DNA from: Leucoraja erinacea
Taxonomy: Eukaryota
Assembly (NCBI RefSeq): GCF_028641065.1
Contig: NC_073389.1
Span: forward strand, 14,694,001 to 14,758,000
Length of the DNA stretch: 64,000 nt
Direction: 5' to 3'
The notes beneath the pieces were generated by a model. That model made no database searches. It saw nothing but the letters and a program-made list of their open reading frames with translations, and was not told where the DNA came from. Below, piece after piece: positions 1 to 64,000 of the stretch (position 1 is the stretch's first letter; each line of letters begins with the position of its first letter). Both the position numbers and the translations under genes were made by a program.

Positions 1-1075
1 CTCATGGAGGAGGCCCAGGACGGATTCAGAATGGGAGGGTGGAGTTGAAGTGCTGAGCCGCAGGGAGATCAGGTTGGTTATTGCGAACCGAGCGGAGGTG
101 TTGGGCGAATCGATCACCAAGTCTGTGCTTGGTCTCACCGATGTAGAGCAACTGGCATCTAGAGCAGTGGATGCAATAGATGAGGTTGGAGGAGGTGCAG
201 GTGAACCTCTGCCACACCTGGAAAGACTGCTTGTGTCCTTAAATGGAGTCAAGGGGGGAGTGTAGCATTTCCTGCGGTAGCAAGGAAAAGGGCCCGGAGA
301 GGGGGTGGTACGGGTGGGAAGGGACGAATTGACCAGGGAGTTACAGAGGGAGCGGTCTCTGCGGAAAGCAGACAGGGTAGGAGATCGGAAGATGTGGCTA
401 GTGGTGGCAAAATTGATGGATTATTTGTTGCACGTGGCAGCTGGTAGAGTGGAAGGTGAGGACAAGGGGGGGACTCTGCCATAGTTACGAGTGGGGGGGG
501 GGGGGGGGGGGGGGGTGGTGAGTGGTAGTAGAGTCACGGGGTATAGCAGAGATCCTGGTGAAAGCCTCATCTATGGTCGAAGAGGGGAACCCCCGTTCAT
601 TGAAGAATGAGGACATCTCCGATGCCCTGGTGTGGAACACCTCATCCTGGGTGAAGATGCAGCGTAGACGGAGGAATTGGGAGTAGGGGATAGAGTCCTT
701 ACAGGAAGCAGGGTGGGAAGAAGTGTAGTCCAGATAGCCATTCGAGCCAGTGGGTTTATAGTGGATGTCGGTCAGTAGTCTATCACCTGCGATGGAAATC
801 GTGAGGTCTAGAAATGGTAGGGAAATGCCGGAATGGTCCAGGTGTATTTGAGTGCCGGATGGAAGTTAGTGGTGAAATGGATGAAGTCAGTGAGTTGTAT
901 GTGGGTGCAGGAGGTAGCACCAATGCAGCCGTCGATGTAGCGGAGGTAGGGGGCCCATGCTAGTGCCCATAGCTATGCCTTGTGTTTGGAGGAAATGGGA
1001 GCAGTCATACTAAAAGTTATTTAGGGTAAGGACCAACTACGCTAGGCGGAGGAGAGTATCAGTCTGAGACACTGG
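1..1075 (-). mobile_element. Penelope-like retroelement fragment (RT C-terminal half plus GIY-YIG endonuclease), defective
   Basis: Minus strand gives GIAMGTSMGP, then YLRYIDGC (internal deletion; YIDD changed to YIDG), then YLDYTSSHPASCKDSIPYSQFLRLR. ORF 26..217 reads FTCTSSNLIYCIHCSRCQLLYIGETK...HFNS, the PLE GIY-YIG region. Frameshifts and a poly-G run near 493-515. Confidence 0.92.
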
Positions 1076-1099
1076 CAGGAGTGCAAAAGACGTCTCTTG

Positions 1100-1350
1100 G
1101 TCATAAGTTTATGTCATCGGAGCAGAAGTAGGCCATTCAGCTCATTGAGGCTTCTCCGCCACTCACCCAAGTCACCCTCTGACTATAGAAATTCCTCCTA
1201 ATCTTCCTTCTAAAGTTGCATCCTTTTATTCTGAGGCAATGGCCTCTAGTCCTAGCCTCTGCCTCTATTGGAAACATCCTCTCCACATTCACTCTATCCA
1301 GGCCTTTCCCTATTTGGTAGGTTTCAATGTGGTCCTCCCTATCCTTCTTG
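1100..1350 (-). mobile_element. CR1 LINE 3' fragments
   Basis: IETYQIGKGLDRVNVERMFP...RTRGHCLRIKG...RRNFYSQRV is the CR1 ORF2 C-terminus. CR1 tail motif near 1120-1145. Confidence 0.85.
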
Positions 1351-1644
1351 GGCTTGCGTGGGTTGTCATTGGAAGCCCTCCTTTTCATCGATGCAGTCTT
1401 GGGTTTCCATTGATAGCCGTAATAGTTTTGAGAACAACAAAATCATTGAGTAAACTCCATGATAATCCAAAAACCAGGAGAAAGCATAAACCGTGGTCAA
1501 GAACTGAGCAGAAATGTACAGATTTACTTCATATGGATGAATTCTTTAAATCAGCTATCCACTACACCTGTCCCCATCTCCATACAGTTCTGCAGTAACA
1601 ACGCTCATGTTAAACATCATTAGTGATGTCAAAAACAATGTAAA

Positions 1645-1745
1645 GTACAAAGTGCTGGAGTAGTTCAAAGGAATGCTGCTAGACCCACAGTTACTTCAGC
1701 ACTCTGTCTTTTTTTTTTGTTAACCAACCACTGCATGTCCTTGTG
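1645..1745. mobile_element. Degenerate Penelope pseudo-LTR (pLTR) palindrome
   Basis: acaaagtgctggagta...ttacttcagcactctgt are decayed inverted arms of the pLTR repeat. Confidence 0.55.
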
Positions 1746-1779
1746 CCCGCAATGCAAATTACTATTCATTGCTTCCCAA

Positions 1780-2110
1780 AATGAGGGGTGATCTTATGAA
1801 GGTTTCCAAAATCATGAGGATGATAGATAACATTAATACACAGTGCATTTTTTCCACGTTAGGGGAATCGGGAACTAGAGGGCATTTGTTTATGATGGGA
1901 GAGGAACGATTTAATAGGAATTTGAGGGGAACCTTTTTCACTCGGATGGTGGTGGGTGTATGGAACAAGCTGTCAAGCCACTTGGACAGAAATGTTTTAG
2001 CGGGATATGGGCCAAACGTGGGCACTTGGGACTAGCTTAGATGAGGGATCTTGGTTGGCAAGGACCAGGTGGGCCAAAGGGTCTGTTCCCTGCTGTACAC
2101 TTTATGACAC
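1780..2110 (+). mobile_element. CR1 LINE 3' fragment
   Basis: MRGDLMKVSKIMR...GESGTRGH...NLRGTFFTRMVVGVWNKL, followed by a gggccaaagggtctgtt tail. Confidence 0.85.
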
Positions 2111-3464
2111 TTAAAAGAAACGTGTGTTGATGCTCCCACCAGTTCAACTTGAACCTTGTGACATTACGGTACTATTGGGCAGCTCGAATCCGAGCGGATC
2201 AAGCCTCAGCTCTTTTGTGTTCCTCGTTCCCTAATCTCCAGCAGATGGTTTATTTCCAGCCCTCTCTGGCTTTTGGTAAAGCAGTCACGAAGGCACAAGA
2301 TCAGACTCCAATCTTTAATTTCACAGTATCCGCAACAAATGTAAGTAGCCTGGCTGTCACTTCATTGCTCTTCTGGGGGGACAATGAGGCCACGTTCTAA
2401 TTCTTTAGTCAGCAGCCCTGTCCATACATCAATTAAGCAGCCATTTGTTATGTGCAATCCCACGCAATGATAAGTAATGCTTCTTGACAGAAGGAGAAAC
2501 ATCCATCTCAGTGTTTATCAATGCAATGCAGCGAGATGCCTGTGCAGGAAGGAATGACTCTTTCTCAGGATACGGAAGCCAATTACTGAGCTGTACTGCA
2601 GCATCAGTTAAAAGTGATTAACCTGGGACACTCCTCACTGGTGTGGATTGCTATTCTAGGGGAATCTTGAGATGGAGTTGTGAGGTATTCCGGTGAGGCT
2701 AGTAGGGAACAGACTGTGATCCGATAATAGGCCAATTGGCCAAGTAGCAGACTAAAATATTTTCTGATTTTCCATGCACATTGAGACGTGCTCATCATAC
2801 AGAACCATCGGAATAAACCTTCAAGTAATGCGTTATTTGATAAGAAATAGGATTTTCTAAAACAAATAGCATTAGGTGGTCATGTAAGTGTCGTATTCTC
2901 TTAATGTGTTGAAATCCTCCCAAGGTTCAAATTTAAAATTATTTTCCATTAACTTTGGGAGGGGCGAGAGGATTTAAATGTGTGGCACATAGGCTTAGTT
3001 GGGTATCTGCTGCAGCCTTCCAGCTGCTGAACTGCCCCAGGATAATTAGTTTTGGATGGAAACACATGAAGGAGCGACACCTCCAGAGATCAGCCATCTG
3101 CTTTAAATTATTGAAAGGAAAATCTGTAACTGCAAAAGGTCAGTTGGTAGGTTACATTTTGAGGATTGCAGTCACGTTCAGCCAAGGTGATTTATACTGT
3201 ACAGTACTGATATGCCTTGGGGAGAAAAGACAGGACAGTATTTGAAATCCTTCTTCCCATCTTCCTGAATGTCAGAAATAACCCTTGAAGAAATTCATGC
3301 CTCCACCAGGTTAGCACTGGAAGCATGAGTGCCATTTACCTTTTTTTGTTATCGAGCAGGATGGATTAGTGTGTATTTTGGTTTATTTGAATTATTTTGT
3401 TGTCATCTCAGAGAGAGAGGCTGAATTTTTCTCTCGCAACCTCTGGATGTCAAAAAGATATTAA

Positions 3465-3705
3465 CGACTGAAGTGCAGTCGTTGTTGCTGTTTCAGGAAA
3501 CACTGCAGCCAATTTGTACATCGTAAAATTCCCCAAACAGTGGTGCAATAACTACTGGCTAATTCCACAGTAATGAGGCATAACATATTGACCTGGACAC
3601 TGAGGAGAACCCCATGTACACCAAGCTAGCAACGTGGGATATTTAATGTCCATCTGAGACGCTCTTAACAACTTATCCAAGTGATGCTGCATCCTGCAGT
3701 GCACC
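3465..3705 (-). mobile_element. Ancient DeuSINE (SacSINE1/AmnSINE1-like) fragment
   Basis: Colinear motifs gaagtgcagtc, aggaaacactgcagccaatttg, cccaaacag, atattgacctggacactgaggagaac and gtgggatatttaatgtccatctgag match the recalled reverse complement of the Deu-domain SINE. Confidence 0.6.
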
Positions 3706-3710
3706 ATTCA

Positions 3711-4003
3711 CTTAGTTTAGTTTGGAGATACATCACGGAAACAGGGCCTTGCTTCGACCTGCAATCCCCGTACATTACACACACTAGGGTCAATTTACAT
3801 CTTTATACCAAAGCCAATTAACCTGCAAACCTGTACATCTTTTGGAGTGTGGAGGGCAACGAAGATCTCGGAGAAAACCCACGCGGTCACGGGGAGAACG
3901 TACAAACTCCGATACAGACAACACCCGTAGTCAGGATCGAACTCGCGTTTCTGGCGCTGAAAACGCTGTAAGGCAGCAACTCCTCCGCTGCGCCACCATG
4001 CTG
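3711..4003 (-). mobile_element. tRNA-derived V-SINE (HE1-like)
   Basis: On the minus strand: A-box head ggtggcgcagcgg, B-box gagttcgatcc, V-domain-like cacactccaaaaga, and an (ctaaa)n tail. Confidence 0.85.
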
Positions 4004-4654
4004 CCAGCAAATTACTGAAATGCAATTTGAACTCCTGGCCTATTTGAACCGAGCTGTGGTTGAGACTTTGCAGCTAAATATCATCCATGTAAGGTGACAT
4101 TTGAAATTAGCGTTTATTGGCACACATTTCTCTCGCAGCAGCATAAGGCCACCACTCATTGTTCAGCTTACTGGCAGATGTTCGGAGGGGTTGTCGGCTA
4201 AAGTTCCCTTCAAGCCAGCATCTTTTTTCATTCGGGGCACAGTGAACCAGGGGACCTGTGGCATCTGTGAACTGGTTGAGCAATCCAAAGTCCATTAATC
4301 AGTCGCATTAGAACAATGCAGAGTCCCAAACCTGTCAGCGTTGAGCAGGGAATCTAAATGTATTTTTAAATAATGTGGAGAAAGAAAACCGAACAATGAT
4401 TGTTGTTCCTATGCTGCTGCAGATGGGGTTAAAAGAGAGAGAGGTGATGAGAAAGACAGGAAAAAAAAACATGTTTCTTTTGAATATGGTAAACTACTTC
4501 ACTCAGTTATTCAATTTTGCAATGTGAGTCTGTCATTGAGCATTGTACCTGCATGTTCAGCAGCACGTCCTGTCTGGGCCACCATGTTAGACTGCACAGG
4601 TGTGTCCTCCAGCAATTACTGTCACTTTCTTAAGTTTTAGCGTTTAAGACTTTA

Positions 4655-4950
4655 TTTTATTTTAGAGATACAGCGAGGAAACGGGCCCTTCAGCCCACCG
4701 AGTCCGCTGACCAGCATTCATCCTGTCCACCAACACTATCCTACACACTAGGGACTACTTACAATTATTTTTACCAAAGCCAATTAGCCTGCAAACCTGT
4801 ACATTTTTGGAGTGTGGGAGGAAACCAGAATACCCGGATAAAACCCACGTGGTCACAGGGAGAACGTCCATACTCCATGCAGACAGCACCCATAATCGTG
4901 ATTGCACCCAGATCCAAGGCGGCAGTTCTGCCACTGTGCCACCCTGCCAT
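4655..4950 (-). mobile_element. V-SINE (HE1-like)
   Basis: tagagatacagcg...ttttggagtgtgggaggaaaccaga...gacagcaccc; same family as 3711-4003. Confidence 0.85.
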
Positions 4951-5364
4951 TATGCTGATTACAAAATGATGTACAACAGCCTTTCTCCAGCTGTGTACAG
5001 AAAAATGCACAAAAAGGGACAAAAAGTTACTGTGAGGTTTCACTTCATTACATTCTCACTGAGGAAAGACCAGTTGAATGGAAACATCATCACTTCAAAG
5101 ATGTCTTGCCGTTTATGCACCATCTTGAGTTGGGAGCATCTGCTGGCCTCCACGCTAGTTCTTTCACCTCTGGGTCAATTACCAGGAGGTCCCGACAGCC
5201 CTGTGACACAGGGTTCCCACTGTGCTGGCTGCCAACAGTCTCAGGATGAGATCTCCTCCATCAGCTCTTGGAATTATTCAGTCAGTCAACACTCACTGGA
5301 ATGTACATTTTGAAGCGCTGCTGGAGTGAATGATCTACCTCACAACTGGTGAGCCTCAGACTAT

Positions 5365-5540
5365 CCTTGGTCAGACTTTTCTGGCTTTACCTTGGACTAA
5401 ACATTATTCCCTTATCATGTATCTATGAACTGTAAATGGCTCGATTGTAATCATGTGTTGTCTTTCCACTGACCGGGTCGCACGCAACAAAAGTTTTTCA
5501 CTATACCTCCGTACACGTGACAATAAACTAAACTGTAACT
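5365..5540 (+). mobile_element. LINE 3'UTR (probably Rex1/Babar)
   Basis: aaagtttttcactatacctccgtacacgtgacaataaactaaact tail; the reverse complement occurs at ~34030-34070 among Rex1 fragments. Confidence 0.5.
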
Positions 5541-6244
5541 GTAGGATCACATTCAAATAATCCTTGAAGTTGCGTGCAGAAATTAAATGAGGCAATTAAG
5601 GCTGTACACCAACTCAATGCTGCCTACACACTTAATGAAGCAGTGACCAGCCAAAACTAATCAGAGTGTTTATTTGTCAAGCACATCAGCGGGGAGCTCA
5701 GATTCGTGACTGGCTCCAGTCACTGTGAGCCTGTAGTACTTAATAGCTAACCCATGCCACTTGGATGGGAGCCACAGGCTGCTTGCTGTCAGTTATTCAG
5801 AAAGTCAGTCCAACCTAGGATCTGTTGAATAATGGATCAAAATAGGGAGAGGAAGCAAGACACGAGGCTCTGGTGCAGGAGATGTGAGGTTGGAGAGAGA
5901 TTTTATACTTGCAGGTGGGAAAAGACATCGGAGAAGTTCTCTTCCATGTCTAAATATAGAGTTACAGTATTACAACAAGAATTTCAGCAATCTTGCTGAA
6001 TAAATCTTCAAACTGCCCTGCCTTACAAACTGTAACACGAGCTTCAGTTGTGACTGAATAGACCACACACCGATCTCACACACTGCTCTCCGAATCGCAC
6101 TTCAATCACTGGGCTATCAACAAGCTCGATTAATTAAGATTCCAGATTCAAGATTCAATTTAATTGCCATGTGTACCAATAAAGGTACCGTGTAATTTGA
6201 GTTGTAGTTAATTATCATGCATGACCAACATCCATATGTTCTGT

Positions 6245-6352
6245 GTGTAGAAAGGAACTGCAGATGGACGAAGGGCCCCAACCCGAGACGTCACCCATCC
6301 TTTTTCTCCAGAGATGCTGCGTAACTCAAGCACTATGTGTCTACAGTATATT
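6245..6352. mobile_element. Penelope pLTR-derived insert with TSD
   Basis: gaagggcccaacccgagacgtcacc...ctccagagatgctgc, flanked by catatgttctgt (6233-6244) and catatggtctgt (6353-6364). Confidence 0.7.
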
Positions 6353-6469
6353 CATATGGTCTGTTTTACAATTCTGGTCTGCACGTATTGCAGGGACTGT
6401 GCACACACAGTGGTGAGGTTGTGTTGAATGCAATGCATTGCCATAAATCCTGACACTTGGCCTGTTGAG

Positions 6470-7005
6470 AATAGCAGATGCAAAGTCCAAAGGGTAGGGG
6501 AGTCGTAAACTGGAAGGCGTAGATTTATGAGGGGAACGATTTAAAAGGGACCAAAGGGGTGGCTTTTTCACACCGAGGGTGCTGCTGATATAGGACAAGC
6601 TAACAGAGGAAGCTTTAGAGGTGGGTACGAATATAATGGTCGATTGCCACTTGAACAGGGATATAGATAGAAAGATAGACACAAAATGTTGGAGTAACTC
6701 AGCGGGACAGGCAGCATTTCTGGAGAGAAGGAATGGGTAACGTTTTGGGTCAAAACCCTTCTTCAGGTCTCGACCCGAAACATCACTTCTATCCAGAGAT
6801 GCTGCCTTTCCTGCTGAGTTACTCAAGCATTTGTGTCCATCAGTTTAAACCAGCATCTGCAGTTCCTTCCTACATAGATAGAAAGTATTCTGGTCAGGAC
6901 AGGCCAAATGCAGGCAAATGGAAGTAACTCATATTGACGTTCTGGTCAGCATGGACGACTTGGGCCGAAGGGTCTGTTTCCATGTTGTAGGGCTCTACGA
7001 CTAAC
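6470..7005 (+). mobile_element. CR1 LINE 3' fragment interrupted by a pLTR palindrome
   Basis: agggtaggggagtc...tttttcacaccgagggtg...ttgggccgaagggtctgtttcc tail. Confidence 0.75.
6675..6873. mobile_element. Head-to-head Penelope pLTR palindrome with 12-bp TSD
   Basis: Inverted arms ggagtaactcagcgggacaggcagcat and atgctgcctttcctgctgagttactc. TSD atagatagaaag at 6663-6674 and 6874-6885. Confidence 0.85.
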
Positions 7006-7547
7006 TGCAAGGAATAGAAATATGGTAGACCATTCTTGAAATATCAGGTGTCAGGCGGCAGCAGGGCTTTGATTGTATGCGGAGTAAAACCAACCACGTT
7101 GTGAGTGGATGCATTTTTCACTCTATAACCACCCTTTGATTTGCACAGGAGTGTTCGATGCAGTTGGTGCAAACGGTCTGTGGCAAGACAATTCCTGTCA
7201 CACCAGGCTTCGGCCTGCTTGGCCTGTTGCTCGTCATCTTTGTGGAAAGTCACAGGGCTGGAATGGTTCTGCACTAAGGAAGAGATGGTGATGTATGGAG
7301 GTTATTGTCGTGGGTAGCACTGGGATCTGAAGTCTTGCCTCACATGCACATCTCGTATGTGTATGTGACAAATAAACTTGACTTGACAATGCAGGAGAGA
7401 AGAATGAAATCTAGTGAAGGGCTGCCAGTCCAACATTTTGTTGGAGTGGAAGTTCCCTTTGTGTGACTACTTTTAACGTGGGATTGTCGCTGCACATATA
7501 GGTCCAATTGCCTGTGAGGTCTTGCACAGTGGCAGGTAGATGTGGAC

Positions 7548-8062
7548 TCCCTCTACCCCTCTCCCTCACCCTCTCTCCACCTCTTTCCCCTCTCTCTTTC
7601 CCCTCTCTCTTCTCTCTTTCCCCTCTCTCTTTCCCCTCTCTCTTTCCTCTTCCCCCTCTCTCTTCCCCCTCTCTCTCTCCCCCTCTCTCTTCCCCCTCTC
7701 TCTTCCCCCTCTCTCTTCCCCCTCTCTCTTCCCCCTCTCTCTTCCCCCTCTCTCTTCCCCCTCTCTCTCCCCCTCTCTATCTCCCCCTCTCTATCCTCCT
7801 CTCTATCTCCCCCTCTCTCTACCCCTCTCTCTATCTCCCCCTCTCTATCTCCCCCTCTCTACCTCCCCCTCTCTACCTCCCCCTCTCTACCCCCCTCTCT
7901 ACCTCCCCCTCTCTACCTCCCCCTCTCTACCTCCCCCTCTCTACCTCCCCCTCTCTACCTCCCCCTCTCTACCTCCCCCTCTCTACCTACCTCTCCCCTC
8001 TCTCTACCTCCCCCTCTCTACCTCCCCCCTCTCCTCTCCCTCTCTCATCCCCCTCTCTCTTC
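7548..8062. repeat. Polypyrimidine minisatellite (~14-bp units ctctctcttccccc, then ctctctacctcccc)
   Basis: Directly visible ~510-bp C/T tract made of tandem 14-mers. Confidence 0.95.
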
Positions 8063-8304
8063 AGCTCTCAGGTGTTATACTTTTTTGAGGTTCAGGCTAG
8101 ATGTTTGTCTCCTGTTCTCTGGGTGTACAGAGTATCCTGATGACTGCCTCGCTCCCCCTCCTCCAAACCTCTACTTCCACCTCCTCATCCCAGCAGCTTA
8201 GACACCCCCTTTCTGTGAGTCACCATCAAGTAGTTGTGCTGTGTGGCAGGTCATATGCTCAACTCTGGTTGGATCTGTTGTTTCATCTATTGTGGACTTT
8301 TGGA

Positions 8305-8605
8305 CTTCCGAGATACAGAGCGGAAACAGGCCCATTGGCCCACTAAGTCCTTGTCGACCAGCAATCACCTCGTACGCAGCACTACTCTACACACTAGGGA
8401 CAATTTACAATTTATCGTAGCCAATTAACCTACAAACCTGCACGTCTTTGGAATGTATGAGGAAACCGCAGCACCCAGAGAAATCCCACGCGGTCACAGC
8501 GAGAAAGTTCAAATTCCATACAGACAGCACCAGTCGTCAGGATCGAACCTGGGTCTCTGGCACTGTCAGGCAGCAGTTCTACCGCTGCACCACTGTACCG
8601 CCCCA
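8305..8605 (-). mobile_element. V-SINE (HE1-like)
   Basis: Near full length, running from gagatacagagcggaaacaggccc to ctaccgctgcaccactgtaccgcc. Confidence 0.88.
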
Positions 8606-9529
8606 TTCTAGAAGCCACAATTTAGATCCTTCAGCACCTGCCATAACACTGTAAGTGGGCTGTGCAACTTGTAACAACCATGTAAAGTATCGAACACTTG
8701 TACAGTAATAGCAACAGCCTGAAGAAATAATCCAGCAATTAACCTATAAGTAATGGATCGCCCCTTTGTTTTGTTGGATGGTGTTGAAGAGTTGAGCTCC
8801 ATAATTGCAGTGCTGGCATATAATCAGCATTTCACACGAATTAACATCACAATCTACCTGCTTAGTGTGTTTCAGTGAATGTGCAACATGTCTATGCTGA
8901 TACCTTCACTCGCATGGTCTCTCCTACCATTTACAAACTACGTATGTGCAAATTTGGAGAGCTAGACGCCGAAATAAACGAGTGCAGTAAAAGTCCATTT
9001 CGTCCCTCTGCCATTGTTGCACTACCCTGCCCTGGCATTTGGATGGAGGCCAGCAAGAGATGCTGAGGACCCAGATTGAGTAAATGAAGTAGCCACAATG
9101 TAGAAATCACCTGCAAATGGAGCAACAGTTAATGGAGAGTAATTATGCAATGCAGTTTGGAAGATGTGAGAGTCAAGAGTGTTTTATTGTCATATGTTCC
9201 AAACAGAACCAAAAATTATTACTTGCAGCAGAACAGATATGTAAGCATAGTACTCTGTAACCAGATAATGAATGAATAAAAGTTATATTATGTATAACTT
9301 TATATATGACTGTTGGCAGACCAATTTCCATCCATGGATGAATAATTTTCTATCGTATCGTATCGCATAGTTGGTGCAACGTGAAATTTCTCTTCCATCT
9401 TATTTTTCAGGATGTGGACACCACTGCCAAGTCCAGCATTTATTGCCCATCCCTCATTAGCCATCATTAGTGTGGCTTCCTCAGTCACCTCCGAGCATTT
9501 GAAAAATCAACCACTTTACTGAAGTTACA

Positions 9530-9730
9530 TGTGGAAGTAATTGCCACAGATGGCTGTGGAGGCCAAGTCAACAGATATTTTTAAGGCAGAGACAGATAGA
9601 TTCTTGATTAGTATGGGTGTCAGGGATTATGGGGAGCAGGCAAGAGAATGGGGTTGAGAGGGAAAGATAGATCAGCCATGATTGATTGGCGAAGTAGACT
9701 AGATGGGCCGAATGACCTAATTCTGCGCCT
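9530..9730 (+). mobile_element. CR1 3' end
   Basis: ggctgtggaggccaagtca...gatagattcttgatta...gatcagccatgat...gatgggccgaatg. Confidence 0.8.
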
Positions 9731-9837
9731 TTCGCAGGCGAGACAAGGCAATTCCTGCCCTGAAGGACATCAGTAAACCAGATGGGATGTTATGACAATC
9801 CTGTAGTTTTGTGATCATCAATATAATAACTAGCTTT

Positions 9838-10122
9838 GTGTTAGAAAGCATTGTAGATGCTAGTTTATACTGAAGATAGAACTCAGTAATTTCTGGAGAC
9901 AAGGAATGGATGACGTTTTGAGTCGAGACCCTTCTTCAGACTGAGAGTCAGGGGAAAGGGAAACGAGAATTATGATGGAGAGAGATATAGAACAAATGAA
10001 TGAAAGATATGCAATAAAGTAACGATGATAAAGGAATATGGGCATCATTAGCGTTTTGCTAGGTGAGAACGGGAACTCATTGCGACATGTGGGGGAGGGA
10101 CGGAGAGAGTGGGAGAGCATGG
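9838..10122 (-). mobile_element. Penelope pLTR/3'UTR insert with 13-bp TSD
   Basis: tgacgttttgagtcgagacccttcttcagactgagagtcagggg; TSD aataactagcttt at 9825-9837 and 10123-10135. Confidence 0.85.
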
Positions 10123-10864
10123 AATAACTAGCTTTCTCATTTGAAAAAAAAAAGATTATGAGCTGAATTTAATTTGACAGCCGGCAAGATGATTGAAATT
10201 GCAGATTGTGAATTATTAATCCTATAATTTAACTAATGCACCACAAATACTCAATATTTACTACAAACCCAAAATTAAAACAGGCGGAACCACGGCTGAG
10301 GAAAAAAATTGTTAGCCTTGTTGTTTAAGGATGAATGCAAATACTGTAGATGGGACTTTACTTATTTGATTGCACTGATGTAAATATTTAAAGGAAGTTT
10401 TCATCACAAGCCTTCAGCTTATAATGTCGTCACCGGTTATGTCAGTTATTGTTGAACTATCTTCCTGCAAAGAGCGAGGTGTATGGCATTGGTGGATTGG
10501 TGAATTGTTCTTCTGTTTCTAGTCTCAATGGAAGCATCAATCAATACAAGTAAAATTGGGGGATCTCAAAGGTAATAACACCAGGATTCTTACCATCTGC
10601 TGGATGAGTTAGGAAAGAATGGAATTGATTTACTGGTGTTCAGCAAAAAAAATAATTAAGTTTCATTTCTTCCACCGTGGGATATGGGGGCCAGTTCTGA
10701 ACAAGCTATAAAGATGCCCTTGGTGGAGTTTCAGTAGAAGCTATAGGACAGAGCTAAATATAACACAGTGAAGAGATTGAGAAGTAGAATCCTCAAGGAA
10801 AAACATTTTAAGATATTAAGTGTAAGAAGTGAGTGAAGGGGATAATAATAGCAGTTGGAAGTTG

Positions 10865-11060
10865 GTCGGTGTATGGAACGATCTGCCAGAGGAGGGGTTG
10901 AGGCTGGGACTATCCCAACATTTGAGAAGCAGTTAGACAGGTACATGGTTAGGACAGGTTTGGAGAGATATGGACCAAATGCTTGCAGGTGGGACTCGTG
11001 TAGCTGGGACATGTTGGGTCGAAGGGCCTGTTTCCACGCTATATCACTATGGCTCTATGA
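10865..11060 (+). mobile_element. CR1 3' end
   Basis: VEAGTIPTFEKQLDRYM, followed by a gggtcgaagggcctgtttcc tail. Confidence 0.85.
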
Positions 11061-11842
11061 GAGGTAAATAGTAATTGAATATTAAAGATGGAAAATCAAA
11101 GGGAAGGTCTGAATGCATCAGGACAACAGGGACTTTGTTCATGAATCCCTCTTAAAATCCTTTTAACAGATCTTTCAACTTGCCTGCTTCCAGTCTGAAC
11201 TAACCAGCCATAGCCTGCTGTAACTTCTCTTCCCATGCCCATGTCTCTGGGGAAAAGTGATAGTTTTGAGACTGGCAATGGTGGACATATAGATGGGGAT
11301 TTCAGCGTCTCTAGTCTTCAGGTTGTGTTTGAGTTAATAAAGTCACCTCTCATTCTTCTAAACTCCAAGGAATACCGACCAAAATATTTAGTCTGACCCA
11401 ATGGAACAACCCACAGATCCCAGCAAGACTCCCCATTGGACTGTGCCCATTCCTAGTGAATGTTTAAAACCGCACTGGCATCTAACAAAACCCTGTCTCA
11501 GCCTGAGGTGCAAAACATTTGAAATATTTATCATGTTAAAAATGTTTAATGAAGGGAAGACCTTCCAAAATGAAAGCTTATGAATCATCTTTAAAAAGGC
11601 TAATCACCTCATGCAAATAAACATAATCAAAAATAACTTTAAAACATTAACCCAAAATGATTTTTTTCATAATTATCTTGGCTATCTCTTTGGTTTCTTC
11701 TTTTCCCATTACTATGCAACTAAGTGGATATATTTCCTAGGCTTAACTTGATGCTGGATGAAAGAACCACTTCTGCATGAGAGAATCTTAGCACGATTAA
11801 TCTTCACTGTTGGAATGCAGCAGTGGAGTATTTTGACAAGTA

Positions 11843-11922
11843 CAAAGGGTCTCAACCTGAAACATCACCGACTCCTTCTCTCCAGAGATGCTGGAGTTAC
11901 TCCAGCAGTTAGTGTCTATCTT
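11843..11922 (+). mobile_element. Penelope pLTR fragment
   Basis: aagggtctcaacctgaaacatcacc...ctctccagagatgctggagttactccagc. Confidence 0.75.
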
Positions 11923-12327
11923 TGACAAGCACAAGCCTGGCAACTTGACTTGAGCCCAATGAGATTTGCTAAACGTATTAGATTTGGGTTGGAAATCCTC
12001 GGACTTAGCTTGGGTTTTGTTTGACTCTGGTTGGGTCATGTGTTAGTTTAAATTTGATCAGTTGTCTACGATACGCTCTGTGACCAAGTGATGCCACATG
12101 CTCCTCACATTCTGTTTGGTAGTTTGTTTCTACATCTAGCCAAATACATTTGTCCTGTGTTTGACTTTGATTGAGCGGAAATTGCTAATCTGTCTCCTTC
12201 ATCCAACAAATTCTTGACATTAAATGACAGGGTGTACCATGAAATGTATGCAAGCGGTGCTAAAGGGTGGAATTGATGTCGGTGATTAGAACCAGTTAGG
12301 AAGAACTATTCAACATTGGGATTGAGA

Positions 12328-12655
12328 ATGTGTGGGAAAGAAGGAAATACGGATGTTGGTTTAAACACAAAAAGCTGGAGTCACTTAGCGGGTCAGGCAG
12401 CATCTCTGGAGAAAAGGAATAGGTGATGTTTCGGGTCGAGACCCTTCTTCAGACTGAGTCAGGGGAAAAGGGAAATGAGAGGTATAGATGGTGATGTAGA
12501 GAGAGAATGATGAATGCAAAAAAGTAATGATGATAAAGGAACCAGGCCATTGTTAGCTGTGGTAGACAAAAATGCTGGAGAAACTCAGCGGGTGAAGCAG
12601 CGTCTATGGAACGAAGGAATAGATGATGTTTTAGCCTGAAGAAGGGTCTGAAGAA
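12328..12655 (-). mobile_element. Two Penelope pLTR copies (two subfamilies)
   Basis: gctggagtcacttagcgggtcaggcagcatctctggag...gtttcgggtcgagacccttcttcagact, then gtagacaaaaatgctggagaaactcagcggg. Confidence 0.8.
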
Positions 12656-15400
12656 GAGCCATCAGCATAGCTCTACATTCTGCACTGACACACCTGGAAC
12701 GCCCTGGCTCATATGTGAGGATGTTATTTGTAGATTTTAGTTCTGCATTTAATACCATCATCCCCAGCAGAATGGTGGACAAACTGTCTGATCAGGGTGT
12801 TAATGCAAACACATGCAGATGGATGAAGGACTTCTTAACAGACCGCCCACAGACTGTCAGGATGGGGTCCAATTACTCCCCAGTCCTGACGCTCAGCACA
12901 GGAGCGCCACAAGGTTGTGTGCTGAGTACCATCTTGTATACAATATACACTTATGACTGCACACCAACACACAGTACAAACAGGATCATCAAGTTTGTGG
13001 ACGACACGACTGTGGTGGGACTGATAAACAACAACGACGAGTCTGCCTACAGAGATGAAGTCCAAAAACTGACTGTCTGGTGTACCAAAAACAACCTGGT
13101 ACTCAACCCATCAAAGCCAAAACAACTGGTCGTTGACTTCAGGAGGAAGAGTAGAGAGGAACCTGCTCCTTTATACATCAAAGGAGGCATGGTGGAGAGA
13201 GTCACTGGCTTTAAGTTCCTGGGAATAAACATCTCCCAGGACCTCAAATGGCAAATGAACACCGTCACTCTCATGAAGAAGTCACATCAGCGGTTGTATT
13301 TCCTGAGGTCTCTGCGGAGAGCAAACGTCTCACAGCCGCTGCTGCTGTCCTTCTACCGATGCGCCGTGGAAAGTATCCTCTCCTATGGCATCCTGGTGTG
13401 GTTTGCTAGCTGCACTGTGGCTGAGAGGAGGGCGCTGCAGAGAGTTATAAAAACTGCACAGAGCATTACAAACGCTCAACTGCCCTCCCTGTGTGATATA
13501 TAGAAACATAGAAACATAGAAACATAGAAATTAGGTGCAGGAGTAGGCCATTCGGCCCTTCGAGCCTGCACCGCCATTCAATATGATCATGGCTGATCAT
13601 CCAACTCAGTATCCCGTACTGCCTTCTCTCCATACCCCCTGATCCCCTTAGCCACAAGGGCCACATCTAACTCCCCTTAAATATAGCCAATGAACTGGCC
13701 TCGACTACCCTCTGTGGCAGAGAGTTCCAGAGATTCACCACTCTCTGTGTGAAAAACGTTCTTCTCATCTCGGTTTTAAAGGATTTCCCCCTTATCCTTA
13801 AGCTGTGACCCCTTGTCCTGGACTTCCCCAACATCGGGAACAATCTTCCTGCATCTAGCCTGTCCAACCCCTTAAGAATTTTATAAGTTTCTATAAGATC
13901 CCCTCTCAATCTCCTAAATTCTAGAGAGTATAAACCAAGTCTATCCAGTCTTTCTTCATAAGACAGTCCTGACATCCCAGGAATCAGTCTGGTGAACCTT
14001 CTCTGCACTCCCTCTATGGCAATATTGTCCTTCCTCAGATTTGGAGACCAAAACTGTACGCAATACTCCAGATGTGGTCTCACCAAGACCCTGTACAACT
14101 GCAGTAGAACCTCCCTGCTCCTATACTCAAATCCTTTTGCAATGAAAGCTAACATACCATTTGCTTTCTTTACTGCCTGCTGCACCTGCATGCCTACCTT
14201 CAATGACTGGTGTACCATGACACCCAGGTGTCGCTGCATCTCCCCCTTTCCCAATCGGCCACCATTTTGATAATAGTCTGCTTTCCCGTTTTTGCCACCA
14301 AAATGGATAACCTCACATTTATCCACATAATACTGCATCTGCCAAACATTTGCCCACTCACCCAGCCTACCCAAGTCACCTTGCAGTCTCCTAGCATCCT
14401 CCTCACAGCTAACACTGCCCCCCAGCTTAGTGTGATCCGCAAACCTGGAGATATTGCCTTAAATTCCCTCATCCAGATCATTAATATATATTGTAAATAG
14501 CTGGGGTCCCAGCACTGAGCCTTGCGGTACCCCACTAGTCACTGCCTGCCATTGTGAAAATGATCCGTTTACTCCTACTCTATGCTTCCTGTTTGCCAGC
14601 CGGTTCTCTATCCACATCAATACTGAACCCCCAATGCCATGTGCTTTAAGTTTGTATACATCTCTTATGTGGGACCTTGTCGAAAGCCTTCCGGAAGTCC
14701 AGATACACCACATCCACTGGTTCTCCCCTATCCACGCTACTAGTTACATCCTCGAAAAATTCTATAAGATTTGTCAGACATGATTTACCTTTCGTAAATC
14801 CATGCTGACTTTGTCCAATGATTTCACCACTTTCCAAATGTGCTGCTATCCCATCTTTAATAACTGACTCTAGCAGTTTCCCCACTACCGATGTTAGACT
14901 AACTGGTCTGTAATTCCCCGTTTTCTCTATCCCTCCCTTCTTAAAAAGTGGGGTTCGTTTGCTACCCGCCAATCCTCAGGAACTACTCCAGAATCTAAAG
15001 AGTTTTGAATGATTATTACTAATGCATCCACTATTTCTGGAGCTACTATATATATACTATATATATAGGGCCCGATGCTTGCGCCAGGCCACTAACATCA
15101 AGCAGGACACATCCCACCCTGCCAACCACCTTTTCACTCTGCTACCCTCTGGGAGGCGATTCAGGTCTCTGTAGACTAAAAAATAGGTTCTACCCATGTG
15201 TGATAAAATAACTTAATTCCAATAGAGAACACTGGAGAAGCAAAATGTAATTCTAAGAAATGCAACATTCTTTTAAAATTCTTTTAAAATACTTATTTAT
15301 TATTTTTATTAATAAGTGTACATATGTGTCAATGGTTGTCGTGTTTGTATTTTTTAACCGGAGGAGATGCAATGGAATTTCGTTGCACAGTATTGTGCCA
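12656..15400 (+). mobile_element. Rex1/Babar LINE (5'-truncated RT), split by a CR1 insertion
   Basis: ORF 12715..13503: [49 protein letters not shown]. The reading resumes after ~15060 as YRARCLRQATNIKQDTSHPANHLFTLLPSGRRFRSL. Confidence 0.92.
13500..15046 (-). mobile_element. Young CR1 (HER1-like) LINE, 5'-truncated, frameshifted
   Basis: [59 protein letters not shown](T), LVRPHLEYCVQFWSP. (tttctatg)n tail at 13500-13530. Confidence 0.95.
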
Positions 15401-15411
15401 AGATGATTTTG

Positions 15412-15650
15412 GGAGATCTCCCAGTTGCCAAACACTTTAATTCCCCTTCCCATTCCCACACTGACATTTCTGTCCTAGGCCTTCTCCATTGTCATAGTGA
15501 GGCCCAATGCAAATTATAGGAACAACAACTCGTATTTTGTTTGGGCATCTTACAACCCAGTGGTATGAACATTGATTTCTCTAACTTCAAGTAACCCTTG
15601 CATTCCCCCTCTCTCCATCCTTTCCCCACCCAAGTCGCACCAGGTTTAAA
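15412..15650 (+). mobile_element. Penelope GIY-YIG C-terminus/3' end
   Basis: DLPVAKHFNSPSHSHTDISVLGLLHCHSEAQCKL*EQQLVFCLGILQPSGMNIDFSNFK*; matches the end of the element at the window start. Confidence 0.88.
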
Positions 15651-15699
15651 GTAACTTCCTTTATCATAGACAGGGCAGAGAGTCTGAGACATTTTCACA

Positions 15700-16170
15700 G
15701 GACAGATATGTCAACTACTCGATGGTCTAGCTTAAGATGGGAGGGGAACATTTTGAAGGAGATTTATGAAGCAAAAAAAGGTGGTAGGTGCCTGGGGGAA
15801 ATGGTTGAAGTAGATGTGATAGTAATGTGTATAAGAGATCTTGACAAGCTTATGAACAGGTGAACAGATTTCACCCAGAGAGTTGTGAATCTGTGGAATT
15901 CTCTGCCATAGAAGACAGTGGAGGCCAATTCACTGGATGTTTTCAAAAGAGAGCTAGATATAGCTCTTCGGGCTAATGGAATCAAGGGATATGGGGAGGA
16001 AGCAGAAACTGGGTACTGATTTTGGATGAACAGTCTTGATCATATTGAATGGCGGTGCTGGCTCGAAAGGCCGAATGGCCTACTCCTGCACCTACTTTCT
16101 ACGTTTCTATGCTTTTAGAATAGAGAGGGATATAGACCACATGCAGGCAGATGGTCAGCAAAGGCATTGT
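15700..16170 (+). mobile_element. Nested CR1 3' fragments
   Basis: ttcacccagagagttgtgaatctgtggaattctctgcc...ggccgaatggcctactcctgcacc. Confidence 0.8.
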
Positions 16171-17059
16171 TGGCTCCTCAACTGTGTTTCTTTGGCCATT
16201 ACACCGAGGACTTCAGCAGAGAGGTAATGTGTAAAGCATCGTGAATGACTATCAACCAGATGGTTTTGCAAGCTCAGGCTTTTGTCTCTTTACTGAACAA
16301 TGTTCCCATAAAATATCTGCAGCACTGTAAAGTAGGTTTGACTGGAGATTGAAGTGCACCTTAAAAGCTTTGTGATAGAATCGATAGCAAACAGTCATTG
16401 CGCATTTAATTTGGGACTGTCAAGGAAACGATGGAGTCCCTGCGTTCATAAGGTGGTAGTGGCGGTGGTCATGGTGGTTGGTGTGCTTCATGGCTGGTCA
16501 GAGATAAGCACTTTGTGCGAGGGAGGGGAAGATTGGGGTCTGGGTTTTGTGGATCAGAGCAATTGCGGGGGAAATATTGTGCAGCGGTTTGGGCAGCTTG
16601 AAATGGAGCAGTAATTAATCAGACGTGGGAGAGAAGCATTATTCAAATGTGCTCGCTCTGTAAGTGTCCACAGCAGACATTACTTAGAGCAATGTACATT
16701 CATTTCCTTGGCATAGCTCCAACAGTAGCATTACATGATGAATGACATCATTCCACACACGAGTGGTGTGGAAACTGTGTCAGGTGCATAAAAGAGGATC
16801 TGCAACTGCAGATGACCAATGAAATATCTGGGGTGGCCTGACTCGACCTGGAAGTGGTTGTAATTTGGTCCAGGTCCCGAGAGCATGGCAACGACAAAAG
16901 GCAGAAGCAAATTTAAATAAAAATTAAATGTTGAAATCAGTCTGCCACTGACATTTCACAATGGAAAATCATCCTTGCCTACATTCCTGCAAACCCGAAG
17001 AGGAATCCGACCTATAGTATTTGGAGCAACACTCACTGAAGGAGACTAATATATTCATC

Positions 17060-17350
17060 AGCCTGAAGAAGGGGGCTACCCGAAACGTCACCTATCTGTG
17101 CTCTCCAGAGAAACTGCCTGACCTGATGAGTTACTCCAACACTTTTTTGTAAACTAGCATCTGCAGTTCCTTGTATCTCCTTTTTTGCTGCACTCCTCAA
17201 TCTATGCCCACTTTGAAGTTCTCCATTAAGCCTGAAAAAGGGTCCTGATACTGGACATCACCTATCCAAGTTCTTCAGAAATACTCCAGTTACTCCAGCA
17301 CGTGTGTCTTTTTTTTGTAAACCAGCATCTAAAGTTCCTTGCATCTCACA
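17060..17350 (+). mobile_element. Two same-orientation Penelope pLTR copies
   Basis: gcctgaagaaggg...gaaacgtcacctatc at 17061, and gcctgaaaaagggtcc...catcacctatcc at 17230. Confidence 0.8.
17063..17089 (+). ncRNA. Minimal hammerhead ribozyme core (PLE-type)
   Basis: CUGAAGA-A-GGG(GGCUA)CCC-GAAA-C-GUC with all conserved core nucleotides present. Stem I is weak, so activity is uncertain. Confidence 0.6.
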
Positions 17351-18415
17351 TTTTTTACGTCTGTAAGTCAATAGCATTCGAAAAATGGCAATGAAAATAA
17401 ATGCAGAACACAGAAATTCAAACACCCACAAAGAGCATTCAGTGAATTACAGAGACCTTGTTTGATTTCTCGATGTTGCAGAATTACTGCAGGATATGGC
17501 CATCCAGTATTCACTGAACTGTTTCAAACTATTTGACAGCCTGGTCAAATATGTGCAAAATATCCACGTGAACAAATGCAGTATAAAATGTATTAACCTG
17601 TCATTGTTGTCACCTTTGGGGTGTATAACACGCAATGTCTATGCTGGAGTTTTTGTTCTGTTGTTGAATTGGAAATGACTTTTTTTTCCTTGAATGCGTT
17701 GTCAGTGAAAAATACTTTGATAACCAAGTGGGTCGACTTTCAGGGAGAGCCACACTCGTTTGTTTTCCCGTACACAGCCTGAGGCATTTGTTGAAATCTG
17801 AAAAATACACTTTTGCAAGAGCCATTTTGTTAATTAGATTGCGTGCATTAGGTAATTTTTAATAAGCTCCATCCAAGTGAAGCTTAAGACAATTGCCCCC
17901 TGAATAGATTAAAAACTTATGTCTGGAACAAAACGGAACAAAAATTAATCACTGCTATTCTCCAGAAACAAATGTCTAATTATAGAGTTTAAAATCATAA
18001 AGTACAATTGTTGACATTGAGGTTGTGACAGCCTTTGGTATTTTCACTCTTGGCTGTGTTCAGAAATATTGAAATTGAGTGCTCTTATTTAAATAGATGC
18101 TGACTATTCCAGTCACCTTTGATGCACCCATCTGAAATATTCATTGAAGCTTCAATCATTTCTTCCTGGGAGATTATTTTCTCCTGATTTTCTTTTGTCA
18201 GAAGTCCCACCGTGACTGGCAGAGCTTATTCTCCCTGCAGTGGTTTTCATGTCTCTCTTGACAGGGACAACAACTCGGATTTCTGAAGCAACTTTTGAAA
18301 GGAGAAAGATATTGCTGTTATTCAAGAAAAGATGAGCACAAGGCATGAGAGGGAAGAAGTGGATAAGAAGGAAGCCCACTCACTTCTCTGGGTCAGTTGT
18401 AATTGAGGGATCTAA

Positions 18416-18768
18416 AGGACCTGTCCCACTGTACGAGGTAAATCAAGAGTTCTCCCGAGTTTTCCCCTGATTCGAACTCGGAGAATGTCCATAGTGGGAC
18501 CGTAGGAGTTTGCGGATGTCTCATAGGGGCTCGTACGAGTAACGGTAGGTACTCTGGAAATCCGGTAAACTCGTGACGTTTTTTCAACACTGAAAAATGT
18601 CCACGAGTAAAAAAACACTCGCATTTTTTTTTTTTTTTTTTTTTACTTTTTACTCGTACGGGCCGCTATGAGGTATCCATGAACTCCTACGGACCTGCTA
18701 CGGATATTCTCCAAGTTCGAATCGGGGGAAAACTAGGCAGAACTCTTGAATTACGTCAGACAGGCCCT
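18416..18768. mobile_element. Non-autonomous DNA transposon (MITE), PIF/Harbinger-like, long TIRs
   Basis: aggacctgtcccact...gacaggccct with ~120-bp imperfect inverted arms (tcaagagttctcccgagttttcccc / ggggaaaactaggcagaactcttga). Flanks TAA and TTA. Confidence 0.8.
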
Positions 18769-18779
18769 TTAGCATTTAG

Positions 18780-19090
18780 CAGCAAGGAAATAGGTTCTTC
18801 AGGCATTTGTGTTTGTGCCAACTTTGCAGCATTAATCCGACACAAGTCCCATTTAATTCTCTCCGCATTCCTATCAACATCTTGGTCACATTGGCACCAG
18901 GGCAATTTACAATGGCATTTAACCTCCCAGCCAGCCCTTCCTGGATAGGGAGCCGGAATATCCAGAGGAAACCCATGCGGTCAGAAGGAGGACATGTAAA
19001 CTGCACACAACGAGCATGGGAGGGCAAGATTGAACCCACGTCAATGGTGCTGTGAGGTAGCAGTTGTACTAGCTGTGCCACTTGGCCACC
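18780..19090 (-). mobile_element. Diverged V-SINE
   Basis: ggcaatttacaatggc...gagccggaatatccagaggaaacccatgcggtca...tgtgaggtagcagttgtactagctgtgccac. Confidence 0.65.
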
Positions 19091-19194
19091 CAGAGTGCTC
19101 GACTCATCTGATACGCCACACCAAAGATCCAGGCAGGAAAGCACCGTGAGGGTTCAACGTCACAATGTGTTATATCCATGCGACTCCATCTCAA

Positions 19195-19797
19195 GGTCAA
19201 TAGACAATAGGTGCATGAATAGGCCATTCAGCCCTTCGAGCCAGCACCGCCATTCAATGTGATCATGGCTGATCATCCCCAATCTGTACCCCATTCCTGC
19301 CTTCTCCCCATATCCCCTGACTCTGTTATCTTTAAGAGCCCTATCTAGCTCTCTCCAGTACCCAGAGAACCGGCCTCCACCGCCCTCTGAGGCAGAGAAT
19401 TCCACAGACTCACAACTCCCTGTGAGAAAAAGTGTTTCCTCGTCTCTGATCTAAATGGCCCCTTATTCTTAAACTGGGGCCCCTGGTTCTGGACTCCCCC
19501 AACATCGGGAACATGATTCCTGCCTCTAGCGTGTCCAAACCCTTAACAATCTTATATGTCTCAATAAGATCCCTTCTCATCCTTCTAAACTCCAGAATAT
19601 ACAAGCCCAGCCGCTCCATTCTCTCAGCATATGATAGTCCCGCCATCCCGGAAATTAACCGTGTAAATCTACGCTGCACTCCCTTAATAGCAAGAATGTC
19701 CTTCCTCAAATTAGGGAACCAAAACTGCACACAATACTCCAGGTGTGGTCTCACTAGGGCCCTGTCCAACTGCAGAAAGATCTCTTTGCTCCTACAC
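19195..19797 (-). mobile_element. CR1 LINE 3' fragment
   Basis: ALVRPHLEYCVQFWFPNLRKDILAIKGVQRRFTRLI...DLIETYKIVKGLD, plus the CR1 3'UTR. Confidence 0.93.
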
Positions 19798-20426
19798 TCA
19801 ACATCAAAGTTGCCTTTGACAGGGGCAAGGCTAGGGTGGAGTGTCATAGCCAGGAGGGGCATTTTAACATCCATGGAGTACAAGGCATGAGAGGGAAGAA
19901 GTGGATTAGAAGGATGCCACAGCTTACCCCTACTCTCACTTCTCTGGGCCACTTGTGGTTGCAGCATCTTAGAGCAAGGAAACAGGTTCTTCATTAAAAC
20001 AAAAAATGAAACAAAAAGTCATAAAGCACAAAAAAATAATAAAACTGAATAAAATATAAGCAAAATATTACCTACTTATTTTACTCCTCGTCGTCAGATT
20101 GTGGATTTTCATCCAAATGCTCTCGGCTGCACCCTATGTCATTTCTGGTTAATGAGGGATGATAAGGGTTAATTCCCTGGTGAATTTCCCCATGAATCAG
20201 GATTGTTGCCATCATCAACAAAGCCGAGCCGACTGATCCCTGGGAACACTAAAAGCTGCAGCCAACAGGATGATTCCCAAAGTGTTTTTAGAAGTTGTCA
20301 AAGAAGAGTTTGTGACGTGGAGCTATTTAATAGGCAGCTCTGGACATGAAGGGTATAATGGGTAAAAGTGTGGCTATTTGTGGGAGAGAGAAGAGTGAAG
20401 AATAAGCTGTAATGCAGGATGTCTAA

Positions 20427-20719
20427 AGGGCCTGTCCCACTTTCCCGAGTTTCTCACGAATTCTCCCGCGTTTTCCCCTTAATTCAAATTCGGAGAATGT
20501 CCGTAGCGAGTCAATAGGCATCCGTAGATATATCGTAGCGGCTTGTTGTGCCAGCCATAGGTACTCGGGGCATCTGGTAAGTCGGGGCGTTTTTTCCAGC
20601 ATGTCAAAAAAGTCCATGAGTAAACAGATAGTCGGGTGGAGGTAGATCACAAAAATCTTGATTTTTTTTTTAAGGTCCTTTCAACTTAGCAGAGGAATCA
20701 GGGAAGTGGGACAGGCCCT
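20427..20719. mobile_element. MITE, PIF/Harbinger-like, perfect TAA TSD
   Basis: TAA|agggcctgtcccactt...aagtgggacaggccct|TAA. The left part is related to 18416-18768. Confidence 0.85.
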
Positions 20720-21029
20720 TAAGGAATGTTGCAAATCAGTAGGACCAATAATTTGGAACATATCAATTGTGCTTGGCTCTGACAGAGGGGCTGGTAAGAT
20801 TTGTTAAGGGCAGGGGTGAGAGATTTGTGGAACCTCGTGCTGGTGAGGTTGTGCACCATTATGATTGCAACATTGTGAATCAGATATAATGAATCTGTAC
20901 CGGATGCCACCATTGAGGTCATGCTTTAGAGCAATAAAGTGTGAATTAAGGTTTATGCACCAGTCAATGTTAAGGGGAGGTCGAGAAAAACAGTATTTCA
21001 GGATCAATATATTCCTAGTGAAGAATCAT

Positions 21030-21500
21030 ATTGGTGACACAGTGACGCAGCAGTAGATCTGCTGCCTCATGGTGCCAGAAACCCGGGGTCGATCCTGACC
21101 CCAGGTTCTGTCTGTGTGGAGTTTGCAATTTTTCCCCATGACCATGTAATCTCCAGGTACTCTGAGTTCCTCCCACGTCCCAAAGATGTGCGGGTCTGTA
21201 AATGGCTCCTAGTGTGTACAGAGTGGATGTGAAAGTGGGATAACATGGAACATTTTCAAGAGAGAGTTAGATTTAGCTCTTGGGGCTAAAGGAATCGAGG
21301 GATATGGGGAGAAAGCAGGAATGAGGTACTGAGTTTAGATGATCAGCCATGATCATATTGAATGGAGGTGCTGGCTTGAAAGGCTGAATGGCTTACTCCT
21401 GCACCAATTTATCTTTGTTTCTAACTAGGGTGAACAGGAGGTTGATGGTCGTTGTGGACATGGTGGTCCTGTTTCCATGCTGTATCTCTAAATAAAACTA
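21030..21500 (+). mobile_element. V-SINE with nested CR1 3' fragment (~21250-21420)
   Basis: Head ggtgacacagtgacgcagcagtag...gggtcgatcctgacc; V-domain ttcctcccacgtcccaaaga; tail ctgtatctctaaa. Confidence 0.8.
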
Positions 21501-21572
21501 ATCAATTGTTTACAGCTTTGAATGCATGAGATCACTGTTGATCTGGAGCTTGCCAGCACCCGAGGTGGCCCA

Positions 21573-21885
21573 CTTTAGTTTAGTTTTGAGATACAGTGCG
21601 GAAACAGGCCCTTCGACCCACCAAGTCCGCGCCGACCAACGATCCCCGCACATTAACACTGTCCTACACATACTAAGGACAATTTACACATACAGCAAGC
21701 CAATTAACCTACATACCTGTACGTCTTTGGAGTGTGGGAGCGAACCGAAGATCTCGTAGAAAACCCACGCGGTCACAGGGAAAACGCGCAAACTCAGTAT
21801 GGGCAGCACCTGTAGTCGGGATCGAACTCGGGTCTCTGGCGCTGCACTGCTGTAAGGCAGGAACTCTGCCGCTGCACCACGTGCC
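21573..21885 (-). mobile_element. V-SINE (HE1-like)
   Basis: tttagtttagttttgagatacagtgcggaaacaggccc...tgtaaggcaggaactctgccgctgcaccac. Confidence 0.88.
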
Positions 21886-22677
21886 CCCTTCCAGTGCTCT
21901 GTGTGGAATTCAAAATAATGGACCGAGCAGTGTTCAGGTCTAGTCTCCAGTCAGTGAAGTGCAGGTTGCTAACAGCAGGGCCATAATTTGCACATTGCAA
22001 CAAACCTCACCACCTCTCTTTTGGTCAGCACAAAATTATAGTAGGCCTTAGTTCCTTTTACAGTGCAGCTTCAGAATGTGCATCTGGGGTATTGCACAAG
22101 GCGAGGCAATATCTATTATGTACACAATTGGTTGAGGAAGGGGAGGGACAGCAGGGGACACGCCATTTTAGTTTCAATGCCTCTTTGAGGTGTGGCCTAG
22201 GAACATAGAAAAAATATGCAAATGCACTTCCCTCTTCCCCTCTTCAGTCTCTAACTTAAATTCTAGCTTATCAATTCTAAAATGTTGATCACTTCTCAAA
22301 TGTTGACATCTATAAATTCCAACATACTGAAATCCATGCCCACAGTTTGCTCTGTGATGCTTTGATACATGTAATTTATATCCAGTTTAAACTATTTATT
22401 ATGCAATAATTTATGGTAGGAGTTGGCCATTGACAAAAGTTCAAATATTTATTGCCTCAAGGTTACACAGCTGTTGCAAGTACCAAAGGCAGAGCATGGC
22501 ACTTACTTTCCTGTTTCATACATAATTCTGTGGACGGTATATTCTTTACAATCTGTTTGCAAATTCCATATTTTCCTTTAGGCATTGAAGGAGGCCACTG
22601 AATCTGTGCCAGCTCATAGAGTAATCCCATTCCCTTTGTAGTGTTTCCAGTGAGCAATTCTCGACACCAAGCTTACT

Positions 22678-22912
22678 GGAGATACAGCGTGGAAACAGGC
22701 CCTTCGGCCCACCGAGTCCATGCCGACCACGATCACCCGTAAACTACTTCTGTCCGACACACTAGGGTCAATTTACAGAAGCCATTCAAACTACAAGCCT
22801 GTACGTCTTTGGAATGTGGGAGGAAATTGAAGCACGTGGAGAAAACCTACACAGTCACAGGAAGAACGTACAAACTCCACACAGACAGCACCCAGAGTCA
22901 GGATTGAACCTG
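22678..22912 (-). mobile_element. V-SINE, head truncated
   Basis: gagatacagcgtggaaacaggcccttcggccc...gtcaggattgaacc. Confidence 0.85.
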
Positions 22913-23754
22913 TAGGACAGTGTAGTGTATATAATAGTAACTGTAACTTTAAGAACTGAGTACCAGAATGGGGTGATTTGTGTCATGTGATATATTCATT
23001 ATCATATCGGTCTCGTAAATATGTGATGATGTGCAGTGTACTTTTGTAAAATAAAGAAGACCCACACTTGCAACATCTTGTACTGAAAACCTGTGCTTGT
23101 TTCTATCTACATGCTACTGCCGTCATATCTTACAGGCAGCAACTGTATCTCTGCACCAGTGTGCCACAACTGCGTCGCATTTTTAAAAACTTATTCACTC
23201 TTGTACTTTATGGTAGACCAGTCAGCAATTAAATATAGATTGTTAATGTTTCTGGTCAAAGACTCATTGTGTGTATTCCCGATCTTTGTCAACCTTCTCA
23301 AAATGTATTGACATGCACTCATTAAAACTGAATTGAATAGCTCCCCATCTATCCACAAAATCAACCTGTATGTTTTCCTGAAGGTTTTCAAAGTTTTCAC
23401 TGTTTGCTGCACCTCCTCCTTGTATCTCATCAGCAAATTTTGTTATGCGTCTTAACATAATGCAAATAAGATTCCATTGTTCTGTTGTCAGTAGATATGA
23501 CAGCTAAACACTCTTAATTCCTGGCTTCATCATCTCAGCACAATTGCTGGTTTGAAGCTGACATTGGCAGTGTATTCTGTTTAACTACAATCCTTTGCTA
23601 TTTTGAACAGAATCCCTCGTTGGCTCAATCTATTTATAAAACACTCACTATTTCTTCTCACAACCTGTTCCAACAGAGGTCACTGCTTTATAATCCAGGA
23701 AAGGAAATCCAACCAATTTCCTCTGCTCTAGCTGGAAGACACTGGCAATGATTA

Positions 23755-23957
23755 TGTGCAGGGAGGAACTGCAGATGCTGGTTCAAACTGAAGACAGACA
23801 CAAAAAGCTGGAGTAAATCAGTGGGTCAGGCAGTATATCTGGAGAAAATAAATAGGTGACGTTTCGGGTCAAGATCCTTCTTCAGAATTCAGGTCTGAAG
23901 AAGGGTCTCAACCCAATAACGTCACCTATTCCTTGTCTCCAGAGATGCTGCCTGACC
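23755..23957. mobile_element. Head-to-head pLTR palindrome with two hammerhead-like cores
   Basis: ...gacgtttcgggtcaagatccttcttcaga|attcag|gtctgaagaagggtctcaaccc... Degenerate TSD cactggcaatgatta (23740-23754) and cactgccactgatta (23958-23972). Confidence 0.85.
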
Positions 23958-24329
23958 CACTGCCACTGATTACCTATAAATACTGATATGCCACTGCTCC
24001 TGGTCAAATGATCTAATTCAGTGCTTAACTTGGGGTCTTCCTGTTTGGTGTTGTTTAATGTTACACCATACGTTGAGCCACCAGGGAGAATGAACATTGT
24101 TGTACTTTTCTCCTCCAAAGAATGGGGGAACAAATTTAGAACTTGCACTTAACTAACCTGCATTGTCCCACTTTCTAATATAGAATTCAGCTCTGAAGGA
24201 CTGAGTTACACAAGCCCTCCCATACCAATGTTTCTAATTGCCAAAGTCGCCCAGAGGTGGGATTGTGGAAATCAAATTGGCATTTTCTGAGACATCATTG
24301 TTTTTACAAATGCATGTTGATTAGTTTTA

Positions 24330-24640
24330 TATTTGAGGTGTTTTCCTGATACAAGCCCTTCAATAATATGATTGTCCATCCCATATTGCCCTCTGATCCA
24401 AGTAGCATGTCAGCAAATTAAGAGCCAACTATATTAGTACATCTGGAGTCGCATGTAGGCTAGACGAGTTACATCTGACAGATTTATTTCACTGAAGATA
24501 TATGTGAACTAGATAAGTTTTGATGACAATGGACAGCACTGCAACATTAGCATTTTCATTCCAGGTTGCCAAGTGCCCCAACTTCCATGGTGAGTCACAA
24601 ACCCTTGCCTGTGGATCAGTCCCGTAATTTAACCACATAT
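24330..24640 (-). mobile_element. Older second SINE family copy
   Basis: attgtccatcccatattgccct...tctggagtcgcatgtaggctagac...ttttgatgacaat. Confidence 0.5.
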
Positions 24641-25554
24641 ATGATGTCTTCGAGTTGGTCTTCTGCAGGTCGGGGTTGAAGAGACATTTTTATAAGATGA
24701 AATAAGTCTGTCGGTGCATGTTAATGCATCAGGGCTGTGTTCACCATGTTTCAGAACCTAAACTTGGAAATAACTACTTTCTCTCGTTTAAAATACCAAT
24801 CAAAATATAAATGAACAAGCTTGTTGTCCAAAGCAATATAATTTGCAGGAACATTGAAACAAATTGCTTTTGTTAACTGTTCACCGTAATAGTTGGATTC
24901 TCACTGCCGACTGCAATTGATAGAACTTAGTCCAGTTCTTGCCAGTGGCTTACATTATTAATATGATTCGAATCTTACTGAAGAAAATATCCCATTTATA
25001 GGAAAGTGCGCTGAAATAGTCAGTCTTGCTGCAAAACATATTATTTTTGGAGAGACCATTCTTTGTCAAAATTAATGAAAGTGATAGGAAGAATATGTTA
25101 AAGTGAACTTGCTAGAGGGGAATTGACATTGCTTTTTATCTCCGAAACAAATTCTTGTGTTTGCGCCTTGATTATTAAATGTATTCCACACTGTGACAGA
25201 AAATAGCAATTAGTTAATGGTTTACAGAATGGACGCTTGCTATTTATTCCACACATCTCGTCACTCACTGCCTAAGGTTGCAATTTTTTTTCAGGTTACT
25301 GGACAAATAGATATTGCTGCTTTATTTCCACCAACGCACTTTCTTTCTGTGGTCGCTTTTGTTATTCTTAATGTATTTAAGAAATACAGGCGTGCAAAAT
25401 ATTAGTTCTTGCACAATTGATTCATCATGTGGTTGCCGAGGATAGTTGGTGTTTTTAATTTGAGTTGTCTATTTTGAGATGTGAATTAGCTGCCATTGCA
25501 GTGGTTATCAATGGGAAATGGCATTAATATTTAAATGTAAAGAATTGAATTTAA

Positions 25555-26020
25555 GCTGGAAAGAGTGCAGAGAAGATTTACGAGGATGTAGCCTGGACTC
25601 GAGAGCCTAAGCTATCAGGAGAGATTGAGCAGGCTAGAACTTTATTCCTTGGAGGGCAGGAGGAGGAGGGGTGATCTTGTAGAGGTATATAAAATCATGA
25701 GGGGAAAAGATAGGTTAAATGTAAAGGCTTTCACCCAGAATAGGGAAAATAACAACCAGGGATAGGAGAGAGGGGAAAAATTCAATAGGATCCCAACGGC
25801 ATTTTTTATATAGAGGGTGGTGGGTATATGGAATGAACTGCCAGAGGAGAGAATTGCGGCAGGTAAGATAACGACATTTAAAAATCATTTTGATGGGTAG
25901 TTGGATAGGAAAGGTTTATAGGGAAATAGACCAAAAGGTGATGGGATTAGTGTGGATGGGGCTTTTTGGTTGGCTGAAAAAGATGGGCCGAATGGCCTAT
26001 TTCCGTGCTGTATGAGTCTA
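25555..26020 (+). mobile_element. CR1 3' fragment
   Basis: ctggaaagagtgcagagaagatttacgagg...gaggggtgatcttgtagaggtatataaaatcatgag...gatgggccgaatggcc. Confidence 0.85.
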
Positions 26021-27654
26021 TAATTACTATGTTACTACGGCTGGACAAGAAGAGTCATAAAGTAAATGAGCAACTGCAGTTTCCAAAAATTAGCAAACAA
26101 AATCCCCACAAGTAATCTGATCAACGCACTGAAATCCAATACAAATCACCATGGGCAGAACAGACCGTACAATCCTGACAAGAGCACAAACTCAATCCAT
26201 GGAGACATCGATTGATTGAATATATTCTTCAAGCTGATCTGTGCGCTAGATGTTGAAGTGATAGGAACAGAAAATGCTTGAAACGCACGCTAAGTCAGGC
26301 AGCATCTGTAGGGAGAAGAACAGGGTCATGATGTCCTCTCAGCAACTTTTCATCAGAAGCATATGATGATGTTTCTCTGTTCCAAGATGCAGCCTGCATT
26401 GTGTCTGTGCTTTCCATTGGTTCATCAGGATTCCAGTAGTTATTTGGTGAAGGGAAATGATTTTGTTATTAAGCTGTTGACCAATATGTTCTGTTGGTAT
26501 GCTCGCCACTGTAACGGGCTGAAATGTATTTACCTTTGACTAGTGGTTCTCTTCACAGAGCACAACCACTGCAGAATAATGCTCAACGCACTCAGTATCT
26601 CTACTCATACACTTTGGTGATGGGATCGAGACGTTAATACCAGGTTGCATCAGAGCACTGTTTGACGTTGACCAAACCCCAGAGTTTCCTCATTTATGTA
26701 TCATTATACATGGAAATGGATTAGCAACATTTTAGCGATTTGGGTTTAAAGGTTTCAGGTCAGTTTATTGTCACGTACCAATTGAGGTACTAGATGTATC
26801 GCAAGAGTGGAAATCTATACTCTGTAATGCCGAACTTTCAAGTCGGTACTTTTGATTATCGATCAGCATTCCATTCCACATTGGAAACAAATTTACAGAC
26901 CATTTATTTCGATGTTTATTTCCAATGGAACTTAGGACAAGAAACTAAGATTTGACAAAAAAAAAACAGATAGGCGATGAAGTGTTTGGAATGCACTTGT
27001 AACTAGGTTCATTAAAAATATTTTATGCAACACTTAGTTTGAGTGCTAATGAAATGCCTGATGAATAATAACGCACAGGAAAAATATTAAGTAGTAACTC
27101 CAGTTAAGCAGCAACTTTCTTCAGTCTCTTATCATTTAAAAAAATAATTTAAAGTCTCTATTGTTATTCAATTGCAATAAACGCTTGATCGCAGCGTTCA
27201 AATGTGTTTGTGATTATTAGCTTGAGTCAGACCATAATCTGGAAAGAAGATTTTTTTAAATTTGAAATATCTTCATTTAAATCTGGTGTAAAGATTGCAG
27301 ACAAAGCAAAATATTAAACTGCAGTTTAAACTTAAACCAAACTCAGCAACCCGCCCCAATAAACAAGATTTCATTACACAGCTCTCCACTGTAATTTGAA
27401 TGCTAAACACATAAAAACCCATTTAGAAGTTTTTGTTAAGTGTTTAGCATTCAAGGGAAGAAGAACATGGCTTTGTTTTTAATTTCTGGTTTGTAATTAA
27501 TTAAGCAATAACAGCTGCTGTGTTTTGTCACTTCCTTCAGCTGTGTTAATGAATTATTTCGAAAATTAAAATCCCCTTTATTTCTTCCCATTGAGCTTTC
27601 AGCTCTGCAAGGGATATTTCAGGAACCGGGTTGAAATTGGCCTTGCTTGTGGTG

Positions 27655-28047
27655 GATAGACACAAAAAGCTGTAGTAACTCAGCGGGTCAGTCGGCATTT
27701 CTGAAGAAAAGGACTAGATGACGTTTCGGGTCGAGACCTTTCTTCAGACTGAGAGTCATGGGAAAGGGAAATGAGAGATATAGAAGGTGATGTAGAGAGA
27801 TGAGGAACAAATGTATGAAGGATATGCAAAAAATAATGAAACAGGCCATTGTTAGCTGTGTGCTGGGTGAAAATGAGTGCAGACAATGAAACTCAACAAG
27901 ATGACTGAAGCTGGTACGACTTGGGTGGGGAATGGGATGGAGAGAGAGAGAGAGAGAGAGGATGCAAGGGTTACTTGAAGTTAGAGAAATGAAAATTCAT
28001 ACCACTGGGTTGTAAGCTGCCCAAGCGAAATATGAGGTGCTGTTCCT
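27655..28047 (-). mobile_element. Penelope 3' end (GIY-YIG C-terminus, 3'UTR, hammerhead-bearing pLTR)
   Basis: Minus-strand EQHLIFRLGSLQPSGMN-like stretch at ~27990-28047 is continuous with ctgaagaaaggtctcgacccgaaacgtc (minus, ~27720-27748). This links the pLTR repeat physically to Penelope. Confidence 0.88.
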
Positions 28048-28499
28048 GGTTCAGACCCTCTCCATGTTGAATGAAGGGAATGCAATAACTACATCTGAGC
28101 GAGCAAATGCGAGGCGCTGCCTTTGTGTTGCCGAAGGGAACATGTCAGGGAATGAGAACGAAGATGAGATGATCACTCAATCTGAGAATGAGATTGGTCA
28201 AATTAGGAGCAACATTTCACTCGAGCGTGTTGGTTTCTGTTAGTTGGACTGAAGCTTAAGATCCTGCCCACCAAAATTAATGACATACGGATGAGGCACC
28301 AGAACTAAAGATCTGCGGTATAAATTGAGATTTAGCCCAAAAATAAGTCTAGAATAATAGCCACATGAGATTTGATGGAAGAGACAGTCGGCTCACTGAT
28401 TGATCCACTTGGCAAGCATGAAGTCAGGCTCTCATGCTGTTTCAACTTAGTTTAGAATGCTCCTGGCTGGTTTCTTTGAAACTTTTGACAAAATAATTA

Positions 28500-28760
28500 T
28501 TTAGAAAATGTACAAAGCAAGATGCTGACAGATGACTAACATCATATCTATATTTGAAAAGAAAGATAGACCATGGCCTCAGAACTGTAGGCCAATCAGC
28601 TTTGTATCTGAGGCAGGAAAAATAATTGGATAACTCCTAAAGGAGAATATAGAAAATCTAAAAATAATAAGTTCAATAGTGAACAGTCAAAAGGGAAATC
28701 TTAGACAACTAACCTTTCTAAGATTTTGAACGCTAACGTTCACTATTTGCATATGCCTTT
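28500..28760 (+). mobile_element. Old CR1 RT fragment
   Basis: tatttgaaaagaaag...aactgtaggccaatcagctt (NCRPIS) ... aaagggaaatcttagacaactaacc. Confidence 0.5.
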
Positions 28761-28949
28761 AAGAACAATGAGTGCCGAATGTTATGACTATAGATACATT
28801 GTTCTCACAGCCTTTGCTGCCAGTCGGGTGTGGGGAGACATCAATGATGGATGTTTAGCTCGAAGCTCTGTCCGTTTACTGTATATGGGCTATGGAGCAG
28901 AAATAAAGAGAGGAGTCTACAGACTCTATAATGATGAGGATGGGATATC

Positions 28950-29345
28950 ACTGATGGTTCAGGTTCCATCTGCCAGTCATCTCTCTTGATAGTTCCATAT
29001 TTTCTTCCTTAATTATCACATTCCAACATGAGTTGCCTTTACGTCCCTGTTTATTATCCTCCAGTTTCATCCCACTTTCTCCCTCCCCTCCATCTACCTG
29101 GCCCCATCTGCCTCTTTTTCCAAGTGTGTCTGCTTCCACCGATTACCCACCTGCCTCTCACATCCCTCTCCCCTCCTCAGTCCATCTATGACCTACCAGT
29201 CCCATCCTCACTCCTCCCTCTCTTTTACCTACCCTCTTTGCTCACAATCCCGATGCAGTGTTTCAAGCTGAAACATCAACAATTCCTTTCCTCTCCATCA
29301 AGGATGCTTGATCCATTAAGCTCCTCCAGCAGTTTGTTTTTCTCC
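28950..29345 (+). mobile_element. Old Penelope-like 3'UTR/pLTR
   Basis: C/T-rich UTR ending cccgatgcagtgtttcaagctgaaacatc...ggatgcttgatccattaagctcctccagcagtttg, a decayed pLTR. Confidence 0.45.
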
Positions 29346-30069
29346 ACAGATCGAGCAAATCTACATCAATCAACGTGAACATACAAGGGAGAATCACTGG
29401 CTAGAGAGCCTCAGATTGTCAAAGTGCGCTGCTTTATACACAGTTGAGACCAGGAAAGGAGGTGTTTGTTGCTTCAACCAGACCCTGCCCTTAGGATATC
29501 TGTGACCGATGGTTTTCATCCATCTCGCCCACTTTCATCCTTTTCTCCCAATTCTCGCGGCAGCAAAGCAATGAACATCCAATGTGTCTGAAATCTATGT
29601 ATCAATGTCCTTGGGCTGCCTGTTGCAGTTTAAACAACCAGCACTGAGTTAATGACTTCCCTGTTCCCAGCCTTTGACACTCTTATTTTTATTACGTATC
29701 CCTGTGGACTTTGCCAACAGTGTTATAACAATGCAGAGCAAACTTGTAAATTGCAGCTTATCACTAGTTGACTTATATAACTAACTCACATAATGGGTGA
29801 TTTTACAGACACAAAACGTCTTACACGATCATGATATCATAGAACAAGCATATTAGAGCTTGGTGCTTGAGGTTCCTATGTTTCTCCAGATCTACCTCCT
29901 CACCAACCTACACCCAAGAACTATATCTAGCACAAACAGCATACTAATGTTGAAATCCAGTACAATGATGAAAAGCTACGGGGGTGTTGGGGATATGGGG
30001 CCAATTAAATCAGTACAGAAGGTGCTATTGAAGTGGAGGAAACTGTCGGTGTTTGAGGAAGACACGTTG

Positions 30070-30220
30070 TCATAAGGTCATAAGTTATAGGAGCAGGATT
30101 GGGCCATTCGGCCCATCAAGTCTACTTCGCCATTCAATCGTGGCTGATCTATATCTTCCTCCCAACCCCATCCTCCTGCCATCTGCCCATAACCTCTGAC
30201 ACCCGTACTGATCAAGAATC
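30070..30220 (-). mobile_element. CR1 3'UTR
   Basis: cataaggtcataag...ggccattcggcccatcaagtctac...ccattcaatcgtggctgatct. Confidence 0.75.
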
Positions 30221-30579
30221 GAGGTATCGAGGAGATCCGTTCATATTCTGCAGAAAGGTCTTAATCAGACTCAGATTGAACTGGATAACTTGAGGGAAGA
30301 CTGTGATCCCTTGAAAGGTGGAAAAAAGGAAGATGACTATACCATAAGTAATGCTCACTCAGCTTTAGACATGCTGAAATTGGCTCACTACACTGTGGTG
30401 CGGCAGGATGGGCATAGTGGCTGGTTCCTTGCCCATCTCCTCAACACTAGTGTTAAAATGATCAGTGGAGAACAGGAAAGGTCCAGTGTCCATAGGGAGG
30501 CTCAGTGAGAATTACAGTGTGAAACAAAGTGAGTATGAATGCAAAAAGATAGGAGGGATGAAAAATATTTCAGATAGAT

Positions 30580-30915
30580 ATTGGAAGTGATTCCTGGGAA
30601 TGTTCTGTACCAAATGCATAATGTTGTGGGAAGAGGAATGTGGGCTCTGATCAGAATTGCTTCTTTGCCATTTCAGAAGAAAATTATAATCAGACTAGAT
30701 AATTATCCTCTGAAGGACATAGTGAACAAGATGGGTTTTTACAACCATCCAGTAGTCTTATTGTTAAGATTTCTCTGTTGTTGCTGGGGTTTTTTTTTCT
30801 TAAAGCGCTGGTTATTAACTGAATTTAAATTCCACAATTTTAATTGTCAGATTTCAACATGGGACTTTTGGATTGTTATTCCAGGCCTCTGGGTTTTAAT
30901 CTCCTCACAGAGCCA
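30580..30915 (-). mobile_element. Older second SINE family copy
   Basis: ctctgaaggacatagtgaacaagatgggtttttacaaccatcc...ttattaactgaatttaaattcc. Confidence 0.55.
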
Positions 30916-31149
30916 TGATTGAAGCACTGATTGCAATTATCACAGTTGTTAATGGGTTGTTGGTGTTGGTTACATTTTGGAAGTTGCAATTTATTACGAG
31001 AAGTAATTCTGAGATGCAAGATGTGAGATTTGTGAAGCCTGTTGGAAAAGTCATTCACTGGGTTATATCATTACCTGCCGATTATCCAAACTATTAAGTC
31101 TGGTCCATGTTTTAATGTCAAAGATGGAGGATTAGAACATGGGTCTGAT

Positions 31150-33300
31150 TATGCTTATAGAAACCTCGAAAGGTAACAACACCAGAGGCCATTGAGTTCA
31201 CCATGTCTGCATTGGGTCTCTAGCAGAGGAACTCCCAACTTCCACTCATTCACCCTTTCTCCATACTTTTGTAACTTCTTCTCAGCCATATCTTCATCCT
31301 CTTTCCTCATGAAGGCCACAATGTAACCTGTCTCCATCGCATCTGAAGTTGATGCATTCCAGATTCCATCTGCACACTGGATTTAAAATGTTTTCTACAT
31401 CTCCTAATCTTCACCCCCTTCGTTTTATACCTTGGGCTTCTCGTCCTGAACTCCTCCACTAAATCCTCCACTGAACTTCCCACTCTTCACTCTGCCCAGA
31501 CTCCTTATTATTTTAAATATTTTTATATCAAATCAGCTGTCATCTTCCCATCTCCAAAGGATTGTCCTTTCAACTGTAGTTCCTATTTTATTTTAGTTTA
31601 GTTTAGAGATACAGTGCGGAAACTGGCCCTTCGCACCGACCAGCAATCCCCGCACCTTAACACTGTCCCACGCACACTAGGGACAATGGTACATTTATAC
31701 CAAGCCAATTAACCTACAATTAGAGGAACTTTTCTCATAAATCATTTCTGGACCGTATCTGAAGATCTCCACAATCATTGCTGTTCTATTTGTGGTCAGA
31801 CCAATGTTTTGGCAATGTTAGTGAGAATTTCCTGCATTGATACTCTGTGCCTCTCTTGATAAAGTTGAGAATTGTGAATAACTTTATTGCATGCTTCCTC
31901 AACCTGCCCTGCCACATTAAATAGATTGTCCTTTTATACCCTCAGGTCACTATGTCCATTTTTGAACAGCATCCTTTATTCTCTCTTGACTCTCTTCATT
32001 CTTCCAAATCAAATACAATACCTCACATTAAACATCATTTGCTAAACACTTATCACTGCACCATCCGGTTTAAATCCCACTTGCCTCAGTTATTAATGTG
32101 AATTTTAAAAAAATGCCACCCTCAACACCACTCTTCATTTTCATCCATTTCAAAGATATATCAATCGCAGCAATCCTCTACTGTCTGTTACTCAGCCAAC
32201 TTCATATCCATGCTCTGTGTCCCTTTTCTATCATGCACTGTCGTACACCTTGAGGTGTATTTTTGTTCTTTGCTAATAAACTTGTTTTGTGATACCTGAC
32301 CAAAAACCTTTTGGAAGTTCATGTGCACTCCATTGATGGTATTACTCTCATCAAGTCTAACTGTTACCTCATTCAATAGTTGCTATCTGGCACAATTAAT
32401 CCATTTGACCCCAACCCCCTCCCTCCCTGTCCTGGATTCGTATTACTGAAATCTCTCCAACTACTGATGTTAAACTGGTCTGTAATTGCTGGACTTATCC
32501 TCGCTGCTGTTTTTGAACCAGAACGTAGGGTTCATTATTTTCTCATCCTCTGGCACTACCCTATCCAAAGAGAAGTGATGAATTGCAGCCAGAGCATTGC
32601 AATTTCCTCCCATTGTTCCCTCTAAATCCTTGCATGCATCTTATCCATTCTTGGTGACTCGCCTACTTGACCTTCAGTCAACTTTTCTAAAATGGACGCG
32701 CTCTTACTTTTTAACATATCCCGTGTCTGAATGATCTCCTCCTTCACTATTTATTTGAAAGCATCCTTTTTCATCATAATGACATGCAAAGTACTCATTT
32801 ACCTGTTTTTTTATTTATTTGCTTTTAGAATACTTTAATGTTCTCATTTATGTTGGAACCTACACATTTCTCATCACTTCCCCTCTGATTCTTTTGTAAT
32901 CAGCTTGATTCTCACTGCGTTTTACAACCCAACACTTGTCATATGTATCCATTGTGTTTGCTTTATTATCCTTAGCATCTCTTTCATCATCCAACGAGCT
33001 GTGACTTCTTTGTTCTTCCAATGCACTTTATGGGAATGTCTCATAACCAGCTGTATCATCATTTCCTTAAAGGCAGCTTGCTACACTTTTATCTGTCAAT
33101 GGTTGTTTCCTATTTATCCAGGGAAGATTCACTCTCATCACACTGAAATTTGTCATCATCTACTTACTTATTTTTACTTTGTTCATTTTCTTTTTCTGTA
33201 TCCAAAATAAATCTTCAGATGTTATGACCTCTGTCTCCTCAATGTCTCTCTGCAGAAACTCACTGGACTTGATCCATCTCATTTTCTGGAATTAGATCCC
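31150..33300 (-). mobile_element. Highly decayed CR1 LINE, with a nested V-SINE tail at ~31590-31720
   Basis: Scattered CR1 motifs: aactggtctgtaatt (NYRP), accttttggaagttc (DFQK-like; ORF 32188 HMNFQKVFGQV) and gcattccagatt. Confidence 0.6.
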
Positions 33301-33364
33301 CTAAATGTTTTAGTACTCATAAATTCATGTGATAGGACCAGCGTTCAGCCCATCTAGCCCATCC

Positions 33365-33900
33365 ATTCTCCAGTTCCTCGACCCATTAATGTTTCTTCAT
33401 CGATGAGAGGGCGGTGGAGAGAGATAACAGTTTCAAGTTCATGGGCGTATATCTCTCTGAAGATCTATCCTGGGCCCAGCACATTGATGTAATCACAAAG
33501 AAAGCTCAACAATGCCTCTACTTCCTCAGAAGATTGAGATAATTTGGTATGTCCCTGAATACTCAGACAGGTGTATTATAGAGAGCATAGTGACAGGTTG
33601 CATCACAGTCTGCATTGGTAACTGGAACACCCAGGAATGACGGAGGCTGCAGAAAGTGGTAAACATTGTCGCTCCATCACGAAGGATGATCTCCCAACCA
33701 TTGAAGGGTTCTACAGAAGGCGTTGCCTCAAAAAGATGGCTAACATCATCAATGACCCACACCACCCTGTCCATCTCATCTCACTACCATCTTCAGGAAG
33801 AAGGTCCAGGAGCTTGGGAACTGTGACCTCCAGGTTCAAGACCAGCTACTTCTCAGCAATCATCAAGCTCTTGAACACTGCACAGCACTCAGCGTAACCT
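33365..33900 (+). mobile_element. Rex1/Babar 3' fragment
   Basis: FKFMGVYLSEDLSWAQHIDVITKKAQQCLYFLRRL...LPTIEGFYRRRCLKKMANIINDPHHP...LPSSGRR...RFKTSYF. Confidence 0.88.
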
Positions 33901-34214
33901 TACCTATATTATGATCAACTGTGGACGTTGTGTTGGTTGCACTAAGTACTTCAGTTTTGCACTATTCTGGCTGATAACTGAGTCTTATCAATTGTATTGC
34001 GTAACTGCATTAACGGGCCTGTAAAGTCCAATTTAGTTTAGTGTCACGTGTGCGGAGGTACAGTGAAAAGCTGCAGCGGGTAAGAATTTCAATGTTCCAT
34101 TGCCAGTACATATGACCATTAAACAGTCTTGACTCTTGACGTCCAATCCATGCAAGCCTCCGCATGTTGAGAAGTATCCTGCAGTGCAATTACTTGTTCT
34201 TGGTGAGGTGCCAG

Positions 34215-34900
34215 CGCAATAACCTGCCCTCAACACCAGCAAAACCAAGGACCTGATTGTGGACTTTGGTAGGAGTAGGAGGGGGACCCACAGCCCCATT
34301 TATATCAACGGGTTGATGGTTGAAAGGGTCAAGAACTTCAAATTCCTGGGCGTGCACATCTCTGAAGATCTTTCCTGGTCCGAGAACACTAACGCAATTA
34401 TCAAAAAAGCTCAGCAGCGCCTCTACTTCCTGAGAAGATTACGGAGAGTCGGATTGTCAAGGAAGACTCTCTCTAACTTCTACAGGTGCACAGTCGAGAG
34501 CATATTGACCGGTTGCATCGTGGCTTGGTTCGGCAATTTGAGCGCCCTGGAGAGTAGTAAAACTGACCAGTCCATCAAGCTCTGAAAGGGGATTTATTGC
34601 AGTAAAAAGGCACATCAAAGACCACACCATCCACATCACCTTCAGGTAGAAGGTACAGGAGCTCTGCAACAACCAGGTTCAGGAATAGCTTTCCCCATCG
34701 GCTATTAAACCTGGGGATTAAACTCTGATGTTAATAACCCATTATTATTTGCACTTTATATCATGGTGTATATGGTATACACACACTTATCTGTTTTGTA
34801 GTAAATGCCTACTATTTTCTGTGTGCTTAAGCAAAGCAAGAATTTCATTGTCCTATACAGGGACACATGACAATAAACTCACTTGAACTTGAACTTGAAC
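34215..34900 (+). mobile_element. Rex1/Babar 3' fragment with 3'UTR
   Basis: NNLPLNTSKTKDLIVDFGR...VERVKNFKFLGVHISEDLSW...QRLYFLRRLRR...FYRCTVESILTGCIVAWFGN, then a (cttgaa)n tail. Confidence 0.9.
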
Positions 34901-35602
34901 GTGATGCTTGTTCTGATACCCACCAAAAATCTAAGCTTTCACCATCGCTCATGAAGCACTTCGCTTTAACATGTATCTGCAGAGCATTCCTTGGCAGTAA
35001 GAGAGTGCCCATATTTGCCCACAGAATGTCCATATTTGCTTCTGATGTACAGATGAACAGATGGGCAAACAGCTGATTATCAGCAGTATAAATGCACCTT
35101 TAAACAAAAACAAGTCTGATGCAGACACTAACCCGTTGTTTTGCCTACAGAAAACTAAACTTTATCGATCAAAGAGATTAATATATATCAGTTAATTTTA
35201 ATGACCAGAGTTGGAAAAAGAATTGTAGCAGGTGGCCGTAATGAGCAATTTTGTCATTAAGTTATTATATTGACTTCAGAATCTAATGAATGCTCAAAAT
35301 GTTCTCATGCAAAGCAGTTGTTACCATAAATTAGTTCAACTCTTGCCTTCCAGCCAGGTTGTTTTGAGTAGCGGATCGGAGAGAGATCATTGTGTAATGA
35401 ATTCCACTTCTCTCATTTCTCGTAACTGATCATCATGTAACGTTCAAGGGTATTGCTGAGACATCAACAGACTCCTGTACAGTGGGTAGGTGGTGTGCGC
35501 TGAGACAATTCAGAGAGTTTTTGGATGTAGATCTTTGTTTAAGATTACAATAAACATCGAGGAAGGTATCCAGAAAACTTCTGATGGGGATGAAGATATT
35601 TT

Positions 35603-35802
35603 AGAAACAAGGAGCTGCAAATGCTTGGTTAATATTCAAAATGTTACAAAGTGCTGGAGTAACTCAGTAGGTCAGGCAGCATCTCTGCAGAACATGGATA
35701 GGTGACATTTTGGGTTGTGGTCCTTCTTCAGCCAGTCTGAAGAAATATCATCTTTCCATGTTTGCCAGAGTTGCTGCCTGACCTGCTGAAGTTTTGTCCT
35801 TT
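35603..35802. mobile_element. pLTR palindrome with perfect 12-bp TSD
   Basis: ...tccttcttcagccagtctgaagaa...; TSD tgaagatatttt at 35591-35602 and 35803-35814. Confidence 0.85.
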
Positions 35803-36484
35803 TGAAGATATTTTGTTTAGTTTTAGTGTTTGTATATTGTTCATGATCATCTGTGCCTTTGGGCTTTTATTGTTTAAAGTGCATATTAGTATTGAGTTTT
35901 TTTAAACAATTTGCATGTGTCAGTTTTCATTACATTCTCTGAAGCTGATTATTGGTTGTCAATGCAATAATATTTTGAGTGGTAGTGCACACTATCTTAA
36001 GATTAGGTACATATAACATTTGAAGTCACCATGGGAATGCCTTCAGACCGAATGATACGTTGTTTTATATAGCAGTATGTTACATGGATAGCCAAGAAGG
36101 AAGGAATGTAATTATGTAGGTATGGATGGTTAGGCAAGACAGGTGAGTGAGTTGAACATTTGGTGAAAAAAAAGACTGTGATGTTAAATTTAAAATGTTT
36201 AAAGAAATGATGCAGTCGTAGATGAAACTCACAGAAATTGAATTAAACTATTATGAGTAGAACAATAGGAGACCCAGCTCAAATAAATTGGTTGGAAAAA
36301 CCTGACTTAAAGAAAAGTTTCAATACAAAATAGATACGATTGAGTTTAGATACATTTTTCAAGAGGCTGATCACCATGGCTGAGTGAATAGATAGATATC
36401 AGGTGATTCGGTACAGAAGAAACTGCATAAACGGGAAGGATAAGGGTAAATTAAGAAAGGTGTGGTTCATGATAAACAATGCTC

Positions 36485-36755
36485 ACAGTGGCAGACTTAC
36501 TGTCTTACAGCGCGAGACACACAGGTTCGATGCTGACTGCGGGTGTGTCTACAGAGTTTGCACATTCACCCTAAAACGATATAGGTTTTCTCCGGGTGCT
36601 CCGGTTTCCTCCCTCATTCCAAAGACGTGCAGATATGTTGGTTAATTGGCTTCTCGTGCATAGTATAGAACTAGTGTATGTTGGTGATCGTGGTTGGGGC
36701 TGACTCGGTGGGCGGAAGGGCCTGTTTCCACACTGTATCTCTGAACTAAAATAAG
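36485..36755 (+). mobile_element. V-SINE
   Basis: ggttttctccgggtgctccggtttcctccc...gaagggcctgtttccacactgtatctct. Confidence 0.85.
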
Positions 36756-37347
36756 CATAAAGGGAAAAAAGCTAAGACTTTTATCAGCAGGAAAATAAAA
36801 CAGCCCCAACCCGCATAGTGCAAATTTAGGATGAAGTGATGATGAAGATATTCATCAAATATTTTCCCTTAGGTTCTGTATTTGATAACAAGGATGCTTC
36901 TTTGTGAATAGATGTGCAAGATTCAGTTCTGGCGATAAATAATCAAATTAAGAACATTAAAATCGTCAATAAATCTAAGGCTGTAAAGATCATCCTGAAT
37001 GATGTACGTTGCAGAATGTAAAATAAATTGATGAGGGTAAGTGGAGGCTGCAACTGTGGAAGATTGTCTCCACTAATCGGGTGTAATCAGTGTGGATCTG
37101 TGAAGGATTTCTCTGCACTACTTTGCAGTGACTGCACTAGCTATGACTCAGTTCATGAGCTCGGAATGCCTTGCTCTGTCATCAGAAATAAGGTCAATCC
37201 TGGCCTTTGCAACTGAAATATAATTCCTGAGCAAATCATAAGCTATCTTGATAACAGCTATGCATATCTTGTGCAGCAGAAGGACAAGTGACCAGAAGAA
37301 TGCAATTTGAGAAGCCAAAAATAGAAAAAAAGCAAAGATTTATTTTT

Positions 37348-37522
37348 GTAGGAAGGAACTGCAGATGCTGGTTTAAACCGACGATAGACACAAAAAGCTG
37401 GAGTAACTCAGCGGGCCAGGCAGCATCTCTGGAGAGAAGGAATGGGCGACATTTTAGGTTGAGATCCTTCTACAGCCCCTTTTTCTGAAGAAGGATGTCC
37501 ATCCGAAACGTCACCCAGTCCT
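37348..37522. mobile_element. pLTR palindrome (short right arm) with degenerate 14-bp TSD
   Basis: Full left arm, right arm limited to the hammerhead core. Flanks aaagatttattttt (37334-37347) and aaagacgtattttt (37523-37536). Confidence 0.85.
37485..37512 (+). ncRNA. Minimal hammerhead ribozyme core with compensatory stem II
   Basis: CUGAAGA-A-GGAUG-UC-CAUCC-GAAA-C-GUC. The 5-bp stem II is perfect and differs from the family consensus GGGUC/GACCC at two paired positions. Confidence 0.7.
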
Positions 37523-37747
37523 AAAGACGTATTTTTCTCTGACTGGTGAGGTGTGACATACTTTTTGAATTCATTCAACACACATCTCAAACCCATTGCA
37601 TATGAGGGTGTTAATTTCTCAGTGATGCCCTTGTGATCTTAATGCAGACACTTGTTTTCCATGAAAAATATATATTTGGGCATTGGCACGAGAGGAATTT
37701 TGCTGAAGGTGTCTGCATGTGGGAATGGAGTGAAGCTTGGTAAGTTA

Positions 37748-38055
37748 AGGTATACGATACGATACAACATGATGCGATAGTACTTTATCCCAGGAGGGAA
37801 ATTGATCTGCCAATAGTCATAAAACACAAGACACATGAAACATGAAATTAAAGTGACGAGTGGAAAGGATTGGGGATGTGCAAAGATTTTGGGAGGGGGA
37901 AGGGGTAGGGAAGTCAGTCTACCCCACGACAGAAGGGGGAGGAGTTGGACAGTTTGATAGCCACAGGGAAGAAGGATCTCCTGTGGCGCTCTGTCCTGTA
38001 TCTTGGTGGAACCAGTCTGTTGCTGAAGATACTCCTCAGGTTGATTAGTGTGTGG
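37748..38055 (-). mobile_element. Rex1 3' end
   Basis: Minus strand SIFSNRLVPPRYRTERHRRSFFPVAIKL, with a (tatcg)n tail. Confidence 0.75.
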
Positions 38056-38398
38056 ACATTGATAAATTATTCAAGTGGACACCTAAACTCAGCTTAAAGT
38101 TGCAAGAAAGGAAGCTGTACCGTAGATATTTGGTGCAGTAATAGTGACATGAAATACATCCAAAAGAGAAATCTCCCTCAAAGAGTAGAAGAATAACAAT
38201 ATCAAGGGCTAGTGGCATATAAAATTACATACAGAATCAGCAAGTGGAGCTCAGAGAAGGCAAATAAGTACTAAGAGGATCCCTGGCTTTTAACCTCAAA
38301 GTATATTCACATTTGCGACTCTTGTGAATATTTGATGTATGAATGCAAATTAAATTCTCCAACATCTGACCATGGTGATCAAGAAACGTAATAAGGCA

Positions 38399-38690
38399 GT
38401 ACAGATAACCCTTGTTATAATGGACTGTAGGGGAGGGGAAGGAATACGTTATTGCCCATTAGGGCTCTTAATACAGCTCAGGGCTAACGGAATCAAGGGA
38501 TATGGGGAAAAAGCAGGAACGGGGTACTGATTTTGGATGATCAGCCATGATCATATTGAATGGCGGTGCTGGCTCGAAGGGCCAAATGGCCTACTCCTGA
38601 ATTAAAGTAGGCCATTCGGCCCATTTTCTATGTTTCTATGATTGTCCGCTATAACCGAGTAAGGGGTTCGCTCCAACCACCTCGAACAAC
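38399..38690. mobile_element. Possible Tigger/pogo-like fragment carrying a CR1 3' insertion (~38462-38640)
   Basis: TA|cagataacccttgttataatggac...tccgctataaccgag resembles Tigger-type termini. The inner segment is a clear CR1 3'UTR. Confidence 0.45.
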
Positions 38691-38732
38691 GAGTTTCTTT
38701 TTAAAATACAAAGTTTTTTCTTTGTTTACGTT

Positions 38733-38990
38733 TTTAGTTTAGTTTAGTTTAGAGGTTCGGTGCGGAAACAGGCCCATTGGCCCACCGAGCCCGTGCTGAC
38801 CAGCCATCTCCAAACATCAACACTATGCTACATACACTGGGGACAAATTACATATACACCAAACCAATTCAACTACAAGCCTGTACAGCTTTGGAGTGAG
38901 GGAGATGACCCGCGCAGGTCACGGGGAGAATGTATTAACTCCGTACAGTCAAGCACCCGTAGTCAGGATCGAACCCGGGTCCTGGCTCCG
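38733..38990 (-). mobile_element. V-SINE
   Basis: (tttag)n tail, gcggaaacaggccc, and gtagtcaggatcgaacccgggtc. Confidence 0.82.
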
Positions 38991-40456
38991 TAAGTCAAAC
39001 AGCAAAAAAATATGTTGTTGTTACTGCATAGCAAAAATACTAATAGAGCATCATTGCACAAGTGTCAATCGAAGCAATTGCTTGTCAATTTTAATGGCCT
39101 CCCGCAGTGTAAATAGGAGCCGGAGTTCCTAAAGAGACATTGGTGTCTGATTACTGCAGACGCGCCATCCGCTGAACCCAAAATCTTTTTTTAAGAGGTC
39201 TGTCATAATAATAGTAGACTGTGTGCAATCCAGAAAGGTTAAGGTAGTATCTCAGCAAAGCACTGTGTCTCCCCCGATGAAATTACCTGGCTGCAATATT
39301 AGAGTGTCCTGAAATTAATTTACGAGGCAGAAATTGAATTTTATTGCATTTTATTTGACGTAATGTTGAAGAATCTCAGTCACGAGCTGCCAGAATAAAC
39401 CACAAAATTAATCAATTGAATCAAAGGGTATATGTTTTGATTGCATGAAGTGAAATATGGGATGAGCATAAACCTGATGAATTTGTGGAAATGCTCCAGT
39501 ACTGAAATTTGAAGTTATGGAGTGCTATAATTTACGTTTTAAATCATTATGTTGTTGATACGTATGTATATATTTCCTTACAATTGCTAATTATCTCTGG
39601 ATTTTAAAGCTAGTTATTTAAACATTGCAGTCACTAGCTCAGGACACAACCTATAAAGTTACAGCCATTAGCAAATGCTGGATTAGCCTCGTGTGTGATA
39701 AATCATGGTGCAGATTGTTTTTCTCTTGCAAACCTCGGTATATAAGCTTTCTTAGTTCAATTAACTGCCTTGTGTAGAATCATGTTGTGCTTTAATTGAG
39801 TTCTGCTACAAAGTCTGAAACAGTTGGCACATCCAAAATACCTGTGGGAATCGGTGCCTCACTTCTCATAGCTTCTGTGCACAGCGGTGAATTGACACCA
39901 TCGTCCTGCAACTCACCCCCTGAATAACAACTAACTGGAGTAGTTACAAGGGTAAAATCGCATTGTGGAGGTGCAGATGTTAGTTGCAATTAATCACTTT
40001 ATTGCTTCTGATTTGATCGTCCTCTTTGTTCCGTTCACTCAGGCATCCATTATGTTATTTTTCTAATTACATTTTAGGAAAGTGAGCTCTGGAAGATTTA
40101 TCAGTCAACCTTTTTTTTTTTCAATTAGTGTATCCAAAAGGGAGTAAGAATGCTCCCTCAGGGCCAAATGTACAAGAATATTCAGGCTGAGATGAATAAT
40201 GGATTGCAGCATACTTAATATTTTCTTCACATTTCACCTTTTAACAAGTAAGAAGTCCATTTGTCGATCACTGTGATCTACGTGGCTAGTTTAAAACATG
40301 AAGAATGCACCATTGGTGTATTAATGGTTATTTTTTTCTGAGTAGCCAGCTGATTAGATCATTTGGTGCTGAACTTGGTAGCCAAAAATCTTCCTTCATC
40401 GGACAATGGCAGCTTAAACAGGAAATGTAACCAGGACTCTACTTAGCTTAGGGTCA

Positions 40457-40930
40457 TGGGCTTGTCCCACTTTGGTGACTTTTTATGCAACTGCAGGAGA
40501 CTATGCATTTGTCACATGGTCGCCACATGTTCGCGGGTGGTTGCCGGGGAATCGCCTTCATGGTCGTGAAAAGTTCCCGCATTCTAGTAACTACTCGCCG
40601 CCTCATTATGGTCTCAGCGAATTTTTCGACGTTGAAAAATTAACGGCGACCAGAATGAAGCCGCCAAGGAGAGTAGCGAGAATTCTCGTGCGGTAGGTGC
40701 AGTGGTTGTGGGTTGACAGGAGGTCGAAGGTTGTTGTAGGTTCTTGTAGCTTGTAGCCGGTGCTGACCGGTGAATTTTATTGGCTCATTGGGGAAAAAAA
40801 ACGTAAGCAATAGTTTTCAGAACCAAGAATAACTGACCGACCGCTAATGTTAATGTCCGCCGAGCTTCACAGCCGTGTATCTCTGGCTTCTTAAAAGTTG
40901 TCTCCACTCCTTCACCCATCTCTCCCCCTC

Positions 40931-40966
<36 letters not shown>

Positions 40967-41241
40967 TCTCCCACCCTCTTTTAAAGGACTTACTTAACCC
41001 TTCCGGTACACTGTGCTTTCACCGTCTTAATTATAGGGCCAACCATCCTGTTCATCGTGGTGCGTGTCTGTATCACATTGACTTTGCACCATGTGAATTT
41101 CACTCAGACAACGCTCCCCCCGTTTGCCCTGTCCCCCGTCTGCATAACGGGCTGGTGAAGGAAGCGATGTGTGTGTGCGCGTGTTCCACTCTGACAGCCG
41201 CCGGCCGTCGCCTGAAAAATCGCCTAAGTGGGACAGTCCCA
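40457..41241. mobile_element. ~785-bp non-autonomous Harbinger-like element
   Basis: tgggcttgtcccact...agtgggacagtccca; flanks TCA and TAA; CpG-rich with an internal poly-C; reverse complement of 46268-47099. Confidence 0.85.
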
Positions 41242-41559
41242 TAACAATGCTGTTTTTTTTTAATAATTAAAGTGAAGATCTCCTTTTTGTTTTGAGAGAG
41301 ATGATGCTTTGATATTTATTACTTCAGGCCAGCTTTTCCTAATATGGATTTAAAAAGACATTCTGAGAAGATTTAATTGAAAATTAAAAAAAGATAGTCA
41401 AATCTTTCATTGTTGTGACTGATTATTTTCACAATAAGTATTTTGTTAGATTGATAAAATATGTTTACATGTCAATAATAGAAAATATTTACCATGGCAT
41501 ATCTTTATTGATATTCACCTTTAAGCATTATTGCTGTATATTGTGACATGTTATTTATG

Positions 41560-43565
41560 GACTTTTAAAGGCTATCTTGGTACAAAAGACCAAATTCGTA
41601 AAAGGGTAAGCATATTGGGGATTTTTAACTAAAGACATTGAGCACAATGAAAAAGGGAGCGTTAAATTTATACGATGTATAATAAGTCAGGCTATTTGTT
41701 CTGAATTGTGCATTTTGTTGCAGAAAAGATAGCTAAAAAACACTGTGTTCAGAGCATAAATTAACTGGAAATCCCGCAATAGGAAATTATAATTGATGAG
41801 AAAATTGGAATGCTATTGTCAGAGCAGAGAAAACTAAAAGTATCTTTTAAAGATGATCAAATGTTTTGATTTAATCAAATGATCACAACTCCATAAGTTT
41901 TAAGATCCTTATGAACAAGGATAAGTCTGGACCTTAGGGGAAAGGACTAAATTAGAATAAAGCAGATTACAAATGATTAGGAAGGAGTTTGGGATAGTAA
42001 ATTGGGAGCGGTTATTATTGGGTAACTCCACATCAGTCATGTGGGAGTTGTTAAAATACCAGCTGATTAGAGTTCAGGACCGGCATGTCCAAGAAAGGAG
42101 GAGGGATGATGATAAGATGGAAAGGGACATTTGCATGACTGGAGAGGTTTTAAATTTGGTCAAAAAGAAAAAGAAACGTATGCAAGGTTTAGGAAGATGA
42201 AACCAGACAGGAACTTTAAGGAATAAGAAGCAAGCAAGAAAAACTCAAATAGACAATTAGAAAGGCCAAAAGGGGTCCTGAAATGCCATCGGCAAGTCGG
42301 TTTAAATATATTCCCAAGGCATTTTATACCTTATAGTAAAGACAACAGGGTAACTTGGGAGAAGGTAGGACCACTCAAGGATAAAGGAGAGAATTTGCAC
42401 GGAGTGAGAGTTTGTAGGCGAGGTACTAAAGGGGTACTTTGCATCTAATTTCACCAAGCAGAAGAGGATCGTGACATCAATGTGCAGTTTACTAATATGT
42501 TGGAGCACTTTGAGATTAAGGAGGTGATGGTGTTGGGTCTCTTAAAAAGCATTCAGATCCCCAGGGCAAGCTATCTCCAGTTATTGAGAGAAGAAAGAGA
42601 GAAGATTGCTGGGATTTTGACAACAATATTTGTATCATCTCTAGCCAGAGGCAATGTCCGGAGGGCTGGAAAGTAGCCAATGTTATTCCTTTGTTTACGA
42701 AGAGATGTGGAGACAGTCCAGGGAATTATAATCCAGTGAGCCTCACATTAGTGGTGGGTAAAGAATTATTTGGGATAGGAGTTACTCACATTTGGATGAG
42801 CATGGTATAATAAGGGGCAGTCAGCTTGGCTTTCTCTGGAGGATTCTCTTGAGGTTGAGGAAGACCTGTTAAAATTATGAGAGGCATAGATTGTGCAGAC
42901 CTTTTCCCCAGGGTGGAATGATCAAAAACTAGAGAGTATCGCTTTAAAGTGAGAGAGACAAAGTTTAAAGGAAATCATGAGAGGAATAGATCGGGTAGAC
43001 GCACAGATTATCTTGCACAGAGTAGGAGAATCGAGGGCCAGAGGACATAGGTTCAAGTTGAAAAGGAAAAGATTTAATAGAAATCTGAGAGCTAACTTTT
43101 TCACACAAAGGGTGGTGGGTGTACGGAACAAGCTGCCAGAGGAGGTAGTTGAGGCTGGGACGATCCCAAGATTTAAGAAACAGTTAGACAGGTACATAGA
43201 TAAGACAGGTTTGGAGGGAGATGGACCAAACAGGGTCAGGTGGGACTAGTGTAACTGGGACATGTTGGCCGGTGTGGGCACATTGGGGCGAATGGCCTGT
43301 TTCCATGCTGCATCACTCTATGAGATTTTTTAAAGAAGGGTAGTGGGTGCCTGGTACACTCTGCCTGGTGTGATGGTGGAAGCAGATATGATCATGGTGT
43401 TTATGAAACTTTTAGATAGGCAATTGGATGTGCAGAAAAAGGAATGATATGAATATCATGTCGGCAGAGGAGATTAGTTGAACATGGAATCATGTTCCAT
43501 ACAGGCATTATTGGCTGAAGCGCCCGTTCCAGTGCTGAACTGTTCTCTGTTCTATGATTCGATGA
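41560..43565 (+). mobile_element. Composite CR1 LINE fragments (older copy with younger CR1 nested at ~42975-43325)
   Basis: IRKEFGIVNWERLL, ccagggaattataatccagtgagcctcac (GNYNPVSL), and MRGIDRVDAQ...ARGHRFKL...FFTQRVVGVRNKLPEEVVEAG. Confidence 0.82.
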
Positions 43566-43814
43566 AAAGGAACAAACACTTCTTTCAGTTTTTCTTTCAT
43601 TGGATGATTGTTGTTCAGTTTAAGAGAGAGCGTCCAAGAGTAATTTTACTCCAAAGATGGTTATTCAGTTATGGACTATTTTGCTTTAATTTTAGGTGTG
43701 CTTGCAACAGAGAACATTATCTTTTCAGTGAAGCTAGAATATTAATTTGAAGCAGGTTAAAATTCGGGTTTATGTGGAAAGAACGGGTGAATGGAATTAC
43801 GTTTAGTAATTGAT

Positions 43815-44420
43815 GCCTTTATTTTACAAATACTTTATTCAAAAAACAAAATCAACAGACATAGTAGAATATAATTCATATCAAAAACTGCCTGTATCGG
43901 CAGTTTACAAACAAAGTCAACAAATTCAAATTAAAATCCCGCCATCCTTATCTATAGTACAGCCGACCTCCCGCAGTGACCAGCGTTTGCGGAAGGCCTC
44001 CAGCATCCCCGTGGATGCCACGTGTTCCCTCTTCAGGGACACGTGGGCAAGGACGGAACCCCAGAAAAGGGGCAGGCAGCCGACCCCTGTGCGGCCGTTG
44101 ACTGCCCGCTGCCTGGACCCGCGAATGGTCATCTTAGCCAGGCCCAGGAGCAGACCGACAGGGAGACCCCCCTCCTCCCTCCCGACCCTCCCCCCTCTGT
44201 ACCGGGTGCCCATAAATTAATAGCATTGGACTAAATTGGAGCCAAAACGTGAGGAGCAGCCCCTTCAGGTAATCGAACGGGGGCTACAACCTCTCACACT
44301 GCATGTACAAATGGTACACAGACTCCTCCTTGCCACAGAAATGACAGGAGGCGGACAAATCCATGAACTGGCTCAAGTACCTGTTACAGGCCACGGCTTT
44401 GTGCAGTAATTCATGCCTTG
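43815..44420 (-). mobile_element. Tx1/L1-clade LINE 3' end (zf-RVT)
   Basis: LLHKAVACNRYLSQF...SCHFCGKEESVYHLYMQCERL (CCHC knuckle)...LLLGLAKMTI...LEAFRKRW. AATAAA and an A-rich tail on the minus strand. Confidence 0.82.
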
Positions 44421-44424
44421 GGAG

Positions 44425-44680
44425 CTCTGATAAGTTCATTAGTTCTATGAACCGAACTAGGCCATTTGGCCCATCAGGTCTACTATGCCATTCAATCAAG
44501 GCTGATCTATCTTTCTCTCTCAACCCCATTCTCCAGCCTTTGCCCCATAATCTCTGACACCCTTGCGAATTAAGAATCTGTCAATCTCCGCCTTTAAAAT
44601 ATCCATTGACTTGGCTTCCACAGCTGTCTGTGGCAATGAATTCCACAGATTCATCTTCCTCTGGCTAAAGAAGCTCTCTT
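44425..44680 (-). mobile_element. CR1 3' end
   Basis: FSQRKMNLWNSLPQTAVEAKSMDILKAEIDRFL, plus UTR. Confidence 0.85.
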
Positions 44681-45192
44681 TACTGTGATTCAACAAATGC
44701 ACATTCTAAATTAGGGTGGTGGAAACGGTTGTGAACTATGAGTCTACTCCTGAATCTGCTGACACTTGACTTTCTGCCGCTGATCATCCTGATTCAACGT
44801 GCCCATCCTTCAGTGTTCCCATGCCAATTGGAAATAGCGCAGGTAATTTAAGATGAAATGGGGGAAGCTCACTCATGTCTGTATTTGATAGTTTGGAAAT
44901 ACTAGTTGCTGACAGGTTGGAATCATCTTTGGTTCCCAGCAGAGCCATATCGCTGTTGGCGTAAGTAACCAGACTTCTCTGGAATCTATTATTCCTGTTA
45001 AGGTTTTGACTCTCAAATGGATTCTCATAAGCTCTGAACCAGCCTGAGTTCTTCGAAGGTCTTTCAAGCTGCATTAAGAAAGGGACATCCTGGAAAAAAA
45101 AGCTCCGTTAATTGGTGTTTCTCTGAATGCCTCAGTTTTGAAAAGATCCATTGATCAGAAAGGGATTAGATACCAGATGTACCAAAATAATA

Positions 45193-45293
45193 GGTAGACA
45201 AAATTGCTGGAGAAACTCAGCAGGTACAGCAGCATCTATGGAGCGAAGAAAATAGGCAATGTTTCGGGCCGAAACCCATCTTCAGACTCAATC
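45193..45293 (-). mobile_element. Solo 101-bp pLTR (second subfamily) with perfect 15-bp TSD
   Basis: Minus strand ctgaaga-t-gggtt-tc-ggccc-gaaa-catt. TSD tgtaccaaaataata at 45178-45192 and 45294-45308. Confidence 0.85.
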
Positions 45294-46267
45294 TGTACCA
45301 AAATAATACCTGGACTCTAAAGATTACATTACAAGGCATTGTACAAGCTAATACTGCATTGTCTGGAATTCAGAAGATTTGGGATTTATCTGAACGAAAG
45401 TTGCAAGTTATTAATGTAGAGAGGGAGAGTAAATGGAGAGAATTTGTTCTTTTTGCACCGTTGTCCTATTGGAACAAATCTTGATGAATTTTTGCAAACC
45501 AGATTCATTAACGGGTATGGGGAAAGACAGATATGTGGAGTTAAGGCAGTGATCAACCATGAATAGCGGAACTGGTTTATGGGACTTAATGGCATATGTC
45601 TATTACAATGTCCCACATTAGCCTTTGCCCACCACCCTCTTCCGCTACTGGCAACGTCTAGAAGAGAGTGAATCACAGAGAAATGGAGATGGGGTCCCTT
45701 GTTGTTCAAACCATCTGAATTTAAATCAGGCTTTTGTCTTTCCCATTTTAGAAATAAATTTAACCTCTCATATCTGCATGTAGATTTAAAGATATGACTA
45801 CCACAAGAGGGTTTGCACATTTATATTGCACAGACCATAGTAGCACTTTATTCTCCTACTGGTATAGATGGATCTAGGGATTCTTGTGGATGGTCACAGC
45901 ACAAAATATTTGCATTACAAATACAGCAAGTAATCAGGAATTCTGATGGAATGTTCATCTGTATTGCAGGAAAATGTAAGGAGGCTTTGGTGTAACTTTT
46001 CTGGGTGCCACTGAGATGGAACCTGCAGTACCTTATACAATGTTTAGTCTCTGTATTTAAGGAATGATGTGCTTGACATAATATCCCATTTCAGTTAAAC
46101 ATGATGAGAAAGTTGTCTCAGAGTGTCATCATCAATCTTTGAACTACTCCACCTCAGTGAGCGGTGGAGGAAGAGACATTGGATAAGAACTGGAGAGAGT
46201 TTGATAGATATTTAAATGACAAGTGAGTCAAGGGATAGTAGAAGGGTGCGGGTAAGTGGTATTGTGA

Positions 46268-47099
46268 CGGACCTGTCCCACTTAGGCCATTTCTCAGCGG
46301 GCTGCTGGCGAATGTCAAGTTGCCGGTAGTTGCCTGAAAAAACGGCAACTGGAACAGCAACTGTCAGAGTGGGACACGCACGCGCACACACACACATCGC
46401 TTCCTTCACCAGACCGTTATGCAGGCAGGGGACAGGGCAAGCAGGGGGAGCTCTGCCTAAAAAATTCACACAGTGCAAAACCAAGGTGATACATGAACAG
46501 GAAGGTTGGCGCTGTAATTAAGACGGCTAAAGCATAGTGTATAGTAAGTCCTTTAAAAGTGGTGGGGGAGAGGGGGAGGGGAGAGGGGGGGGTGGGGGGT
46601 GGAGGGGGGGGGGAATGGGGGGGAAGGGTGGAGGAAAGTGGAGACAACTTTTAAGAAGCCAGAGGTACATGGCTGTGAAGCTCGGCGGACATATAACATT
46701 ACCGTTCAGTTATCCTTGGTTCTGAAAACTACTGCTGACCATTTTTTTTCCCCCCAATGAGCCAATGAGATTCACCGGTCAGCACCGGCTACAACCTACG
46801 AGAACCTCCGAGAACCTTCGACCTCCTGGCAACCCATTAGGACCTCCTGGTGACCCACCTACGCATGAGAATTCTCGCTACTCCCCATGGGGGATTCATT
46901 CTAGTCGCTGCTAATTTTTTCAACATGTTATAAATTTTGTGGCGACCATAATGAGGCTGCGACTGGTTCCCAGAATGCGGGAACTCCTCGCAACCATGAA
47001 GGCGACTCCCCGGCAACTACCCGCGAACTTGTGGGGACATGTGGCGACTGCATAGTCTCCCGCAGTCACCTAAAAAGTTGCCTAAGTGGGACAGGCCCA
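46268..47099. mobile_element. ~830-bp non-autonomous Harbinger-like element
   Basis: cggacctgtcccactt...aagtgggacaggccca; flanks TGA and TAA; inverted copy of 40457-41241 with a G-rich tract at 46560-46635. Confidence 0.85.
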
Positions 47100-47102
47100 T
47101 AA

Positions 47103-47240
47103 CTATGAAACAAGGAATCCAGATGCTGATTTGCTACAAAAAAAAGATACAAAATGCTGGAGTAACCCAGAGGGTCGGGCCGCATCTCTGGAGAACGTGG
47201 ATAGATGACGCTTCGAGTCGGGACCCTTCTTCAGGCTGGG
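47103..47240 (-). mobile_element. Penelope pLTR copy
   Basis: gctggagtaacccag...gatgacgcttcgagtcgggacccttcttcagg. Confidence 0.78.
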
Positions 47241-47944
47241 GTGGGGGGTGGCAAGGGGGTACATTACATCAGCTATGATTTTATTGATTGGGGCAATAGA
47301 CTTGAGAGACCAATTGGTCTACACCAGGTCATATTATGGAAGGCTTCCTAATTTTAATTCTGAAACATCAGATGCCAATGGATGTAGTTTGTCAAGCTGG
47401 CAAATAAGTACAGACTTGTGCTGCTTCCTCACGGTAAAAATCTGTCATGCACGTTATTTTGTTCAAGGCAGCTCTTCTACTATTTAACACCTCCTCATAA
47501 CATAAAAACATCTTAAATGTGATGACTGGAGAAAAAAAACTGCATCCCTTCAGGGAACATGTCTAAAAACCTCATGAGAGAGAGACTCGTTCAATGAAGT
47601 TAATTTCACAGCAGTATTACAGAGTATTACATTTTACAGTCAAAATATTGTACCACCATATTAATAGTGAGTAAGATTCAATTGTAGTTCACAAGAAGAA
47701 ACATTAACACATTTAGCTCCAGAAAAAAATTGTTCATAGCTCCTTCTTGGTTTCAATGCCTGGCATAAGAACGCTCTAATCATACGGACAGTGTTTGCGA
47801 GTCCACCAAGGATTTGTGGGATGCTGTGTCCATTGCCATGTGGAACTCCTTGGTTTAGCTACATGTTGCCCATTGTTTCTATTGAAATATATTGCCAGGT
47901 GGTTGTATTTCTGATTTGCCAACTGTTCAGGTTAAAAACAGAGA

Positions 47945-48285
47945 GGTAAATAGCACAGAAACAGGCCCGTTGGCCCAAATTGTCCATGCTGGTCATTTTG
48001 CCAACCTGAGCCAGATCTAATTGCCTGTGCTTGGCTCAAACCCCTCTCAACTTTTCCTATCTGAGTACCTGTCCAAATGCCTTTAAACGTGATAGTTCTA
48101 CCAGCCTCCACCACTACCTCTGGCAGCTTGTTCTGCATACCAACCATTTTCTTCGTAAAATGTGACCTTTGAGTTCCTTTTACACCTTAAACCTATACCC
48201 TCTGGTTTTAGTCTCTCAGAACTTGGGGAAAAAACTGTGATGAGTGACCTTATCTACACCCCTTTTGATTTTTGATATTCTCGGG
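47945..48285 (-). mobile_element. CR1 3' fragment
   Basis: MVGMQNKLPEVVVEAG..., with the tail acagaaacaggcccgttggccc. Confidence 0.8.
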
Positions 48286-48506
48286 AACGCAACCCTGTCA
48301 TAACCTGGGAGGACCCGCATTGATTTCCATTTAACTTGTAGTAAGCAAAATTTACACTGGTGTATAGATAACAATATGTTGGTGGGATAATAATGAGAAG
48401 TTAGAAATACAAGAATTAATTACGAGAAGCAAGTATAAACGTAGATGAATCATATAGATACAACCTGATGACACTGAGTTTTTAGTCCTGTTGTTGTGCT
48501 CATTAA

Positions 48507-48744
48507 AGGGCCTGTCCCACTTGGGTGTAATTTGCGCGTCATGCAGGTGGTGGGTGAAGATTTTGTGAATCCCCAAATCCTAGGGCGCCGTGTATGACAC
48601 TGCGTACGCCACCACGTCTCACCATGCGCCATGCGCACGTAATGCATGCCATGTGACACGTAAATGATGTCACGTTGTGCGTCGTGATGCGTAAATGATG
48701 TCGCGTAAATGACGCGCAAATAACGCCCAAGTGGGACAGGCCCT
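48507..48744. mobile_element. 238-bp MITE, Harbinger-like
   Basis: agggcctgtcccacttgggtgtaatttgcgcgtcat...atgacgcgcaaataacgcccaagtgggacaggccct (~35-bp TIR); flanks TAA and TCA. Confidence 0.85.
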
Positions 48745-49109
48745 TCAATTCTCATTTACTTTACATAATTTATTTGCAGCTTCTAACATTTTCCCAAAAC
48801 ATATTGGGGTCAGTCACGGCAAAAATATATTTTCAATGACGTAAAGTGGAATATAGCATGTGCATGTATTTTATTTGTATCTGAGAAGAAATTGTGGAAT
48901 CAGTGCAGAGATAGAATTGTGAAAGTTCTTGAAGAGCTTGTTCTGCATTGATAACTTGATGAGGCGAGACATCGGATATTTCTGAATGCCATCGCTTTCG
49001 CATAGATTTTTCTTTTCCAATTTGCATAGTTTGGCCAGCTGGTCATGTCACACAATCTTACTCTAAGCAACCCGTCAAACAGGCAAAGAAATACCAAGAG
49101 TCCCGAAAA

Positions 49110-49610
49110 TAGGCACATAATGCTGGAGTAACTCAGCGGGATAGGAAGCATCTCTGGAGAGAAGGAAAGGGTGACGTTTCGGATCGAGACACTTCTTCAG
49201 TCTTCACTCTTTCTCTCCAGTGATGCTGCCTGTCCCACTGAATTATTCCAGCTTTTTATGTCTATCTTCGGTTTATACCAGCATCTGCAGTTCCTTCCAA
49301 TACGTCCTGATCTGAAACATCATCTATCCATGTTCTTCAGAGATGCTGCCTGACCCACTGAGTTACTCCAGCACTTTGTGTCCTTTTTTAAAATTAAACC
49401 AGCATATGCAATTCCTTGTATCCTCTGTGTTTATCCTACTGCTACGTTTACTCATTTGCTCTTGCCCTATTAGATACATTTCCTTTCTTCTGCCCCCTTT
49501 TCTGCTGCTGAAAACTAACTTGTTTTCTCATTTACCCAGTTCTGTTGAAAGGTCCCCGATCTGAAACATTGCCCCTTTCCTGACCTGCTGAGTTTTCAGC
49601 AATTTCAATT
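49110..49610. mobile_element. Cluster of pLTR copies (one palindrome plus two same-orientation copies)
   Basis: gtgacgtttcggatcgagacacttcttcag (minus-strand core), then repeated tgaaacatca...gatgctgcctgacccactgagttactccagc. Confidence 0.8.
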
Positions 49611-50259
49611 TCATTCATCTATTTCCCTCTTGGCCAGTTTCACAGAACATCTAATCTTGATGGATGAATATCTGGATCCATCCTGCTCCCCCTTAAGTAT
49701 CCTAATATTATTTAGTAATAAAGTGTGCAGCATTGGTCTTTAATTGACATGTAAAAATATCAAGAGGGATACATTGCTGATGGCAGTACATCAGCTTGAA
49801 CTTTTTGACAGTGGCCCAGGAACTTATTTAAATGGATCAGAATGTAAAATAAAATCTGGAAGGGACTTCATAGAGATGATTATGTTTCAGGCACAGTAGG
49901 TTTCTATTGTGGTTAGTCAAAGTGCAGTTGTTCAGAATATGCACATAAATGCATGTTAATTATATTGACGTTCAAAATGATATTATTTTAATATTGGACT
50001 CTGATGCATGTCTTAACAAAACTTAAAAATAGCATTTGCCCGATTTTGAATTCACAAATGAATATACAATTGAATGTTAAATTGGAATGCATGTATGTAA
50101 TCATGAGGGGAATAGTTAGTGTGAATGTGATGTGTTTCCAAGAGGGGAGGTGCTGTGGTTTGCTGTGTTTCATCTGAAAGTTGGCATCTTCAATCATTTA
50201 CTGAGCCATTAATGTTCCACTTGGTGCATCAGCCTAGGTAAAATTAGATTTGAAGCCCG

Positions 50260-50815
50260 AGTCAGAGGTTTCTTGTAGAGATGTATAAAATCAAATGGGA
50301 AATAGATGGGGTGAATGCACAGTCTTTCACCCAAGGTAGGGGAATCTAGAACCAGAGTACATAGGTTTAAGAAAAGAGGGGAAAGATTTAATATGAACTG
50401 AAGGGGCAATGTTTTCAATGAGAGGGCGGTGGGTATAAGGAACGGGCTGCCTGAGGCGGTAGTTGAAGCAGGTGCTGTAACAGCATTTGAAAAGCACCGG
50501 GAAAGGTACATCTACAGCAAAGGTTTGGAGGGAAATGAACAAAATGTGGGTAAATAGGACTTGCTCACATGGGGCAACGTGGTCCACGTGGATGAGTTGT
50601 GCTGCAGAGCCAAATTGTTGCTGTGTAATTCCATGACCTTGTTTGGGAGGGCGGCAGAGGAAGAAATTCCCACATTTAAGGACAAGCAATTTGAACGGGA
50701 AGGCATAAAATGCTGGAGGTCAGTTCCTGGAATTTGGGATCAGCATCGATTGATTGATAATGGGCAACACTGGTGTGGTCGGCTAAAGACACTGTAACTG
50801 CGTTGTATGACTTTT
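50260..50815 (+). mobile_element. CR1 3' fragments
   Basis: cttgtagagatgtataaaatc...ggtaggggaatctagaaccagag...ctgcctgaggcggtagttgaagcagg. Confidence 0.8.
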
Positions 50816-51154
50816 TGCTTGACCAGTTGATAGATGCACAACAGTCTATATGGTGATCTCCTGTGGAATTCTTTTCAGACTTTACTTGTTCTGGAAGAAT
50901 TTTTAATCTAAGGCTGACCAAAGGCTGGATTTTGTTTATTTTGAATTGTAAGCTTAAAAAACATCTGATGCAATGTTGGCTTTGCCCGAGAAGAGAACAA
51001 TGTATTTCCCTCTCCATTCCCTCCCCCCCCACCACCTACTTTCCAGGGCTCAACCTCATTTGAAGGTGCAACAATTTCCTGCAGGTAATCGTGTAATTAA
51101 CTTATCCAGCTATTCAGCCCATTTTTCCCCTCTCCTGCCCTCAATTACTTTGGG

Positions 51155-51395
51155 TGGAGTCAGGGGAGAGGGAAACTAGAGATATGGAGTGGTAAGGTGT
51201 GAAAACGACAGATCAAAGGAGACAATGACCAAGGAATTGCAGTATGGTTCATTGTTGGCTGAGGTGACAACGTTGCATAGAAACATAAAAAAAAAAGATT
51301 CAGGAGGACAGTGAAACTAGTCGGAGAACTGGGATGGGGAGGGATGGAGATAGAGGGAAAGCAAGGGTTACGAAGTTAGATCAATATTCATACAA
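51155..51395 (-). mobile_element. Penelope 3'UTR fragment
   Basis: gagtcaggggagaggg...agcaagggttacgaagttagatcaatattcatac matches the 27750-28000 region. Confidence 0.7.
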
Positions 51396-52669
51396 GCAGA
51401 GGCTGTATGAGCCTCACTGAGGCTCAAATGACAATAAATGGTATTGTATTGTATTGTTTGGAAATATGGAGCCCATTATCTGAGTGGGTGGTGGAGGCTG
51501 AGATTCTCACAACATCTAAGGACATTTTATCGGGACAAGCAATTTGATCAGCAAGATATAAAAGGCTATGAGCCAGTACTGGAAATAGGGATTAGCATAG
51601 GTTGATTCCCAATAGTCGCCATGGACATGGTGGGGTGAAGAGCCTGTATCTCCGACGTATAACTTTAAAACTCGACAATTTGTAGCATGAAGCAGCAAGT
51701 ATAATGTCCTAATTTATGCTCATGTTAGCAATCATTTATGATTGGTAACATGAAAAGCAAATGAAGAATAAGTTTGATGTGAAAAAACTTTTGGCAATTT
51801 CTATAGGTTAACTGGAGTAAATCTGAATCAACCTTGATATATCAGTGGAGTCCTTTATTCGGTGACGAACCATTACATTTGCAGTTTGGAAAATTCAAGT
51901 TATTTTTTTCTTCCAATATTCTGATCTGCATATCAAAAATAACAAGAGGAAGTTAATTTCATTCCCTTTATACTGGTCATCCTGAGCTGGCTGTATGAAT
52001 TTCCTTTGTTCCCTTCCTTTCTGTGGATCATTTGAGAGCTGGATTTCACTCATCATGTTCGTGCTTGGGTTCTTCTCTTTGAACCATTGAATTGCCCTTA
52101 ACTAAAATGAATGTTCTAGGCTGATATCTCATATCAATCCTGCACTTTCACTTGAGGAAGCCATGCCCCATTTCAAGTGTGTTTATCCCTTGCTCCAAAG
52201 CTATATTATTCCAATAATCCTGATGCGCCTTATTTTTAAGTGCTGCAAATTGCACCTCTGGTGCTCAGTAGGTTCGAATTTGTCACATCTGTAATTACAT
52301 GTTTCTTGTGAGCTATCCAATTATTTCATTCATCATTTACCGTGTATCAACAAAAGTTTAAGCGGTCTAAGTGATAAACAAGGAGCTATTGTGTTATTCC
52401 AAAATAACAAAGAAATACACGAGACACCACAAGTTGTAATTAGTTTGCTTCAACAGCCCCTGTGGCAGTTTCACAAGGGACATCACAGAGTGAAAATTGC
52501 TAGTTAATGAATACACAGTTAAATACAAATTGAGAAGGCCTTTTGGCCTCTGGTAATTTATCTATCCAATGAAGAACCCACTGATCTGCCCACCATAACA
52601 ACCTATTCCTTCAATGTTTCTGGAGTTTAAGGTCCATTATCATTACCTTTATCACAAGTGTCTTGCGTC

Positions 52670-52735
52670 ACTCCTCTGGGTCCTCTCTGCAACTCCTCTG
52701 GGTCCTCTCTGCAACTCCTCTGGGTGCTCTCTGCA
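52670..52735. repeat. 3 x 22-bp tandem repeat (actcctctgggtcctctctgca)
   Basis: Directly visible; the third unit has one mismatch. Confidence 0.95.
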
Positions 52736-53349
52736 GCTTGCATCAACGTCAGTGGTACGCTTCAATCACCAGAAAGTATTGCTGGTGCAATTTGATCTGG
52801 ACGTTCTCCAACTGGTACACTGACATTTTGGCTTTATAGTTCAGTATTGTATTTACTTCATTGACCCTCCAGGAAATCCATCCCATTATTTTATCAACAT
52901 CATTGTGACACTGAAAGATCTGCAGTTGCTCCGATCTATTCTGTTGACTTTTGAAAGTGTGCACCACATCATTCCTTGTCCAAGCTAGCGAGAAAGAAAC
53001 TTCACGGGAATTATCAACTCTCAAATAAAATTATAAATCATATCTGTTCTCTTCCCACGGAATAAATAAAGTCACTCCCAGATCTGGTTGATTCGGAGTC
53101 ACTGAGGCTTGTTTATGTTGGTGAGTTATTCAATGGATAATTCCTTTTTGTGGAGGTGAAGGCAATGGAGTGTGGAATCAATTAATCTGTGAAATAATAC
53201 TGTGGGAAGATGATATTATAATTCATCTAAACAATATCCCTGAGTTTTGGTTGTGAACAAACATTTATGTTGTAACTGGAGTAAGATTTCATAGTATTAG
53301 TCATATCTGCAATGTGATGGTGCCCGGCGTATATGACGATAGCATGGTC

Positions 53350-53950
53350 GTGCAGCCTCATGCCTTGTGGGATCGAGTGAGACTCACGGGTCTGATGAGC
53401 GAGACACACACGCAGGGGCACATGAAGGCCGCTGTGGGGGGGATTTAGGGCTGCAGCCTTCCTCCTGTCTGGCACTAACGAGTCGGCTGCTGATCGCCTT
53501 CCTTCCTGTGGGCGAACACGACAGCCAGTCCAGGCACTGGCACGGGTTTCCAGTTTGTTTGGGGCTAGTCCTGCGTGCAGGAGGTGATCCTTGATGCAGT
53601 CTTTGAACCGTTTCTTTGGGGGCCCTGGGTTCCTTTGACCCTGTGACAGAACTCTGTACAGGAGTTTGCGAGCTATGATCCACGTGTATATTCAACGTAA
53701 CGTGCACAAAAATGGACCATGTTTTTGTTTTTCACCAAATCCAGTAAAATTATTGTCACCTCTGCCTGTCTTGTGGCAGCTTTGTAAGATTTGGAAATAG
53801 GGCAAATCAGTTTGCGCTTTAACACCTCGATGCAGGCACAATGGACCAAGTGATGACATGCCTTGCTGTGTGATTTGATGAAAAGTCTCCATGTCCGAAT
53901 CGGTATTCGCAATGACGCTTATTTTCTCAGTCTGTCTTCATCTCTTTGGA
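53350..53950 (-). mobile_element. Decayed RTE-clade LINE 3' fragment
   Basis: Minus strand RKLLYRVLSQGQRNPGPPKKRFKDCIK resembles the RTE ORF C-terminus (LLYGEL.xG.R..G.QKKRFKD). Upstream FHQ...EVLKR also fits. Confidence 0.7.
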
Positions 53951-54234
53951 ACTTTTAAAAATGCTTTTATAAATATTTTGATGTAGCACTTGCAATCACG
54001 ATTCCTCGATGCTTATTGATCTCCGCTATCGGGAATGAGATGGTGATTGAAGTGTCTGTTGATTATTTGCACGTGACAACTCCCTTCAGCAATCCCCACT
54101 TTCAATGATCACTGACCCACTGATCAGGCAATGGCTCACAGTGGTTTGGGAATCGATTGTATACACTAAGTACCATGTCCTCACTCCTACACATTTTACC
54201 TCCCATTTCACTCCTGCCAGTGAAGAAGCTAAGT

Positions 54235-54510
54235 GTAACGTCCAGGTTCAGGAATAGCTCCTTCCCAACAACCAGCGGACTATGAACACTCTAACCTCCA
54301 ACTAAACTGCAAACTGCCTTGATTGCACTCGGGACTTTGGGCTTTGTTTTTTGGTTTTTGTACTATATTTCACTTTTCTTTAAATTTATTCTGCTTCTCT
54401 TTGTTCTTTATTATGTTACCTACTGAGTCTTATGTTGATGCACCTATTGTGCTGCTGCACGTAAGGATTTAATTGTTCCATTTTGTTTGACAATAAACAC
54501 TCTTGACTTC
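54235..54510 (+). mobile_element. Rex1/Babar C-terminus and 3'UTR
   Basis: ccaggttcaggaatagctccttccca (RFRNSS)...gacaataaacactcttgact tail. Confidence 0.65.
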
Positions 54511-54589
54511 CTTGCAGCCTTTTATGTCACTACACTGCGGCAACCATCATGAGAATTCTTCATGAGACCTTAGAGTTTTAGATTTTCGA

Positions 54590-54730
54590 CTTTAGAGATA
54601 CAGCGTGGAAACAGGCCCTTTGGCAGTCACAGAGAGAACATACAAACTCCATATGGACAGCACCCATAGTTATGAATGAATTCAGGTCTCTGGCGATGTA
54701 AGGCAGCAACATTACCGTTGAGCCACTGGA
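54590..54730 (-). mobile_element. V-SINE, internally deleted
   Basis: tttagagatacagcgtggaaacaggccc joined to gtcacagagagaacatacaaactcc. Confidence 0.75.
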
Positions 54731-55459
54731 CTGTCCCTACTGGTTCAATACCATGACAGTAAACTCTACATGCAGGTCCTCACAGAATCACACGGGTCCA
54801 GTTATATTATATGGCTGACATGCGGACATCATCAAGGATTTCTGCCAAGTTTCAAGATTTATTTGCGGAGATGAGAGTGGATGCCAGTGCTAGCGAACAT
54901 ACAGCACTGGAACAGGCCCTACGGCCCACAATATCTTGCCGATCATGATGCCAAGCTCAACTAATGTTATCTACCTGCATATGATCCATATCCCTCCATT
55001 CCCTGCACATCTAAAAGCCTCTTAAATGCTACTTAGCACAAATTCAGAACATGAAAGAGAGTGAACATCGATTTCCAGGCATTGGTTTCTTTGGCAATTA
55101 CCTTTAAAAAAGAAAAGGTGTCGATGGGACTGTGATGTATCCCCAAGAGAGCAGGCGCTGTAGTTTGGTGTTTCATCTCAAAGTTGTCTTCTTCAACAGT
55201 GCAGTGAGCCATTAAAGTTCCACTTGGTGTGTCAGCCGAGATAAAGTGAACCCAGAGTCTATTATAGTCACAGTTAGCGCACGTACATTTCATAGAATTT
55301 TGCAGTTTCTTGCCTGAGTCCCAGAAGGGTATTGTTTGGAATCTTTTCAACTGTTCAGTTGTCCTTTCAAGAAAGGTTGATTTATCTGACAAAGAATTTG
55401 GCTTTCACTCCAGCAGAGTTTCCCTCCTCAAGACAGTGTAGTAGACCATTGCATGGCTG

Positions 55460-55687
55460 ATAGAGACGAAATGCTGGAGTAACTCAGCGGGACAAGCAGC
55501 AGCTCTGGAGAGCAGGAATGGGTGACGTTTTGGGTCGAGACCCTACTTCAGAACTCTCTGGAGAAAGGTCTCGACCCGAAATGTTACCCATTCCTTCTCT
55601 CCAGAGATGCTGCCTGTCCTGCTGAATTATTCCAGCAGTTTGTGTCTATCTTCAATTTAAACTCCCATCTGCAGTTCTTTCCTACAC
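55460..55687. mobile_element. pLTR palindrome
   Basis: gctggagtaactcagcgggac...gacgttttgggtcgagaccctacttcag | aggtctcgacccgaaatgttaccc...catctgcagttctttcctaca. Confidence 0.85.
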
Positions 55688-56939
55688 CATTGTCTGGTGT
55701 AACCCACACACGTCACGCCCAGGCAACTAACACACACAACCAAGTTAGGATGGGGTAGAAGCCCAAAGGGTAGGATGGGGCTGATTTTGTAATAGGGAAA
55801 GTGGGAGTGATGCATGTGAATCTGTTTCATGTCGACGGCTGTTTGACGATGGTGAGGCTGGGGGATTGGCGATGGGGACAGGTATTCCAACTTCCATCAG
55901 TTGCAAGGTAAGGTTCCATGGGAAAAGGGATCATGGATGCGATAAATGGTGAGATCCTTTGGAACTGACGGAAAAGTCATTGTTGGACGCTAATGCCTGG
56001 ACTGGTTTTTCACCAATGGTTATTGGTTTTCCAGGATCTATTTAATTAAATAACTTTTTTTATTTCATTTCACAGTCACTAAAACAATAGGTATTGTAAC
56101 TATGTACTTTTCAGAGGTGATCTACACATTTTGTTTGCTACTTGTAGGCTTACATGTATGCAATTTTATATTAAAATGTAGCTTAGATCTGTTTGGTCCA
56201 TTAACGCAGGCACTTTTTAAGTGTATATTTTGATTACTTTCCATTCTACCATAGAGATATAAAGTCTATAATAGACTTTAATTATATTTCTATGAATCTA
56301 CAGACCTTGGCTGGGAATCTGGGGCTCACCAAAATAGTTCCCAATTGGGCCCCGCTCCTCCGAAGGCCGGCCCCGCTTACCTAAACACATCTCTGATGCA
56401 TAATTGCATTTTGAGAATTGGATTACTCTGGGGACACAAATTAAATTACAGTGTTGTTAGCTTTTCAGCACAGTTTGCACCTGAAATACTCTGACTGCAC
56501 TGATGGGGAAGGCTGGTGAACCGTGAAGCACCAGCAGTAACTGTGCCGGCTCCATCTGTGGTTAGCACTGATTCTATGTTGTTTACTTATCATTTTCATT
56601 GAAATATTTTATTGCTCTGAGAATTGCATGCTTTCCAGTGAACCTCTTAAATGACTCCTGGGAATGTAATCAAGATTGAGCGATAATTTTAGCTAATAAG
56701 ATTTTACAAATTGTAGCTAATAGCTAGGGCTGCATGTTTAATTTTTGCAGCCAGTACTGATAGAATTTTTTCTGAACGATTATTGAAGGATTTGTTTAAT
56801 TTAAGATTTGCATTATCCCTCTTCAAGACAGTGGATGTAGTGCTTTATTTCCCTTTTCATTAAACCAGATGCATTTGTTTCACATACATGTCTGTATGGG
56901 GTTTGTACAATACAATACAATACAACACTGAACAGTGAC

Positions 56940-57115
56940 GCAGTACCAGAGACCCAGGTTCGATCCTGACCACAGGTGCTGTCTGTATGGAGTCTGCATG
57001 TTCTCCCCGTGACCAGCTTGGGTTTTCTCCAGGTGATCCAGTTTCCTCCCACGCTTCAAAGACATACAGGTTTGTAGGTTAATTGGTTTCGATTAAAAAA
57101 ATTGTAAATTGTCCC
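56940..57115 (+). mobile_element. V-SINE 5' part (a further SINE 3' part lies at ~57668-57830)
   Basis: ccagagacccaggttcgatcctgacc...ttcctcccacgcttcaaagacatacaggtttgtagg. Confidence 0.8.
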
Positions 57116-57254
57116 AAAACTTTACAGATAATGGATTTCCTGAGCGAAGAGGGGTGTGCACAACACATTTATATCAGTGGGACGTTAAAGTTAAAGCACA
57201 AATTGCCTCGTCATGCCTTCGCAACCATCATGTATTTCTCAGAATAAACTCTTA

Positions 57255-57648
57255 AGGACCAGTCCCACCAGCATGCGCCTGCATGCGGCAAGCGCGACCT
57301 AACCAGAAGCGGGGGCCGCGCGGAGTTCGAGTGAGTGACATGAAGTGCGATCGAAGTCCACGGGAAGTTCGCGCATGACGTACAGCGTCGAGGTGGCTGG
57401 GGGCTGGCGGGCCATTGTCACGCAGAATTTTTGAACACGGTCAGTTTTTCGGAGCCTCGCGCGATGCCGGGACCAACTCCACACAACTCCATACGGCTCC
57501 GGCGAGCGAAGTGGGACCGGCCCCGCGAGGCCATACGGCTCAAGCGACCACGTTAGGTTACTCTTGCCGCATGCAGGCGCATGCTGGTGGGACAGGCCCT
57601 TTAGGTCACACTTGCCGCATGGAGTCGCATGCCCATGGGACAAGCCCT
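57255..57648. mobile_element. MITE, Harbinger-like, TTA TSD, with an extra tandem right TIR
   Basis: TTA|aggaccagtcccaccagcatgcgcctgcatgcggcaag...cttgccgcatgcaggcgcatgctggtgggacaggccct|TTA (ends 57600). A second, degenerate right TIR occupies 57601-57648. Confidence 0.85.
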
Positions 57649-58261
57649 TAACACATAGCAAATGCATAGATTAATTGGCTTCTGTAAAATGCCTACATGC
57701 CTTTAACATGTAAAGGATGTTAGTGGACTAGAACATGTAAAGTGGGCTAGAAAGTGGCATTACATAGAAATAGTGTTGTTGTGGACTGAGTAGGCCGCAT
57801 GTTTCCATAGTGTGTCTTCAAACTAAACTAAGCTTTATGCATTCCTCAGTTATCTCCATCAACTGCAAGCTAGCCTGTTTCCTCCACAACTGGGCTCCTG
57901 TGTAGCCCTTCCATGTTTTAGGATGTCTTGATCTCACTTAGAATTCTGCATCTCAAATCCTTCGGCACTGTTCCCAAAGGACCCTCCTAATTGCTGCTTT
58001 AACGTACGTCTGTTTTCCTCGTGACCCGTGAAGCATGCAACAACAATCTGTTCTCCGTAAATTCAAATGTAAATCAGTTCAAATTTATTGTGTTAACATT
58101 GGGTCCAATCAAGGTGACTGATAGCTGATGGTTCTTGAGGTTATCAGCCACTCAGGCTTCTGAGTGTGTGGTGAAACTCAGGGAGTTGATCAGATGTCAT
58201 GTGGAGATAGGAACTGCAACACATTGTATTGTATTGTATTGTATTTTAATGACCACACAGC

Positions 58262-58345
58262 CAGGCTCGACCCAAAACATCACCTATTCCTTTTCTCCAG
58301 AGATGCTGCCTGTCCCGCTGAGTTACTCCAGCTTTTTGTGTCTGC
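58262..58345 (+). mobile_element. pLTR fragment
   Basis: ctcgacccaaaacatcacctattccttttctccagagatgctgcctgtcccgctgagttactccagc. Confidence 0.8.
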
Positions 58346-58589
58346 GATCAGATGTTATTGTCTATTCTGGTGCAGACTCACTGCTGAACCCCAAGGTGGA
58401 GCAGTTACGTTTTTGTCTTTACTTCAATGTATAATTTATTTGTGATAAATGTAAAAATATGCATGACAGAAATATTGTCATCATTTTCACAGCAAGTCAT
58501 GCTATTCCCATTGCTTAATATTAGCACACCATCAATTATCTTTCATTCACATTTCATTTACAAACTTAAAGGAACTAAATATAGCAAAA

Positions 58590-58910
58590 GGCAGCAAAGT
58601 GGCACAGTTGGTAGAGTGGCTGCCTCACAGCGCCAGAGACCTGGGTTCCATCCTGACGCCGGGTGCTGTCTGTGCGGAGTTTGCATGTTCTCTCCGTGAC
58701 TGCATGGGTTATGTTTGGGTGCTCTGTTTTCCTCCCACATCCCAAAGGTTTGTATGTTAATGGGCCTCTGTAAATGGCTCCTAGTGAGTTGGGAATGGTG
58801 GGAGTTGAGAACGTGAGATATCATAGAACTAGCGTGATTGAGGGTGGGTATGGAGTGGATGGGCCAAAGTGTCTGTTTCCAGGCTGTGTCTCTAAGCTAA
58901 ACAAAACTAA
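58590..58910 (+). mobile_element. V-SINE
   Basis: gtggcacagttggtagag...gggttccatcctgac...ttcctcccacatcccaaag...ctgtgtctctaagctaaac. Confidence 0.83.
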
Positions 58911-59019
58911 GAGAGTTCATAGGATCCTATTGCAGATTTCAATTAATTTGTGCTCAATGGCAGGGTCACTTTTCCCACTGAGATTGGTACTTGCTGCTCT
59001 CCCTCAGCCTTTCCCTTGC

Positions 59020-59500
59020 TTAGAGTTGGACAGTACAAACTGGGCCCTTTGGCTGTTCACATCCACACTGACCTTTTTGTCCTACATTAATCACATTTGC
59101 CTGCAGCAAGACAGTATTTCACGTCACCTTGTCTGTTTAAGTGTCTGCCTAAATGCTTCTTAAACAAAGTGATTGTATCCAAATTCACCACACTTTCAGA
59201 CGGTGAGTTCTAGATCAACCATTTTCTCTGCATATAGATCTTTCCGCTCAAATCCCCTTTAAAACCCCTTCCTCTCATTTTGAGAATACTCTCGAGTTTT
59301 TGTGACCTCTTTTATAGGATCCCTACCATAGTCTTGGACTTTAAACTATGCCGGTTTGACCACAGGAGTGGTTTCCCTGCAGCTGTTAATTTTTTGACTC
59401 CCTTTGAGATCTATTTCTCGACCCGAAACTTCACCCATTCCTTCTCTCCAGAGACGCTGCCTGTTCCGCTGAGTTACTCCAGCTTTTTGTGTCTATCTTT
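59020..59500. mobile_element. CR1 3' fragment (minus) followed by a pLTR fragment (plus, ~59415-59500)
   Basis: tctgtttaagtgtctgcctaaatg...ctttaaactatgcc; then ctcgacccgaaacttcacccattccttctctccagaga. Confidence 0.65.
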
Positions 59501-59979
59501 GTCTCTTTGCTTTCCGGACTGTTCCCCGGTATACCCATGGAGTCCTCCGTTAGGCAGCTGTTCAGGACAAATGTCATCAAATACCTCCGCAAATTCTCCC
59601 AGAGCTTCCTGCCAAAGACTCACTGAACAGAAAGGCTGGATTCACTTTGCATTCAGCCCCACCACTTTAATCAGAAGAGGGCTGATGTTGGAATGGCAAT
59701 TAAACAGATAAGAAAGGGATAGATTGCCCTGTGGTAAAAGTTACGTTAAATGCTCTTTGCCTTCATATTACTTTCAAACGGACATGTGTTTCACTGTGCT
59801 TATAATTACTTTTATTTTAGTTTTTTTTAATTTTAATTTAAATGATTTAAATCAATTTTAATAGCTTGTTAAATTCTTCGCAAACCTTTGCCAGTCAGCG
59901 AGCTGCCTGATGCGGAAAGCCTGCTCACCATTTGCAACCCACAGCTCCCCATGATGGTGCAGGGGTCAGTTCACCTGGC

Positions 59980-60158
59980 AAGGTAGACACAAAAAGCTGG
60001 AGTAACTCAGCGGGACAGGCAGCATCTCTGGAAAAAAAGTTTCGGGTCGAGACCCTTCTTGGGTCCTTCTCTCCAGAGATGCTGCCTGTCCTGCTGAGTT
60101 ACTCCAGCTTTTTGTGTCTATCTTTGTTTTTAAATCAGCATTTGCAGTTCCTTCTTAC
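59980..60158. mobile_element. pLTR palindrome with perfect 14-bp TSD
   Basis: Near-perfect inverted arms (tagacacaaaaagctggagtaactcagc / gctgagttactccagctttttgtgtcta). TSD tcagttcacctggc at 59966-59979 and 60159-60172. Confidence 0.9.
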
Positions 60159-60344
60159 TCAGTTCACCTGGCCTTCTGCATTAGGCGAATGGTGGCAGTG
60201 TGTGACAAGCCCGGTTCCAGACTATTCAGCTCATGGTTGCCATCAAATCTTCTTCAAAGTGGTGCATTTCCAATTTTAAGAATCCTTCAATTATATATTT
60301 ACAATGGATAAAAATTAAACAACAAATGTAACCTCTGCAGATGC

Positions 60345-60578
60345 TGTTTTGTATGAGACGGCTGATGGGGTGGAAGGTGAGGACAATGGGGGACTTTGTC
60401 CTTGTTACGAGGAGGGGGATGGGGAGTGAGAGCGGAGCTGCGGGATATAGAGGAGACCCTGGTGAGAGCCTCATCTATAATAGCAGAGGGGAACCCACTT
60501 TTCCGAAAGAATAAGGTCATCTCCGATGCCCTGGTCTGGAACACCTCATCCTGGGTGCAGATGCGGCGTAGACGGATG
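60345..60578 (-). mobile_element. Penelope RT/linker fragment
   Basis: RLRRICTQDEVFQTRASEMTLFFRKSGFPSAIIDEALTRVS; homologous to ~430-670. Confidence 0.88.
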
Positions 60579-60685
60579 CGTAAATGTAACCTCTGCAAGT
60601 TACTTATCTAATCTCAGTGTTGTGCAGGTGGTAAACGTAATTCCATATATATACATATGCAGCTGTAGGAAAGGCATAAAGGGCC

Positions 60686-60868
60686 GGAGTAACTCAGCGG
60701 ATCTGGCAGCATCACTGGAGAACGTGGATTTGTGGCGTTTCAGGAAGGGTCCCGACTCGAAACATCACCTATCCATCTTGTCCAAGATGCTGCCTGTCCC
60801 ACTGAGTTACTCCAGCATTTTGTGTCTTTCCTTGGTCAACCATCATCTGCAGTTCATCGTTTCTATAG
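60686..60868. mobile_element. pLTR palindrome
   Basis: ggagtaactcagcggatctggcagcatc...gaagggtcccgactcgaaacatcacc...gagttactccagc. Confidence 0.78.
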
Positions 60869-60877
60869 ACAGCTGGA

Positions 60878-61146
60878 GCGGCACAGTGGCACAGCAGTGG
60901 AGTTGCTGCCTCACAGCGCCAGAGTCCCGGGTTTGATCCTGGCTACAGTTGCTGTATATTCGTAGTTTGTACGTTCTCCCTGTGAGCGCGTGGGTTTTCT
61001 CCCGCATGCTCCGGTTTCTTCCCACACTCCAAAATTGTCAATTGTCCCTAGTGTGTAGGATAGTATTAGTGTATGGTGTGAGCGTGGACTTGGTGGGTCG
61101 AAGGGCCTGTTGACGCACTATATCTCTAAAGTCTAAAGTAAAGTAA
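60878..61146 (+). mobile_element. V-SINE
   Basis: ggcacagtggcacagcagtggagttgctgcctcacagcgccagag...tatctctaaagtctaaag. Confidence 0.87.
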
Positions 61147-61689
61147 AGCTGTACTTTGCCTATGTTCCAGTATACATTTCTTGTGGAAGACAAATTTATG
61201 GTCATTAATGACTAGTTTTTCCTCTTGCTTTCAACTCTATGAGTGTATAATTGATACTTCCAGTTGTTCTCAGAACTTATCATCATATAATCTATCTTAT
61301 GGCTGTCTGGTTAATATTGACTTGATGCAATAAACAGACTATTACTAGTCATAACTATAGTTAATTGAAGGAGACCACATACAACAGTCATTAATTTACA
61401 GAATTTCTGTATTAAAGTGATGAATACTTGTCATTTGTTTGCAATAACCATGCATCTTTTTGCATTGTAATAAACTAATTCTTTGGATAGAAGCACAAGC
61501 CTGTAATTGATAGTATTAACATGATTCAGAATGAGATCAGTTTACTATCAGACCAGGGTACAATGAAATTCATCATTAGCATGAATCTCAAAGAGTAAGC
61601 AGTATACATAATAATAATAATAATAATAATAATAATAGACAAAACAATAAACACAATGACAAATACTACTCCACCACTGCAGCCACTGT

Positions 61690-61995
61690 GGGGTGGCACT
61701 GTGGTGCAGCGGTAGAGCTGCTGCCTTACAGCGCCAGAGAGCCGGGTTTGATCCTGACTACGAGTGCTATCTGTATGTTTGTACATTCTCCCTGTGACCG
61801 CGTGTGGTTCCTCCAGGTGCTCTGGTTTCCTCCCACACTCCAAAGACGTACAGGTTTGTAGGTTAATTGGCTTCAGTAAAATAGCAAATTGTCCCTCGTG
61901 TGTAGGATAGTGTTGGTGTACGGGGTGATCGCTGGTCGGCGCGGACTTGGTTGTCTGAAGGGCCTGTTTCTGCGCTGTATCTCTAAATTCTAAAT
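61690..61995 (+). mobile_element. V-SINE (near full length)
   Basis: ggtggcactgtggtgcagcggtagag...gggtttgatcctgac...ggtttcctcccacactccaaagac...gaagggcctgtttctgcgctgtatctctaaa. Confidence 0.9.
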
Positions 61996-62447
61996 GCATA
62001 ACAGCAGAATGGTGCAAAGATGGACAATCAAACTGATTTGGCCTGCCGGACAAGAAGCCTATTGCAGATGGAGGTCCCGATGCCCAGATGCAGAAGTAGA
62101 GAGAGGAACTTATTCCATATTATGCAGTTGAAGGCTGAGCTGTGGTCAATTAAGAGGTGTTCCAGAGCTGAATGTGGTACAAAGCCTCATGCTGTTGTTA
62201 TAAGTCGGCAGGAGCAGCACTGACAGATGATCAGACTGGCCGATATAAGGGCCCGAGTACTGCGACAGACATGTTGATGGTGGTGTAGCAGAGTGTGTTG
62301 AGACCCCATGTGAGGAAGAGACATGATATGAATATGGTCAGAAAGAATAGACACAGTGGTGAGGGATTTGCGTGTGGGGTGCCAACACCTCTAATAAGCT
62401 CCATTTTAACATATTGAGCATTTTTAAGATTACAAAAGTTTAAAACA

Positions 62448-63419
62448 TGCCCCTGTCCCACTTAGGAAACCTGAACGGAAACCTCTGGTGATCTTGCGCC
62501 CCACCCAAGGTTTCCGTGAGGTTCCCAGAGGTTTTGGTCACTCTCCCTAATGGTCAAAAGTGGTTTCCGCGTAGTCGAGGCTTCTTTTATGTTCCTTCGA
62601 TTATTTCAACAAAATCAAAACCGTCCTCGACATAAAATAGGTTGCCGTTTTAAAAATCGGTAATTTTTTAGTCGAAGCCGGTTGCGATGCTAGTCGAAGG
62701 TGGTCACGGGAGGTTGAAGGTAGTGGAAGGTAAGACCACCCGGGTGGAAAAAAACTGGGTGAAAAAAAGGTTAATATTAACATAAGCATGTGACCTCTGT
62801 CACTCCTGGGTGTGCTCAATCATAGTGGCAGAGGAAAGTTGTAGAAGTGATGGCTCCCAAAAGGCAGACTCGCAGGAGTAACGCACAACCATCCAAAAAG
62901 CATGTGTGGCACACCCAGGAGGAGGAGTGGCAGACGGACATGCCACAGGAGGAGGTAGCCCTGCATGACAGAAGCAAAAGGGATGCTGCTGAGAGCAGTA
63001 GATGTAATTTTAGTAACATCCACCTAACTTGTTCCTTCCCTGATCTCATGGTTCAGAATGATTTTTTTTTTAAAACCTGGGAGACTTTTATTGTAAGAAA
63101 ACCCATTCATGACATCATTTCATCACGTGATCAACTGAGCTGTAACCAATCGGCGCTGGTCATTGTTGGTTTTCAGTTTGGTTGTATGAGGTTGAAGGGG
63201 GTGTTGTTCAATCGCGGACTAATTTAACGAAGCCAGTTTTCAACTTTGTCGAAGGAGGTTGCTGTCAGTCGAAGGAGGTTTTCTTCATAGATGAGGAAGG
63301 TTTTCAACATACGCGTGGGAGGTGGTAGGAGGTTGCAGGTCACCTCGACCTTGATTTTTTTTTTGGGTGGCAAGGTCACTGGTGGTTTCTGTTCAGGTTT
63401 CCGAAGTGGGACAGGGGCA
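62448..63419. mobile_element. ~970-bp non-autonomous Harbinger-like element
   Basis: tgcccctgtcccacttaggaaacctgaacggaaacc...ggtttctgttcaggtttccgaagtgggacaggggca (~35-bp TIR). The flanks do not match (ACA and TTA). Confidence 0.8.
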
Positions 63420-64000
63420 TTAGGAAGTCAGCCCATTAAACATTTAGGCAGCTTGTGGGACGACAATCCAACAGCGATGTGCGTGCCCATATCTTTACGT
63501 CTACAAAATGAACCAGACGCAGCAAACCATTTGTGCTGCAATTCAGGGGAAATGTTGATGTAAAGCAGCCCTATTTCTTTGATTAATAATTATTTTTATT
63601 AGGTAATTAAAAATCACAAATCAAAGAACAAACAAAAGCAAGAGAAAACAACATTGTTTCTTCAGTGCCAATTCAAGTGTTTTCACTTAATTACAATTGA
63701 CTGCAAAAATAATAAACTTTTATCTGAGATGACCATCGATTTATTGCTTCTTTCTGCTGTCTAACCATTGCGAGCGGTTCTGATTAAACACGATTTAATC
63801 ATAACTGCGAATTTCACACATTGTGCTTTTGGTTGGAGTGAAATGCAGGGATTTTATTTGTAATAACAGTTGGGGAAAGAGGCATCACAAAACTATCCAT
63901 CATTTTTTAATTTAATGGGTGGTGTGTTCGCTCGTGTGTCAGGCGAGGTTCTGCCATCGCTTTGCCACAGCCCAGTGCCACATCTGTGCCTCTGCGGAGA

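Follow-up and report, generated by a model that had tools for sequence, protein, structure and literature searches.

Hammerhead-bearing repeats of the skate Leucoraja erinacea as probable pseudo-LTRs of an abundant Penelope-like retrotransposon

Hammerheads and inverted repeats in Penelope-like elements

Minimal hammerhead ribozymes have been described in the pseudo-LTRs (pLTRs) of metazoan Penelope-like elements (PLEs) by Cervera and de la Pena (2014, PMC4209133). Those hammerheads have in common with the skate repeat analysed here the type I core with an extra base between positions 9 and 10.1, the G10.1-C11.1 pair, a palindromic 15.2/16.2 without loop 3, the place in the pseudo-LTR, and an arrangement as mostly dispersed single copies with opposite-strand neighbours. 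Stem I has 4-5 bp in Schistosoma but only 2 bp in the skate, as in D. virilis; the skate stem II, of 4-5 bp, differs as well, and in the parts of that report and the two supplements covered no cartilaginous fish is named.

Three further systems are close. For the anole element Poseidon it is reported that reverse transcription can begin at two internal sites, that both strands are nicked and that uncut RNA is the substrate, and a dimer model is given (Frangieh et al. 2024, PMC11167929). The skate element shares with Poseidon_Ac of Anolis two 3' ends 30-40 nt apart and downstream of the ribozyme, an AC-rich long end, an apparently uncut RNA template and the lack of reads ending at the cleavage site; unlike Poseidon_Ac, it has a Neptune-type linker, and the start of its ORF lies beyond the tail instead of inside stem II. 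With the Penelope of the rotifer Adineta and other endonuclease-bearing (EN+) PLEs (PMC3846280, PMC8557442) it shares the head-to-head inverted pLTR, the one-ended tail, a short target duplication and an initiator-like word in the pLTR. Unlike in those elements, the skate insertion often consists of only two pLTR ends (~200 bp), and the asymmetry of the arms has here been counted on many copies. Finally, the non-LTR retrozymes (10.64898/2026.07.22.740005) are PLE-derived and non-coding, as is a 66-nt offshoot of the skate repeat, a tandem pLTR derivative. Each tandem retrozyme unit holds a whole hammerhead, whereas in the window the skate copies occur dispersed or as inverted pairs, and both CUGA box and stem II are missing from the 66-nt unit.

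The repeat family and its parent element

The window is a stretch of 64,000 nt of the L. erinacea assembly GCF_028641065.1 (contig NC_073389.1, positions 14,694,001 to 14,758,000), for which about 20 copies, or one per 3 kb, had been predicted. An iterated profile, with no match in the reversed-sequence control, located 21 loci from 1670 to 60858 that together hold 32 arms; the copy number was confirmed, and the density counted by arm amounts to about one per 2 kb. Half of these arms (16 of 32), in a feature absent from the original prediction, are halves of head-to-head palindromes, and only 18 span the whole ribozyme. The same profile found 291 arms in 600 kb sampled genome-wide, which extrapolates to about 10^6 arms in the genome, compared with 4,000-9,000 motifs in coelacanth and Xenopus (PMC4209133), the two counting methods being different. 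Stubs cover ~4.5% of the sampled DNA, and about one third of the copies belong to head-to-head palindromes. The copies diverge by 7.6-25% and are hence old; the family was amplified in several old waves and is now decaying. The 38 open frames of at least 110 aa in the window resemble, by inspection, repeat pieces or low-complexity sequence.

The repeat is, with high confidence, the terminal (pseudo-LTR) segment of a Neptune-type PLE. The predicted continuity with a Penelope endonuclease was verified at 27654-28047 (minus strand), where a 5'-truncated copy begins with the GIY-YIG C-terminus (~27971-28048) and runs through the 3' UTR and a minimal hammerhead (core start 27747, cleavage-site C 27720, first stem II pair broken) to a tail ending at +93. 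Its translation, P0002, agrees in 9 of 22 positions with the C-terminal end of a homologue that has RT and GIY-YIG. Other copies extend C-termini of this type to the full endonuclease (EN) and reverse transcriptase (RT), and at locus L031 RT, EN and ribozyme follow in continuity. A single RT+EN ORF was pieced together from several loci, the genomic copies being broken, and no active copy was found. Pfam RVT_1 was matched at E=6e-5, weaker than the curated cut-off; homologues carry RVT_1 and GIY-YIG, and the alignment of the endonuclease has E=1e-9. No Pfam match was obtained for the short endonuclease pieces P0001 and P0002 or for locus L029. A DKG motif lies upstream of the RT core (ADKGG in L082), and translations of L013, L015 and L029 contain a C-x4-C-x2-C linker between RT and EN. 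The putative assignment to the Neptune type is made on this motif, defined for Neptune as CX2-5CxxC (PMC8557442), which Nematis has too. The closest protein matches come from bamboo-shark, cnidarian, echinoderm and mollusc.

The element reads, in order, hammerhead, tail, ORF start (ATG at +165, downstream of the tail), RT, zinc-finger-like linker, GIY-YIG, 3' UTR, hammerhead and tail. The traits of EN+ PLEs found comprise pseudo-LTRs, partial tandems, an inverted 5' copy, an optional tail of 30-40 bp and a target duplication. The predicted identity of the repeat, an abundant family of Penelope-like type that bears a minimal hammerhead, is supported. Besides the copy at 27654-28047, the window holds a second 5'-truncated copy with partial 3' UTR, hammerhead and long tail (9840-10122, minus strand), and coding or 3' UTR remnants of the same element: the RT C-terminal part onward (29-1056, minus), an endonuclease C-terminus with the start of the 3' UTR and without hammerhead (15415-15648, plus), a 3' UTR remnant (51148-51396, minus), and an RT C-terminal region adjoining the last palindrome (60345-60576, minus). 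Direct arms occur as a partial tandem of two different subfamilies (12338-12635, minus) and as a pair 52 nt apart with an intact core in the first arm and not in the second (17059-17342, plus). The remaining single arms are a tail-only arm (1670-1744, plus), an arm with mutated core (6261-6352, plus), an arm of the oldest subfamily (26250-26355, minus), an old arm (29251-29351, plus), a long-tailed arm (47109-47238, minus), and 5'-truncated arms at 11845-11927 (plus, with a 14-bp target duplication), 58264-58351 (plus) and 59416-59500 (plus).

Ends of the copies and use of the template

Most insertions are stubs that extend from 3 nt before the ribozyme core to about +85-95 or +123-131, and one third consist of a long and a short arm placed head to head within a single target duplication. 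Among 64 singles with unique flanks, 50, 47 and 43 match the consensus at -1, -2 and -3, and then 25 and 22 at -4 and -5. Where a target duplication bounds the copy, the start falls at -2 to 0, and several such copies carry 1-6 unmatched bases. As read from the alignment, the ribozyme of full-length copies leads at their 5' ends into the ORF; it is kept in 8, of which 5 begin at about -3 to 0 or within a palindrome junction and not in upstream UTR. The same edge recurs across subfamilies. Cleavage was rejected as its source, 5' ends at +26..+30 showing no excess (7 observed against 11.4 expected), as was a second NUH site just before -3, where by inspection both stem I and stem III are unable to form. 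Since the first base of copies, whether short or full-length, lies 3 nt ahead of CUGA and not at the cleavage site, the templates were mostly uncut; the stub ends suggest that the ribozyme was usually left uncut.

Splicing is not favoured as the origin of this edge. The pyrimidine tract and CAG before the core resemble a splice acceptor, as in Drosophila Penelope (PMC4209133), and 48 of the 121 singles that reach the core run on into shared upstream sequence, but the short copies keep A-3 and G-2 and have no common upstream exon. We consider it fairly probable that the element RNA starts at an initiator-like TCA(+1)GT and is copied uncut, giving rise to the stubs. The RNA would begin directly before CUGA and would be reverse transcribed without being cut, beginning at either of two internal positions that lie downstream of the ribozyme; a start at the 5' copy in the RNA would yield a stub of 90-130 nt. 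RNA reads have loose ends at -4, -3 and -2, and no read pile was found at the proposed start in the RNA runs.

Palindromes and their formation

Neighbouring pairs among 323 arms are head-to-head in 57 cases, direct in 16 and tail-to-tail in 5, with ~2 expected by chance; tandem units each with a complete hammerhead, as in non-LTR retrozymes, were not found. Target duplications bound 19 of the 57 head-to-head pairs (1 of 150 controls), with lengths of 9-21 bp compared with 8-10 bp in Adineta and other EN+ PLEs (PMC3846280, PMC8557442), and 17 of these 19 palindromes combine a long and a short arm (p=0.0004). Such long/short palindromes with target duplications are known anatomy. In the window they are exemplified at 6675-6873 (short left arm to +91, long right arm to +127, 12-bp duplication), 23755-23957 (long arm to +130, short arm to +61, 15-bp duplication) and 59980-60158 (short arm to +94, long arm to +127, exact 14-bp duplication). 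Others lie at 35603-35802 (12-bp duplication), at 37346-37522, where the core of the right arm is intact and its variant stem II pairs throughout while stem I is down to 1 bp, at 49102-49302, followed by a direct third arm (49304-49419; whole locus 49102-49419), at 55452-55686, near-complete, and at 60653-60858, an older one.

It seems somewhat probable that palindromes arose by priming from both nicked target strands, one per start site, with the cDNA ends annealing. In this proposal each strand would be primed at a different start site, and short self-complementary stretches within the ribozyme would let the two cDNA ends anneal. Against it, a clean self-complementary word is common to only 14 of the 57 palindrome centres. 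A serious but less probable alternative is that a single cDNA or antisense template of the same element folds back and primes itself, with the short end as a resolution site; the structure has been read in this way for rotifer Penelope and EN+ PLEs (PMC3846280, PMC8557442). Like the first proposal, it agrees with palindrome arms being nearly always of one subfamily (39 of 44; 27% expected) and more alike than random copies of the same subfamily (84.7% versus 82.6% identity, p=0.004), and it would account for a sharp long end next to a short end spread from +39 to +94. Against it, 11 of 47 short singles have target duplications of their own (3 of 200 controls), so +90 is a real end and the +85-95 end an independent one; the single unit at 45187-45288 (minus strand, -2 to +90), with an exact 15-bp duplication and a few unmatched bases at its 5' junction, is of this kind. 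In addition, the commonest clean centre (11 of 57 palindromes) has a 1-nt spacer, which would suit two annealed ends better than a hairpin.

We regard it as unlikely that short units or palindromes form an independent non-autonomous element of SINE- or MITE-like type with its own masters, the 5' edge being simply inherited. Short forms far outnumber coding forms, and they have a sharp 5' edge and target duplications; however, palindrome centres differ from copy to copy, and the edge is the same in ORF-bearing full-length copies and across subfamilies.

The hammerhead motif and host transcripts

Aligned copies returned the predicted consensus, GT-CTGAAGA-A-GGGTC-TC-GACCC-GAAA-C-GTC-ACC, which has the core boxes CUGANGA and GAAA and an NUH site, the minimal type I set, together with the extra base after A9, G10.1-C11.1 and palindromic 15.2/16.2 given in PMC4209133. 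Stem I is as short as predicted (2-4 bp): it has 2 bp, and the third pair is A-C in 105 of ~120 copies. In the stems, 89% of cells pair. Positions that differ among five subfamily consensuses number 1 of 13 in the core and 18 of 66 in the tail, which is no significant difference (p=0.17). The pairing probability of stem I in the consensus RNA is predicted to be near zero, and palindromic copies are predicted to fold into long hairpins that bury the core (~-150 kcal/mol for 55452-55686). An Rfam scan of the window at E<=5 gave 8 matches, none of them to a hammerhead family; all 8 were put down to palindromes or chance.

Judged by its sequence, the motif is a minimal type I hammerhead that matches published features, of a class already known, and most likely would act as other metazoan minimal hammerheads do: weakly, as a dimer or aided by the protein of the element, and on tandem RNA of the element itself instead of host transcripts. 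It is improbable that the motif is a signal in DNA or RNA without catalysis, such as a promoter or protein-binding site, whose resemblance is a relic or coincidence. The missing Rfam match, the uncut templates and stem covariation not above shuffles (135 of 500 reach the score) agree with it, but all diagnostic features of minimal hammerheads are present at the expected pseudo-LTR place, and subfamilies differ in stems I and II only by wobble-compatible changes.

The predicted CpG decay is evident in 13 of the 18 ribozyme-spanning window arms, and in 10 of 18 at the two sites named (GUC to AUC, GAAA to AAAA). Core sites have decayed by 5.6% and tail sites by 7.1% (p=0.06), a neutral-like decay. 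The suggestion that the repeat could affect any transcript through the region, like a role in cleaving host transcripts, is not supported. A reservoir of live ribozymes cutting host transcripts that run through the copies is very improbable: the exact 33-nt form has 8,339 genome matches (0 for the control), a strict rule passes 26 of 291 sampled arms as intact, 18 lying outside palindromes, and the repeat appears in 0.28-1.09% of reads in 4 of 4 RNA runs, but none of the 32 window arms is intact, no intact same-strand copies at most 1 kb apart, as a dimer needs, occur among window and sampled arms, the core decays like the tail and is buried in palindromes, the two read directions are about equal, and no read-end pile was found at the cleavage site in the four standard runs, where detection needs 1/5 of local depth and rare cuts would be missed. 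Moreover, the minimal hammerheads published so far show no activity as monomers and only weak activity as dimers (PMC4209133), and 8 of 9 Xenopus dimers remained uncleaved (10.64898/2026.07.22.740005).

A 66-nt tandem derivative

Outside the window, a young, ribozyme-less tandem derivative with a 66-nt unit has 18,764 exact junctions; it lies within older arms, in register with them, and chiefly close to the ends of chromosomes. The unit corresponds to +20 to +85 of an arm; the 5' half of the ribozyme is lost and the tail hairpin is kept and better paired. A circle was rejected as the meaning of the back-joint in RNA: the joint exists as genomic DNA, so that the reads are no evidence for a circle. 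That the unit is an RNA parasite of the Penelope machinery, whose multimeric or circular RNA would be reverse-transcribed into homologous old arms already in place, is a reading we hold unlikely; a minisatellite that ectopic gene conversion has spread near chromosome ends is the plainer and more probable one. If the parasite reading were true, the spread would be a homing one that depends on neither the ribozyme nor fresh target sites, and the unit would be the ribozyme-less counterpart of retrozymes.

Meaning of the family

A literature search of freely readable papers found no paper on this family in cartilaginous fish and none on the 66-nt arrays. The family is ordinary in kind: it extends the known association of PLEs and hammerheads to a cartilaginous-fish genome and changes no concept. 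In the 66-nt offshoot there is a case, open to testing, of a repeat that spreads into old copies of a transposon homologous to it. Approximately one million insertions with countable ends constitute a fossil record that bears on the function of Penelope hammerheads, and these ends argue that the ribozyme does not set the template's 5' end and that two separate start sites go into making the inverted structure.

Identity and abundance of the element

Upstream of the copy at 27654-28047, a sequence walk met an endonuclease (EN) domain of GIY-YIG type, a C-x4-C-x2-C linker, a reverse transcriptase (RT) core and a DKG motif. In Pfam, the RT piece has a weak match to RVT_1; among proteins longer than itself it has 163 matches at E<=1e-30, of which the best with a name comes from a bamboo shark (65-66% identity). 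At the opposite end, ribozyme and tail pass directly into the ORF, with an ATG at +165 (numbered with the CUGA box's C as 0; the predicted cut follows +27). The parent's layout is that of an EN+ Penelope-like element, probably of Neptune type to judge by its linker, as such elements are described in PMC8557442. Among the loci examined, a non-exhaustive set, neither a young nor an intact autonomous copy came up.

A search seeded with 27646-28050 found 31 repeat pieces in the window, and an iterated profile 32 arms (terminal pseudo-LTR segments of hammerhead plus tail) at 21 loci, with none in the reversed-sequence control; the abundant dispersed ribozyme-bearing repeat of the original prediction is thus real. 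In 60 fixed 10-kb stretches of skate contigs C1-C35 the profile found 291 arms, or 0.49 per kb and 4.5% of bases, against 0 in the reversed control; therefore the window is typical of the genome and not special. Extrapolated to 2.19 Gb, and assuming a representative sample, the total is about 10^6 arms; the 33-nt ribozyme consensus has 8,339 exact genomic matches. Subfamilies are 7.6-25% diverged at non-CpG sites in a six-class mixture that took in 284 of the 323 arms.

Other repeats share the window. A second abundant repeat (families D9, D10, D13, D17-D19), presumably either a CR1-type LINE's 3′ end or the SINE that belongs to it, lies at 3705-4924, 8290-8565, 21448-21844, 22679-22926, 31586, 38732, 54575 and elsewhere, once as an inverted pair (21465-21611). 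MITE-like inverted-repeat elements of 300-400 bp, several with a common terminal word, occupy 18429-18763, 20413-20733, 48502-48749 and 57251-57651. Open frames resembling pieces of LINE reverse transcriptase on inspection occur at 12652-13503, 13667-14458, 19410-20018 and 34223-34585, and a CT-rich tandem array (units of 12-14 nt) at 7500-8060.

Ribozyme features and decay

All the features that PMC4209133 lists for the minimal hammerheads of metazoans are present in the consensus: the two core boxes, one additional base following A9, the G10.1-C11.1 pair, and a palindrome at 15.2/16.2 with no loop 3. Cleavage of these motifs as dimers is described in that paper and in PMC6765202, the latter with reference to Lunse et al. 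2016. Stem I has 2 bp and stem II 4-5 bp. With this feature list and the RT/EN layout, the predicted identification of a Penelope-like family carrying a minimal hammerhead proved correct.

Stem changes between subfamilies are one-sided wobbles. Several results speak against the hammerhead: no Rfam hammerhead family scores on the window, covariation among 30 low-divergence copies from five subfamilies is not above shuffles, and RNAalifold retains stem II only. Among five subfamily consensuses, leaving out the oldest class (n=12), variable positions number 1 of 13 in the core versus 18 of 66 in the tail, which is not significant. The 11 core bases are kept in 70 of 176 motif-spanning arms, and all stems too in 26; none of these 26 lies within the window, eight are parts of palindromes (two head-to-head arms), and no two on one strand are within 1 kb of each other. 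Core and tail decay alike (79 of 1401 versus 317 of 4456 sites decayed, p=0.06; ascertainment works in the core's favour).

Two double changes in stem II at 37484-37522 leave its pairing in place and could reflect hairpin-templated repair instead of selection. In the consensus arm, +47..+54 can pair with +75..+83, or perfectly with +105..+112 of the optional tail, so that the fold may differ between long and short forms; covariation that would decide between these pairings was not found.

5′ ends and palindromes

Arm 5′ ends accumulate immediately upstream of the core. The pile-up is partly an artefact, because the upstream UTRs of other subfamilies have diverged, and 48 of 121 singles have upstream sequence in common. 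Among 64 clean singles, those with unique, non-pyrimidine flanks, agreement is kept as far as -3 and drops beyond. Singles bounded by a target duplication begin between -2 and 0, and several of them carry some unmatched bases, which would be expected from RT running off the template end; ORF-bearing copies start where short copies do. There is no excess of 5′ ends at the cleavage site (7 observed, 11.4 expected). On the simplest reading, the transcript would begin at the A of TCAGT, an initiator-like word, and be copied uncut. An Inr-like TCACT is described in a rotifer pLTR (PMC3846280). A rival account of the edge places a splice acceptor there, with precedent in D. virilis (PMC4209133, PMC2377424).

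Neighbouring pairs among the 323 arms are head-to-head in 57 cases, direct in 16 and tail-to-tail in 5, against about 2 by chance. A 9-21 bp target duplication bounds 19 of the 57 head-to-head pairs (controls, 1 of 150), and 17 of these 19 combine a long arm (ending at +123 to +131) with a short one (+39 to +94). Such anatomy is already published (PMC3846280, PMC8557442). Palindrome centres vary: 11 have in common the self-complementary word of the ribozyme 5′ edge, 3 have stem II in common and 43 are of other kinds. Folded in both directions, five of the window palindromes form hairpins (-72 to -150 kcal/mol) in which the core is buried. Palindromes would arise by twin priming from two RT start sites, the mechanism we favour because in an anole element RT starts at two internal sites, both nicked strands are extended and a dimer model has been put forward (PMC11167929); fold-back is a close rival.

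Repeat-containing RNA

Compared with a representative copy (L027:2250-2800, 82% likeness), 0.28-1.09% of reads in four raw-read RNA runs contain the repeat, in about equal directions over the ribozyme, and 51-96% of these pass into unlike flanks. Loose read ends fall at -4, -3 and -2. No site where many molecules begin or end was found at a threshold of one fifth of local depth in these standard libraries, which rare cleavage or starts would escape. The reads fit passive read-through of embedded copies. With no intact arm in the window and no end pile in RNA, the proposed effect on transcripts through the region is unsupported.

A 66-nt tandem offshoot

Each of the four runs contains a back-joint from +85 to +20, which was traced to a tandem unit of 66 nt in the genome (arm +20..+85) with 18,764 exact junctions (control, 0). 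Its arrays (L125, L127-L155, e.g. G000:C2:25386759-25387289) lie outside the window. At the loci examined, which head the lists for C1 and C2 and are not a random draw, 52 internal units from 30 loci differ on average by 2.5% from one consensus, and are much younger than the arms. Upstream of 17 of 32 arrays (control, 6 of 300) stands a ribozyme box that is older (17% diverged), and 17 of 32 run on into arm sequence; some lie within hosts of other subfamilies. At L037, L054, L127 and L136, arm and units have several hundred bases of common flank on each side and are thus passengers in another repeat or duplicated segment.

Since one junction and one unit recur in different hosts, the unit has spread between loci and not by local slippage. 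Alternating variants in some arrays imply that the template was two or more units long. Among top-scoring arrays, 21 of 27 lie within 5 Mb of a contig end (C1-C35). Gene conversion in subtelomeric regions is typical of minisatellites, and conversion among homologous subtelomeric repeats is likelier than RNA-templated homing. Under the retrozyme definition as worded in 10.64898/2026.07.22.740005, the unit does not qualify. The ribozyme family is already known in kind; the interest of the skate element lies in its end statistics and the 66-nt offshoot, not in the ribozyme itself.

What the first reader, a model, noticed from the sequence alone, without database searches (positions are those of the whole stretch)
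6675..60158. Head-to-head hammerhead-pLTR palindromes inserted as single units with 12-15 bp TSDs
Seen: about eight ~170-230 bp units consist of two inverted pLTR arms whose axis lies at or next to the ribozyme core. Flanking direct repeats are perfect at 6675-6873 (atagatagaaag), 35603-35802 (tgaagatatttt) and 59980-60158 (tcagttcacctggc). They carry two mismatches at 23755-23957 and 37348-37522. The units contain no coding sequence, and arm lengths differ between copies. Inference: either a non-autonomous ribozyme-bearing retro-MITE mobilised by the PLE RT/GIY-YIG, or recurrent inversion at the ribozyme during PLE insertion. Either way each transcribed unit folds into a long dsRNA hairpin, and some have a core on both strands. 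This is the best candidate for an under-described system in the window.
Basis: partly seen in the sequence, partly recalled or inferred. Interest (0 to 1): 0.8.

Follow-up and report, generated by a model that had tools for sequence, protein, structure and literature searches.

The report
Double-primed Penelope retroelement palindromes
These short mirror-image insertions are stumps of a very abundant Penelope-like jumping gene, most likely made afresh at each site by copying the start of one RNA onto both cut ends of the target DNA; the architecture is known, but the copies help show how it forms.

Summary
The window has 9 head-to-head units, 6 with clear 12-15 bp TSDs, and a 600-kb sample implies about 200,000 genome-wide. 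They are not a retro-MITE. They are short insertions of a Neptune-type Penelope-like element (PLE) in the published 'inverted pLTR + tail + TSD' architecture. All 24 TSD-validated sampled units pair one tail-bearing end (~position 129) with one tail-less end (~92). Both arms share subfamily alleles, all 24 junctions differ, and either arm may reach further (11 vs 10). Paralogous empty sites carry one TSD copy (9 units). Best model: both nicked target strands are primed at the element's two internal start sites, probably on one RNA, and the cDNAs join by microhomology. The axis lies near the hammerhead because copies stop just 5' of its core (120 of 157), not at its cut site; I infer an RNA 5' end there. 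No unit has an intact core on both strands. Expression, editing and orthologous empty sites are untested. The scan found this before in shark-type genomes. The obligate long+short pairing argues against published self-priming as the general route and is testable in vitro.

The parts
6245..6345 (.). Head-to-head unit: very short tail-bearing arm (positions ~110-132, antisense) plus tail-less sense arm (-2..93); 15-bp TSD with 2 mismatches at 6230-6244 / 6350-6364
6675..6873 (.). Head-to-head unit: tail-less arm (1..93, antisense) plus tail-bearing arm (10..129); perfect 12-bp TSD 6663-6674 / 6874-6885
23755..23957 (.). Head-to-head unit: tail-bearing arm (0..130, antisense) plus sense arm ending early at ~67; 15-bp TSD with 2 mismatches 23740-23754 / 23958-23972
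35603..35802 (.). Head-to-head unit: tail-bearing arm (antisense) plus sense arm with an internal deletion ending at the tail-less site (read by eye); perfect 12-bp TSD 35591-35602 / 35803-35814
37348..37522 (.). Head-to-head unit: tail-bearing arm (1..129, antisense) plus short sense arm (0..38); 14-bp TSD with 2 mismatches 37334-37347 / 37523-37536
37485..37512 (+). The only minimal type I hammerhead in the nine window units that passes the strict descriptor
49103..49303 (.). Head-to-head unit (tail-less arm -2..98, tail arm 33..126); no TSD found; a further pLTR copy abuts it at 49304-49419
55455..55687 (.). Near-symmetric head-to-head unit (0..93 and 0..130); weak 10-bp TSD with 1 mismatch
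59980..60158 (.). Head-to-head unit: tail-less arm (4..91, antisense) plus tail arm (35..128); arms differ at 2 of 54 shared sites; perfect 14-bp TSD 59966-59979 / 60159-60172
60668..60861 (.). Older head-to-head unit, long + short ends; weak 14-bp TSD with 3 mismatches
45185..45289 (-). Solo tail-less pLTR copy (subfamily A) starting at the core's 5' edge; perfect 15-bp TSD
11845..11925 (+). Solo tail-less pLTR copy; 14-bp TSD with 1 mismatch
9838..10122 (-). Solo tail-bearing pLTR copy with ~180 nt of native upstream sequence; perfect 13-bp TSD
27655..28048 (-). pLTR copy still joined to the C-terminal GIY-YIG end of the PLE ORF; links the window's palindrome subfamily to the coding element
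41..1063 (-). Remnant of the PLE RT/EN ORF (others at 15415-15615 + and 60323-60559 -)

Best explanation
Each unit is an independent, short insertion of an endonuclease-positive (Neptune-type) PLE. Numbering: C of the hammerhead CUGA = +1. (1) The GIY-YIG endonuclease nicks both target strands about 12 nt apart, leaving 3' overhangs (inferred from TSD geometry; both-strand cleavage and extension is published for PAc in vitro). (2) RT starts at the element's two internal start sites: ~+129 (long, with the ~37-nt tail) on one target end and ~+92 (short) on the other. The pairing is shown. That both starts use one RNA or one RNP is inferred. (3) These sites lie in the 5' leader of the element's mRNA, so both cDNAs are short and stop at or before about -2. 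The stop is shown. That it is an RNA 5' end at an Inr-like TCAGTCT is inferred. (4) The two antisense cDNAs meet head to head and join through microhomology, often at built-in quasi-palindromes (hammerhead stem II, CAG-T-CTG), and are filled in (junctions shown, mechanism inferred). If one cDNA is lost, a solo long or solo short copy with a TSD results. The ribozyme is a passenger; in a two-arm hairpin it would be buried in double strand.
For: Head-to-head 55 vs tail-to-tail 4 vs tandem 14 in 600 kb. Long+short in 24 of 24 TSD-validated units and 33 of 37 fully classed pairs, p 5e-7. Subfamily-concordant arms in 24 of 24. Shared minor alleles 31 of 44 vs 14% permuted. A query-selected private allele is absent from the partner arm in 15 of 17, so arms are not homogenised later. 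All 24 junction pairs are distinct, and the short arm reaches further 5' in 11, the long arm in 10. This includes young units whose arms each hold sequence the other lacks (L144: -75 vs +56; L081_5252; window 59980). Solo short and solo long copies each carry 12-15 bp TSDs. Empty paralogous sites show one TSD copy for 9 units. The same long+short+TSD frame surrounds a 2.6-kb coding copy (L095) and mini partial tandems (L189, L190, L193). The pLTR runs on into the ORF's 5' body (L108; 38 genome matches). Published: two adjacent internal RT start sites that bound the tail, with both strands cleaved and extended (PMC11167929).
Against: Nine of 26 subfamily-A units have a perfectly symmetric junction at stem II that fold-back self-priming, or later deletion between two direct repeats, explains equally well. 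Their centre base follows the long arm in 7 of 9, which leans towards fold-back of the long cDNA but is not significant (p 0.18). Two of 9 window units have a short arm ending early (~67, ~38), and 31 of 55 sampled pairs lack a strong TSD. Post-insertion deletion can create asymmetric centres, and orthologous copies were not seen. The RNA 5' end at -2 has no RNA evidence, and no cap-derived extra G is enriched. Arm starts at 27-30 are 5 of 48 in palindromes, a slight post-hoc excess at the cut site that the larger set does not show.
Confidence: 0.75

Rival explanations
1. Self-priming: one cDNA (or an antisense RNA, as proposed by Arkhipova et al. 2013) folds back at an internal palindrome, copies itself into a hairpin, and the endonuclease trims the tail from one end.
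For: Published for rotifer PLEs with palindromes at the inverted junction (PMC3846280); tail attributed to EN resolution (PMC8557442). It predicts obligate long+short ends and allele-sharing arms, as seen. Symmetric stem-II junctions in 9 of 26 A units, with the centre from the long arm in 7 of 9.
Against: A fold-back copy cannot contain sequence missing from its template. Yet the tail-less arm reaches >=5 nt further 5' in 11 of 24 units, as often as the reverse (10), including near-identical young arms. Solo tail-less copies with TSDs exist, and PAc initiates at both sites directly. It may still account for part of the symmetric class.
Confidence: 0.15
2. A non-autonomous palindromic master element (retro-MITE or retrozyme) is transcribed and reinserted whole.
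For: One junction recurs in 8 of 18 young subfamily-A palindromes.
Against: That junction sits on four allele backgrounds that also occur with other junctions, and its centre base comes from either strand. All 24 unbiased junctions differ. Three or more pLTR subfamilies all form palindromes. The outer short end is fixed at ~+92 rather than randomly 5'-truncated.
Confidence: 0.04
3. Hammerhead self-cleavage defines the inversion point.
For: At least one arm reaches the hammerhead region in 21 of 24 units; 5 of 48 arms start at 27-30.
Against: The cut is after +28, but starts pile up at -4..+3; only 11 of 317 arms start at 26-32, the average density. HHR mutants did not change PAc insertion products in vitro.
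Confidence: 0.03
4. Two independent insertions side by side, or a later local inversion, mimic a unit.
For: pLTR copies do insert into each other (L154, L019; window 49304). A long+long pair of two subfamilies without a TSD exists (L078).
Against: One TSD spans both arms, empty sites carry one copy, orientation is 55:4 head-to-head, and arms match in subfamily.
Confidence: 0.03

Closest known systems
Insertion architecture of EN+ Penelope-like elements: inverted 5'-truncated pLTR, 30-40 bp tail at one end, TSD (Arkhipova et al. 2013, PMC3846280; Craig et al. 2021, PMC8557442)
   Same: Head-to-head inverted pLTR, tail on one end only, 8-15 bp TSD around the whole, palindromes at the junction, pLTR holding the ORF's first codons and an Inr-like motif.
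   Different: Here both arms are pLTR-only stumps, at about 2e5 copies. Long+short pairing is measured as near-obligate. The junction asymmetry argues for two cDNAs rather than the proposed self-priming.
PAc (Poseidon, Anolis) in vitro TPRT (Frangieh et al. 2024, PMC11167929)
   Same: Two adjacent internal RT start sites bounding the tail, both target strands cut and extended, start sites downstream of a minimal hammerhead that is dispensable for insertion.
   Different: Different clade (no linker Zn finger). The paper does not link the two sites to opposite target ends or derive inverted products. Short microhomology at priming is modestly enriched here (>=2 nt in 10 of 41 at each end vs 4-5% null).
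Minimal type I hammerheads of metazoan PLEs (Cervera and De la Pena 2014, PMC4209133)
   Same: Core, unpaired base after position 9, G10.1-C11.1 pair, palindromic loop 3, short helix I; dual min-HHRs on opposite strands 100-700 bp apart were already noted in Schistosoma.
   Different: Helix I is only 2 bp and helix II 4 bp here; most copies are decayed; activity not tested.
Non-LTR retrozymes (Li et al. 2026, bioRxiv 10.64898/2026.07.22.740005)
   Same: Non-coding, pLTR-derived, hammerhead-bearing.
   Different: Retrozymes are head-to-tail tandems with >=2 intact HHRs. These units are head-to-head and none has two intact cores.
L1 twin priming (recalled; only search listings seen)
   Same: Second target nick primes a second cDNA, giving a head-to-head inversion inside one TSD.
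   Different: In L1 the two pieces come from different RNA parts and the second site is variable. Here both arms copy the same stretch from two fixed sites ~37 nt apart.

Membership tests
EN+ Penelope-like element (parent) | Single ORF with RT and C-terminal GIY-YIG endonuclease | tested here: met
   L095 601-aa frame with YIDD RT motif and GIY-YIG-like end. Pfam RVT_1 is weak, 22 bits, below cut-off. Atlas top cluster RVT_1/HTH_animal/GIY-YIG scores 0.97.
EN+ Penelope-like element (parent) | CCHH motif with two Cys inside GIY-YIG | tested here: met
   NLIYCIECSRCQLLYI..EH..H in L095; definition from PMC8557442.
EN+ Penelope-like element (parent) | pLTR formed by partial tandem, continuing into the ORF 5' end | tested here: met
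   L108; 38 pattern matches, 2 with the window's B-type end.
EN+ Penelope-like element (parent) | Inverted 5'-truncated copy, tail at one end, TSD | tested here: met
Neptune clade | CX2-5CxxC linker Zn finger between RT and EN | tested here: met
   CNRKKCYTC in L095; shared with Nematis.
Neptune clade | RT phylogeny separating Neptune from Nematis | not tested
   No reference set was on hand, so I write 'Neptune-type'.
Minimal type I hammerhead | Core CUGANGA/GAAA/UH, bulged base, G-C closing pair, palindromic loop 3 | tested here: met
   38 of 142 core-covering arms pass; 39 hits in 600 kb vs 0 in shuffled sequence.
Minimal type I hammerhead | Covariation of helices I and II | tested here: inconclusive
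   91% paired, but only one-sided U-A/U-G changes, not above shuffles; the set was preselected.
Minimal type I hammerhead | Self-cleavage (dimer or protein-assisted) | not testable with these tools
   Needs an assay.
Non-LTR retrozyme | Head-to-tail tandem with at least two complete HHRs | tested here: not met
   Units are head-to-head; 0 of 55 and 0 of 9 have two intact cores.
Non-autonomous master element (retro-MITE/SINE) | Copies share one fixed internal structure inherited from a master | tested here: not met
   24 of 24 distinct junctions; the recurrent junction is homoplastic.
DNA-transposon MITE | Terminal inverted repeats reaching both ends and a fixed short TSD | tested here: not met
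   Ends are unequal by ~37 nt; TSD 9-22 bp and variable.

The most novel reading that the evidence does not exclude
PLE integration is an obligate two-ended reaction. One RNP primes the two target ends at two fixed sites on the same RNA (long on one strand, short on the other), which explains the inverted pLTR, the one-sided tail and the TSD together. Because those sites lie in the 5' leader of an mRNA that starts at an Inr directly before the hammerhead, the element's commonest product is a 100-230 bp stump. The result is about 200,000 ready-made hairpins, roughly a million pLTR pieces in all, a large potential dsRNA and ADAR substrate pool.
Probability: 0.45. Interest if true: 0.62.

Novelty: new member of a known kind. 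Interest (0 to 1): 0.36.

Why it matters
How PLEs form their tandem/inverted structures and one-sided tail is named as an open question (PMC8557442). The published explanation is self-priming (PMC3846280). This genome supplies tens of thousands of nearly complete reaction products whose statistics favour two-ended priming and give a sharp prediction for the existing PAc in vitro system. For annotation, the units should be filed as PLE fragments, not MITEs or retrozymes. If transcribed within host genes they would be an Alu-inverted-repeat-like source of dsRNA (inference, untested).

Tried and rejected
Rfam gives no hammerhead hit. Its best match (RUF6-5, below gathering score) reflects the long hairpin only. 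Spliced retrocopies as a cause of the -2 boundary: none among the 27 local ORF-end copies with a downstream core (49 motif rows). The 13 genome matches with a short ORF-end-to-core gap all have different junctions, and at most 1 fits a splice; rejected for that donor. A cap-derived extra G at -2/-3 is not enriched. Helix covariation is not above shuffles. Empty sites for the window's own units: none of the 6 tested had both flanks in a sampled repeat. No read-level result was obtained, so orthologous empty sites, RNA ends and editing stay open. No host gene was identified: 5 of 7 long frames had no Pfam hit, and the others gave only LINE-type RT. The first exclusion run missed the intended column and was redone. 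Three of 41 rows had a wrong reference or orientation and were left in. L136, L138 (long or complex) and L157 (alignment artefact) were left out of arm statistics; the L135 TSD call was spurious and dropped. Paper searches with no hit. Searches found no description of these palindromes. Repbase/Dfam and subscription papers were not searchable, and supplements were not opened; Fig. S2 of PMC11167929 may bear on strand-site pairing.
Full report
Numbering: position +1 is the C of the hammerhead CUGA box; the predicted cut is after +28. The window is G000:C13:14694001-14758000 in a 2.19-Gb genome.

1. Observation. The five named units and their flanking repeats are as described. A profile built from 37 natural arms finds 33 pLTR pieces in the window, including 8 head-to-head pairs within 60 nt. 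A ninth with a 20-nt arm lies at 6245-6345. TSDs are clear in 6 of 9, weak in 2 and absent in 1. Two units fold into long hairpins. An intact hammerhead on both strands was found in none: 1 of 9 units passes on one strand.

2. Prevalence. I took 60 stretches of 10 kb at fixed positions on the 36 largest contigs. They hold 317 pieces (29.6 kb, 4.9%), with 55 head-to-head, 4 tail-to-tail and 14 tandem neighbours within 60 nt. This extrapolates to about 2.0e5 pairs (bootstrap 1.4-2.7e5) and 1.2e6 pieces; the sample is arbitrary, not strictly random. TSD score >=8 holds in 24 of 55 pairs against 6 of 400 controls. Of 53 units checked, 9 sit in other repeats whose paralogues lack the insert and overlap by exactly the TSD length. 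A tenth lay in a microsatellite and was disregarded; a few paralogues gave other offsets; the rest, including the 6 window units tested, had no usable paralogue. Each palindrome therefore entered as one event.

3. Parent element. The RT fragment at the window's start has over 25,000 candidates genome-wide. L095 carries a 601-aa frame with RT, a CX4CxxC linker and a CCHH-type GIY-YIG (Atlas 0.97; definitions in passages of PMC8557442): a Neptune- or Nematis-type PLE. L095 has the palindromes' own frame: TSD, inverted tail-less stump, 2.6-kb sense body, tail-bearing end, TSD. The window's pLTR subfamily is joined to the same ORF end in 6 sampled or window copies. In the partial tandem L108 the pLTR runs on past the tail into the 5' body. 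An ATG 35 nt after the core C opens 37 codons to a GT, and an AG 223 nt later resumes in phase into the N-terminal ORF (putative intron, one copy). The same read-through occurs at 38 genome sites, 2 with the window's end type. So -2..+130 is the element's 5' leader, as in rotifer PLEs and PAc.

4. Outer ends. 3' ends are bimodal: 132 short (84-104), 128 long (>=120), 57 other. All 24 TSD-validated pairs are long+short. Of 37 fully classed pairs, 33 are (p 5e-7 against independent choice); 18 more have an eroded end. In the window 5 of 9 are long+short by alignment and 7 by eye; 2 have a short arm ending early. Solo long and solo short copies both carry TSDs (28 of 173 unpaired hits score >=10 vs 1 of 150 controls). 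After removing microhomology the stagger has median 12 (6-17, n=41). Microhomology of >=2 nt occurs in 10 of 41 at each end against 4-5% expected. The ~37-nt difference is the published tail, which PAc work equates with the distance between two RT start sites (PMC11167929, main text read).

5. One template, many events. Arms match in subfamily in 24 of 24. In 26 subfamily-A units minor alleles are shared within units in 31 of 44 cases against 14% permuted. An allele selected by my query in the long arm is missing from the short arm in 15 of 17, so arms are not converted afterwards. All 24 unbiased junction pairs differ. Among 30 young loci, 18 are simple palindromes, and 8 of these join at the 15-nt quasi-palindrome formed by stem II and GAAAC. 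Others join at CAG-T-CTG or TGATCA. The recurrent junction lies on four allele backgrounds, with its centre from the long arm in 7 and the short arm in 2 of 9: recurrence, not a master.

6. Two cDNAs or fold-back. A fold-back copy of the long cDNA can never extend 5' of it, and a fold-back of the short cDNA cannot make the tail. The short arm extends >=5 nt further in 11 of 24 units and the long arm in 10. Examples with near-identical arms are L081_5252 (0 of 46 differences), L144 (1 of 37; -75 vs +56) and window 59980 (2 of 54). Later deletion could produce single cases but should leave an excess of long-further units. The symmetric class cannot discriminate. Arkhipova et al. 2013 (passages and Discussion read) proposed self-priming on an antisense template. 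Craig et al. 2021 (passages) attribute the tail to EN resolution and call the matter unresolved.

7. Why the axis is near the ribozyme. Of 157 arms that reach the core (sample plus window), 120 stop within a few bases and 37 continue, against a stop rate of 0.6% per base over +4..+99. In 77 unpaired truncated copies T0, G-1 and A-2 are kept in 52-54, C-3 and T-4 in 32-33, then background. Copies that continue into the body stop at the same place: 7 of the 8 that reach it, among 20 of the 38 sites examined. Mini-tandems jump templates there. There is no peak at the cut site. TCAGTCT fits the initiator consensus (recalled), so an RNA 5' end at -2 is my reading (about 55%). An RT block at the upstream pyrimidine tract is the alternative. 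The splice-site alternative, suggested by the D. virilis intron ending at helix I (PMC4209133, Results and Discussion read), found no spliced copies. In D. virilis the start site is further upstream (PMC2377424, passages), which cautions against my reading.

8. Comparison and novelty. It works like L1 twin priming (recalled) and is a member of the EN+ PLE insertion class. It fails the retrozyme definition (bioRxiv 10.64898/2026.07.22.740005, parts 1-2 of 5 and passages) and the MITE tests. Very short PLE insertions are known elsewhere (median 128 bp in Chlamydomonas; PMC9977147, passages), and opposite-strand min-HHR pairs were noted in Schistosoma. My searches found no paper on these palindromes in cartilaginous fish, within the library's limits. 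Five earlier scan reports describe the same thing in shark-type genomes; they are unchecked notes, not support. I had stated my reading before seeing them, and took from them the Arkhipova 2013 reference and the centre-base check.

9. Verdict. Real, abundant and mechanistically informative, but an instance of a known architecture. Shown: single-event insertion, long+short pairing, shared template alleles, independent junctions, the 5' boundary. Inferred: same-RNA double priming, the start site at -2, any dsRNA effect. Interest 0.36.

Noticed in passing
L191/L192 (G000:C1:67385765 region): Head-to-tail trimer of a 200-nt unit (pLTR plus ~70 nt of body) with identical junctions and a hammerhead motif in each unit; it resembles a non-LTR retrozyme or repeated template jumping.
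   Followed up: no
L189, L190, L193: Mini partial tandems (pLTR, 40-75 nt of body, jump back to pLTR) with an inverted arm, still long+short inside one TSD.
   Followed up: partly
L108:2644-2868 (- strand): Putative 223-nt GT-AG intron joining a pLTR-encoded 37-codon exon in phase to the PLE ORF; the donor is conserved at 38 genome sites.
   Followed up: partly
many of L104-L132 (e.g. L107, L109, L110, L114, L120, L124, L127, L128): A different repeat with a constant 5' end carries a fragment of the PLE ORF's N-terminal region; possibly a DNA-transposon-like element that captured it.
   Followed up: no
window 18429-18763, 20413-20733, 48502-48749: A separate family of terminal-inverted-repeat elements with shared ends, unrelated to the pLTR palindromes.
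   Followed up: no
L168, L169, L175: The same solo pLTR insertion with identical TSD and flanks at three places: duplicated passively inside a larger repeat.
   Followed up: no
L138, L155, L057:3111-3412: Complex centres with several repeated stem-II pieces, suggesting multiple template jumps at the hammerhead palindrome.
   Followed up: no
window 12652-13503, 13667-14975, 19410-20018: Fragments of LINE-type RT elements (Pfam RVT_1 for the first; family labels not tested).
   Followed up: no
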